64,000 nt of DNA, taken from NCBI RefSeq assembly GCF_037042905.1, contig NC_087246.1, positions 20,460,001 to 20,524,000 of the forward strand, given 5' to 3'. Source of the DNA: Lytechinus pictus. Taxonomy: Eukaryota. A program made the position numbers and the translations under genes. This document shows, piece by piece, positions 1 to 64,000 of the stretch. The notes below the pieces were generated by a model. That model was not told the DNA's origin and made no database searches. It was given only the letters and a program-made list of their open reading frames with translations. The number at the start of each line of letters is the position of its first letter. Positions within the stretch are counted from its first letter, which is position 1.

Positions 1-287
1 GTCTCTAGATGAATAGGCTTATAATCTCCTGTTTAGAACAGTATCAATGTCTTCTTTTCTTCCATTGATTATTTTCGCCTTCTTAATGACACTGTATACT
101 AATGGACGTTTAAATTGTAAAAGAAAATATGGACGGCTTCGTTTGGAATCTAAAAATTGACATCGATATAACTTATATGGGACGAAAGAGGGGATAGAGA
201 GATACAAGAAAAAAACTGAAGGGATGGGTGAAAAAATGATATGGAATATATAGTCAGAGAAAAGGGGAAATACACTGAAATGTAGGC

Positions 288-500
288 TAGAATTAAAGAC
301 GTAGATATAGATGAGTGAATAGATAAATTTATAGAACAATGGTTATATAGAGAGATAGATAGATAGATATATAGATAGGTAGATAGATAGGTAGGTAGAT
401 ATATAGATAGATAGAATTAAAGACCGAGATATAGATGAGTGAATAGATAAATTTATAGAAGAATGGTAATATAGATAGATAGATAGATAGAATAGTAGAT
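288..500. repeat. Spacer minisatellite (AGAATTAAAGACCGAGATATAGATGAGTGAATAGATAAATTTATAGAAGAATGGTAATAT) with (AGAT/AGGT)n tracts; also at ~4835-5160, 7614-7925, 10368-10720, 13167-13510, 16131-16445, 19069-19395
   Basis: 2-3 units per spacer with variable GATA-tetramer length; absent from the spacer between copies 1 and 2. Confidence 0.9.
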
Positions 501-1143
501 AAAAATGGATCGATTGATAAATAGAAAATTATAAAGAAATATAATTTCAAATTACGCTATATAAGCAAAAAACGTCACCCCCCTTTGTTCCTACTCCTTT
601 TCCCTCTAATTTTTATTCCTTCCTTTGGCTCCATTCTTCTGGTCTTCCCTGAAATTACCTTTTCTTTTGTTTTAGTTACTTCTTTTTTAAATCCCGTTTA
701 TCTTTCTCACCCATTTTCTATCACTCCTTTTCTTTCTTTTTTTCTATTTCTCCCTCTCCCATTTATACCTTTACATTCATTTCTTTCTCATATACTTTCC
801 GTTCTCATTTTCTTTTTACGTCTCCTATATTCTTCTTTTATTTGCCTTTTTCTCTCTTTTTTTTTTCAATTTTCGGTAGTTAGGTGGCCTTTCCGACTAA
901 AACTTTTCACAGCAAGACATAATTATAGGGAGATATTCGTTGATGTATCAAAATGAGGTGAGAAGAAAATTAAGGGAAAATTTGACATTGAGGGTATATC
1001 ATAAGGACTCGCATGCTAGCTTTACGAAAAACAAATAAACTTTATCAGTCATTAGACTATTTTTAACCTTTCAGCAAAGTTAATTATGTACATTCAAAAT
1101 ATAAAACAGTAACAAGATATATTTTACAGTTGAATTTAAACAT

Positions 1144-1149
1144 TTTATT
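1144..1149 (-). terminator. Candidate polyadenylation signal AATAAA of pmar1 copy 1 (present in all units)
   Basis: tttatt on the plus strand ~163 nt downstream of the stop codon. Confidence 0.45.
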
Positions 1150-1311
1150 CGACCAATGCTATTCATGTCAGTAGTGCGGCAAAATATTACATTAGGGACA
1201 ATTTATGCATTAGTAATAACATGGTCAATATTACTGCACTTGGCAAGAATCATAACAGCAATTAAAAGGTTTTTTCTGGTTTGAGAGTTCGTGAGTTCAT
1301 TCAGTCAGTGC

Positions 1312-2282
1312 CTAGAAGTTGATGCAGAAGACATACGGATGATAACCCATCGGTGTGTAGAAAGAAGACGGTGTTCGGTGAAGATACTCAGCGCTAGAGG
1401 GAGAAGGAGAGCGACTGCTACGAGAGAGAAAGTCTACTGACATCAGTGGACTGGTGGCGCCTTTCGTTGAGTCACGTGATGTCGTGCAGTGGAGCTGAGT
1501 GACGCCATGAAATTGAAGATGTGGGTCCGATGAAACGGTCGTTGACTCTGACGTCGATCGACTGCTTTTAGCGAGAAAGTCGACGGAGAACTTGGATGAC
1601 ACGACGCCCAACTTCTTTGTAGGTGGTGTCGTCTGGTTGACCTCATCGGCGTCGCATGGTGTCTTCCGTTTACGGCTTACGGCAGACAAGTCGACTTCAT
1701 TAGATGGTTGAAGGCGAGGGTTGTAGACGTCTTTCTTAATGACTGGTTGGTGAGCAGAGCATAAAACAAGAGAGGCTCGACGGACACGTGCACGACGGTT
1801 CTGAAACCAGACCTGGAGAGGAGAGAAAACAAAATTGAAAGAAAAGATCAGTGAAACAGTTTAAATATTTTCAGAAAATATGATTTTATTGATGAGAACT
1901 ACTTTCTTTATTCAACATTTATCTCAATACTATGGTCCGTTTATGAAATCCATAATTACCTGGCGTTCTATAAAGACTAAATTATAAAGGAACGATGTTT
2001 TACCCCCCCCCCAGGAACAATTTGCTCTCTGATCTCTTAACACTTTGGATTTGCGAAGTTAGTTTTCTTTGTATTATCAGTAATGATAATGATATTTACC
2101 ATAATTCTGTCTTCTTTAAGCTGTAGACTTGAAGCCAGTTGTTCTCTAGTCGTGATTTTAGGATACTGGTTGTCGTTGAACACGGTCTCCAGAATCCTCA
2201 GCTGTAAATCTGTGAAGACGGTCGGACGTCGACGACGAGGGCGTTTGGAAGAAACCCTATTCGATGATGCATGAGCAGTCAT
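1312..2282 (-). CDS. pmar1: Pmar1/Micro1 paired-class homeodomain repressor, copy 1 (exon1 2282-2100, exon2 1812-1312; 227 aa from second ATG)
   Basis: Spliced ORF (GTAAAT donor, CTCTCCAG acceptor, phase-0 intron between homeodomain codons 46/47, as typical of PRD class) gives RRRRPTVFTDLQLRILETVFNDNQYPKITTREQLASSLQLKEDRIM/VWFQNRRARVRR (Q50), then eh1-like motifs FSVDFLA and MSVDFLS and Ser-rich tracts. The first ATG of copies 4-7 is AAG here (2297-2295). Confidence 0.9.
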
Positions 2283-2374
2283 GATCAAATCGGTCTTTCT
2301 GATAATGAGCTTGATATAAACTTAATAAAAGCTAATTATTGCTTGTTTGGAGTAGATGATGAACTTGTTCGTTG

Positions 2375-2561
2375 TTCTATAAGCTATTACAGAATGATCA
2401 TGTTTATTATTGACACCTGTCCCATCAACATTCGGCTCTGTGAACGCACTTTTCTATTGGTCAATAGCCAATAGCCAATTGGATTACTAACTTGCCTTAA
2501 CCCGCTTTCTATTCAGTGCACGCAATTTTCTATTGGTCAATGAAGACAGCCAATGGGATTA
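2375..2561 (-). promoter_or_regulatory. Proximal promoter of pmar1 copy 1 (repeated upstream of every intact copy): TATA-like box plus duplicated CCAAT/Otx module
   Basis: Minus-strand TATAGAA at ~2381-2375; ttttctattggtcaat at 2450 and 2526; several CCAAT/ATTGG; GGATTA (TAATCC, Otx/K50 site) at 2481-2486 and 2556-2561. Confidence 0.6.
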
Positions 2562-3197
2562 CGGGAAGGTTTCAGTTAGCACTTAGCAGTATAGTAATTG
2601 TTTAATCTTTACCGGCGTACTCAGGTAGATTGAAACCTATTCAAACTACATCCTTTATCGGTCTCTAGATGAATAGGCTTATAATCTCCTGTTTAGAACA
2701 GTATCGAAGTCTTCTTTTCTTCCATTGATTATTTTTTCTCTCTTTTTTTTTTCAATTTTCGGTAGTTAGGTGGCCTTTCCGACTAAAACTTTTCACAGCA
2801 AGACATAATTATAGGGAGATATTCGTTGATGTATCAAAATGAGGTGAGAAGAAAATTAAGGGAAAATTTGACATTGAGGGTATATCATAAGGACTCGCAT
2901 GCTAGCTTTACGAAAAACAAATAAACTTTATCAGTCATTAGACTATTTTTAACCTTTCAGCAAAGTTAATTATGTACATTCAAAATATAAAACAGTAACA
3001 AGATATATTTTACAGTTGAATTTAAACATTTTATTCGACCAATGCTATTCATGTCAGTAGTGCGGCAAAATATTACATTAGGGACAATTTATGCATTAGT
3101 AATAACATGGTCAATATTACTGCACTTGGCAAGAATCATAACAGCAATTAAAAGGTTTTTTCTGGTTTGAGAGTTCGTGAGTTCATTCAGTCAGTGC

Positions 3198-4168
3198 CTA
3201 GAAGTTGATGCAGAAGACATACGGATGATAACCCATCGGTGTGTAGAAAGAAGACGGTGTTCGGTGAAGATACTCAGCGCTAGAGGGAGAAGGAGAGCGA
3301 CTGCTACGAGAGAGAAAGTCTACTGACATCAGTGGACTGGTGGCGCCTTTCGTTGAGTCACGTGATGTCGTGCAGTGGAGCTGAGTGACGCCATGAAATT
3401 GAAGATGTGGGTCCGATGAAACGGTCGTTGACTCTGACGTCGATCGACTGCTTTTAGCGAGAAAGTCGACGGAGAACTTGGATGACACGACGCCCAACTT
3501 CTTTGTAGGTGGTGTCGTCTGGTTGACCTCATCGGCGTCGCATGGTGTCTTCCGTTTACGGCTTACGGCAGACAAGTCGACTTCATTAGATGGTTGAAGG
3601 CGAGGGTTGTAGACGTCTTTCTTAATGACTGGTTGGTGAGCAGAGCATAAAACAAGAGAGGCTCGACGGACACGTGCACGACGGTTCTGAAACCAGACCT
3701 GGAGAGGAGAGAAAACAAAATTGAAAGAAAAGATCAGTGAAACAGTTTAAATATTTTCAGAAAATATGATTTTATTGATGAGAACTACTTTCTTTATTCA
3801 ACATTTATCTCAATACTATGGTCCGTTTATGAAATCCATAATTACCTGGCGTTCTATAAAGACTAAATTATAAAGGATCGATGTTTTACCCCCCCCCCAG
3901 GAACAATTTGCTCTCTGATCTCTTAACACTTTGGATTTGCGAAGTTAGTTTTCTTTGTATTATCAGTAATGATAATGATATTTACCATAATTCTGTCTTC
4001 TTTAAGCTGTAGACTTGAAGCCAGTTGTTCTCTAGTCGTGATTTTAGGATACTGGTTGTCGTTGAACACGGTCTCCAGAATCCTCAGCTGTAAATCTGTG
4101 AAGACGGTCGGACGTCGACGACGAGGGCGTTTGGAAGAAACCCTATTCGATGAAGCATGAGCAGTCAT
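3198..4168 (-). CDS. pmar1: Pmar1/Micro1 copy 2 (exon1 4168-3986, exon2 3698-3198; 227 aa)
   Basis: Same exon structure and protein as copy 1; first ATG replaced by AAG (4183-4181). Confidence 0.9.
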
Positions 4169-5975
4169 GATCAAATCGGTCTTTCTGATAATGAGCTTGA
4201 TATAAACTTAATAAAAGCTAATTATTACTTGTTTGGAGTAGATGATGAACTTGTTCGTTGTTCTATAAGCTATTACAGAATGATCATGTTTATTATTGAC
4301 ACCTGTCCCATCAACATTCGGCTCTGTGAACGCACTTTTCTATTGGTCAATAGCCAATAGCCAATTGGATTACTAACTTGCCTTAACCCGCTTTCTATTC
4401 AGTGCACGCAATTTTCTATTGGTCAATGAAGACAGCCAATGGGATTACGGGAAGGTTTCAGTTAGCACTTAGCAGTATAGTAATTGTTTAATCTTTACCG
4501 GCGTACTCAGGTAGATTGAAACCTATTCAAACTACATCCTTTATCGGTCTCTAGATGAATAGGCTTATAATCTCCTGTTTAGAACAGTATCGAAGTCTTC
4601 TTTTCTTCCATTGATTATTTTCGCCTTCTTAATGACACTGTATACTAATGGACGTTTAAATTGTAAAAGAAAATATGGACGGCTTCGTTTGAAATCTAAA
4701 AATTGACATCGATATAACTTATATGGGACGAAAGAGGGGATAGAGAGATACAAGAAAAAAACTGAAGGGATGGGTGAAAAAATGATATGGAATATATAGT
4801 CAGAGAAAAGGGGAAATACACTGAAATGTAGGCTGGAATTAAAGATTTAGATATAGATGAGTGAATAGATAAATTTATAGAACAATGGTTATATAGAGAG
4901 ATAGATAGATAGATATATAGATAGGTAGATAGATAGGTAGGTAGATATATAGATAGATAGAATTAAAGACCAAGATATAGATGAGTGAATAGATAAATTT
5001 ATAGAAGAATGGTAATATAGATAGATAGATATATAGATAGGTAGATAGATAGGTAGATATATAGATAGATAGAATTAAAGACCGAGATATAGATGAGTGA
5101 ATAGATAAATTTATAGAAGAATGGTAATATAGATAGATAGATAGATAGAATAGTAGATAAAAATGAATCGATTGATAAATAGAAAATTATAAAGAAATAT
5201 AATTTCAAATTACGCTATATAAGCAAAAAACGTCACCCCCCCCCCCCTTTGTTCCTACTCCTTTTCCCTCTAATTTTTATTCCTTCCTTTGGCTCCATTC
5301 TTCTGGTCTTCCCTGAAATTACCTTTTCTTTTGTTTTAGTTACTTCTTTTTTAAATCCCGTTTATCTTTCTCACCCATTTTCTATCACTCCTTTTCTTTC
5401 TTTTTTCTATTTCTCCCTCTCCCATTTATACCTTTACATTCATTTCTTTCTCATATACTTTCCGTTCTCATTTTCTTTTTACGTCTCCTATATTCTTCTT
5501 TTATTTGCCTTTTTCTCTCTTTTTTTTTTTCAATTTTCGGTAGTTAGGTGGCCTTTCCGACTAAAACTTTTCACAGCAAGACATAATTATAGGGAGATAT
5601 TCGTTGATGTATCAAAATGAGGTGAGAAGAAAATTAAGGGAAAATTTGACATTGAGGGTATATCATAAGGACTCGCATGCTAGCTTTACGAAAAACAAAT
5701 AAACTTTATCAGTCATTAGACTATTTTTAACCTTTCAGCAAAGTTAATTATGTACATTCAAAATATAAAACAGTAACAAGATATATTTTACAGTTGAATT
5801 TAAACATTTTATTCGACCAATGCTATTCATGTCAGTAGTGCGGCAAAATATTACATTAGGGACAATTTATGCATTAGTAATAACATGGTCAATATTACTG
5901 CACTTGGCAAGAATCATAACAGCAATTAAAAGGTTTTTTCTGGTTTGAGAGTTCGTGAGTTCATTCAGTCAGTGC

Positions 5976-6947
5976 CTAGAAGTTGATGCAGAAGACATAC
6001 GGATGATAACCCATCGGTGTGTAGAAAGAAGACGGTGTTCGGTGAAGATACTCAGCGCTAGAGGGAGAAGGAGAGCGACTGCTACGAGAGAGAAAGTCTA
6101 CTGACATCAGTGGACTGGTGGCGCCTTTCGTTGAGTCACGTGATGTCGTGCAGTGGAGCTGAGTGACGCCATGAAATTGAAGATGTGGGTCCGATGAAAC
6201 GGTCGTTGACTCTGACGTCGATCGACTGCTTTTAGCGAGAAAGTCGACGGAGAACTTGGATGACACGACGCCCAACTTCTTTGTAGGTGGTGTCGTCTGG
6301 TTGACCTCATCGGCGTCGCATGGTGTCTTCCGTTTACGGCTTACGGCAGACAAGTCGACTTCATTAGATGGTTGAAGGCGAGGGTTGTAGACGTCTTTCT
6401 TAATGACTGGTTGGTGAGCAGAGCATAAAACAAGAGAGGCTCGACGGACACGTGCACGACGGTTCTGAAACCAGACCTGGAGAGGAGAGAAAACAAAATT
6501 GAAAGAAAAGATCAGTGAAACAGTTTAAATATTTTCAGAAAATATGATTTTATTGATGAGAACTACTTTCTTTATTCAACATTTATCTCAATACTATGGT
6601 CCGTTTATGAAATCCATAATTACCTGGCGTTCTATAAAGACTAAATTATAAAGGATCGATGTTTTACCCCCCCCCCCAGGAACAATTTGCTCTCTGATCT
6701 CTTAACACTTTGGATTTGCGAAGTTAGTTTTCTTTGTATTATCAGTAATGATAATGATATTTACCATAATTCTGTCTTCTTTAAGCTGTAGACTTGAAGC
6801 CAGTTGTTCTCTAGTCGTGATTTTAGGATACTGGTTGTCGTTGAACACGGTCTCCAGAATCCTCAGCTGTAAATCTGTGAAGACGGTCGGACGTCGACGA
6901 CGAGGGCGTTTGGAAGAAACCCTATTCGATGAAGCATGAGCAGTCAT
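5976..6947 (-). CDS. pmar1: Pmar1/Micro1 copy 3 (exon1 6947-6765, exon2 6476-5976; 227 aa)
   Basis: Same as copy 2; AAG at 6962-6960. Confidence 0.9.
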
Positions 6948-8737
6948 GATCAAATCGGTCTTTCTGATAATGAGCTTGATATAAACTTAATAAAAGCTAA
7001 TTATTGCTTGTTTGGAGTAGATGATGAACTTGTTCGTTGTTCTATAAGCTATTACAGAATGATCATGTTTATTATTGACACCTGTCCCATCAACATTCGG
7101 CTCTGTGAACGCACTTTTCTATTGGTCAATAGCCAATAGCCAATTGGATTACTAACTTGCCTTAACCCGCTTTCTATTCAGTGCACGCAATTTTCTATTG
7201 GTCAATGAAGACAGCCAATGGGATTACGGGAAGGTTTCAGTTAGCACTTAGCAGTATAGTAATTGTTTAATCTTTACCGGCGTACTCAGGTAGATTGAAA
7301 CCTATTCAAACTACATCCTTTATCGGTCTCTAGATGAATAGGCTTATAATCTCCTGTTTAGAACAGTATCGAAGTCTTCTTTTCTTCCATTGATTATTTT
7401 CGCCTTCTTAATGACACTGTATACTAATGGACGTTTAAATTGTAAAAGAAAATATGGACGGCTTCGTTTGAAATCTAAAAATTGACATCGATATAACTTA
7501 TATGGGACGAAAGAGGGGATAGAGAGATACAAGAAAAAAACTGAAGGGATGGGTGAAAAAATGATATGGAATATATAGTCAGAGAAAAGGGGAAATACAC
7601 TGAAATGTAGGCTGGAATTAAAGATTTAGATATAGATGAGTGAATAGATAAATTTATAGAACAATGGTTATATAGAGAGATAGATAGATAGATATATAGA
7701 TAGGTAGATAGATAGGTAGGTAGATATATAGATAGATATAATTAAAGACCAAGATATAGATGAGTGAATAGATAAATTTATAGAAGAATGGTAATATAGA
7801 TAGATAGATATATAGATAGGTAGATATATAGATAGATAGAATTAAAGACCGAGATATAGATGAGTGAATAGATAAATTTATAGAAGAATGGTAATATAGA
7901 TAGATAGATAGATAGAATAGTAGATAAAAATGAATCGATTGATAAATAGAAAATTATAAAGAAATATAATTTCAAATTACGCTATATAAGCAAAAAACGT
8001 CACCCCCCCTTTGTTCCTACTCCTTTTCCCTCTAATTTTTATTCCTTCCTTTGGCTCCATCCTTCTGGTCTTCCCTGAAATTACCTTTTCTTTTGTTTTA
8101 GTTACTTCTTTTTTAAATCCCGTTTATCTTTCTCACCCATTTTCTATCACTCCTTTTCTTTCTTTTTTCTATTTCTCCCTCTCCCATTTATACCTTTACA
8201 TTCATTTCTTTCTCATATACTTTCCGTTCTCATTTTCTTTTTACGTCTCCTATATTCTTCTTTTATTTGCCTTTTTCTCTCTCTTTTTTTTTCAATTTTC
8301 GGTATTTAGGTGGCCTTTCCGACTAATACTTTTCACAGCAAGACATAATTATAGGGAGATATTCGTTGATGTATCAAAATGAGGTGAGAAGAAAATTAAG
8401 GGAAAATTTGACATTGAGGGTTTATCATAAGGACTCGCATGCTAGCTTTACGAAAAACAAATAAACTTTATCAGTCATTAGACTATTTTTAACCTTTCAG
8501 CAAAGTTAATTATGTACATTCAAAATATAAAACAGTAACAAGATATATTTTACAGTTGAATTTAAACATTTTATTCGACCAATGCTATTCATGTAAGTAG
8601 TGCGGCAAAATATTACATTAGGGACAATTTATGCATTAGTAATAACATGGTCAATATTACTGCACTTGGCAAGAATCATAACAGCAATTAAAAGGTTTTT
8701 TCTGGTTTGAGAGTTCGTGAGTTCATTCAGTCAGTGC

Positions 8738-9723
8738 CTAGAAGTAGATGCAGAAGACATACGGATGATAACCCATCGGTGTGTAGAAAGAAGACGGTGT
8801 TCGGTGAAGATACTCAGCGCTAGAGGGAGAAGGAGAGCGACTGCTACGAGAGAGAAAGTCTACTGATATCAGTGGACTGGTGGCGCCTTTCGTTGAGTCA
8901 CGTGATGTCGTGCAGTGGAGCTGAGTGACGCCATGAAATTGAAGATGTGGGTCCGATGAAACGGTCGTTGACTCTGACGTCGATCGACTGCTTTTAGCGA
9001 GAAAGTCGACGGAGAACTTGGATGACACGACGCCCAACTTCTTTGTAGGTGGTGTCGTCTGGTTGACCTCATCGGCGTCGCATGGTGTCTTCCGTTTACG
9101 GCTTACGGCAGACAAGTCGACTTCATTAGATGGTTGAAGGCGAGGGTTGTAGACGTCTTTCTTAATGACTGGTTGGTGAGCAGAGCATAAAACAAGAGAG
9201 GCTCGACGGACACGTGCACGACGGTTCTGAAACCAGACCTGGAGAGGAGAGAAAACAAAATTGAAAGAAAAGATCAGTGAAACAGTTTAAATATTTTCAG
9301 AAAATATGATTTTATTGATGAGAACTACTTTCTTTATTCAACATTTATCTCAATACTATGGTCCGTTTATGAAATCCATAATTACCTGGCGTTCTATAAA
9401 GACTAAATTATCAAGGATCGATGTTTTACCCCCCCCCCCGGAACAATTTGCTCTCTGATCTCTTAACACTTTGGATTTGCGAAGTTAGTTTTCTTTGTAT
9501 TATCAGTAATGATAATGATATTTACCATAATTCTGTCTTCTTTAAGCTGCAGATTTGAAGCCAGTTGTTCTCTAGTCGTGATATCAGGATACTGGTTGTC
9601 GTTGAACACGGTCTCCAGAAACCTCAGCTGTAAATCTGTGAAGACGGTCGGACGTCGACGACGAGGGCGTTTGGAAGAAACCCTATTCGATGAAGTATGA
9701 GCAGTCATGATCAAATCGGTCAT
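8738..9723 (-). CDS. pmar1: Pmar1/Micro1 copy 4 (exon1 9723-9526, exon2 9238-8738; 232 aa)
   Basis: Intact MTDLIM start; homeodomain F15, D27, N37; second eh1 ISVDFLS; C-terminus CIYF. Confidence 0.92.
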
Positions 9724-10425
9724 TCTGATAATGAGCTTGATATAAACTTAATAAAAGCTAATTATTGCTTGTTTGGAGTAGATGATGAACTTGTTCGTTG
9801 TTCTATAAGCTATTACAGAATGATCATGTTTATTATTGACACCTGTCCCATCAACATTCGGCTCTGTGAACGCACTTTTCTATTGGTCAATAGCCAATAG
9901 CCAATAGGATTACTAGCTTGCCTTAACCCGCTTTCTATTCAGTGCACGCAATTTCCTATTGGTCAATGAAGACAGCCAATGGGATTACGGGAAGGTTTCA
10001 GTTAGCAGTATAGTAATTGTTTAATCTTTGCCGGCGTACTCAGGCAGATTGAAACCTATTCAAACTACATCCTTTATCGGTCTCTAGATGAATAGGCTTA
10101 TAATCTCCTGTTTAGAACAGTATCAATGTCTTCTTTTCTTCCATTGATTATTTTCGCCTTCTTAATGACACTGTATACTAATGGACGTTTAAATTGTAAA
10201 AGAAAATATGGACGGCTTCGTTTGAAATCTAAAAATTGACATCGATATAACTTATAAGGGACGAAAGGGGGGATAGAGAGATACAAAAAAAAAACTGAAG
10301 GGATGGGTGAAAAAATGATATGGAATATATAGTCAGAGAAAAGGGGAAATACACTGAAATGTAGGCTAGAATTAAAGACGTAGATATAGATGAGTGAATA
10401 GATAACTTTATAGAACAATGGTAAT

Positions 10426-10485
<60 letters not shown>

Positions 10486-11534
10486 GTAGATAGATAGGTA
10501 GGTAGATATATAGATAGATAGAATTAAAGACCGAGATATAGATGAGTGAATAGATAAATTTATAGAAGAATGGTAATATAGATAGATAGATAGATATATA
10601 GATAGATAGGTAGGTAGATATATAGATAGATAGAATTAAAGACCGATACATAGATGAGTGAATAGATAATTTATATAAGAATGGTAATATAGATAGATAG
10701 ATAGATAGATAGAATAGTAGATAAAAATGAATCGATTGATAAATAGAAAATTATAAAGAAATATAATTTCAAATTACGCTATATAAGCAAAAAACGTCAC
10801 CCCCCCTTTGTTCCTACTCCTTTTCCCTCTAATTTTTATTCCTTCCTTTGGCTCCATCCTTCTGGTCTTCCCTGAAATTACCTTTTCTTTTGTTTTAGTT
10901 ACTTCTTTTTTAAATCCCGTTTATCTTTCTCACCCATTTTCTATCACTCCTTTTCTTTCTTTTTTCTATTTCTCCCTCTCCCATTTATACCTTTACATTC
11001 ATTTCTTTCTCATATACTTTCCGTTCTCATTTTCTTTTTACGTCTCCTATATTCTTCTTTTATTTGCCTTTTTCTCTCTCTTTTTTTTTCAATTTTCGGT
11101 ATTTAGGTGGCCTTTCCGACTAATACTTTTCACAGCAAGACATAATTATAGGGAGATATTCGTTGATGTATCAAAATGAGGTGAGAAGAAAATTAAGGGA
11201 AAATTTGACATTGAGGGTTTATCATAAGGACTCGCATGCTAGCTTTACGAAAAACAAATAAACTTTATCAGTCATTAGACTATTTTTAACCTTTCAGCAA
11301 AGTTAATTATGTACATTCAAAATATAAAACAGTAACAAGATATATTTTACAGTTGAATTTAAACATTTTATTCGACCAATGCTATTCATGTAAGTAGTGC
11401 GGCAAAATATTACATTAGGGACAATTTATGCATTAGTAATAACATGGTCAATATTACTGCACTTGGCAAGAATCATAACAGCAATTAAAAGGTTTTTTCT
11501 GGTTTGAGAGTTCGTGAGTTCATTCAGTCAGTGC

Positions 11535-12522
11535 CTAGAAGTAGATGCAGAAGACATACGGATGATAACCCATCGGTGTGTAGAAAGAAGACGGTGTTCG
11601 GTGAAGATACTCAGCGCTAGAGGGAGAAGGAGAGCGACTGCTACGAGAGAGAAAGTCTACTGATATCAGTGGACTGGTGGCGCCTTTCGTTGAGTCACGT
11701 GATGTCGTGCAGTGGAGCTGAGTGACGCCATGAAATTGAAGATGTGGGTCCGATGAAACGGTCGTTGACTCTGACGTCGATCGACTGCTTTTAGCGAGAA
11801 AGTCGACGGAGAACTTGGATGACACGACGCCCAACTTCTTTGTAGGTGGTGTCGTCTGGTTGACCTCATCGGCGTCGCATGGTGTCTTCCGTTTACGGCT
11901 TACGGCAGACAAGTCGACTTCATTAGATGGTTGAAGGCGAGGGTTGTAGACGTCTTTCTTAATGACTGGTTGGTGAGCAGAGCATAAAACAAGAGAGGCT
12001 CGACGGACACGTGCACGACGGTTCTGAAACCAGACCTGGAGAGGAGAGAAAACAAAATTGAAAGAAAAGATCAGTGAAACAGTTTAAATATTTTCAGAAA
12101 ATATGATTTTATTGATGAGAACTACTTTCTTTATTCAACATTTATCTCAATACTATGGTCCGTTTATGAAATCCATAATTACCTGGCGTTCTATAAAGAC
12201 TAAATTATCAAGGATCGATGTTTTACCCCCCCCCCCCCGGAACAATTTGCTCTCTGATCTCTTAACACTTTGGATTTGCGAAGTTAGTTTTCTTTGTATT
12301 ATCAGTAATGATAATGATATTTACCATAATTCTGTCTTCTTTAAGCTGCAGATTTGAAGCCAGTTGTTCTCTAGTCGTGATATCAGGATACTGGTTGTCG
12401 TTGAACACGGTCTCCAGAAACCTCAGCTGTAAATCTGTGAAGACGGTCGGACGTCGACGACGAGGGCGTTTGGAAGAAACCCTATTCGATGAAGTATGAG
12501 CAGTCATGATCAAATCGGTCAT
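11535..12522 (-). CDS. pmar1: Pmar1/Micro1 copy 5 (exon1 12522-12325, exon2 12035-11535; 232 aa)
   Basis: Protein matches copy 4; canonical splice sites. Confidence 0.92.
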
Positions 12523-13224
12523 TCTGATAATGAGCTTGATATAAACTTAATAAAAGCTAATTATTGCTTGTTTGGAGTAGATGATGAACTTGTTCGTTGT
12601 TCTATAAGCTATTACAGAATGATGATGTTTATTATTGACACCTGTCCCATCAACATTCGGCTCTGTGAACGCACTTTTCTATTGGTCAATAGCCAATAGC
12701 CAATAGGATTACTAGCTTGCCTTAACCCGCTTTCTATTCAGTGCACGCAATTTCCTATTGGTCAATGAAGACAGCCAATGGGATTACGGGAAGGTTTCAG
12801 TTAGCAGTATAGTAATTGTTTAATCTTTGCCGGCGTACTCAGGCAGATTGAAACCTATTCAAACTACATCCTTTATCGGTCTCTAGATGAATAGGCTTAT
12901 AATCTCCTGTTTAGAACAGTATCAATGTCTTCTTTTCTTCCATTGATTATTTTCGCCTTCTTAATGACACTGTATACTAATGGACGTTTAAATTGTAAAA
13001 GAAAATATGGACGGCTTCGTTTGAAATCTAAAAATTGACATCGATATAACTTATAAGGGACGAAAGGGGGGATAGAGAGATACAAAAAAAAAACTGAAGG
13101 GATGGGTGAAAAAATGATATGGAATATATAGTCAGAGAAAAGGGGAAATACACTGAAATGTAGGCTAGAATTAAAGACGTAGATATAGATGAGTGAATAG
13201 ATAACTTTATAGAACAATGGTAAT

Positions 13225-13276
<52 letters not shown>

Positions 13277-14496
13277 GTAGATATATAGGTAGGTAGATAT
13301 ATAGATAGATAGAATTAAAGACCGAGATATAGATGAGTGAATAGATAAATTTATAGAAGAATGGTAATATAGATAGATAGATAGATATATAGATAGATAG
13401 GTAGGTAGATATATAGATAGATAGAATTAAAGACCGATACATAGATGAGTGAATAGATAATTTATATAAGAATGGTAATATAGATAGATAGATAGATAGA
13501 TAGAATAGTAGATAAAAATAAATCGATTGATGAATAGAAAGATATATAATTTCAAATTACACTATTTAAGCACAAAACGTCACCCCGCCCCCTTTGTTCC
13601 TACTCCTTTTCCCTCTAATTTTTATTCCTTCCTTTGGCCCCATCCTTCTGGTCTTCCCTGAAATTACTTTTTTCTTTTTTTTTAGTTACTTCTTTTTAAA
13701 ATCCCGTTTATCTTTCTCACCCATTTTCTATCACTCCTTTTCTTTCTTTTTTCCATTTCTCCCTCTCCCGTTATACCTTTACTTTCAATATTCTTTCTAA
13801 TTTATTTTCCATTCTCATTTTCTTTTTACATCTTCTTTTATTCTTCTATTATTTGCCTCTTTCCCTTTCTTTCTTATAATTTTCGGTAATAATGTGGCCT
13901 TTCCGACTAAACCCTTTTACAGCATGACATAATTATAGGGAGATATTCATTGATGCATCACACAGAGGTGAGAAGAAAATGAAGGGGAAATTTGACATTG
14001 TAGGTACATCATAAGGACTCGCGTGCTTTCTTCACGAAAACAAGTCAACTTTATCACAAATAGATAGATAGGTAGGTAGATATACGGATAGATAGATAGA
14101 ATAGTAGATAGAAATAAATCGATTGATAAATAGAAAATTATAAAGAAATATAATTTCAAATTACGCTATATAAGCACAAAACGTCATAAGGACTCGCATG
14201 CTAGCTTTACGAAAAACAAATAAACTTTATCAGTCATTAGACTATTTTTAACCTTTCAGCAAAGTTAATTATGTACATTCAAAATATAAAACAATAACAA
14301 GATATATTTTACAGTTAAATTTAAACATTTTATTCGACCAATGCTATTCATGTCAGTAGTGCGGCAAAATATTACATTAGGGACAATTTATGCATTAGTA
14401 ATAACATGGTCAATATTACTGCACTTGGCAAGAATCATAAATGCAATTAAAAGGTTTTTTCTGGTTTGAGAGTTCGTGAGTTCATTCAGTCAGTGC

Positions 14497-15485
14497 CTAG
14501 AAGTAGATGCAGAAGACATACGGATGATAACCCATCGGTGTGTAGAAAGAAGACGGTGTTCGGTGAAGATACTCAGCGCTAGAGGGAGAAGGAGAGCGAC
14601 TGCTACGAGAGAGAAAGTCTACTGACATCAGTGGACTGGTGGCGCCTTTCGTTGAGTCACGTGATGTCGTGCACTGGAGCTGAGTGACGCCATGACATTG
14701 AAGATGTGGGTCCGATGAAACTGTCGTTGACTCTGACGTCGATCGACTGCTTTCAGCGAGAAAGTCGACAGAGAACTTGGATGACACGACGCCCAACTTC
14801 TTTGAAGGTGGTGTCGTCTGGTTGACCTCATCGACGTCGCACGGTGTCTTCCGCTTACGGCTTACGAAAGACAAGTTGACTTCCTTAGATGGTTGAAGGC
14901 GAGTGTTGTTGACCTCTTTCTTAATGACTGGTTGGTGGGCAGAGCATGAAACAAGAGAGACTCGACGGACACGTGCACGACGGTTCTGAAACCAGACCTG
15001 GAGAGGAGAGAAAACAAAATTGAAAGAAAAGATCAGTGAAACAGTTTAAATATTTTCAGAAAATATGATTTTATTGATGAGAACTACTTTCTTTATTCAA
15101 CATTTATCTCAATACTATGGTCCGTTTATGAAATCCATAATTACCTGGCGTTCTATAAAGACTAAATTATCAAGGATCGATGTTTTACCCCCCCCCCCCA
15201 AGGAACAATTTGCTCTCTGATCTCTTAACACTTTGGATTTGCGAAGTTAGTTTTCTTTGTATTATCATTAATGATAATGATATTTACCATATTTCTGTCT
15301 TCTTTAAGCTGCAGATTTGAAGCCAGTTGTTCTCTAGTCGTGATATCAGGATACTGGTTGTCGTTGAACACGGTCTCCAGAAACCTCAGCTGTAAATCTG
15401 TGAAGACGGTCGGACGTCGACGACGAGGGCGTTTGGAAGAAACCCTATTCGATGATGCATGAGCAGTCATGATCAAATCGGTCAT
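14497..15485 (-). CDS. pmar1: Pmar1/Micro1 copy 6 (exon1 15485-15288, exon2 14997-14497; 232 aa)
   Basis: Intact ORF. Exon 1 is like copies 4-5 plus I45N; exon 2 is the divergent type (SFVSRK, DVDE, FLAESS). Confidence 0.9.
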
Positions 15486-17431
15486 TCTGATAATGAGCTT
15501 GATATAAACTTAATAAAAGCTAATTATTGCTTGTTTGGAGTAGATGATGAACTTGTTCGTTGTTCTATAAGCTATTACAGAATGATCATGTTTATTATTG
15601 ACACCTGTCCCATCAACATTCGGCTCTGTGAACGCACTTTTCTATTGGTCAATAGCCAATAGCCAATAGGATTACTAGCTTGCCTTAACCCGCTTTCTAT
15701 TCAGTGCACGCAATTTCCTATTGGTCAATGAAGACAGCCAATGGGATTACGGGAAGGTTTCAGTTAGCAGTATAGTAATTGTTTAATCTTTGCCGGCGTA
15801 CTCAGGCAGATTGAAACCTATTCAAACTACATCCTTTATCGGTCTCTAGATGAATAGGCTTATAATCTCCTGTTTAGAACAGTATCAATGTCTTCTTTTC
15901 TTCCATTGATTATTTTCGCCTTCTTAATGACACTGTATACTAATGGACGTTTAAATTGTAAAAGAAAATATGGACGGCTTCGTTTGAAATCTAAAAATTG
16001 ACATCGATATAACTTATAAGGGACGAAAGGGGGGATAGAGAGATACAATTAAAAAAACTGAAGGGATGGGTGAAAAAATGATATGGAATATATAGTCAGA
16101 GAAAAGGGGAAATACACTGAAATGTAGGCTAGAATTAAAGACGTAGATATAGATGAGTGAATAGATAACTTTGTAGAACAATGGTAATATAGATAGATAG
16201 ATAGATAGATAGATAGGTAGATATATAGGTAGGTAGATATATAGATAGATAGAATTAAAGACCGAGATATAGATGAGTGAATAGATAAATTTATAGAAGA
16301 ATGGTAATATAGATAGATAGATAGATAGATAGATAGGTAGGTAGATATATAGATAGATAGAATTAAAGACCGATACATAGATGAGTGAATAGATAATTTA
16401 TATAAGAATGGTAATATAGATAGATAGATAGATAGAATAGTAGATAACAATAAATCGATTGATGAATAGAAAGATATATAATTTCAAATTACACTATATA
16501 AGCACAAAACGTCACCCCGCCCCCTTTGTTCCTACTCCTTTTCCCTCTAATTTTTATTCCTTCCTTTGGCCCCATCCTTCTGGTCTTCCCTGAAATTACT
16601 TTTTTCTTTTTTTTTAGTTACTTCTTTTTAAAATCCCGTTTATCTTTCTCACCCATTTTCTATCACTCCTTTTCTTTCTTTTTTCCATTTCTCCCTCTCC
16701 CGTTATACCTTTACTTTCAATATTCTTTCTAATTTATTTTCCATTCTCATTTTCTTTTTACATCTTCTTTTATTCTTCTATTATTTGCCTCTTTCCCTTT
16801 CTTTCTTACAATTTTCGGTAATAATGTGGCCTTTCCGACTAAACCCTTTTACAGCATGACATAATTATAGGGAGATATTCATTGATGCATCACACAGAGG
16901 TGAGAAGAAAATGAAGGGGAAATTTGACATTGTAGGTACATCATAAGGACTCGCGTGCTTTCTTCACGAAAACAAGTCAACTTTATCACAAATAGATAGA
17001 TAGGTAGGTAGATATATGGATAGATAGATAGAATAGTAGATAGAAATAAATCGATTGATAAATAGAAAATTATAAAGAAATATAATTTCAAATTACGCTA
17101 TATAAGCACAAAACGTCATAAGGACTCGCATGCTAGCTTTACGAAAAACAAATAAACTTTATCAGTCATTACTAGACTATTTTTAACCTTTCAGCAAAGT
17201 TAATTATGTACATTCAAAATATAAAACAATAACAAGATATATTTTACAGTTAAATTTAAACATTTTATTCGACCAATGCTATTCATGTCAGTAGTGCGGC
17301 AAAATATTACATTAGGGACAATTTATGCATTAGTAATAACATGGTCAATATTACTGCACTTGGCAAGAATCATAACAGCAATTAAAAGGTTTTTTCTGGT
17401 TTGAGAGTTCGTGAGTTCATTCAGTCAGTGC

Positions 17432-18424
17432 CTAGAAGTAGATGCAGAAGACATACGGATGATAACCCATCGGTGTGTAGAAAGAAGACGGTGTTCGGTG
17501 AAGATACTCAGCGCTAGAGGGAGAAGGAGAGCGACTGCTACGAGAGAGAAAGTCTACTGACATCAGTGGACTGGTGGCGCCTTTCGTTGAGTCACGTGAT
17601 GTCGTGCACTGGAGCTGAGTGACGCCATGACATTGAAGATGTGGGTCCGATGAAACTGTCGTTGACTCTGACGTCGATCGACTGCTTTCAGCGAGAAAGT
17701 CGACAGAGAACTTGGATGACACGACGCCCAACTTCTTTGAAGGGGGTGTCGTCTGGTTGACCTCATCGACGTCGCACGGTGTCTTCCGCTTACGGCTTAC
17801 GAAAGACAAGTTGACTTCCTTAGATGGTTGAAGGCGAGTGTTGTTGACCTCTTTCTTAATGACTGGTTGGTGGGCAGAGCATGAAACAAGAGAGGCTCGA
17901 CGGATTCGTGCACGACGGTTCTGAAACCAGACCTGGAGAGGAGAGAAAACAAAATTGAAAGAAAAGATCAGTGAAACAGTTTAAATATTTTCAGAAAATA
18001 TGATTTTATTGATGAGAACTACTTTCTTAATTTATTCAACATTTATTTCAATACTGTGGTCCGTTTATGAAATCCATAATTATCCGGCGTTCTATAAAGA
18101 TTGAATTATCAAGGATCGATATTTTACCCCCCCCCCCCAAGGAACAATTTGCTCTCTGATCTCTAAACACTTTGGATTTGCGTAGTTAGTTTTCTTTGTA
18201 TTATCAGTAATGATAATGATATTTACCATAATTCTGTCTTCTTTAAGCTGCAGACTTGAAGCCAGTTGTTCTCTAGTCGTGATATCAGGATACTGGTTGT
18301 CGTTGAACACGGTCTCCAGAATCCTCAGCTGTAAATCTGTGAAGACGGTCGGACGTCGACGACGAGGGCGTTTGGAAGGAACCCCATTCGATGAAGGATG
18401 AGCAGTCATGATCAAATCGGTCAT
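17432..18424 (-). CDS. pmar1: Pmar1/Micro1 copy 7 (exon1 18424-18227, exon2 17932-17432; 232 aa)
   Basis: Intact ORF, MTDLIMTAHPSSNGVPSK; homeodomain I15, D27, S37, I45, I56; exon 2 like copy 6. Confidence 0.92.
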
Positions 18425-19902
18425 TCTGATAATGAGCTTGATATAAACTTAATAAAAGCTAATTATTGCTTGTTTGGAGTAGATGATGAACTTGTTCGTT
18501 GTTCTATAAGCTATTGCAGAATGATCATGTTTATTATTGACACCTGTCCCATCAACATTCGGCTCTGTGAACGCACTTTTCTATTGGTCAATAGCCAATA
18601 GCCAATAGGATTACTAGCTTGCCTTAACCCGCTTTCTATTCAGTGCACGCAATTTTCTATTGGTCAATGAAGACAGCCAATGGGATTACGGGAAGGTTTC
18701 AGTTAGCAGTATAGTAATTGTTTAATCTTTGCCGGCGTACTCAGGCAGATTGAAACCTATTCAAACTACATCCTTTATCGGTCTCTAGATGAATAGGCTT
18801 ATAATCTCCTGTTTAGAACAGTATCGAAGTCTTCTTTTCTTCCATTGATTGTTTTCGCCTTCTTAATGACACTGTATACTAATGGACGTTTAAATTGTAA
18901 AAGAAAATATGGACGGCTTCGTTTGAAATCTAAAAATTGACATCGATATAACTTATATGGGACGAAAGAGGGGATAGAGAGATACAAGAAAAAAACTGAA
19001 GGGATGGGTGAAAAAATGATATGGAATATATAGTCAGAGAAAAGGGGAAATACACTGAAATGTAGGCTAGAATCAAAGACGTAGATATAGATGAGTGAAT
19101 AGATAAATTTATAGAACAATGGTAATATAGAGAGATAGATAGATAGATAGATATATATATAGGTAGATAGATAGGTAGGTAGATATATAGATAGATAGAA
19201 TTAAAGACCAAGATATAGATGAGTGAATAGATAAATTTATAGAAGAATGGTAATATAGATAGATAGATATATATATAGGTAGATAGATAGGTAGGTAGAT
19301 ATATAGATAGATAGAATTAAAGACCGAGATATAGATGAGTGAATAGATAAATTTATAGAAGAATGGTAATATAGATAGATAGATAGAATAGTAGATAAAA
19401 ATAAATCGATTGATAAATAGAAAATTATAAAGAAATATAATTTCAAATTACGCTATATAAGCACAAAACGTCACCCCCCCCCCCTTTGTTCCTACTCCTT
19501 TTCCCTCTAATTTTTATTCCTTCCTTTGGCTCCATCCTTCTGGTCTTCCCTGAAATTACCTTTTTTTTTGTTTTAGTTACTTCTTTTTTAAATCCCGTTT
19601 ATCTTTCTCACCCATTTTCTATCACTCCTTTTCTTTCTTTTTTCTATTTCTCCCTCTCCCGTTTATACCTTTACATTCATTTCTTTCTCATTTACTTTCC
19701 ATTCTCATTTTCTTTTTACGTCTCCTATATTCTTCTTTTATTTGCCTTTTTCCCTCTCTTTCTTTCAATTTTCGGTAGTTAGGTGGCCTTTCCGACTAAA
19801 ACTTTTCACAGCAAGACATAATTATAGGGAGATATTCATTGATGTATCAAAATGAGGTGAGAAGAAAATTAAGGGAAAATTTGACATTGAGGGTATATCA
19901 TA

Positions 19903-20098
19903 CACTCTTAAAAATGTTGGGCAACATACGGTCCACACAACAATTGGTTAAAACTTTATCCAATTCTGGGTAGTTTTACACCAATACTGTGTAGTTTTCA
20001 CCCAAAGCACACATTATTGGTGTAAAACTACCCAGAATTGGATAAAGTTTTAACCAATTGTTGTGTGGACCGTATGTTGCCCAACATTTTTAAGAGTG
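19903..20098. mobile_element. Near-perfect palindromic MITE, 196 bp, TA target duplication (CACT.. termini; EnSpm/CMC- or Tc1/mariner-type)
   Basis: ~84-bp TIRs starting CACTCTTAAAAATGTTGGGCAACATACGG; TA at 19901-2 and 20099-100. The empty site (tatcataaggac) is seen in the other units. Confidence 0.9.
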
Positions 20099-20411
20099 TA
20101 AGGACTCGCATGCTAGCTTTACGAAAAACAAATAAACTTTATTAGTCATTAGACTATTTTTAACCTTTCAGCAAAGTTAATTATGTACATTCAAAATATA
20201 AAACAATAACAAGATATATTTTACAGTTGAATTTAAACAATTTATTCGACCAATGCATGCTATTCATGTCAGTATTGCGGCAAAATATTACATTAGGGAC
20301 AATTTATGCATTATTAATAACATGGTCAATATTACTGCACTTGGCAAGAATCATAACAGCAATTAAAAGGTTTTTTGGGTTTGAGAGTTCGTGAGTTCAT
20401 TCAGTCAGTGC

Positions 20412-21730
20412 CTAGAAGTTGATGCAGAAGACATATACGGATGATAACCCATTGGTGTGTAGAAAGAAGACGGTGTTCGGTGAAGATACTCAGCGCTAGA
20501 GGGAGAAGGAGAGTGACTGCTACGAGAGAGAGAGTCTACTGACGCCAATGCAGTGGCGTAACAGGCGGGGGGGGGGGCAGGGGGGGGGGTAAGCTGCCCC
20601 CCTGGCGGAGCTCACCGGGAAAATAAAAAAAAAACGGGAAAAAGAAAAAAAGGGAGGAAGAAAGGGAAAGGGAAAGGAAAGAAAAGAAAAAAGGGGAAAG
20701 GGAAAGGAAAAGGGAAAAGAAAACTAAGAAAAAAACATAAAAAAGGGAAAACGGAAAGATAACGGGAAAAGGAAGGAAAAAAGAACAAGTGAGAAAAAAC
20801 AATTCGCCCCGATATAATACAGTAGCATGATTAGTAAGACAGGGAAATAAATTAAAGATGACAAAAAGGCAAACAAAAGCGGGAAATAAAGGCCCCTATA
20901 TGGACCCTTCCTGCATTAAGCTTTACGTTGAAACACTGGCATACCGGGGGGGGGGGAAATAAAAGAAAATAAAGGAGGCAGCGAAATTAGATGAATGAAA
21001 AAAATATATGACATGATATTTGCTATAATGATGTAAAAATCTATCACATAATTAGAATTTCATTTTAACAGGCCTTTTTTTTATTGGCTCGCTTCGCTCG
21101 CTGGCGACTTTTTACAAATTTTCCCACATTTGCTATGGTGTGCCCCTCACAATATGTGGATGATTACGATACACAACTGCATTGAATTTATGTGTTGTGT
21201 TAAAGCTTTATAAATATACACGCAATTTGATTAAAATAAGTGGCCATCTGCAAGGTTTATGGCTTTGATATCAAGAGGTTCCGGGGTTCTACCCTGGACC
21301 CCACCATAAAGCACTGTTATATGGATGAGTTGGACCATGGCCCCCAAAAGTTCTACAACGAAACAAAAAAAAAATGAGGAAAGAAAGGAAAGTGTATTAT
21401 ATTTTTCTGAATATCACGTTAAAATCTATCTTCATGTTAGATTCTCATGAAAAGGTGATTTTTTTTATCTCGCTCGCTTCGCTCCCCCGGACCTATATTA
21501 AGCTACTTCTTGCCAGAAGCGCCATACTCGGCCCCCTCGAGCATATAGAGCTTCGCCCTGATGCTCACAATCATAACAAAAATCCTGTTCACCGTGGCGT
21601 ACAAAAAAGAGAGAAAAAAGGAAAAAGAGGAGGGTGAAATAATTATGATATCATCTTTTTAACATTATGTCAAAATCTATCACAAAATTGGATTTTTGCA
21701 ATAAAAATGTATAAAAATTTTGCTCGCTCG

Positions 21731-21766
<36 letters not shown>

Positions 21767-22118
21767 CCCGATATGCCATATCGCCCCCTCAAAATTTTTG
21801 CCTTATGACGCCATTGCCTGTTCCATGATATGACCGGGACATTTTTGGCTCTTGCCCCCCCTTGGCCACCGACCCCTGTTACGCTGCTGCATCAATGGAC
21901 TGGTGGCGCCTTTCGTTGAGTCACGTGATGTCGTGCAGTGGAGCTGAGTGACGCCATGACATTGAAGATGTGGGTCCAATGAAACTGTCGTTGACTCTGA
22001 CGTCGATCGACTGCTTTCAGCGAGAAAGTCGACAGAGAACTTGGATGACACGACGCCCAACTTCTTTGTAGGTGGTGTCGTCTGGTTGACCTCATCGGCG
22101 TCGCATGGTGTCTTCCGC
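20412..22118 (-). pseudogene. pmar1: pmar1 copy 8, homeobox-less exon-2 remnant disrupted by a hAT-type element
   Basis: Exon-2 sequence at 20412-20550 and 21890-22118. A 2-bp insertion near the stop (acatatacgg vs acatacgg), eh1 F>S, a 1.34-kb insertion in the second eh1 codons, and truncation at ~22118 so that exon 1 and the homeobox are absent. Confidence 0.88.
20551..21889 (+). mobile_element. Non-autonomous hAT-type element, copy A (1339 bp, internally deleted)
   Basis: TIRs CAGTGGCGTAACAGG / CCTGTTACGCTGCTG; degenerate 8-bp TSD cgccaatg / catcaatg; same family as 39616 and 61350. Confidence 0.88.
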
Positions 22119-22455
22119 TCTTTCAATTTTTGGTAATTAGGTGGCCTTTTCGACTAAACTCTTTCACAGCAAGGCATAATTATAGGGAGATATTCATTAA
22201 TGTATCAAAAAGATATGAGAAGAAAATTAAAGGAAAGGGATTTGACATTGTTGGTATATCATAAGGACTCGCATGCTTCCTTCGCGAAAAACAAATAAAC
22301 TCTATTAATCATTAGACTCTTTCGAACCAATCAGCAAAGTTAATTATGTACATTCAAAATATAAAACAACAACAAGATATATTTTACAGTTGAATTTGAA
22401 CATTTTATTCGACCAATGCTATTCACGTCAGTAGTGCGGCAAAATATTACATTAG
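22119..22455 (-). pseudogene. Diverged relic of the 3' flank/3'UTR of a further array unit
   Basis: Aligns by eye to 865-1196 with many substitutions (gtggccttttcgactaa, ttatgtacattcaaaatataaaac, gtagtgcggcaaaatattacattagg). Confidence 0.8.
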
Positions 22456-22793
22456 GCGCCACCAGTCCATTGATGTCAGTAGAGTTTCTCTCTCGTAGCA
22501 GTCGCTCTCCTTCTCCCTCTAGCGCACTGACTGAATGAACTCTCGAACTCTCAAACAGAAAGGAACTTTCCATTGCTGTTAAAATAATATTCTTCTCAAT
22601 TGCACTAATATTGGTCATATAATCATAATGCTCAAACTGTTCTTATAATGTTACAATTTGTAAAACTATTAAAACTAGCAGGAATGGCATTAGTCGAATA
22701 AATCGTTTGAATTCATTTATAAAAATATATCTTTTTTGATGTACATATTAATTATCTTTGCTTTAAGGTTGGAAAGAGGTGGGATTGATAAAA
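22454..22793 (+). pseudogene. pmar1: Inverted pmar1 relic (end of exon 2 with internal deletion, plus diverged 3'UTR)
   Basis: Plus strand reads GATSPLMSVEFLSRSSRSPSPSSA, then jumps to gcactgactgaatgaactc (sequence just after the stop). It continues as a decayed reverse complement of ~1310-1040. Confidence 0.8.
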
Positions 22794-23766
22794 TGTATGC
22801 CCTATTTATTTTTAAGTGAAGAGACGTTCTCACTACAAGTTTCCACTAAACTAGTTTCCACTGAACTAGTTTTAGGAAGGGAGTGAGAACGGTGTCTTAT
22901 ATAGTGCAGTAGAATATATAATTTAGATAATAGTTTCTGCGCTCTGAAATCTATAAATTTAGATCTATACTATTCATTTTATTTAAAATGTTATCACTCT
23001 CTTATCTTGCATCCAATTTTTTAATGAAATTTTCAGTTTTTTTCTGGGGTGCATGGACTTGACCTTTAAAATTAAATAACTTCGTTATTTGTTATCCGAT
23101 TTTGATGATATTTTCAGAATTTTGCCCTGTGAATTTTACATTATTTATTGAGATATGAATACTTCCAGCCTGGACCATCCCTTTAAATCCCGAGCTGGGT
23201 TTTTCATTTGCGTTTCACACGGGATTTCAAAATCCCGAGGGGGTTTAAAATTCTTGGGTGAATTCGGGCCATAATGTTTATACACAAAGGAGTCGCTCGA
23301 TCGCTCACTTACTTTTTGGTGTTGGTGTTGGTGTTGAAACTTTGGATTGCTTAATTCCCCCCCCCCCTCCCTTAGCTCCAAAATCTATTCTGAGTTTGTA
23401 AAACTGATCCAGATCACATTATTGACATCTCAACAACTAGTGAGTGACTTCTCGGCACCATCTTCATTTTATGTTTGGTGTTATAATCGTGTAAACATTG
23501 ACCTAACAGGTTAACACCAACATCAAACGGTCAACACTGAACTCGAAGTCACCCATTGGCATTAATCCCGGGAGTATACCCCTCACCATTATTTTGATTC
23601 ACATAACGCCAGCTACGGTAGCTTTTTTTAAACTATACGGTATGGTACGTAGGACGTAGAACTTAGATCATCATTAATAATACTTAGTGGAGAAAATCGA
23701 CGCGGAACTCCGGAATTTTATTGAAATTTAATTTTTACCTTGTTCAAGTAGAGTCGATAAATCAAG

Positions 23767-26700
23767 ATGGGGAAGAGACAACATCAGTCAGATAAGATGT
23801 GAGTATTGTATTTTATGGTTTTCCCCCTTTTCATCTGATTCTTTAATTCACGGTTTCTTTAGTTTAGGGCCCCTGGCACCTGCGGGTTTCTCCCATGTCA
23901 CAACGCCGGTCTGGGCGGCGGAGTGCGTAGTAGAATCCCGTTGGCGTTGCTTGCTCTTGTACTGTAGGCGAAATTTCTGCCTGGCTGTTTCACTTTCAAA
24001 CACAAACTGACAAAGCAGGTTGTGAATTGTGTGAAGGAGGTTGAGGGGGCTGGCGATGTCGCAAAAATGTACTGAAATTTAAAATGAAGAAATCTCTGGT
24101 TTTCTTCTGAAAATCTGCATTGACGATTGATCTGACCATGCTGACTGAGTTTGCGAACTTTCTAACAAATTGAAATTAAGGATTGTATCTTCAAAATGAC
24201 AGCAACAAAAAACCCCACAGAAAATCTCCACCCCATTCAATTGATTGAATTTGCACAGAAATCAAGCCGACAGCATGCTATCGGTATTGCTAGCTAGTGC
24301 CATAGTGGGCACTCACAACATTGCAAGGTTAGTGCTATACCGTATACGAACCTTGCACAACCAACATGTTTTTGTAGAGTTGTCGTTAACATCGCTTCAT
24401 AACGTGAATGATGTTAGCCGAAACCCATTCCGCTACTCACCAGGGCTTTTTCTGGTAGAAAGCGTTCCATTTTCAATTTTTAACATATTTTTTTAATTTA
24501 AAAAGGACACAAAAAAGAGCAAAATCGCTTACCTCCGCCTGGAAAGTGGCTTCGCACGTCTCTTCCACGGAAATAAAAGGAAGGTCGTTCGTGGCGCTAA
24601 TACAGTTCACAACCTTAATTCAGCTTGGTGGTATTTTTAAAACTAGATTCATGATTCATTGTATGCGCAATTCCAATAATTGTTTGATAAAATAGAGACC
24701 CCAATAAATGCAATAACTTAAAAACCATGTCACTTTAGTACAAATGACCTTCCTCTGATCATGCGCAGAATCTTCTGATCATGCGCAGCTTGAAACAGCT
24801 TGAAAACAAACGGCATGACCAGTTATTTTTTTAACAGACATTTCATTAAAACAACTGATTCTTCCATTTGAATTTACAATAGAATGTTTCATGTTTATTT
24901 CTATACTAAAATTTATTGTTGAATATATGTTGTTGAAAATTTCCCTCCCCATAATAACGTTGATTACAAATATCCATTGATTTGATCGATTTGATGCAGC
25001 AACTTTGAGTATGCGGCATTGTAGGCCTTATAATATCATAACCACTTTACAGTGAACCATGTGATATTGTTACCCTGGCTGTACTTCACCTGGGAAACTC
25101 CAGATAACTTTGCCTGTTTTTTTTTCCTGTTTTAATAGAAAATCATCACTTTGGCCCATTTCATAAAAGATTTATGATGATGGTAACTTTACCTTTAAAA
25201 CTATGTTCCGTGGTTACAGAGTTCAGCATCCTATCAAAACAAGATTTGCATTAATACCATAATGGCAAAAGTACCATCATCATAAATTTGTACGATGGGC
25301 CCCTGGAGTAGGATTCAACCTATTATCTTCTGATTGAAAGGCGAGTGTTGGAACCATTTCTATTACTTTAATAGTTTGCAAACTTCTTCTCACAATGAAA
25401 CAGGTATCTGACCTCCAAGGAGTGGACGGCATTCTACGGTGGCAAGAAAACTGGTAAGAGAGATTGAAGTTTTCTCATCTCTATCCATCTTTATTCTCTG
25501 ATCTTTTTAATGTTAGAAGACATTATAATAATCATAGAGTTGAGATGAATAGCAAAGAGGCAGATGGCACAATAATGAGCAGTAACAAGCTATCAACTTG
25601 GAACATGACATTTGGGTATTTATTTTTTTGTTCAGATAGGGTTCACCCCATGGTGGGTGCTAAAATTGCACCCTTTCCAACATCTGAAACCTTTAGCATA
25701 GATCTGGCAAGGGGGTTAGCATTGAAATTGCACCTAGAGCTCTGATATTTTTTCATGGTACACCAGTGCTTCTGAGGTTTGTGGATTAAACTTTCAAGGT
25801 ATATATTTTTCTCTCTCTTTTTCTTCCCCTTTACTTTAACATTTTTTGCCTCCGACAAAGATTCTGCTAGGATCGAAAGCTTAGGCCCCTATTGACTTTC
25901 TAATTTACTCCATTGGCTCTCTTTTATTAGATAAGCAGTTTTCAGCAGCTTCTTTTTGCCATTTTTTGTACCCGTTAAAGTGATGCCATTGTAAGTTGTC
26001 CATCTAGTCCCCCTGATATACATTGTATACTCTTTATGAAAACTGAATAATTTTCTTTCTTATTTTAATGTTGTATCACAGAATCACAGAAATCTGAGTT
26101 TCGTAGATTACCATTTGATCATTGCAGGTATGTGATTTCATTCATTAGAAAATCTTAAAGAAGGGAATACATAGGAATTTTATAAAGTATTAGCTATATT
26201 TTCATATATAAGATTTTATACTTATTTCATTTCCTTATGTAAATTGAAGAGTTATTAATATATTTAAGCGCTTAGAGAAATTTTGTTAGGCGCTATGTAA
26301 GTATTGAATTATTATTATTATTATATCGTATTTAGTATTGTTTCATGGTTTGAAGTATTAATCATATGACAGGTCTTTTTTTTCAACCGTGCCGGGGGGG
26401 GGGGGCAGGCCTACATATGCACAAAATCTCAAAAACTTTTTCAAATAATAATAATTAAAAATTAAACAGTTGTATTTAATAAATGTACTTCTAAATTTTT
26501 TTGCACAAGATATGATTAAACGATTGTATTCTTATTCAAATAGTATTTACATTTTTTTCTTATATCCAAAGTCTATCCCTTCAGCCTTTTGAGCACCCCT
26601 ACTGTACTTCAGATGGTATTATCTTTGATCTGATGAGTATTGTACCATTCATCAAAAAGTACAAGACCAACCCCATCACAGGGCAGGTAAGTGCATTTGC

Positions 26701-29700
26701 AATTTGGCCGACTCTCCCTGTTTATTAACTATCACTTTATTTTGGGGCCATGCATGTCTTCCCATTTTCCTAAACTATCAATTTTGTGATTATTCTTGTC
26801 AAGTTGCTGAGGGAATGTAATTGTTTATGTCACCAAGGTATTTTCAAGACATTAATGTGCTTCAAATCTAGAAACAACAAATATTCTAAGTTGTGCAGAC
26901 ACACTCATCATTCCATTATGATGTTAGAGTCCTTGACACGTGATATCATAATAAACAATTTCATTGTCATTCCATGAGTCTTGTTTGATAGTCATTACTT
27001 TGTCCATTCAGCCTTAAACAGATCTCAGATGTATCTCATTGTATTGATTGTTACCATGATCATTTCCAATCATACAGGCACTAGATGCTAAATCACTGAT
27101 CAAGCTTCATTTCCACAAGAACACTGACGGTAAGTGCATTAAAAGCAGACAGTGACTTTGTAAGGATGCATGGTGTTGTCAACAAAATGACTTATATTTT
27201 CAGTTATTGATATTTGGCCATTACACAAAGATGAATTTTCTGCATGTATTTTTGTGTATGTACAGTATATACATCTACCATATTTTGCATGCATTATTTT
27301 TTTCCAAATAGTGTATTAACTTTGGTAATGATGGTGATGACTACAACAATGATGACAATATGATAATGGTGCCGATGGTTATGATGTTGATTATGAAAAT
27401 GGTGATTATGAGTAATGATAAATAATGTCGGTGGTCACCGTGATAATGATAACAATGATTATAATGATGATGATCATGATGAGGATGCTCAATACTGATA
27501 ATGAAGTACCTCAGATGATGGTTGGTGTACGCTCCACTACACTTGACTTCACTACCGCTACACTACAGGAACCATCAGGGCTTATCCATAGAAATCAACA
27601 CTTTGGATTCACAAAGGTGGGATTATTAGGGGACTAGAACTACCGCAAGTAACGGACTATAAACCGCACCCCCAACTTTGGACTAAAAAAAAAAAAAATC
27701 CTTCTCTACATGCATATTTGAGGTACGAAAGAAACAAAAACTAAGTTATAGATTTCAAAGTATCCAAAGAGTTTACCGGTATGCGGAAATCTGCTGTTCT
27801 TGATCAATTCATTTACAAATGTTAGCAAGAAAGAAAGGTCCCGACAATATTTGCCACTTACACACTCACTCACCTCACAGTCACAGTGTACACACATACA
27901 GCACTGCCGTTCTTGTACATTGCAAACTACGATACGGTACATCTTATCAAATTATGATTTGTGTCTTTCCCGGCGTAGGAGGAAGAAACATTCACATTTC
28001 TTGCATCACAACCTCACAATCACTTTCAGAATTTGTCTAGCATTCGATGTCTTAGCATGAATTTTGGATAGGGGATTACAGGAAGGTTCAAGAAACAAAG
28101 AAATTGGCATTTTTTCCTGTTGTTTTTACGGCTTCGTGCCGTCTCTCTCATGCGCTGCGTGGTGTACATGGTATCTTATGAAAAGCAAACGGGAAAGAAA
28201 AAATAAGCTGGCGCGAAACGGGACTTTGGAGGAGAGGGGTTAAAATGAATAGCGCCAGCTTAAGTCGCACTTCAACGCAAACTCTCATCTCGCTCAACTC
28301 TCGCTCAGCTGTGACAAAATATTACCGAGTATGCTTGGCGTCTCTTTGAACTTTTAGCTAGGGAACTTCGCTGCTTTGAATCGAGAATAAAGTCCAAATT
28401 AGTGTCATGAAGGTGGGTGCGTTTGTTATTGACAATATTTGATTAAGATCGTAATAATCACTTCCCATTACCCGCGGCTCATACCCCTCTAAACGACATT
28501 GCCCTGGGCGGCTACGCCCGGCCACTCGATGTGTTGTCAACTGGCAGACGTCTTACATGTTCGAGAGGGGTTACGACGGGCTGGCTCAGACCCGTCACCG
28601 TGGATAAACCGCACCCCCGACTTTTGCTTCTATCCCGCCGAGAAAAAGGTGCAGTTAATAGACCGTTACGGTATAATTGATAAAAAAATATGACCTTACC
28701 AAGAATCTTACCAACAATCTATATCATGCACGTTATAAATTAACTGCTGATTAAAAAACATTGCTTCTGCAATTGCAAGTATCGCCGCGGTGCCTGCTGG
28801 CCACGTATTCTTGAGGAAGTGATATTTTTGAATCGGTGATGAATTTATATCATGCGGAGATATTAGGTGTGGGCTTTAAATCACTGATTTGGGGACTGAT
28901 ATTAGCTTGGACAAAGAGTGAAAAAGTGTCAGAATGATGGATTACATGTTGTAGATTCTTGGTAAGGCCATGTTTTTTTTTATCAATTATAGCTCAAAAT
29001 CACACCTTTTGTGAATCAAATTGGCAATTTCTATGGATAAGCGCAGATGGTTCATGTAGTGTAGCAGTAGTGAAGTGTAGTGAAGTGTACACAAATCATC
29101 ACCTGAGGTAAAGATAATGATGATATTGCTTAAAGGGGAATCCAACCAAAATGAAAACGTGTTTTTATAAAGAAAAGAAAAATCAGACAAGTTGATAGGT
29201 GAAAGTTTGAACAATATTGGACAAACAACAAGAAAGTTTTGAATTTTCAAAAGTTGTAAATATTGGTAATCACTATACCCATGGACACTTCAAATTGGCC
29301 GCATATGGGATGTCATAGTGATGTAAGGCAAGGACTACTCTTCCATGTACTCCAATACACATAATGGCTAAAATGTCATTTTTCCCAAAAGTTTGATTCC
29401 AAATTATAATTTTCTTTCATGAGGACATAAAACAATATACTACCTGGGTTATATTTAGATTACTGCCCCAGGGGAATGGGTACTTAGGATAAAACCACAA
29501 ATCCCTGATAATAAAGTACATGGCCTATGGGAAAGTTGTCCTTGCCCCTTGTCATAATTTACTTACCCAGTTGCCAATTTGAAATCTACATAGTATTAGT
29601 GATCTCAATTTTAAAGCAGCTATAACTTTCTTATTGCTTGTTCGATTTCTTTCAAACTTTCACCATTCTGTTTAATTTATTTTTCTCCTTCCCAACACAA

Positions 29701-32700
29701 CATGTTATGGCCAAGGCTGGATTCCCCTTTAATACTGATGATGATATTGCTGCTAACATTGATACTGTGCTGAATATGAATTACGTTCATTGTCCTTAAA
29801 TACAACAGGTATGAATGGCATAGATAACATTCCTTACTCCTCATATTGCTGTTTCAGGAAAGTACCACTGCCCTGTGACTTTCAAGGTGTTCAACCAGAA
29901 TACTCACATCATCACTGTGAAAACAACAGGCAATGTGTATTGTTTCGAAGTGAGTATTAAAGGGATGGTCCAGGCTGAAAGTATTTTTTTAAAGCTTAAT
30001 AAATAGAGTAGAATTCACTGAGCAAAATGCTGAAAATTTCATCAAAATCTGATAACAAATAACAAAGTTATTGAATTTTAAACTTTAGCAATATTCTGTG
30101 AAAACAGTCGTCATGAATATTCATTAGGTGATCTGATGATGTCACATCCCCAGTCAGACTGCAGGTCCCAAGAAAGTGGCTTCTTTCATCCAAGTGATAT
30201 TCATGACTTGAGATGTTTTGCATATTTAATGAGCTTGATGCGGACCAAAACACCTCTTTTCATTCGGTCATTGCTGCTCTAATTGTGCATCGAATTTCAT
30301 GAATTTGGTACCATTGTAAAGAAGAAGAATCATTCTTTCAGGTCATGTGTTTGGATTTATTCCAAGATTATGTAATATAGGTTAAAATTTTGATCTAAAA
30401 TATGCTACAAAATAAATATTTTCACCTGACAAAAGCTGCTATTTTCACACTTTATTTTTGTTTGAGCCCAAATGATTTTTATATCACGATAAAGCTGAAT
30501 ATGTATGCTTTGAAATAATATAGGTTTCAAAATAAGAATTGGTTTAATCGGGTCAAGATCACACTTTTCATTTGCCAAGTACATAAAGAAGTTTGAAAAC
30601 AAGAATACTGCACTCTGATTGGTCAAAGAGACCACACAATGGCAAATTCCAACGGTCCCAGTGCCTGGGTTCGTGGGAAGGTCACACTTCCCATGTGGTA
30701 ATCTCCTCAAATACCCCGCGCCTGTAGTTCTGTGAACCTTATCCAGCCAATCAGAACTCTGGATTTCATGCAAGTACAAAATTTCAGAAATCTCGTCTTG
30801 TACCTTGGTGGGAAAAGTGTGATCTTGACCCGATTAAAAGGTGCCGCATATCAAAAGTGGCATTGTGAGAAAGTACAGAAATTCAGCTTTATGGTGATAG
30901 AGATATAATTGAGGCTCAAAATAAAAAGTTTTGCACAATTTGCAAAAGAAAACAGGGGAAGAAAATTCAGTTTTGAGGCACATTTTCGGGCCAGAAATTT
31001 ACTTATTTAACAAAATATTGTATACAAAATAAATAACCAATATGAAAAAGTAACTTTTACTCTATCTGATGGTGCAATAATATTTCATTTACCTTGAGGT
31101 TAAAACAGGTAAATTCTTAGAGAAAGAAAATCTCACGAATCACGAGATTTTGCAAGGAGGAGGATTCAGCCACGAGATGATTTGGATGAATCTGGCCTTT
31201 TTGCTCATTATCATAGGGACCTGCGGTCTGACTGATCCCCACTTGTTCTGTTGTATTTTATTATATGAAATTAGATTTCAAATTTTCACCTCCAAGAACT
31301 AGAAAAATTTGATTGACAACTGATTTAGTGCATGAGATATTTATTGCTGCAACTTATTTCATTATAAGGGAGACATATTTTTCACACAAGTATGAAATAA
31401 TGAAAAAAATCTGATTTTATGTAATAACATAAGAAAACGGAAAGTGGAGATGTGACATCATCAGCCCACCTAATATTCATGATGGCTGTTTTCACAAAAT
31501 ATTTCTAAACTTTAAACTTCAATAACTTAATTATTTGTTATCCGATTTTGATGAAATTTTCGGCATTTTGCTCAGTGAATTCTACTCTGTATTAAGATAT
31601 AAATATTTTCAGCCCGGACCATCCCTTTAACCCCATAATACTTTCCAGTTGCCATTCAACTATGCATTAAGATGGCAAAGTTACAGTTTGGCTGTGTATG
31701 ATTGTCATGTATTATCCCAGTGTGATTGTTTACATCAACTACTGCATCATTGCTCCCTGGTAATCAAGAAGGTTTATACGTCACTTTGTGACTGAACTTA
31801 TATGGTATGGGATATGGGGACCTGGCCTGCTGAGCCCTGTAACAAAAGATGCAATTGATTTTACTATTGTGCTTAACTGTAAGTCTGTGGCAAACTATGT
31901 ACAAGAAATTAAAACCTTTTGTGAATACCAAGCGTATTTATTCATGTCACATCCCCTTGGTGGGATAATGGTCATTAGTCACCTGTATTTTTCACTTTGG
32001 TAATCAGGCTATTGAGCAGCTTAATATCAAAGCCAAGAACTGGAAGGATTTGCTGACCGATGAACCCTTCAAACGATCAGATATCATCACCATACAAGAC
32101 CCAAGCCAGCTGGATAAGTTCAATATTTCTACCTTCCATCACATCAAAAACAATCTGAAAGTTGAAGATGCAGGTGAGTAATGTGATGGAGGAAGGGAAA
32201 GAGTGTGAGAGAAATTAATTCGGGATGTACTATGGAGGGAGAAAGGAAGTGAGGGATGGGGAGTTGGAGAAAATTAAATGGCAGGGACGTATAGAATGAG
32301 AAATGGAGGTGTTGATGGGGAGTGGGACGAAAGGAATCTGGAAGGGATGGGTGGAGAGGAGGGAGGGGGAGAATTAGTAAGTGGGAGGGATGAGGAGTTG
32401 TGAAAATTAACTCAGGATGATCAGATGGAAGGAGAGAGGAGGGAGTGAGAAGAAATAATTCAGGAGGGCGGAGAGAGTGGAGGAGGCGGAGGTAGAATTG
32501 GAGGGATGGGATTGGGAGGTATGAATGAATGGCAGGGGGTTGAATGAGAAATGTAAGGAATGAGGGACAGTGAGTGGTAGGTAGTGAGTGAGGAAAGAAT
32601 TGGTGGAGTGATGAAAGGAGCTTGGTTAGTCATCGAGGAATGGAGAGAGGGACATTGAATAGGAGGCATTGTATTAGCAGAGGATTTAGGAAGAAAAAAG

Positions 32701-35700
32701 GAAGGATGGAAAAGAGAGGAATGAAGAAAGGGAGAGATTAAGGGTATGATTAATTGGTGGAGGGATGAAAGTGAACACTGCAGTAGAGAAGATTGAAAGA
32801 CGACCAAGCAAAGATGGTTAATACATAATTGTGTATTAAAGGTCAAGGCCACCTGAGAAGAATGTTGATTTGATTCAATAGAGAAAAATCAGACAAGCAT
32901 AACGCTGAAAATTTCATCAAAATCGGATGTAAGATAAAAAAGTTATGACATTTTAAGGTTTCGCTTATTTTTCACAAAATAGTTATATGCACAATTTAGT
33001 CACATGTAAATGAGAGAATTGATGATGTCCCTCACTATTCCTTTTGTTTTTTATTGTTTGAGTTATACGATATTTCAATTTTTACAGATTTGACAATAAG
33101 GACCAACTTGACTGAACCATAAAATGTTAAACAATGATAATTCCACATGTTCAGGGAGAAATAAAACTTTTTTTCACCAGACAATGAGGAGAACATTTGA
33201 ATATTTCATATTTCATATAATAAAATACAAAAGGAATAGTGAGTGAGTGATGTCATCAGTTCCCTTATTTGCATATTGACCGGGATGAGAATATATATTT
33301 TTCGTGAAATTAAGCAAAACTTTAAAATGTCATAACTTTCTTACTTTACATCTGATTTTGATGAAATTTTCAGTGTTATGCTTGTTTGATTTTTCTCTTT
33401 TTATTCAAATCAACTTTTTCTTGGGGTGGACTTGTCCTTTAATTTAGTATCACTTGATTTCCATTGCATTATTTGATACTCCACAGCTGAGATTCAAGCT
33501 AGGAAAGACCCAAAGTATACCCTCAACAAGACAAATGTGGAGACAGAGGACATCTTGGGAACACTCTACAAAGAATATCAGCCTTCGGTAATCAATTCTT
33601 TTTTTGTCTCTTCCCTATAAATCTGTTCATCACTTCTCACCTATCATTAGATTGAAATACAAAAAGTAATATGAATTTATGTAATTTTATTAAATTATTT
33701 GACTCTGAACAATCTAGAAAAGTAGAATGTTCAAATTAGTAATAAAAAATATCAGATGGTACAAGTGTAATAGAATACAATGGAATAAAACGCCCTTGAT
33801 ATTTGGTGATTTGTTTTGTAAAAGTCATCATTATAATTGTAAAATATTTTCAACTTGAAGATATTTCCTGTGTAAAAATCTACTATGTGGTCATGCCAAT
33901 TTGATATCAACACAGATGTTTAGATTTTATTTCTGATTTTAAAATTCATTAGAACGTCTTTGATTTTATTTCTTGCCAGTCATTTTCTCTCTTCTTTTTT
34001 TTTCAATGAAATCTCCAGAAATGCTGGTTTTACAAATTATGACTTTTGGACTTTTGATTTGTTACTCATGTTGAAATATTTCTGAAAATCTGTTTATATA
34101 GATAATGGATGAATGCTGCTAAACAGAAATTTAACTCAAGTATTTTTTTTGTTTCATCTCATGACACCTTAGGAAGAGAAAGAAGAAAAGAAACAGAAAG
34201 CAGATAAGATCAATTCTGTAAGTATTTCCATAGTGACACTTATTGCGTGATTTCATTCTAATTACAATATTAATACATTTTCAGCACTCATATCTCAGCA
34301 TGTCACAAACAAGAATAATTAATAAACATGCAAGCTCAAAACATGGTAATTGTGCAAGAGCTTCCAATCCCTCTTTTTCAGCTACACTGTAGCCCACCAT
34401 GTATCGTAAATTAGTGAGTTTAACCCAGATGATTTTAATACCATTCACTGAAATCAAGTGATTGTGTTTTCTTATTCCAGGCACACTTCAGCACAGGTAG
34501 AGTGGCAGCAGGGTTCACCTCAACAGTTATGGCCCCTCAAACTGTGCATGAAGCAGGTAAGAACAATTATTGATGCACCAATATTGATTTCTACCATTAA
34601 TGTGAAATATACAATAGAGTGATTATTTTTTTTTTAATGGTATAATGACAACAATAATAAATAGTGTTATTTATAAAACACATAGATAGATCCTTGGCAT
34701 CTGATTGGATGAATACACGTCACATGACATTCAGTGTAATGAGTTATAGCACGGCAAAACATGACATCCGTGCAATAGTCGACTACTGCACGCTCCAGCA
34801 AGAGAGCCAACCGTGCAATAGTTGACTATTGCACGCTGGAGCAAGTGAACAGGCAGTTCAACTCAATAAATGTGTGTACCATGGCCTACGCCTACACAAT
34901 AACTGCATGCGCGTAGGCCTACTCAAATCACTGCACTTCATACACCACGCGCAGATAAAATAATATTTAGCAAAATAAAAGGCTAAAAGGTTAGACCCGA
35001 GTAGATCTATACTCGTAGCCCTATTCTTTTATAGGCCAAATACTTTTGATAATTCGATCCATTTTGGTTATTGGTCTAGACGATGTCTTCAAATCGTGTG
35101 TTGTATAAAACAAATATTCAATGTTTTGTCATTTGTGCGACTGTTCGAATATTACATTCGGTAGAAGTTGAAGTAATATATTCAACTCCCCTTTGCGTCG
35201 CTGTGTGTCGTTGAATAGATTCTTTCAACTTGCACCCTCATGCAATATTCGGAACGATCGCACTCATAAACATTGAATATTTGTATAATATTAAACTAGG
35301 TATCTTTTCCCCATTATAGCTGTAATTGATGAAGACATCATAAGATATGAGCGGGTGAAGAAGAAAGGCTATGTTAGGATGAATACCAACAAAGGGACTC
35401 TCAACATTGAACTCAGATGTGATCTGGTGAGTTATTCACATTGTACTGATGGGAATAGATGGACATGGTTCCCTAGATGATGTCATAATGGAGGATCAAA
35501 GAATAGAACACCTGTGCATTACAATTAGTTCATATAAACAGGGACCTTTTGATTTGCGTGCTCACCAGTGGTCTGCCCTATGTACATGGCATACATGGTT
35601 TGTGGAAGGAAGTAATTTGAGATACTGAGCCTGTCCAAACTCGACCAAAATTGCCGGACATATCAACAGTTCATGATAACATTGCAGATCTCCCCAAATA

Positions 35701-38700
35701 ATGTCTTGCACCGGGATAGTGGACAGGCAGTGTGTGTTTGCGAATGCTCTGTGTATCACTGAGCTTAACTCCACTGACTTTGTATGCCAGCCCATGGACA
35801 CAAATCAGATTATTATGACGTACTTACTGTAGCAGTCTACTAGTGAACGTGCAAATCAAAAAGTTCTAATAATTGTTTATGACAGTTTAATGCTCAGATA
35901 TTATTGTTAGCTCTCCAACATAACAGACTACTTGTGGAAACCCTCAATATGCATATGACTGTCATCAACTTGTCATGTAGTCTGCAGAAATTTAGATATT
36001 ACTCTTTACATGTAGAAATGGGTTCGATGTTAAAAGATGGGTGGTGTGCATTGAAATTTTTAATTGCATTGTCATGGTTTTATGGTTAATTTTACAGGTA
36101 CCAAAGACATGTGAAAACTTCATTCAGCTGTGTGCAAAAGGATACTACAATGGCACCAAATTTCATAGGTCAATCAAGAACTTCATGGTAAGTAATGACG
36201 TATTCTTTGGTGACTTATAGGGAAACTACATATATTTAATCAAATCATAGTGATATTCTTGAAAACATTTCTATAAATCCTTTATACTTATGTCTCGGAA
36301 ATCATTGTCTCATTTTTCAGGCAGTAGGTCATCCCTTTCATTCTAATAGTGACTTGAGAAATATGTGCTTCAAAAAATAAATGATCATACATTTTCACCG
36401 AACTTTAACTTTATACTGCATTGCTTTTAAGTTCGATCATAGCAAAACAAATATATCTCTTCAGTATTAATGTGTATTCCTTTATTTGTGAAATCATGAA
36501 ATCTAAACTGAAAAGTGAGCACATTGAAGATTGATAAGATACATCAAGCATGTGTGACTGTGCAATTATTATTGCTTGGATTCAGGGATGTAGTAGAGGC
36601 TGGATTTAGTTCTAACTCAATTGTAGATCCCTATCACAGCTGTCATCTGCATTTAATGCATGAAATCTACAAACTATGTTAACTATGGTTTAAGACTAGA
36701 GATACAAACCATCTTTGTAAATTTGGGCCACTAATTTTATATTGTACTATTTTTTTACTAAACAGATTCAAGGTGGAGATCCAACAGGTACTGGAACTGG
36801 TAAGTAGCTTTAGGCCAGCTGCAGAACAAGGAATTACAAGGAAGTGGGGGGGGGGTACAGTTTCCTTCAAATTTCTGTGTCAAGCAAAGAAAGAAAAAGT
36901 CATCATCGTCACACAGAGTATTTTACTCTACCCATACAAAGAAAATTGACAGGCAAAAAAGGAAGTGGGTCTAGGGGGAGGGAGGAGAGGGGGGGGGGGG
37001 CTCCTCACATGATAACAAGTATATATTGAACCACACAAAATTACATTCAGCATGTTCAAGGTCTATTTGTTTTTATATTTTTATTGTTTTTATATATTTG
37101 CAGGTGGGGAGTCAATATGGGGGAAACCGTTCAAAGATGATTTCAAGCCTAATCTAAGCCACACCGGAAGGGGTGTACTTAGTATGGCCAACTCTGGTCC
37201 AGACACAAACAAGTCACAATTGTAAGTAAAACTGTCAAGCCCATATAGAGAGAGTTTATGGATAACCATGTGCATAGTCTTGAAAGGACTGTGGAATAAG
37301 CGAAGAGTAATTGAGGACATGAATATGAAAGAGATCGAGAGGGATTTGATAGACAAGAAAGATTGCAGAGTAGAATATTATTTTTGTGAGATGATAAGAG
37401 AAGTCCTTTATGGACTGTTAGCTAGATGAGATGTGATGGCTTGGGGCAGGAGAAGAGTAGATGAGGTGAGGAGTCTTAACATACTGAGTAGCTTGGCTTT
37501 GTCAAGCTCATGACAGTTGGTTTTATTTCAATGAATACCATAATGTCAAATGCAAGAGCACACCATGAAACTAAGAGTACCATGGCAAACCTAACCACCA
37601 TTTTGAATTGAAGGAAAGAATCTGAATCCTTTCATTCCGAGCCCTTCTTTTGAAATGATTTTCCTCTTGATAATTTTTTTTGGTTTAATCCATACAAATC
37701 ATAGTAATGATCATAATATTGAGTTTAATAGCAAACCAAAATGGTCCAAAAAAAAAAATACGTTGTGAAGCTTCTAATTTTTGAACTTTGATCAAACTGT
37801 AGAGAAATCTGTGATACTGGAGCAATGAAAGTCACATATCTCCTTATTTTTACAGCTTCTTCACATTCAGATCATGCAAATACTTGGATGGAAAGCACAC
37901 CATATTTGGAAGGTGAGTTGTCCAAGGATTTTTACTGATTGTTGTTATAAGCTGCTGAAATCCTTGCTAGTCAATGGTTTGTAAATTTCGTCCATGATTG
38001 ATCTTGAAAATGATAAGTTTAGACAATCTAGGATGATGATGATGTTTTATTTTGACTTAAAGAATAATAACTTTATTATACATGTACCTCCAACATTTCT
38101 TCACACCCCCCCTCCCAATTAAAGTTTATCGTTCTTAAGAAAGTACTATTAATGCTATATGATTTTAATATTTTCTGAACTTGAGTTTAATCTAATAAAT
38201 TTAATATAAAGAGATACGCTAAGTTGTATAATTGTATCACGGGTCTAAAATTGTGGTGTAATAATGGATAGCCAACTGAAACGCAAATTTCTGTCAGTGG
38301 CTGAATTTGACAGCACATTTGCTGCTCTATTCATTGATAACTGTCAAGGATTGATAACCTAAGAGTCTTCAAGCACGGGGAAAGATCACAGTTAACATAA
38401 GAAACATGGGTTGTAAACAAAATCTTGGCATTGCAACTTCTCATAATTTTAGCACGGAGTAAGACCATGGTCTAAGTTAATCTGGAGTTCAGAATATGGG
38501 CCAATGTGTTTGGTTTGTTAATGTTATTTTTTGTGGTCTTGCTACAACACAACACACTGGCATGTATTCTGAACTTGGGTTCAACTTAGACCATGGTCTA
38601 ACTCTGTGCTAAAATTATGGGAAGCCAAACATGTCAAAATTTGTTCACATTGTATGCTTCTCATGTTAACTGCTCTTTCCTTAATTCTTTAATGGTGAAG

Positions 38701-41700
38701 ACAATTATCTTATGTATCCTTCCCAGACGGTTAAGAATGATTCGTGAGTCTAATGAGCTGATACATCGAACCTCTACTGTTAAAGATTTATGTGATATTT
38801 GGCTACCCATAGTTAAACCACAACTTAGACCAGAGTTTAAATTAAAAACCAACTTCAGAATAATGGGCCACCGAATTTTAAATCACCCGTTGTGTTTGGT
38901 TTGTTACAGCATTGTTGGTGGTCTGGATACATTGACTGCCATGGAGAAGGTGGAGACTGATAAGAAAGACAGACCGGTGAAGGATATCATCATCCAAGAC
39001 ACTGTCATCTTCGTCAATCCATACGAAGAGGTTGATAAAGAGGTATGCATACAAGAATCCTTCACTCCCAGTCAAATTCCTTGTTTATATTCTCTCATCA
39101 ACCAAATTCTTTGGGTTGAGATCATATCAACTGGCAACATGATATGGGGAGCTTTTCATGAAATGAATAGTCAGAAATTTTAATTGGCAACTGTTATAAG
39201 CTACTGAAATCCTTATATCTAATTGGCTAAAAATAAACTAATTAAAAGTTATTATAGAATAGGTATCATGCATAAGAAATTATTATAGAATGGATGAGAA
39301 AATCCATGCTATCTGATTGGTTGAGAGCTATGCAAATTTTTTTTACTGGGCTGCATGAACGATATCCCGATAATCAAAACGATATTCACTGTAAACAAGC
39401 TATCACCCGAAAAGGTCATTGTGATGTCATCGCGCATGTACTGTTACGCTTGTTTACGTCAAAATTTTGAATTTTCTATCAAGGCAGAATGAATCAAATA
39501 AAGGATACAAAATGATCTATAAGTACAAATACGGTACCGTAATTGTCATAGGGATTAAAACTGCCCGCAAACTCGTTAGTTGAGAAGGCCAGACACACGT
39601 TAGATCTACTGCCCTCAGTGGCGTAACAGGCGGGGGGGCAGGGGGGGCAAGCTGCCCCCCCTGGTGGAGCTCACCGGGAAAAAAAAAAAAAACGGGAAAA
39701 AAAAAAGGGGGGAAGAAAGGGAAAGGAGGGGGAAAGAAAAAAGGGGAAAGGGGAAAGGGAAAGGAAAAGTGAAAAGAAAAAACATGAAAAAGGGAAAACG
39801 GAAAGATAACGGGAAAAGGAAGGAAAAAAGAACAAGTGAGAAAGAACAATTTGCCCCGATATACAAATACATTAGCATGATTAGTAAGACAGGGAAATAA
39901 AATAAAGATGACAAAAAGGCAAACAAAAGCGGGAAATAAAGGCAGAATGGAATAAGCCAAAATCTAAATTGGAAAATAAAGAATAGGGACAAGATAACGT
40001 ACACTACCGGGCTGCCGAGGATTGAGATAACGAGCGGGAAGAAAAATGGATGGTACATAGCATAATGTCGTATGAAAGTCTATCATAAACTTGCTCTGTC
40101 CAAGAGTCAAGACCCCGTGCAGTTGGTGCTCTTCATCTGTAACCTTTAATGGGTTCTATAACGGGCCCATATATGGACCCTTCCTGCATTAAGCTTTACA
40201 TTGAAGCACTTGCGTACCGGGGGTGGTTCCACAGCAAAGGGGAAATAAAAGAAAATAAAGGAGGCAGCGAAATGAGATGAATGAAAAAAATATATGACAT
40301 GATATTTGCTATAATGATGTAAAAATCTATCACATAATTAGAATTTCATTTTAACAGGCCATTTTTTTCTGGCTCGCTTCGCTCGCTGGCAACTTTTTAC
40401 AAATTTTCCCACATTTGCTATGGTGTGCCCCTAATATTTGGATGATTACAATACACAACTGCATTGAATGTATGTGTTGTGTTAAAGCTATATAAATATA
40501 CACGCAATTTGATTAAAATAAGTGGCCATCTGTAATGAAGGTTTAAAATGGCTTTGATATCAAGAGGTTCCGGGGCTCTGCCCTGGACCCCACCCATAAA
40601 GCACTGTTATATGGATGAGTTTGGACCATGGCCCCCAACAGTTCTACAACCAAACCAAAAAAAAATGAGGAAAGAAAGGAAAGTGTATTATATTTTTCTG
40701 AATATCACGTTAAAATCTATCTTCATGTTAGCTCGCTCGGGACCTATATTAAGCTACTTCTTGCCAGAAGCGCCAAACTCGGCCCCCTCGAGCATATAGA
40801 GCTTCGCCCTGATGCTCACAATCATAACAAAAATCCTGTTCACCGTGGCGTACAAAAAAGAGAGAAAAAAGGAGAGAGAGGAGGGTGAATATGATATCAT
40901 CTTTTAACATTATGTCAAAATCTTTTAAAAATTGGATTTTTGCAATAAAAATATCAAAAAATTTTGCTCGCTCGCTTATATATATATATATTTGCCCGAT
41001 ACGCCATATCGCCCCCTCAAAATTTTTGCCTTATGACGCCATTGCCTGTTCCATGATATGACCGGGAAATTTTTGGCTCTTTTTGGCCCCCTGGCCACCC
41101 ATGACGAAATACCTCCGTTTGAGAAGGCTATACCCCAGATCGTTTTCACCAATTCTCTTCTCCAACCACTATAATCCCGAACTGCCCCCAAGCAAGAAAT
41201 TTAAATATCAAAACACCTGTTTCTTGACCTCGGTCTGAAGATAATGCGACAGCCCAGCACAGCAGGGGGTCACACACGATGGATTGCAACGTGTCTAAGA
41301 GCCTGCTATGGAGTTCCGTGTATACACGCGGTGAATGCATCGTGTGCGCAGCGCTTTAAGGGCAGTCCCTGCATGCAAAGCATAACCTAATTTTTATTCG
41401 CTTATTTTCCTTATTTCGAGGTCGATTTTCTTCGTTCGAAATTGAAAAAGGACTAATATTGGATGTCTGAATACAATATGCCTTTGAAAATGTGATTAAA
41501 TATCGAAGACAATAATTTAATTCCGAAGTTCCTTCTTCAGGCAGAGAAGTCTTACGTAATAGCACAGCTGTTGTTTATCATTTCGTCCTTGGCTTTACTG
41601 GCCAGTGGAGGTGAAATTGAGACAACGGGGATTACCTGGCCAAGATGGGTTTATCGGGGCTTGGAAATGTTCAAATGAGAAATGAGAGTTTCAAACGAAA

Positions 41701-44700
41701 AATGGGGTCTATTACCGCAGTTTGCGACCCCAACAGCGGTGAAACCCCAAACGGTGTATTTTCGTAATGGACCCCTGTTACGCCGCTGACTGCCCTGGGC
41801 CGGGCTGGCTGTGCACAGCCAAAGCTACACTGCAGGCCCAGGCAGGCGGCAGCCGTAGGCGCTGGCCCGGGCATACACACACAGCTATTGGAGGTCTGAG
41901 GCTGCCTATTAAAATAGATCTAGTCAATGCAAAGCTGTATCTGGCATTTTGAGTATAATGCCTTTGTGCCAACATATAAAGTTAGGCATACATATTTATG
42001 TTGTCCTGGGTTATCAAAGGGTTTTCATGCATCCGATAAATAAATCATGCGTCTGGTAAATTTTTTCATGCGTCCGGTAAATTGAATTTACCAGACGCAT
42101 GAAATTATCATGCATCCGGTAAATCATTAATTTTTGTGGTTTATTCAATAATTTTTTTCCATTCTATAAAACAGATGATGCATGGGTTTCTTTCGTGGGT
42201 CAGTGGAACTGTGTGCACGCGGTAACTTTGGCATTATGGTCTAAACCCACTCGGCTGCGCCTCGTGGGTTAAACCATGCCTAAGTTACCTTGTGCACACA
42301 GTTCCTACTGACCCACTCTAACCCATGCATCATTTGTATACAGAATGCATGGCCAGCCATGCGTTGTTAATAACTTATGCATGGTTGTAAAAAAAAAAAA
42401 TTTTAGCCAAAAAATTCCACCATTCTATAATACAAATGACACACAGGTTTGTTCGTGCATCGGTAGGACTAATGAGCATGCGGTAACTATGGAAACTATT
42501 CTAAACCCACAGAGCGCATAACAGTTCCTTAGTTACCTTATGCTCACAAAACATACCAATGCACTCACATCTGTGCATCATTTGTATACTGACGAGATGA
42601 TGAAACACTCCCACAGAAAAAAATTACTTAATTACTTCAAGCAGGTTAATGCAGTAGAAAGTTTCTATTCTAATTTTTCATGACAGATTATGAATCCTGT
42701 TTATAATGACTGCTCAAGGGAGACAAAATTATTTTTAAAAATACATGTTTCATTAGGAAATATTACTCAAGGGAAACCCACTAAGCAGTCTTTGTGAACA
42801 GGTGGTTCTTCTATACATGTGGTCAATAAAGGAGGTTTTGACTGTACTATGGTGTTATGTCACAGTAATTATTCTTCACTTTCCTCATGTTTGTTGTTTT
42901 GTACTCATTTCAATTTCTGAACTTATTGACATTTTTTTTGTGTGTATGTGACATGTACTGTTTGAAAATGGTGAATTCCTATTATTCTAATAGAGACTAT
43001 TATTTCCTTTCTTTGGACCTAAAATGAGGTATTCATTACTTTTGCAGTGCTGATTTAACCACAAAATATTGAATGTAATTGACATGTTTTTATTTGTTGC
43101 TTTATCTTGCAAGTCTGAAAAGCTTTCTGACTGTTAACCCATTGAGATCTATAACCAGCTAGCCTATGGGATCTACAGAATTCAGTAGTGAACATGTTAC
43201 AAAAAATATGTGATTTTTTGGATGTGTATTCGCAAATAAGTTGTGGATCTTTTCTTAACGGTGAATACTTTTTGATGTTTAGATTGCTGAGGAGAGATTA
43301 AAACTGAAAGAAGAAGAGACAAGAGAAAAGAAACCTTCCCAGTCTACAGCGATAATACCAGGAACGACAGACAAACCTCGGGTTTATAGACCGGGGGTTG
43401 GCAAGTACTTGGCCCAATTATCAAGGGATACTCCTGACAGGTGAATACAATGTGGTTTAATGAATAATAACTGACAGCATGTTTTATAGAATGGGTATTA
43501 TGCATAAGTAATTACCGACGCATGGCCAACCAAGCATCCAGTAAATTTGACATGCTTCCGATAATTACTTATGCATGTTTTTAAAGAAATTTATTCTCAG
43601 CCAAAAAAATTTATTGAAAAACAAATGATATGCAGGTTTGTTTGTGAATCGGTAGGACTAGTGAGCATGCGGTTTAAAAGTTTGATAGTTACCTTATGCT
43701 TACAAAATATACCAATGCACTCACATTCTGTGTATCATTTGTATATTATCGAGCTTTGGTAATTCTTGTCTGACTAAAAGGATTGACGCTATGATTGAAA
43801 TACAACTGTATCACTTATTTTTAATTTGAATCCTTCTAACTGCCTTTTAAGGACAAGTCCACCCCAACAAAAAGTTGATTTGAATAAAAAGAGAAAAATC
43901 CAAAAAGCATAACACTGAAAATTTCATCAAAATCGGATGTAAAATAAAGTTATGACATTTTAAAATTTTGCTAAATTTCACACAACAGTTATATGCACAT
44001 CCTGGTCGGTATGCAAATGAGGGGCTGATGACGTCACCCACTCACTATTTCTTTTGTATTCTCTTATATGAAATATTCTTATTTTCTCCCTCTTATGTGA
44101 AATCGAGTTTTATTCTTCCTTGGACATGTGGAATTAACATTGTTTAACATTACATGTTTCAGTCAAGCCTTACATCATTGTCAATTCTGTAAAAAAATTA
44201 AATATATTATTCAAATATAAAAAACAAAAGAAATAGTGAGTGATGGACATCATCGACTCTCATTTGCATATCTCTGAATTGTGCATATAACTGTTTTAAG
44301 AAAAATAAGCGAAACTTTAAAATGTCATAAATCTCATATTTACATCCGATTTTGATGAAATTTTCTGCGTTATACTTGTTAGATTTTTCTTTATTTATTC
44401 AATCAACATTTTTATGGGGTGGACTTGACCTTTTATGATAAAAGCTAACTGGTTAAAAGACCCAAATGCCAATCAACTAATGATCTTTTTAAACTTTGCC
44501 ATGGTAGTCTTGTATCAAGAGGGTTGAATTTCTGTTTTAGGACCAATCCCATCCAGGATTTTGATGTCAATATCTAGTTTCCTAATCAAATATGCTGATG
44601 AGACCACTGAACCACTGAAAATGTATGTTCATAATTCTAACGGAAAAAGATGGAAATAATGATGTATGTCATCTGAAGAAAAAAGGCAAACATGTCTTCA

Positions 44701-45118
44701 GTTGAGTTTATATAAAGGTGGATAGAGTATCATGTCTATTTTTTAAATCAAAGTATCATTAAAAATATTCTTCATTAAAAGTCATTAAGATTATCATTAA
44801 TTTGGTCTGAGTTTATGCAGCTTAGTATATTCATAAATAAAGATTAAAACTTATTGTTGATTATATTTTCGGTATTGATGTTATACATATTTACCTGTAG
44901 GTATGAGTTTTGATTTATGATATCTTCAGCGGACTTCATTTAAATTAATCAAACTGTGATCTAATGACTACAATTTCAGGCCTTCCTCAAGTTCAACTTC
45001 AGACCAACCAAGTAGCAGTGGAGTTACAAAGAGACCAGTAGAAGCAGATAGCAGTAAACAAGGCAACAAGAAAAAGGTCAAAAGTTCAATGAATTTGAGT
45101 GACTTCAGTGCTTGGTGA
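23767..45118 (+). CDS. PPIL2: RING/U-box-type E3 ubiquitin ligase PPIL2 (cyclophilin-60), 18 coding exons, 536 aa
   Basis: Exons 23767-23798, 25404-25453, 26082-26127, 26572-26686, 27078-27129, 29858-29949, 32008-32173, 33487-33587, 34173-34217, 34481-34556, 35320-35426, 36098-36187, 36766-36799, 37104-37221, 37856-37912, 38910-39042, 43283-43440, 44980-45118. All GT-AG, in frame (1611 nt). Hallmarks: [87 protein letters not shown], terminal DFSAW. Confidence 0.95.
27325..27520. repeat. Degenerate (GAT/AAT)n trinucleotide tract; similar (CAT)n tract at ~59095-59312
   Basis: Visible triplet periodicity. Confidence 0.7.
27643..28671. mobile_element. Non-autonomous Tc1/mariner (Tc2/pogo-like) element
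   Basis: TA-flanked imperfect TIRs CCGCAAGTAACGGACTATAAACCGCACC / GGTGCAGTTAATAGACCGTTACGG; subterminal repeat TAAACCGCACCCCC at ~27660 and ~28605; no transposase ORF. Confidence 0.6.
28674..28990. mobile_element. MITE-like inverted-repeat element
   Basis: taattgataaaaaaatatgaccttaccaagaatct ... agattcttggtaaggccatgtttttttttatcaatta. Confidence 0.55.
29134..29728. mobile_element. Kolobok-type MITE (TTAA TSD, AGG termini)
   Basis: TTAA-AGGGGAATCCAACC ... GGCTGGATTCCCCT-TTAA. Confidence 0.75.
29961..31626. mobile_element. Kolobok-type MITE inserted 11 nt after the PPIL2 exon-6 donor, carrying a nested element
   Basis: TTAA-AGGGATGGTCCAGGCTGAAA ... TTTCAGCCCGGACCATCCCT-TTAA. Confidence 0.8.
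30151..31234. mobile_element. Non-autonomous TIR element with 5-bp TSD, nested in the Kolobok MITE
   Basis: 19-bp TIR CAGTCAGACTGCAGGTCCC / GGGACCTGCGGTCTGACTG; ATCCC duplicated at 30146-50 and 31235-39. Confidence 0.8.
32180..32790. repeat. Purine-rich (GA) low-complexity tract in PPIL2 intron 7
   Basis: Strong G/A strand bias over ~600 bp. Confidence 0.6.
32840..33438. mobile_element. Kolobok-type MITE (AGGACAAGTCCACCCC family)
   Basis: TTAA TSD; long imperfect TIRs; same family as 43850 and 45602. Confidence 0.78.
34672..35287. mobile_element. TATA-bounded repeat with a one-ended ~185-bp hairpin (Crypton-like non-autonomous element, tentative)
   Basis: Starts TATAAAACAC...CTGATTGG; internal palindromes cgtgcaatagtYgactaYtgcacg twice; terminal stem-loop tataaaacaaatattcaatg ... 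cattgaatatttgtata (35104-35287). Confidence 0.5.
35541..35866. mobile_element. MITE with ~35-bp imperfect TIRs
   Basis: ggaccttttgatttgcgtgctcaccagtggtctgc / gcagtctactagtgaacgtgcaaatcaaaagttc. Confidence 0.55.
39616..41788 (+). mobile_element. Non-autonomous hAT-type element, copy B
   Basis: TIRs CAGTGGCGTAACAGG / CCTGTTACGCCGCTG; perfect 8-bp TSD ACTGCCCT (39608-15, 41789-96). Confidence 0.92.
41100..41769. mobile_element. 670-bp TIR element nested in hAT copy B, no target duplication
   Basis: Imperfect TIR CATGACGAAATACCTCCGTTTG / CAAACGGTGTATTTTCGTAATG; the empty site ggccacc|gaccc is seen in copies A and C. Confidence 0.75.
43485..43745. mobile_element. Short TATA-bounded hairpin element (relative of 39253-42588)
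   Basis: tatagaatgggtattatgcataag ... acaaatgatatgcagg ... tgtatcatttgtata. Confidence 0.55.
43850..44431. mobile_element. Kolobok-type MITE (TTTA-flanked)
   Basis: AGGACAAGTCCACCCC ... GGGGTGGACTTGACCT; TTTA on both sides. Confidence 0.75.
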
Positions 45119-45601
45119 TCAGACCCATAAAAGCTGGGAATAATACTCTTCTGGAAAAGACCATGTTATGCAAAATGTACGATCTCTATACATTAGAGAT
45201 TTGGTCATTGATTGGTTGAATTGTCATTGTCAAGGGCCTTTTATTTTTCATGGGGCCTCGGGCATGGTGTTATAGGCTGAAAGATTGTTATACTCTTGCA
45301 AATCATGTGGTCATTTCTTTACATGGAAGATAGTCTGTATGATGAAAAAGTTATCAAGAGTGAGCAGTGTTACATTTCTTGAAAATTTGTAAAAGTAGCA
45401 AAGGAAAATTGTCTAGATGACAATCCGCTATCACCCAATCAAATTTCAGTGGCTTTTAACAGAAGTATAATTGTGAGATTGATGAAATGAGACCCTTTGC
45501 AATCATCAGGGTAAGTACTTTTTTGGTCAATGTCATAGGCAACCAATGAAAATACTGAGATCCTTGCATGATAAGCTGAATGTACAACATGGCTTGCTTA
45601 A

Positions 45602-46204
45602 AGGACAAGTCCACCCCAACAAAAACTTGATTTGAATAAAAAGAGAAAAATTCAACAAGCATAACACTGAAAATTTCATCAAAATCGGATGTAAAATAAA
45701 AAAGTTATGGCATTTTAAAGTTTCACTTATGTTCAACAAAATAGTTATAAGAACGAGCCAGTTACATCCAAATGAGAGAGTTGATGACATCACTCACTCA
45801 CTATTTCTTTTGTATTTTATTATATGAAATATGAAATATTTTTATTTTCTCGTCATTGTCATGTGAAATGAAGTTTCATTCCTCCCTGAACTCGTGGAAT
45901 TCCATTATTTTAATATTTTGTGCTTCAGGCAAGGAGGTCCTAATCGTCAAATTCGGAAAAATTGAAAAATTGTATAATTCAAACAATAAAAAACAAAAGA
46001 AATAGTGAGTGAGTGACATCATCGACTCTCTCATTTGGATTTAACTGGCTCGTTCATATAACTATTTTGTTGAAAATAAGCGAAACTTTGAAATGTCATA
46101 ACTTTCTTATTTTACATTCGATTTTGATGAAATTTTCAGCATTGTGCTTGTCTGATTTTTCTCTATTAATTCAAATCAACATTGTTCTGAGGTGGACTTG
46201 ACCT
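45602..46204. mobile_element. Kolobok-type MITE downstream of the PPIL2 stop
   Basis: TTAA TSD; AGGACAAGTCCACC ... GGTGGACTTGACCT; long internal inverted symmetry. Confidence 0.8.
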
Positions 46205-47020
46205 TTAAAGCTATATTCAAGTAGTCGCATCAAATGATTATAACATTAAAAAGCATTCAAAATTGAGGTCAGTTGTCTGAATATCTTTAAGATCTAGATC
46301 CAGTATGCCCATGTACACCTATCTTTGTGAAGTCATTATATTCAAGCTAAAAAGCAAGTGAAGATTACCAACACCAGTAACTACATGTGGGACCCTGTAG
46401 TAACAGAATTTATCCTTTTGAAGACATCAAAACATTGGCTGTTGGAGCAACAAATTCAAATCAAATTTTTGGATATAGACAAGATATCACTTGAGAGATT
46501 ATCTTGTCATGTGATAGAAAAAAAAATTGATTGCCTACCCCCCCAGAAATATTTGTGAGTGCACTTGATCTCTTCATGAAAAAAAAAATTCCTTATTTAT
46601 TTCATATGCAGTGTGCCATCGCATAAGATTTATCGTTACTGCATGGTGGTGTTTTATAACACTATAAGTTTCGACTTTCTGCATGATTTCTATAACAAGT
46701 TTAAGATCAGCCAGTCAAATTGAATGCTTTTCTATGTTAGTGTCATACACACCAAATTATTATTTGCAAATTTGTTATTATAGCAAGTTTTATGATACGG
46801 GGGCCCAAGTTGTTTGTTCAGTCATGTGAAACTTAAAAGCAGCATTGTTAAACTCCGCCCTTGTAGCTTTGTAGTAAGTGGTCAGTTTCACAAGAAATGA
46901 TTGAATGTTGAACAGTGGTGTCATGGTACCTGATATGTATGGCAGGGTTACCACGTTCAATATTAGGCATTGTGCTGATATGTTTATAGTCGAGATCTAG
47001 ATGTTAGTAGTTATTTGTTC

Positions 47021-47168
47021 AGGGACCAGTTGCAGAAAAAGTTGCGTTTAAACGCAAGCCAGAAAATCAATCGCAAGTCTCAAATGCGCGCTGTTGATTG
47101 GTTGAAAATCAAGTTGTGCATGACTTTTAGAGTTGCGATTGATTGCAACTCTTTCTGCAACGGGCCCC
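47021..47168. mobile_element. Short palindromic MITE (GGGCCC-type ends, Harbinger-like); relatives at ~25152-25302 and ~38560-38870
   Basis: gggaccagttgcagaaaaagttgc ... gcaactctttctgcaacgggccc. Confidence 0.5.
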
Positions 47169-49916
47169 AGGAAACCCTACCCTCACTCATTGCATAAAGT
47201 ATACCAGTATACCATCCCTCCCTCTTTTCAAGAGAGCATGTACGTCCATGGTAAGAGAAGGTGAAAAGAGTGAGGACTGGTATTTTGGTGTGTATAATTT
47301 ATGCAGTGAGTGAGTGTAGGGTTTCTGACCAAATAATTTCTAGATCTAGACTTATGTGTTTGAAATCTCAGGGGATACTTTTTTATCGCATGTACCAAGG
47401 CTACCAACTTAATGAATTAATATTTAGGGTTTCTTTGCCATAATGGTATATCCTGTGGTAACAGGGCTTGACGGCTAATCAAAATAAATGTTTCCATGGA
47501 AGTTATCTACATACAAAATAAGAGTGGCTTATATTATTTGTTTTGTATGATGAATAAAGTTTATGTATAGTGAAAAATACCAATACAACGAGCCAGACAA
47601 CAGTGTTCTATTTTGTCGATAACATTTATATAATTTGGACGTCATTACATCTCGCAGGTGAAAATATATAATATTGGATACAAATACAACACTCAGGATT
47701 ATAGATTTGATTACATAAAATATTGATATTACTTCTCTCTACCTTACATCTAATATTACTTACAAATTATTGTACAATAATTGACAAGATGATTCATAAA
47801 TACTCTCACTGTGTGTTAAAACATTCTTGTATATGAAATATTTGGAATAGGATACTACTAAAAAGACATATACATACATGTACATCTGATACAAAATACA
47901 GTATATCGTATAACAATTTACAAGTCACATTACTTTTTTTTTAATTCCTGTGTATAAGTCGCATATTTTTCAGGATCAGGATTTTGTAAATTTAAAGTTA
48001 CTGGTTATTCCATGAATGGATGAATTAAATGGTAATATACAATTGAACTTCAAGTTTTGGTGAGAGATGTTTGTGTTTCTTTGGAGGTGGCTGCATTATC
48101 TGTAAGAATCATCCATCTGAACTATAATATTAAGAACAAAATGGAATATATAAAAATCACATTAAATTGTACAGAATATCATGAACTCTTTGTTCAATGA
48201 GAAGTGTCAAGGAAGTAAAGCACACCAGTTACTTTAGGGAATAAAATTTTGTTCGAAATATAACAGATTTTAGATCAAGAAATTGACTGCTAGAAGTGCA
48301 TCAAAATGTAGAACCAAACAATTTAGTTGTTCTCTTTCCTCTTTCAATATGTGACTTGAAGTTGAATGTGAATATTGTTCAACAAATCACAATAGTTTGA
48401 GATTTGCAATCAATCACAAGCATTTTTACTGCAGGGCCGTCTCAACAAGAAAGCAATATTATATGATTTACCAAACCTGCTTTGATCAGACAATTATCAT
48501 ATCAACTAACTGATCATGAATGAAATTATTGTTGTATTTTCATCAATCTGCGTGAGTTTCCATGAAATTCTCTTTAACTTCATGATTTTGTTTACTTGTT
48601 TCCATGGCACCAGTATGACTGGAATGATGGTAAAATGTTAGAATTTGATCGCAACTATCAAAAAGTGAGCTGTTAGACATTGTAACAAGTGATCTAACAC
48701 CACTGGCTACTATCATTTGCAAGCAGTGATAACATCTAAAAAAGTGGATGGATGAAAAAGTGTGTATGTTGATCAGGTATATCTCTCATTATTTAATATC
48801 AATCTACCAAACCTTTAAGTATCTGATTTTCCATTAATCCGGTCAACACTGTCTGGGAACACAAGGAATATACAAATGGACGACTACAAACATGCATAGA
48901 GGGGGAAAAGTAGGCTTCCAATAATTATTTAATATTACACATGATGATAATATATCAGCTACATAGATACATTTGTTTGTCTACATAGTTAATTCACATG
49001 TCGATTTTCATATGATTTGTAGAATGACGCATTTAAAATGTATTGAATCATGTCACAATAATAATATCCTGTGTTATGATTTAATAGTTATTGGATAGAA
49101 TAAAGTGCATATTTTTGTACAGAATAGAATATCATATCTTGTCAGTCATTTCCATATTAAACTTATAAATCAAGTTTAGAAGAAGCTTTATTCCTCTGTT
49201 CTCATTTGACATGTAAGACATATTATACACAGGCAATAATTAATGTCCCAATTCTAGGTGGTTCTTTATCGACATACATTGGACACTGATATATTGTATC
49301 AAAAAGTTCATACCAATTTTAGGTATAAAGTAACATATAATGATCGATTCATTTTGGTTTCATTTTGATTCATCATATTCACAATATTTATAACAAGTAA
49401 AGAATACAAATGAAAAAAAAAGAGAAATGCAATACCTAATAAAAACCTGGCTAAGGAATTAACTGATCAAGAAATAATGAAGTATTATCTTGAAATGGTT
49501 AATTGCAAGCAATTTTTTCCTGTATACAGTCCTGCACTTGCTTAAAGAAAATTATGATGATGGTAATAACTATAATATCTTTTATTAAGTGCAATATCTA
49601 CATGTACTTTGCAGAATTGCCCAAGATGGATCAATATTTTCACTATTTTTTGCATTTCTTTTAATGATCTGTCGAGTATTTAAAAAAAAAAAGCCTGTCC
49701 AACTTGACTATGGAAAGCCAGTGATGCCAGAATTTATCATCTAAAATGTGCACATGTGCAAGCTGTGTGCTCTTGATAGATGACTGAATCACAACCATGC
49801 AAGTGTTATTAATTTGACTGAGCAGCATGCTTTCTTTCTATGTTCGATGGGAAAGTATGAAGACTGTGACCAATTCTTGTCAAGATTGTAAAGTTGAGGA
49901 ATCTTATTGTCGCAGG

Positions 49917-50169
49917 CATGGCCGTACGCAGCCATTTTCGCTGGGGGGGGGGGGGGGGCAGCACGCATAAACTTTTTCGAAAGAACTCAAAAGTGAGGGA
50001 GCGAAGCGTCCAAGCTTGTCATTGGGGCGCTTTTGCCCTTTTTAAAGTGGAATTGAAGGATTTCTTGCATATTTATGGTGAAAATTTGTGAAAATTTTCA
50101 GTAAGAAAATGTAAGTTTTCAAAACTTCTGGGGGGGGGGGGGCAACTGCCCCTGCTGCGTACGGCCATG
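49917..50169. mobile_element. Small hAT-type MITE
   Basis: TIR CATGGCCGTACGCAGC / GCTGCGTACGGCCATG; degenerate 8-bp TSD gtcgcagg / atcacagg; poly-G subterminal tracts. Confidence 0.72.
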
Positions 50170-51791
50170 ATCACAGGCCTTCCATAGTCACAATTGATCT
50201 ACAAAGTCTGTTTTAAGACAAAAAACTCCAGGATTACAGTCATCTCGTAATGAAAGACTGTAAATACAAACGGCTGCTTATTACCACCAATAATAAACAG
50301 AAAGACATACGACTGAAGATTCAGAGAAAGAATATACAATCATCAAAAGAACATTGGCAAGATATCAACTAAATTTAAAATCCAATGTTTTAAAGACAAC
50401 AAGGTATAATTAAGTTGATAAGCTTCATTCATTTGATCCACCCAATAAAGCGTCCTCATTGCAACTTGTTTAGATTAACTTTACGTAGATTTGTTCCCTA
50501 TTTATTTACAATTGGAAATAAATTGTAATGCCTTTTTCTCCATCAATTCAACATCAATTGAATCCTATCAGATATATTTTAAAACCTTCACTCATGGAAC
50601 ATCATAGCAAATCCTCATTGAAGTAAACCAAAGACTTGATGTATTTCCTAGTTTATTTATTGAAAAAAGGACACACTGGAATTACACACTTTTCTATACA
50701 TATCTTGAAATAATTTGTTACTCTATCGCCTAGATAAAACAAAATGATTTTTTAAATGGGCTGGTCATGTCCCTTCTACACACAGATATTGCTTGGGTAG
50801 GAAATATGGAAGAATTATACAGAAAGTATTAAATCTCACAAGTACTTCCAAAGTACACTCGCTTTGGTCGATACCAGTCGCATTTCACTCCATACAACTT
50901 TACATCCACTATAAATTTACTACAAAAAAGTTACCATATATTATATAGTATTTACACAACTTCACTGGAAAGATAGTTACAGTACTATTTACATTGTGAT
51001 TTTTAATTTCTTTATAGTGTTTATGACAAGTGAGCGTTTTAAGTTCTTGTTTTCCAGTGACAATTGTCTTCATACTCATGTCATCACAATAATGTTTTTA
51101 TTATATTTTCATGTTTCATACACTGAATATGTATTGACTTTCAAGAAGTTTGTAGTCAACAGCTTAATGGCGACTGAGGAACAGTCAAAGATAAATTCTG
51201 ACAGACTGCTTTATTACTTTTTTATTAAATGTTTTAAGATTTTCCTGGTTCTTTTGAAATGTAGACAACTTGACCCAAGTCCATTTCACATAATACAAAA
51301 TAATAGTCCAAGTTTTACACAATGTTTAAGCTGACACTGAACATACATCCAAATAGTACCATCTCACGAATTGTCACCTAGAGAGGGCGCTCACAATATG
51401 TCAGTGTATTTGTCAATATGTTTGAAATGTTGTTTTATTTATACATAGATTTTTTGTGTTCCTGCAAAATACACATAATATTGTGTAGAACCACTTATGA
51501 ATAACCCCCCCAAAAAAACAATGTTCTAATGATTTTGAGTTATAAAGTTCAAATCAATCTGACTTGACGTGAATACATCTTCAACTAAGATAAAAATTAA
51601 CCTACAAAAGGCTTGCTCTTGTGGGTGTATTCAATTCGGCAATTTTCATTCCTTTGATTTTGACCTCTCACTTATTCATAGTATTGAATACATAAAATAT
51701 GCTTTAGTATCATCGGATTGACACAATTCACTGGCTTGCAAGCTGCCTCCAGTTGCATTTAAATTATTTGACAGGTGCATTGTGGGATGCC

Positions 51792-54700
51792 TCACACAAG
51801 CGTCACTGGCTTGCACGTTGCCTCCAGTACCATGCCGTTCATTCTGCTCTCGTGTTCTGCGGTATACACGCTGCCGTCATAGCCATTAGGCCACGATTTC
51901 CGGGGATGAAGATTCGTCATGATACGCTAAATAAATGAAGAAAAATAAAACAAATCCTCCACAGTTAGTCATATGAAAAATCTGAAAGAGTCATAGACAC
52001 AGTGATATTCATAGTCTGGTTCTAGTCTTCTAGTCATAATGGTCTATTTACAGTCATATATTCATACACTAATCAGAGTCTTGGTGTAGTATTTATAGTC
52101 TATTCCTAGTTCAATCATAGTTATGGTCTAGTCAGAATCTTAGTCACATTTATATTCATTGTGTTAGTTATATTTCAGTTATGTACATAATCCTAGTCAT
52201 GTTCCAATTTTCAATATAGTTATAGTGATTGTCTTAATCATATTTATTTGCATAGCCATATTCATCATTATGTTACTAGTTCTGGTCAAAGTCAAACTGA
52301 ACTGGTAAATTTGTAAAGGCTTGAACTGCTTGGCCCCTCATACTTTCACTATCATACATTTATGAATTATTTTGTAAATGTGAAGCCCTAGAAGAGAATA
52401 ACACCCAAAACAATTCAATCCCTCTAAGGAAAGTGAAATGAACCAGTGGAAATGGTCCAGGGCCCCCCATTACATGAAAGTTATTATTATGACAGTAATT
52501 TTGCCATCTCTTGGTATCTTCCATAAAATCCTTGATTGTGATTGGCTGTTTAGCATTGTTACCATGGTAGTTACCATTGGATGGCAAAGTTACTAATATA
52601 CTAATTTATATGCAAAGGGTCTCAGTTGACATAATAAATAATCATTGTGCCTTTCTCTGACCAACCTTTACAACAAACTTTACATACATTAAGTGTTTGG
52701 AGTATTTCTTTTTTTATTCCATACTATCATCAAACTCACCTCCCACAATGAGCCAGGTGTCGTGAGGAGTTGGTAGGCAGCTACGATGGGTATCATGGAG
52801 ATGGATGTACATGTTATCATCCAACCAACGGCTACTGACCATTCAGGGTATTCATAGCTATCCAGGGTAAATGGTGCGTAGTTTGCCAGACCGAACCCCA
52901 TGATGAACTGCAGAAGACAGGAATAGAATGAGAAAGATATAACACTGAGAAAGAATGAGATATGTTTCTGAGCTCGCTTTGAATTGAGGGAGATTTTGAA
53001 TAAGTAGTTTTAAATTTGACCGATGTATCGAATGCTTAAAGTGAGTTTGGAAGGTTATTCCAGAAAAGTGGGGCGGCATGAGTAAAAAGAATGTCCCTCA
53101 TATGTTTTGGTCAAGATTGGAGGGACAATTAGTAAATTATTACTGTCTAGGACTATATGGTCCAATTCCAATATCAAACAACAATGTGGAGGCAAGAGGG
53201 CAATGTAGATATCCAAACACAGCTCTACATTCCAAACTAGCTCCTGGAATTTACTATCAGACTCAATACAAAGGATCATTTCAAGGATCCCAAGCAGAAA
53301 ATTATATACAAGAGAGAGCCTCGAAAATCTTGATGCGGGGAAAATTCAGGGGAGGAGGAAAAGGGGAAGAAAATGGTATTTTGGATGGACTTTATGCAGA
53401 AATTGTTTGAAGAGAGAGGAGTCAAAGAATTGGGAGAGGTGCTTGCAATCTGTTTTGCATACATTACCTGTTGCTATATCTTGTAATTATCCAGCAGGCT
53501 TTCTGGTTTTCTAGAACCCCTCTTCAAAAACAAAACCTAAGATTGGGATTTGGAGAAATCCAATGTATTATTTCAGTCTCATACTCACTATAATCATAAC
53601 AGGGCTGAGGAACATCCAGCAGAACCGCCAATAAAACCCTGGCTTCCATCCGCACATCTCTTCTATGTCTTCTGAAACTTTCTCTGTTGGTATCGTGAGT
53701 CCTAGGTAAGAGAATATAAGCAGGATGATCAAATGCTCATGCTTGTAGCAAGCTATTGATTTATAAGGCAACCTTCCGTCTGCATAATGTTTTTTTTTCA
53801 TTCCCAACATGTATATAACCCTAATTATTATTTAGAAATTCAAAACTCCCATATCAATGCACAGATCAGTGCTGGTAGCATGTGTGTCTCCCTTTGCTCA
53901 AAATTGATATCGCCTCCCTCCCCCTACCTGATGAAAAGTACTGTTCTTTATTGGAGTAGCAGCTGTTTTGCATAAAATTCAGTAAATATTACAAACTTAT
54001 GAAAAAAAATTAAGAGTTACAAACTTATTGATATCAAAATTAAATGGTACCGTAAGAAGTTGTAGAGACATGTGTATCCCTCCTGTTATAATATCTTCAA
54101 TACACCATAGCTGTATTCCCCCCTTATGTAGGCAAAGTGACCATGAGCTGAATGTGATTGCATGGGACTAGTACATTTTTCTTATACAAGAATGCTTTCC
54201 CAAAGGAGTGAAGAGTATTGTATGATTATGAAATAACATAAAAGTTCACCTAGTCAGTGCTCACTGTTCTGTTAATAATGTGGCTAATGATACTAATTTT
54301 TAGCTCTCATTGACCTGCTATGAACAAATAAGAAAACGAAATTTGCCTAGTCAAACACTTAATTTCATATTATAAAATGAAATGTAAGTGAGAAAATGGG
54401 TCATTACCATATAACCATGCTACTGCCAGTGTCTCAAACAAAACCACAAACAATATGGCGTAGTAAGCTGCACAGTTGTCAAATAGATTTACCAGATATG
54501 TGCCACCCTGCAAGAAAAGTTTATCATTATAATTCATGTGAAGTACATAGGATCATTACTAATATCAATAAAGATCATTTAATCTGTAGAGCATTGAACA
54601 GCTAAAGATAGAAGATCTTGATGTACTTAGTGAAAGACGGAACCCTAATAATCTTCTATTTACATATCAAATTCATATTTTGGAGAAAAAATACAAATAA

Positions 54701-57700
54701 GAAAGGCAAAGCAGTGTTTGATTGAATTGATACTTTCCGCAAATTCTCATGTAGCATGTTTTACAAGAGTTTGACTAAAGAGATACAATACAAAAACCAC
54801 CAATAATTTCAAAAGTCCAAGTTTAATTCTATACCTTGAATTAACATCTCAACATCTTTTTTTAATTTCATTTTACTTGGATGAACCAAACTTACCTCCT
54901 AATACATGCATAATGATTTTTTGTTTGGTTATTTTGAATAACCAGCAAAACTATGACTTTCATTATACACATCAATACGCAAAATATATTTTGTTCAAAT
55001 ACATGTGCATTTTAATTTTAGTGTTTATATAAATTTGTTAAGATATGAAGCTATGTGTATACATTATGTTACTTAATTACGTATTTCTTAAGTATTTGTT
55101 ATAAAATCGACTGTCTTATTCCAACTCGTTGTTTACAGTGTATTATGCAAATATCTCGCTACTGTAAAGAAATTTACTATTAAAATATCCTAAGAGAATT
55201 ACAGAATTAAGTTGTCATTGGGATAAGTTTGCTCTGATAGATACCAACCTGGGATGTGAATGCTAAACCAACCAAAAAGTAGAGTGCAAAGAGGAAGGCG
55301 ATAAAGATCTCACGATGCTTCTTTACCACCTTAGGGAACTGATCACCAAGACCTGTCAGGATTGCTTCTGATCCACCAAACTTGAATGGAAACAATCAAA
55401 TTTAATAATTGTGTCATAATATCACTGGTTAATGACTTAACTGCATGTGTATATAATAGATTAAAGCAAAATATTTTATTCATTTATTTATTTACCTACA
55501 TTTATTTATGTATGTATGTATTATTTATATATTTATTTATTTTTTTATTTACTCTCTCGGGAAAAATAGAGCCTTTGACCAGAAGAATATGAAAGAGACA
55601 TTTAATATTTTGAATGATATGAAAATAGGTCCAAAAATACATTGAAAATTGTTTAGGAGTATTAGGTCTTCACATTTTAATTTCATATATTTTCTAATTT
55701 CAATGACAACTATTCTTTTTTTTTTCAAGAAAAGGTCAACTATCTGCATTCAAATAGTTGTTCACAGTCTTTTGCACAACACTTTAAGGTCGCAAATTCA
55801 AAGTCAAACTTCATTTCAGGTCACAAGGTTGGGAATTCTGCTAAAATGTCTTACACAATGCTCGTGTTATCATGCAAGCCTGAATTCAATGCAGTGGACA
55901 TATCCCCTGTGGATTTAAAATAGATCTAGAATGGATATGAAACTGCAATTATTTTTGAACTATTATATAAATCACATAGAATGGAATATTAGTTACCGAG
56001 CTGTCAAGACCCAGTGTGAGCAGCATGAGAAAGAAGAGGACGGACCAGACATTGGCGCCGGGCATCGTAGCTAATGCTTCAGGATATGTCACAAAGACAA
56101 GTCCAGGTCCTGATGGTATAAAATGAAATTACTGTGAAATCTTGATGTAAGGGGGATAAAGTTTGGATTATACTTCATTGAACAATGTATTTTTCTTATA
56201 AGTTAATGATAATGATGATAATTCGTAATTTCATATTACAAGATTTCTTTGAAAGTATGAACTCCACTGTGCATTACATAGTAAATAATGCTAACAACTT
56301 ATTTATTCTAAAAACTTGTTTTAAGATTCAAATATGAGTCTTTGGAAATGTTTTTCAGTACAAATACACTTTAAAAGTAACTCAGATAAAAGATCGCCTT
56401 ACTAAGAAAAGTATCTGTCACATTTGCTTCATTTTCCTTTTTTTTTGGAAGTTACAGGTAATATAGCAGGAAATTGCTCTGCGATCACTTTGAAATTTTG
56501 GTTTCATTGTGAAATTGATAGTCCTACTTCACATACCTTTCTTTTGCTCCTTTTAAAATAGTAATGCATCAAAAATCAGTATGAGAAGTTGTACTTACCT
56601 TCTGTTGCTACTTGGTCAATAGACTGTTTGTTACGATCTGCCATGTAACCCAATACTGCAAACACCACAAAACCAGCAAGGAAACTTGTACAGCAATTGA
56701 TAGTACTTGTCAACAATGCGTCTCTGCAAAAAAGGAAGGGAGGAATGGGAAGAACATGTTTAAAATGTGTCACTTTGGAAATGTCGCGGTTCAGTGGTAC
56801 TGACTTTCATTTTGTAATCGGAGGGCTATGTGCCTATGTTCGAATGTGTTGATCTTTTCCACGGGCGTAGATACGGTCGTGGCGCCACGCGATTTAAGTG
56901 TGGATGATAGAGACCCCCCTCCCAGAACGGTAGGTTTGCTGCTCGAATCTACCCCAGTGAACATAGGCCTAATCGTCAACAACCGATCCGGCATGCCGAG
57001 ACGACTAATCCACTGCTACCACTTCTTCTCAAGTCGTCAATGTTCAGTCCATCTACTCCTATATAGCTCTGAACTTCTTCTCTTCATCGCTGTCTTCCAA
57101 TTCATCAATTCCTTTCAGTTGCTAATCTACTCATTGCCACTCAATAATCATCACTGTCAGTTCACAATTCTTCAACTCATCTACTACTCTTCATTTTCTC
57201 ATCTACTCATCACCGTTCATCCACCCATTACTACCAGATCTTCTTAATTCATCAACTCATCTACTTCTCTCAACTTCTCATCCACTCATCACCGATCATC
57301 TATTTATTGCTACCAGTTCTTCTCAAATTTATTCATGGAGTGATATAATACTCTCAACTGCTCATCCACTCATCGCCGCTCATCTATTCATCGGTGCCAG
57401 GGCTTCTCAATTCATTCATCTCCTCCTTTCAATTCCTCTACTCATTCCCGCTCATCCAGTCATCACGGCCCATTCTTCAGTCATCAACTCATCTACTCCT
57501 TTCTACTGTTTTATACTCATTGCCGCTCTTCCGCACATCACTGTCACTTCTTCTCCATTCATCAACTCATCTAGTACTCTCAAATGCTCATCTACTCATC
57601 GCCGATCGTCTATTCATCGTTACCAGTTCTTCTCAAATTTATTGATCAACTGATATAGTACTTTCAACTGCTCATCCACTCATCGCCGCTCATCTATTCA

Positions 57701-59495
57701 TCGGTACCAGGACTTCTCATTTCATTCATCTACTTCTTTTAAATGTTCCTCTACTCTTTCCCGCTTACCCACTCATCACTACTAGGACCAATCAACTCAT
57801 CTCAGCACTCTTATTTTCTAATTAATCATTCTCAATTAGTTTGCAGTCACCCTGAGGACTTACACATGCATCACGAAAGACACTTATCACATTTCAGGAC
57901 TAACCAATCTTAAAGATCGGTTAGTCGCTTCTTTAACTCTTGCTTGAAAATCATGGGAGCGTTTCATTATGAAAGGTTGTCATAAGAATAGGCCTATGGC
58001 AACTTTCCCAGGTTGGGATGAGTGCATTGTAACAGTTCGATAATGACAACCTGAAGTGCTGACGACACTCATGACCTGCCCCCCTCATATGTTCTGATTT
58101 AATTCCATACGTTAATTAATTATCTTCCTGAGTGATAACCTCGGTATAACATAACATTATCAATCAAACCAGTTATCTGAAATTCGTGATCGATTTCAAA
58201 CCGTCTATCGTTCCGGGGTCTGATATTAGTATTAGGCAGCTTTAGACTTGCGGCGCAACTTCTGTGAGGCGCTTATTTGGTAAAATATCGTTAATCGTTA
58301 TGCGCGTGTGCAGAACAGTTGATCCCATGTCTTGCTCATGTGCGTTACAATGTTTTTTTTTTTTTCTTTCCTTTTAATTCCGGAGAATAAAAAATAACCT
58401 TTATTTCATAATATAAAGAAAATAATAACGAATCAAATTATTTTACATAACTCTATATTCATTCTTTTACATGCAGTAAATTCTTGGCCACATTTGCGCG
58501 TTCATAGAAGTTGCATCGCAGATCTAAAGCTACCGAGTACAGCACTTGATGAGATTACTTACTTATAGATATTGTTGTGGAATCTGTTGTAGCTTGAAAG
58601 TGCAAGAAGAACACCAAATCCAGGGCCAAGAGAGAAACAGATCTGTGTGGCGGCATCAACCCATACCTGCAATCATAAAAATGTATGGTGCATTATGAAT
58701 CATAATTTTATTATATATAAAATAAACGAACCGCAGCGTTAGTAATGAGAATGGTGAATATGTCCATTTTGCTTTATTTTGTTGCTTCAATGCGCCTTAA
58801 ACACATTGCCAGCTTCGGATTTGCGGCGATGCAATTTCTGTGACGCATTTATTTTGCCCCAAAAATGTTATGAGCATGAGCATAATTAGATTAGCTGTTC
58901 TTCGCAAGCGCGCAGCGATGTTTTGGCCAAATAGAAGTTACGTCGCCTACAGGCCTATACTGATACCAAAATGAAAACATTCAGATTTCCAACAAATTTG
59001 CAAAACTTTCATCTTCGAAATCAACAGCATGATCGGCAATTGACATTATATTGCGTAGGCTGCACTTTATGAAATAATGTTTGTGATAATTAAAATGATG
59101 ATCATAATATTTCTGTCATCCGCGTCATTTTTCGTTATCACCATCTTCACTACCACGACCACAAATCTGATTATGATTATCAAGATAACCATCACTATCA
59201 TCTGATCATCGTCGTCATGATCATCACAATAATCATCTCGCCTTATTCATAATCATCATAATCATCGTCATCATCATGATCCTCCTCCTCCTCCTCATCA
59301 ACTTTCATCATCAGTAAGATCACTTAACTTGTATCAAGTATTTTCTGAGGATGTACTCACTGAAGCAGTTAGCAGACGATCCCATTTCGGAATGAGGTAA
59401 TACTTGATCCCCTCGCCAGCGCCAGGTAGAGTCACACCCCTGATAAGCAGACAGAATAATACCACGTACGGAAGGGTAGCTGTTATCCATACAAC
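51792..59495 (-). CDS. DAT: SLC6 Na+/Cl- monoamine transporter, invertebrate dopamine-transporter-like (3' part, ~TM5 to C-terminus; 5' exons outside window)
   Basis: Exons 59495-59361, 58666-58563, 56723-56599, 56109-55997, 55380-55249, 54507-54408, 53701-53589, 52907-52740, 51926-51792, all GT-AG and in frame: [101 protein letters not shown], ending KPVTLV*. The SLC6 monoamine call is firm; the DAT subtype rests on LDSSFGGSEA and is less certain. Confidence 0.85.
52010..52290. repeat. Degenerate (TAGTCA/TAGTTA)-type simple repeat in the last DAT intron
   Basis: Recurrent tagtc/tagtt hexamers. Confidence 0.55.
57010..57835. repeat. Degenerate CT-rich minisatellite (ctcatctactc core) with ~300-bp higher-order duplication
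   Basis: Repeated tcaactcatctact / ttcttctcaaatttatt / ctcatccactcatcgccgctcatctattcatcggt (57361 and 57671). Confidence 0.75.
58234..58533. mobile_element. MITE with ~35-bp imperfect TIRs; partial relative at ~58810
   Basis: ggcagctttagacttgcggcgcaacttctgtga / tcatagaagttgcatcgcagatctaaagctacc. Confidence 0.55.
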
Positions 59496-59784
59496 CTAGA
59501 AAGAAAAAAAGAGGCGTTTCACCAGTAGTTTCGTTCCAACGTCACGTGATTTGGATACAAACAATATCCACAGGAACTTTTCATCAACGTCTGCTGTGTG
59601 AGAACTTTCCTTGATTTTGATTGATTTTGATTGGTTGGGAAGCACGGTTGACTGACTGTTACTATAGTAACTGTCGGGTAAATCGTGCTTTGTTAACTAA
59701 AACATCCTTTCATGAAATGTCCCCTCCGTTAATTTATGACTTGCATCAGCTAGTATTTGCAGAAATACAAGAACCTACCTTTAA

Positions 59785-60204
59785 AGGCCACCGCACACCT
59801 TACGACTGTTTGCGATCCGATTTTGGAACAAATCGCATTTTGCTCATTTTCTGAAAATGTGAATGGAACATATCATTTCATTTGAGGTTTAAATAATTAT
59901 TAATTGAAAGAATACTAATATAAACATTTTGAAAGATTGCAAGCCTTTATTTCGGAGTAAAGGCCAAATTAGTTTCATATCGTAGCTAATCATACGACTG
60001 CTATGACGTCATTACGACTAGATATTTAATTCGCTTTTATTCTAAGAAGGATGATAGCATAGTCACAGATTTGAACATAGGTATTCGTACGATGATTTAG
60101 AACATTACACAGTAAGATATTCCAAATCTCAATGTTAGCATCAAATCCTACTACATTTTATTCTGAAATCGGATCGCAGACCAATTGTAAGGTGTGTGGT
60201 CGCC
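59785..60204. mobile_element. Kolobok-type MITE (TTAA-flanked)
   Basis: TTAA-AGGCCACCGCACACCTTACGA ... TGTAAGGTGTGTGGTCGCC-TTAA. Confidence 0.65.
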
Positions 60205-61349
60205 TTAAGACAAGTAATCACAGATTTCACTCTTTAGTTTTAAGTGATATAGGGCAAGATAAACATGATAAAAAGAGTCTAAATTATATTCGTATATGTC
60301 GTTCAAGGGAGCCGTAACTTAAAACTGTTCGAAGTTGAGAGTGGCTGGTCTCCTTTCTTGTGGTAAATTTTATTCACCATTAAAATGTTCATTGGTGATA
60401 GCGTGTAAGAAAGGTTCACCAGTCGTTCGTAAAGTCGCTCTTAACTTAAGAACAGCTTTATGAAACACCCACCCGGTATGACATCGTAACGATCATCGTC
60501 ATATGAAATATAATAAGTTTGTTCTGATATGTTTCATGCAACCCACTGAACTATCTGTGTCATGTGAATCGAGGATTTCCTGAAGTAGTGAACAACATGA
60601 ACTGCTGACAACCTTTGCGGGTGGACAGACTCTAAACCCGAGTGTTTGTCGACCGCAATCGAACGAGTTACACGACTCGGACGACGGGCGATGCTACTCG
60701 CATTCCCCTCCGCCATCGATTGGGGGGAAGACACTTGAAATTGATGACCATGAACCAGTCACATCGTACTTGTAGGTTGGGGAATGATGTAAGACTGGTA
60801 AAAACAATTGTGATTTGGCTAGATTATCGACTAATCCAATTACTTTGAATACGAACCGGGTGATTAATAATTCATGTTGTCGATCGTTGTCTTTATATGG
60901 GTCTGCATGACTGATGCCGAGTTAATCGAGATTGGAATAGGAGCCCGAATATAAACCCCGGCAACTAACGATTGGGCTTCGAATTCTGATATCACGGCAG
61001 CTTATGCCTACGTGTCGTTTTGTAGAATATGGAAAAGGATATATGATTTTTAATTTGTGATCACCAAAATCAAAACAGAATAACGGGAAGTTGGCTCTGT
61101 GGTAGCATGTCCGCCTCTTGACCATGTAGGTGCGATCCCCAGTCTCCGTCATCCCGAGGAATTAACAAATCGCCCTTTTTTCCAAGCACAACCTGGTTGA
61201 ACTAAATCGGAGAAGAGTAATTACAGTCATGTACAATATAATCGGAAGTTTACGATTCAAGACGGGAGCCTGCATGAAGGTAATCGGGGACGGTAACTCC
61301 CTCGGTGCACCATTAAAAGCCCAAATCGACCATGCAACCTATCTATAGC

Positions 61350-63199
61350 CAGCGGCGTAACATGGGTCGGTGGCCGGGGGGGGGGGGGGGGGGGGGGGCA
61401 AGAGCCAAAAATTTCCCGGTCATATCATGGAACAGGCAATGGCGTAATAAGGCAACAATTTTGAGGGGGCGATATGGCGTATCGGGCAAATATATATATA
61501 TATATATATATAAGCGAGCGAGCAAAATTTTTTGACATTTTTGTTGCAAAAATCCAATTTTGTGATAGGTTTTGACATAATGTTAAAAAGATTATATTAT
61601 ATTTCACCCTCCTCTCTTTCCTTTTTTTCTCTCTTTTTTGTACGCCACGGTGAACAGGATTTTTGTTATGACTGTGAGCATCAGGGCGAAGCTCTATATG
61701 CTCGAGGGGGCCGAGTATGGCGCTTCTGGCAAAAAGTAGCTTAATATAGGTCCCGAGCGAGCGAAGCGAGCGAGATAAAAAAATTCACCTTTTCATGAGA
61801 ATCTAACATGAAGATAGATTTTAACGTGATATTCAGAAAAATATAATACACTTTCCTTTCTTTCCTCATTTTTTTTGTTTGGTTGTAGAACTTTTGGGGG
61901 CCATGGTCCAAACTCATCCATATAACAGTGCTTTATGGGTGGGGTCCAGGGCAGAGCCCCGGAACCTCTTGATATCAAAGCCATTTTAAACCTTACGGAT
62001 GGCCACTTATTTTAATCAAATTGCGTGTATATTTATATAGTTTTAACACAACACATTAATTCAATACAGTTGTGTATCGTAATCATCCAAATATTGTGAG
62101 GGGCACACCATAGCAAATGTGGGAAAAAATTTAAAAAGTCGCCAGCGAGCGAAGCGAGCCAGAAAAAAATGGCCTTTTAAAATGAAATTCTAATTACGTG
62201 ATAGATTTTTACATCATTATAGCAAATATCATGTCATATTTTATTTTCATTCATCTCATTTCGCTGCCTCCTTTATTTTCTTTTATTTCCCCTTGGCTGT
62301 GGAACCACCCCCCCGGTACGCCAGTGCTTCAACGTAAAGCTTAATGCAGGAAGGGTCCATACATGGGCCCGTTATAGAACCCATTAAAGGTTACAGATGA
62401 AGAGCCCCCACTGCACGGGGTCTTGACTCTTGGACAGAGCCTTTGGAGATTTAGCAAGTTTATGATAGACTTTCATACGACATTATGCTATATACCATCC
62501 ATTTTTCTTCCCGCTCGTTATCTCAATCCTCGGCAGCCCGGTAGTGTACGTTATCTTGTCCCTATTCTTTATTTTCCAATTTAGATTTTGGCTAATTCCA
62601 TTCTGCCTTTATTTCCCGCTTTTGTTTGCCTTTTTGTCATCTTTAATTTATTTCCCTGTCTTACTAATCCCTCGGATTACTATCCCTCGGATAGGACGTT
62701 AAATGGAGGCCCCGTGTAGAGGAGAGTCACCACCTTTGCACGTTAAGAACCCACTGCACTATTCGTATAAGAGTAGGGGGAAACCCCGGTGTAGTGGTCC
62801 ACCTGCATTCCCCCAATCAGTTATATCGGGAGGAGAGACCTGCGGGTCATAGTGATTCAGTTCGCTTTTCGCCTCCCAGGCACAGGTGACGCCAAACAAA
62901 TAATAATAATAATAAAATGCTAATGTATTTGTATATCGGGGCGAATTGTTCTTTCTCACTTGTTCTTTTTTCCTTCCTTTTCCCGTTATCTTTCCGTTTT
63001 CCCTTTTTTATGTTTTTTCTTAGTTTTCTTTTCCCTTTTCCTTTCCCTTTCCCCTTTTTCCTTTCCTTTACCTTTCCCTTCCCTCCCCCCTTTTTTTTTC
63101 TTTTTCCCGTTTTTTAAATATATTTTCCCGGTGAGCTCCGCCAGGGGGGGGGGGCAGCTTGCCCCCCCCCCCCCTGCCCCCCCGCCTGTTACGCCACTG
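61350..63199 (-). mobile_element. Non-autonomous hAT-type element, copy C (reverse orientation)
   Basis: TIRs CAGCGGCGTAACATGG / CCTGTTACGCCACTG; perfect 8-bp TSD TCTATAGC (61342-49, 63200-07). Confidence 0.92.
62670..62916 (+). mobile_element. 5'-truncated SINE with Deu/Nin-domain-like core and (TAA)n tail, nested in hAT copy C
   Basis: Core ggataggacgttaaa...gcacgttaagaaccc...ttcgtataagagtagggg...ccccggtgt resembles the DeuSINE/Nin domain; tail aaataataataataataaa. The empty site ttactaatc|atgctaatg is seen in copy B. Confidence 0.7.
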
Positions 63200-63837
63200 T
63201 CTATAGCCAACATTCGCAATGTACATCACTGCAAACATTAAGTTCAATTCACAATTTATTTATAAACATGTCGTGCAGTAAAGAAAATATTTAATGTCCG
63301 CACAAAGAACCACGTATAGTCCTGTTAACATTTTGCTTGTTGGAGTCAGATGGTCACTATACAAAAACTATTTTCCAGACGTCATGGATTAACAGATCCA
63401 AAGCCTCTACTTGTCTGGATACCAAGAAAATGACAGCGGTAGCGAGCCCGCGTGAGCAGAAGTGATGGATTGTTTGAAAGGACATGAAAGAAGGGATTAA
63501 AATCAATAAGGAACAGTTCCATTGGAAAATACATTTACATGGTTCTGCGAGTCGTCGTTAACAGTCGTCTCTCATCATAAGATCGTTAATTCCATATTTT
63601 TCGTATGCTGGCACGCAAGAAGATCCAAGAACCGTTTAAAGAAAGTTTTCGGCGCTGACAAGATGTCATTATCCAATAGTAGTTACCATAGTAAAAGCCA
63701 GACATTTGTGCTTCCCAGCCAACCAAGACCGATGATAATACATGTTTAATTGCCACTGATCTATAACAACTTGTCAGACGACAAATATTGACGAAACACT
63801 CCCCAGAATGCTAAGTAGCTATCATGGATTGATAATA

Positions 63838-64000
63838 CACTGTAAAAACTGTGGTATTAAAATTGAAACCAGTTGGTGTTAATAGAGGATCACACCCTGA
63901 GGTGTTAAAATTACACCATAGAGATTGAACATAACACCAAAGAGTGTAAATGTAACAACCAAAGATGTTGTTGCACCTATAGGTGTTAAACTAACATTGT
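63838..64000 (+). mobile_element. Left end of a CACTGTAAAAA-type MITE (truncated by window edge)
   Basis: TA-CACTGTAAAAA start followed by repeated ggtgtt/aacacc motifs. Confidence 0.45.

What the first reader, a model, noticed from the sequence alone, without database searches (positions are those of the whole stretch)
1..22793. Gene-bearing macrosatellite of pmar1/micro1 with a live core and a decaying edge
Seen: at least seven intact ~2.8-kb units plus flank evidence of another copy to the left. They are near-identical even in intron and spacer, and they give way to three progressively older relics at the right edge. Established: pmar1/micro1 is a multicopy, very early zygotic PRD-class repressor in euechinoids. 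Inference: the locus behaves like the D4Z4/Dux macrosatellites of mammals, with dosage of an early-embryo homeobox set by array length, concerted evolution in the core and birth-and-death at the margin. Copy number probably varies among individuals.
Basis: partly seen in the sequence, partly recalled or inferred. Interest (0 to 1): 0.72.

Follow-up and report, generated by a model that had tools for sequence, protein, structure and literature searches.

The report
Tandem pmar1 homeobox gene array
The window holds the right-hand third of a 20-copy head-to-tail array of the sea urchin (Lytechinus pictus) early-embryo repressor gene pmar1/micro1, a kind of array already described in other sea urchins, and here it is shown to be transcribed, kept uniform within the species and frayed at its edges.

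Summary
Window 1-20556 carries seven intact two-exon pmar1/micro1 genes on the minus strand. Relics and a transposon insertion follow, up to 22778. The window shows only the right end. The whole array has 20 genes over about 59 kb on Lytechinus pictus contig C2, with 13 copies left of the window, and it is the only such locus in the genome. Units are 2.6-3.0 kb, except one of 1.9 kb. Introns and spacers are as alike as exons (97-99% in the core). All 20 copies form one clade against L. variegatus copies, and likeness falls with distance along the array. This points to homogenisation by unequal exchange. Public RNA shows spliced minus-strand transcripts of at least three variants.

"Live core, decaying edge" is only half right. 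Five adjacent core copies share a premature stop, and the intact edge copies are the most ancestral. dN/dS among copies is about 0.9. The D4Z4/Dux likeness is an analogy of form only. Tandem pmar1 clusters, their pseudogenes and copy-number variation are already published for other urchins. The scan noted this array before, in the neighbouring window. Dosage by array length remains untested.

The parts
1..20556 (-). In-window part of the pmar1/micro1 tandem array: upstream part of copy 13, copies 14-20, and the start of relic copy 21. The whole array runs from window coordinate -36101 (C2:20423899) to 20556.
1312..2282 (-). Gene Lp14 (227 aa). Exon 1 is 2282-2100 and exon 2 is 1812-1312. It has K42 in the homeodomain and no upstream ATG. 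It sits in the short 1886-bp unit, whose junction lies near 2733-2746.
3198..4168 (-). Gene Lp15 (227 aa). Exon 1 is 4168-3986, the intron 3985-3699 and exon 2 3698-3198. The transcript was mapped from 4260 to 3008.
   Evidence: spliced 971-nt contig and 23 junction reads
5976..6947 (-). Gene Lp16 (227 aa)
8738..9723 (-). Gene Lp17 (232 aa). The product is identical to RefSeq protein P0058.
11535..12522 (-). Gene Lp18 (232 aa)
14497..15485 (-). Gene Lp19 (232 aa). A divergent edge-type copy whose product is identical to P0062.
17432..18424 (-). Gene Lp20 (232 aa). The rightmost intact copy, basal in the tree, with a product identical to P0057.
4169..4760 (-). Promoter and upstream region of Lp15, conserved with L. 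variegatus. It holds a TATA-like AATAAA at 4294-4289, two modules each with a TAATCC (Otx-type) site and CCAAT boxes, and a 5'UTR running from about 4260.
3030..3035 (-). Poly(A) signal AATAAA of Lp15. The transcript contig ends 22 nt further on, at 3008.
4836..5159 (.). Spacer minisatellite (units of about 100-124 bp) with (ATAG)n runs, present in every full unit. It is the main source of differences in unit length.
20099..20550 (-). Relic copy 21, part 1: the 3' region and the last 145 bp or so of exon 2, 93-96% like live units.
20551..21889 (.). A 1339-bp non-autonomous hAT-like transposon inserted in exon 2 of relic 21. Its inverted ends are CAGTGGCGTAACAGG and CAGCAGCGTAACAGG. The 8-bp target duplication reads cgccaatg on one side and catcaatg on the other.
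21890..22117 (-). Relic copy 21, part 2: the middle of exon 2 (97% alike). The promoter, exon 1, intron and start of exon 2 are deleted.
22121..22456 (-). Relic 22: a 3'UTR/downstream fragment only, 90% alike.
22454..22778 (+). Inverted relic: a 72-bp exon 2 fragment plus a 3'UTR part at 70.6% identity, abutting the single-copy flank. A counterpart sits at the same junction in L. variegatus.

Best explanation
This is the right-hand third of a single 20-gene tandem array, about 59 kb long, of pmar1/micro1 in Lytechinus pictus.

Each unit of 2.6-3.0 kb is a complete transcription unit. It has a conserved promoter with two TAATCC + CCAAT modules and a TATA-like box. It has two exons split at homeodomain position 46/47, an intron of about 290 nt and its own AATAAA.

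The product is a 227/232-aa paired-like (Q50) homeodomain protein with a basic RKRK motif and two eh1-like SVDFLxxSSRS peptides. In other euechinoids this protein represses hesC in the micromeres.

Shown here:
- The array structure.
- The gene models, which match RefSeq proteins exactly.
- Spliced minus-strand transcripts of several variants in one RNA run, and none in another.
- Uniformity of coding and non-coding DNA within the species.
- A block-wise local pattern of shared variants.
- Near-neutral divergence among copies against purifying selection between species.
- Relics at the promoter-side edge, one apparently older than the L. pictus / L. variegatus split.

Inferred:
- The array turns over by unequal crossing-over and local block duplication, which spreads harmless and harmful variants alike. 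Examples are the five-copy TGA block and the three-copy K42/no-upstream-ATG block.
- Selection acts on the output of the array as a whole.
- Many small autonomous templates serve a short burst of transcription in a few early blastomeres.
For: - Identity: exon 2 is 100% identical to L. pictus RefSeq proteins and 63-68% to S. purpuratus 'paired class homeodomain repressor' and H. pulcherrimus Micro1. The full-length alignment is 69-70% identical, with the homeodomain, RKRK and both SVDFL repeats conserved. Pfam Homeodomain scores E = 3e-20.
- Array: 20 exon 2 matches plus 3 relic matches, all within C2:20424438-20482526. There are 20 gene models, and 13 copies give products identical to RefSeq models.
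- Homogenisation: in the core, intron identity is 98.1% and spacer 97.2%, against 98.6-98.9% for exons. Identity falls from 98.1% at lag 1 to 89% at lag 19. L. pictus copies form one clade at 100/100 against 8 L. variegatus copies. Intron identity within species is 97.5% and between species 91.2%. Shared variants lie in runs, with 2.14 switches along the array against 5.56 expected.
- Selection: dN/dS is 0.91 within the array, 0.95 in the core and 0.39 between species.
- Expression: a 971-nt spliced contig covers 4260-3984 joined to 3696-3008. In run X23, 122 stranded reads lie on the exons only and 23 of them cross the junction. Run X24 has none. Mixed alleles appear at 3423, 3526, 3605, 3681 and 4014.
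- Independent DNA contigs cross the head-to-tail junction 5510->2746.
- No two units are identical; every pair examined differs by at least 5 substitutions.
- Synteny: the flanks match the L. variegatus locus that lies between a PPIL2-like gene and a USP32-like gene.
- Published parallels: tandem pmar1 clusters with a few pseudogenes (10.1101/2022.03.03.482868), and 6-22 copies per individual in P. lividus (PMC5370098).
Against: - The copy number of 20 rests on one assembly. I had no long reads, and no read depth against a single-copy control.
- The stage and tissue of the RNA runs are coded, so early micromere expression is not shown for this species.
- Species-specific clades could also arise from independent recent expansions. 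The array was probably already multi-copy before the split, but that rests on one relic junction.
- No canonical TCF site (CTTTGWW) lies in the 620 bp upstream, although beta-catenin/TCF input is reported for this family.
- The L. variegatus comparison is weakened by a scaffold gap beside its second cluster.
- The dosage argument is inference only.
Confidence: 0.85

Rival explanations
1. D4Z4/Dux-type macrosatellite in the strict sense. This would be a heterochromatic array in which copy number sets chromatin state and only a terminal unit yields a stable, polyadenylated mRNA.
For: There are tandem kb-sized units, each holding a PRD-class homeobox ORF that is expressed early. High identity between units extends to non-coding DNA. 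In run X23, most exon 1 reads carry alleles that in the reference occur only in edge copies: 4109T in 18 of 21 reads and 4138G in 17 of 22.
Against: Every unit has its own promoter, intron and AATAAA. At least three variants are co-expressed, and run X1 carries a core-type transcript. The private exon 2 alleles of the edge copy Lp01 are not among the reported variants, so the reads are not simply from Lp01. There is one homeodomain, not two, and an intron is present. G+C is 36%, and the array lies at 20.4 Mb of a 70.6-Mb contig.
Confidence: 0.05
2. Assembly artefact. The array would be inflated by collapsed or expanded repeats, or by haplotypes stacked in tandem, so that the true copy number is much lower.
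For: Long near-identical tandem repeats are error-prone. Copy number was not checked by depth or by spanning reads. In L. variegatus a second pmar1 cluster ends at a 500-N gap and interleaves pairwise with the first. This shows that assemblies of this locus can be unreliable.
Against: There are no Ns in the 124 kb examined. No two units are identical, and their differences include substitutions as well as homopolymer indels. Identity decays smoothly with distance, with no off-diagonal band at half the array length. Both flanks are unique and syntenic. DNA contigs of another run cross a head-to-tail junction.
Confidence: 0.08
3. One recent burst of duplication in L. pictus from a single surviving copy, with no ongoing concerted evolution. 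On this view the likeness simply reflects youth.
For: Core dS is 0.012 against 0.126 between species. The L. pictus copies form one clade. The orthologous L. variegatus locus, as assembled, has only four genes.
Against: Divergence is graded rather than uniform: 99.8% in the youngest blocks, 97-98% across the core, and dS of 0.04-0.05 for the edge copies. This points to repeated events spread over time. A relic at the flank junction with a counterpart in L. variegatus suggests a multi-copy ancestor. The family is multi-copy in all euechinoids examined.
Confidence: 0.15

Closest known systems
pmar1/micro1/hbox12 tandem gene clusters of other euechinoids (S. purpuratus, H. pulcherrimus, L. variegatus, Heliocidaris tuberculata and H. 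erythrogramma, P. lividus)
   Same: Same gene family and two-exon structure. The genes are linked in multiple copies head to tail, with a few pseudogenes per species. Reported numbers are 10 paralogues in L. variegatus, 20 in H. tuberculata and 6-22 per individual in P. lividus. The flanking genes match the L. variegatus locus.
   Different: This is a single, very regular 20-unit array with no other genes between the copies. In S. purpuratus the locus I fetched has two copies 6 kb apart between unrelated genes. In P. lividus the copies are often divergent in orientation and scattered over scaffolds. The searched papers do not describe the per-unit analysis made here: homogenised non-coding DNA, dN/dS of about 0.9 among copies, edge copies basal in the tree, and a relic with a counterpart in the sister species. 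No searched paper holds both 'pmar1' and 'concerted evolution'.
Human D4Z4 / mouse Dux macrosatellites (my own knowledge; no searched paper links them to pmar1)
   Same: Tandem kb-sized units, each carrying a PRD-class homeobox ORF that is used briefly in the earliest embryo. Units are highly alike, non-coding DNA included.
   Different: D4Z4 units hold an intronless double-homeobox ORF. They are G+C- and CpG-rich, subtelomeric and heterochromatic. In human, only the distal unit gains a poly(A) signal from the flank. Here there is one homeodomain, an intron, 36% G+C, an interstitial position, an autonomous promoter and poly(A) signal in every unit, and a repressor rather than an activator. This is an analogy, not membership.
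Sea urchin early (cleavage-stage) histone gene tandem repeats (my own knowledge)
   Same: Tandem arrays of small autonomous genes used for a burst of expression during rapid cleavage, kept uniform within species.
   Different: Histone repeats number in the hundreds and encode structural proteins needed in bulk. This array has 20 copies of a cell-fate regulator used in a few blastomeres.

Membership tests
Pmar1/Micro1 (euechinoid paired-like homeodomain repressors) | Paired-like (Q50) homeodomain with the intron between homeodomain residues 46 and 47 | tested here: met
   Pfam PF00046 scores E = 3e-20 on P0049. Exon 1 ends ...KEDRIM and exon 2 starts VWFQNRRAR, with GT..AG borders. The junction is confirmed by RNA.
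Pmar1/Micro1 (euechinoid paired-like homeodomain repressors) | Full-length likeness to the named proteins, including the RKRK basic motif, two eh1-like repeated peptides (SVDFLxxSSRS) and the GYHPYVF tail | tested here: met
   69% identity to S. purpuratus P0007 and 70% to H. pulcherrimus Micro1 P0006, with all motifs aligned. Domain names follow.
Pmar1/Micro1 (euechinoid paired-like homeodomain repressors) | Multiple linked copies | tested here: met
   20 genes in one array, the only locus in the genome.
Pmar1/Micro1 (euechinoid paired-like homeodomain repressors) | Transient zygotic expression in micromeres from the 16-cell stage | tested here: inconclusive
   Spliced transcripts are present in runs X1 and X23 and absent from X24. 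The stage and tissue of the runs are not known to me.
Pmar1/Micro1 (euechinoid paired-like homeodomain repressors) | Represses hesC; over-expression converts the embryo to skeletogenic fate | not testable with these tools
   Shown for L. variegatus and H. tuberculata paralogues in 10.1101/2022.03.03.482868, not for L. pictus here.
Macrosatellite (structural class) | Head-to-tail tandem units of 1 kb or more with high identity between units, spanning tens of kb | tested here: met
   Units of 1.9-3.0 kb, 20 copies, about 59 kb, 97-99.8% alike in the core. A head-to-tail junction appears in independent DNA contigs.
Macrosatellite (structural class) | Copy number polymorphic among individuals | tested here: inconclusive
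   Copy number was not measured. RNA of other animals and an older RefSeq protein (P0002) carry unit variants absent from this assembly. Variation of 6-22 copies is published for P. lividus.
D4Z4/DUX macrosatellite | Double homeobox, intronless ORF in each unit | tested here: not met
   One homeodomain per gene and one intron of 287-305 nt.
D4Z4/DUX macrosatellite | G+C- and CpG-rich, subtelomeric array | tested here: not met
   G+C is 36%, the same as the flanks. The array lies at 20.42-20.48 Mb of a 70.58-Mb contig. CpG observed/expected is, however, 0.94 against 0.58-0.64 in the flanks.
D4Z4/DUX macrosatellite | Stable mRNA only from a terminal unit that borrows a poly(A) signal from the flank | tested here: not met
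   There is an AATAAA 22 nt before the transcript end inside the unit, and at least three variants are expressed.

The most novel reading that the evidence does not exclude
Selection sees the array, not the gene. Single copies would drift almost neutrally. The evidence is a dN/dS of about 0.9, a truncated variant amplified to five copies, and changes at homeodomain contact residues. Unequal exchange would keep replacing the predominant unit type, so that different animals carry and express different mixes and numbers of Pmar1 variants. The dose and isoform mix of the first zygotic step of micromere specification would then be a polymorphic quantitative trait. L. pictus, an urchin with established genetics, would be a good species in which to test it.
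Probability: 0.3. Interest if true: 0.6.

Novelty: new member of a known kind. Interest (0 to 1): 0.4.

Why it matters
pmar1 is the first zygotic switch of the best-studied developmental gene network in sea urchins, yet it is usually drawn as one gene. A gap-free 20-copy array in a species that can be bred and edited makes three questions directly testable:
- How many copies are needed.
- Which copies fire.
- How a key regulator tolerates near-neutral drift and truncated copies inside its own array.

The finding itself (a tandem array, pseudogenes and likely variable copy number) matches what is already published for related species, so it refines rather than overturns.

Tried and rejected
- Rfam scan of window 1-24000: no match.
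- A second pmar1 locus in the genome: none; all 23 exon 2 matches lie in one stretch.
- Other homeoboxes in the 124 kb examined: only the 20 array copies.
- Canonical TCF sites (CTTTGWW) in the 620 bp upstream: none, so I make no claim about direct beta-catenin/TCF input from this sequence.
- Papers linking pmar1 with D4Z4, DUX4 or 'concerted evolution': none in the searched library.
- Papers naming pmar1 together with the L. pictus genome assembly: none.
- Reading the X23 transcripts as coming from the edge copy Lp01 alone: rejected. Lp01's private exon 2 alleles are not among the reported variants, and allele 3681G occurs in no reference copy.
- Whether the TGA-type copies are transcribed: not settled. 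Positions 3372, 4025 and 3628 are not among the rows shown, and 23 rows were hidden.
- Using L. variegatus cluster B as evidence for a second locus or for haplotype copy-number difference: dropped, because the cluster ends at a 500-N scaffold gap.
- Pfam on the whole ORF 38617-39183: nothing. Its cyclophilin-like part alone gives only a sub-threshold match, E = 0.006.

Full report
**What is in the window.** A self-comparison of the window shows a head-to-tail repeat from position 1 to about 20556. The TRF tool alone sees only the internal minisatellite of the spacer, because its period limit is 500. On the minus strand there are seven complete two-exon genes. Exon 1 encodes residues 1-61 or 1-66, ending ...LKEDRIM. 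A GTAAAT donor follows, then an intron of 287-294 nt ending CTCCAG. Exon 2 starts VWFQNRRAR and runs 166 codons to TAG. Pfam finds a homeodomain split between the two exons and whole in the RefSeq product (E = 3e-20). Stop-to-stop unit lengths in the window are 1886, 2778, 2762, 2797, 2962 and 2935 bp. The 1886-bp unit lacks the whole spacer and about 140 bp of distal upstream DNA.

**Where it comes from and how far it goes.** Exon 2 is 100% identical to RefSeq proteins of Lytechinus pictus on a contig of 70,580,802 bp. The window is C2:20460001-20524000 of that genome. A six-frame search of the whole genome finds 20 full exon 2 copies and three fragments, all within C2:20424438-20482526. I fetched the 60 kb to the left and built all 20 gene models. 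Products of 13 copies are identical to RefSeq models. The array runs from window coordinate -36101 to 20556. Thirteen genes lie left of the window and seven inside it. The scan has noted the left part before (s1-323371, s1-323347).

**What the gene is.** The 232-aa product is 69% identical to S. purpuratus 'paired class homeodomain repressor' and 70% to H. pulcherrimus Micro1. The aligned features are the homeodomain, the RKRK motif, two SVDFLxxSSRS peptides and the GYHPYVF tail. The literature calls these the homeodomain, the nuclear localisation signal and two EH1 domains. RefSeq's automatic names ('diencephalon/mesencephalon homeobox protein 1-like' and others) hide the identity. Membership in Pmar1/Micro1 is met on every sequence criterion. 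Function in L. pictus is inferred from other species.

**It is transcribed as modelled.** I laid public runs on one unit, window 2733-5510.
- Run X1 has a 971-nt contig covering 4260-3984 joined to 3696-3008. This confirms the intron (3699-3985), a 5'UTR of about 92 nt, and an end 22 nt past the AATAAA at 3035-3030.
- Run X23 holds raw stranded RNA. Its 122 reads lie on the exons only, 23 cross the junction, and the first mates lie on the plus strand. This fits an RNA from the minus strand.
- Run X24 belongs to the same study and species label and has no reads, so expression depends on the sample. I do not know the stages.
- No retrocopy exists in the genome, so the spliced contig is RNA.
- DNA contigs of run X2 cross the junction 5510->2746, an independent sign of the tandem arrangement.

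**Evolution of the array.**
- *Non-coding likeness.* In the core (copies 2-17) identity is 98.1% for the intron, 97.2% for the spacer, 98.2-98.6% for the upstream regions and 98.6-98.9% for the exons. Likeness is therefore not held by selection on the protein.
- *Decay with distance.* Identity falls steadily from 98.1% at lag 1 to 89% at lag 19. Shared variants sit in contiguous runs, with 2.14 allele switches along the array against 5.56 expected.
- *Species clades.* Gene-body trees put all 20 L. pictus copies in one clade (100/100) against eight L. variegatus copies. Copies 19/20 and 1/2 branch first.
- *Within against between species.* Intron identity is 97.5% within L. pictus, 98.0% within L. 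variegatus and 91.2% between them. For the upstream 620 bp the figures are 96.6, 98.5 and 90.0.
- *Selection.* dN/dS is 0.91 among all copies, 0.95 in the core and 0.39 between species.
- *Reading.* Together this fits repeated unequal exchange and local block duplication, with selection acting on the array rather than on each copy.

**Why 'live core, decaying edge' is only half right.**
- Copies 5-9, left of the window, share a TGA at Cys167 that removes the second eh1-like peptide. RefSeq models one of them as a 174-aa protein.
- Their gene bodies alternate in type, (5,7) against (6,8,9), which suggests that a two-unit block was duplicated.
- Copies 14-16, inside the window, form another young block at 99.5-99.7% identity. 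They carry K42 in the homeodomain and have lost the upstream ATG.
- Copy 4 has V47F in the recognition helix.
- The intact copies at both ends are the most ancestral. At sites 4109, 4138 and 3423 they keep the state found in all L. variegatus copies, while the core carries derived states.
- The left end of the array is clean. It stops after the 3' region of copy 1, with no relics.

**The right edge.**
- Relic 21 keeps its 3' region and the end of exon 2 (20099-20550) and the middle of exon 2 (21890-22117).
- It is split by a 1339-bp element with 15-bp inverted ends and an 8-bp target duplication, typical of hAT elements. Further copies of this element lie at 40164-40731 and 61392-62369.
- About 2 kb of relic 21 (spacer, promoter, exon 1, intron and the start of exon 2) is deleted.
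- Next come a 3'UTR fragment (22121-22456, 90%) and an inverted fragment (22454-22778, 70.6% over its 3'UTR part).
- In L. variegatus the orthologous flank meets an inverted exon 2 fragment at the same junction (L032:1835-2036). The inverted relic is therefore probably older than the species split.
- The downstream edge of the L. variegatus array also has a gutted unit.

**Surroundings.** The array lies between a USP32-like gene on the downstream side and a PPIL2-like gene on the upstream side, transcribed away from the array. Both are inferred from DNA similarity to the annotated L. variegatus locus. A weak cyclophilin match at 38899-39072 adds a little support. As assembled, that L. variegatus locus holds four genes, and a second cluster lies about 430 kb away. 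The second cluster ends at a 500-N gap, and its copies pair off with those of the first cluster. Per-locus copy number in L. variegatus is therefore uncertain. The published total is 10.

**Variation among animals.**
- The X23 reads show no K42 or F101 alleles (0 of 31 and 0 of 28 reads). These alleles mark copies 14-16 and 14-18.
- They carry 4109T (18 of 21 reads) and 4138G (17 of 22 reads), which in the reference occur only in copy 1, or in copies 1 and 20.
- They are mixed at 4014, 3423, 3526 and 3605, and 9 of 25 reads carry 3681G, an allele found in no reference copy.
- No mix of reference copies gives this pattern.
- An older RefSeq protein (P0002), not encoded in this assembly, has the same exon 1 type.
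- The simplest reading is that other animals carry arrays built from other unit variants. Skewed copy choice is not excluded.
- At least three variants are co-expressed, so 'only one copy is expressed' is unlikely.

**Comparison with what is known.**
- Tandem pmar1 clusters are published, with 10 paralogues in L. variegatus, 20 in H. tuberculata and 11 dead ones in H. erythrogramma, and a few pseudogenes in each species.
- Copy number of 6-22 per individual is published for P. lividus.
- The family arose by repeated duplication of a phb gene.
- In S. purpuratus the locus I fetched has two copies 6 kb apart between unrelated genes.
- The L. pictus array is therefore a new, very regular member of a known kind.
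- The D4Z4/Dux comparison appears in no searched paper. It fails on the defining features tested: double homeobox, intronless ORF, G+C-rich, subtelomeric, and poly(A) only at a terminal unit. It stays a loose analogy of form and timing.
- One point of interest: CpG observed/expected is 0.94 in the array against 0.58-0.64 in the flanks. This suggests the array is little methylated in the germ line.

**Limits.**
- Copy number rests on one assembly.
- RNA stages are unknown.
- The read-laying table hid 23 rows, so the silence of the TGA copies cannot be judged here. An earlier follow-up in this scan reported no such transcripts.
- Dosage by array length is untested.

Noticed in passing
window 20551-21889; also 40164-40731, 39879-40731 and 61392-62669: A non-autonomous hAT-like element with inverted ends CAGTGGCGTAACAGG and an 8-bp target duplication. 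At least three copies in the window are 92-94% alike.
   Followed up: partly
window 4836-5159, 7616-7962, 10426-10723, 13166-13504, 16201-16436, 19068-19397: Each spacer holds a minisatellite of units about 100-144 bp long (2-2.7 copies) built around (ATAG)n runs. It accounts for most of the differences in unit length.
   Followed up: partly
window 5151-5510: Run X23 shows low minus-strand RNA depth (3-5.6) over the spacer, 470-820 nt past the stop of the upstream gene. The reads differ from the reference at 5-8 places. This could be read-through, spacer transcription, or reads from diverged units.
   Followed up: no
array (window -36101..20556) against the flanks: CpG observed/expected is 0.94 in the array against 0.58-0.64 in both flanks, at equal G+C (36%). 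This suggests little germ-line methylation of the array.
   Followed up: no
window about 23800-39100, plus strand: A PPIL2-like gene (Rtf2 + cyclophilin in the L. variegatus gene call) seems to start about 1 kb from the oldest relic and to run away from the array. There is a sub-threshold cyclophilin match at 38899-39072.
   Followed up: partly
window 57198-57734: Two arrays of an 84-bp tandem repeat (2.1-2.7 copies, 78-83% matches), unrelated to the pmar1 units.
   Followed up: no
window 32836-33442, 43846-44433, 45598-46208: A dispersed repeat of about 600 bp in both orientations, 80-85% alike. One copy shows partial self-complementarity.
   Followed up: no
L031 (L. variegatus CM031016.1:65348021-65369002), gap at L031:17250-17749: A second L. 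variegatus pmar1 cluster with six homeobox motifs lies about 430 kb from the syntenic one. Its copies pair off one-to-one with those of the first cluster, and it ends at a 500-N scaffold gap. It may be a misplaced piece or the other haplotype.
   Followed up: partly
RefSeq proteins P0001, P0054, P0002, P0003: RefSeq gives the array copies unrelated automatic names. P0001 (242 aa) reads 15 residues of intron into the homeodomain. P0054 (174 aa) is the TGA-truncated form. P0002 and P0003, from an older annotation, are encoded by no copy in this assembly.
   Followed up: partly
window -26339 (copy 4, left of the window; locus L027): Copy 4 has Phe in place of Val at homeodomain position 47, a DNA-contacting residue of the recognition helix, in an otherwise intact gene.
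   Followed up: no
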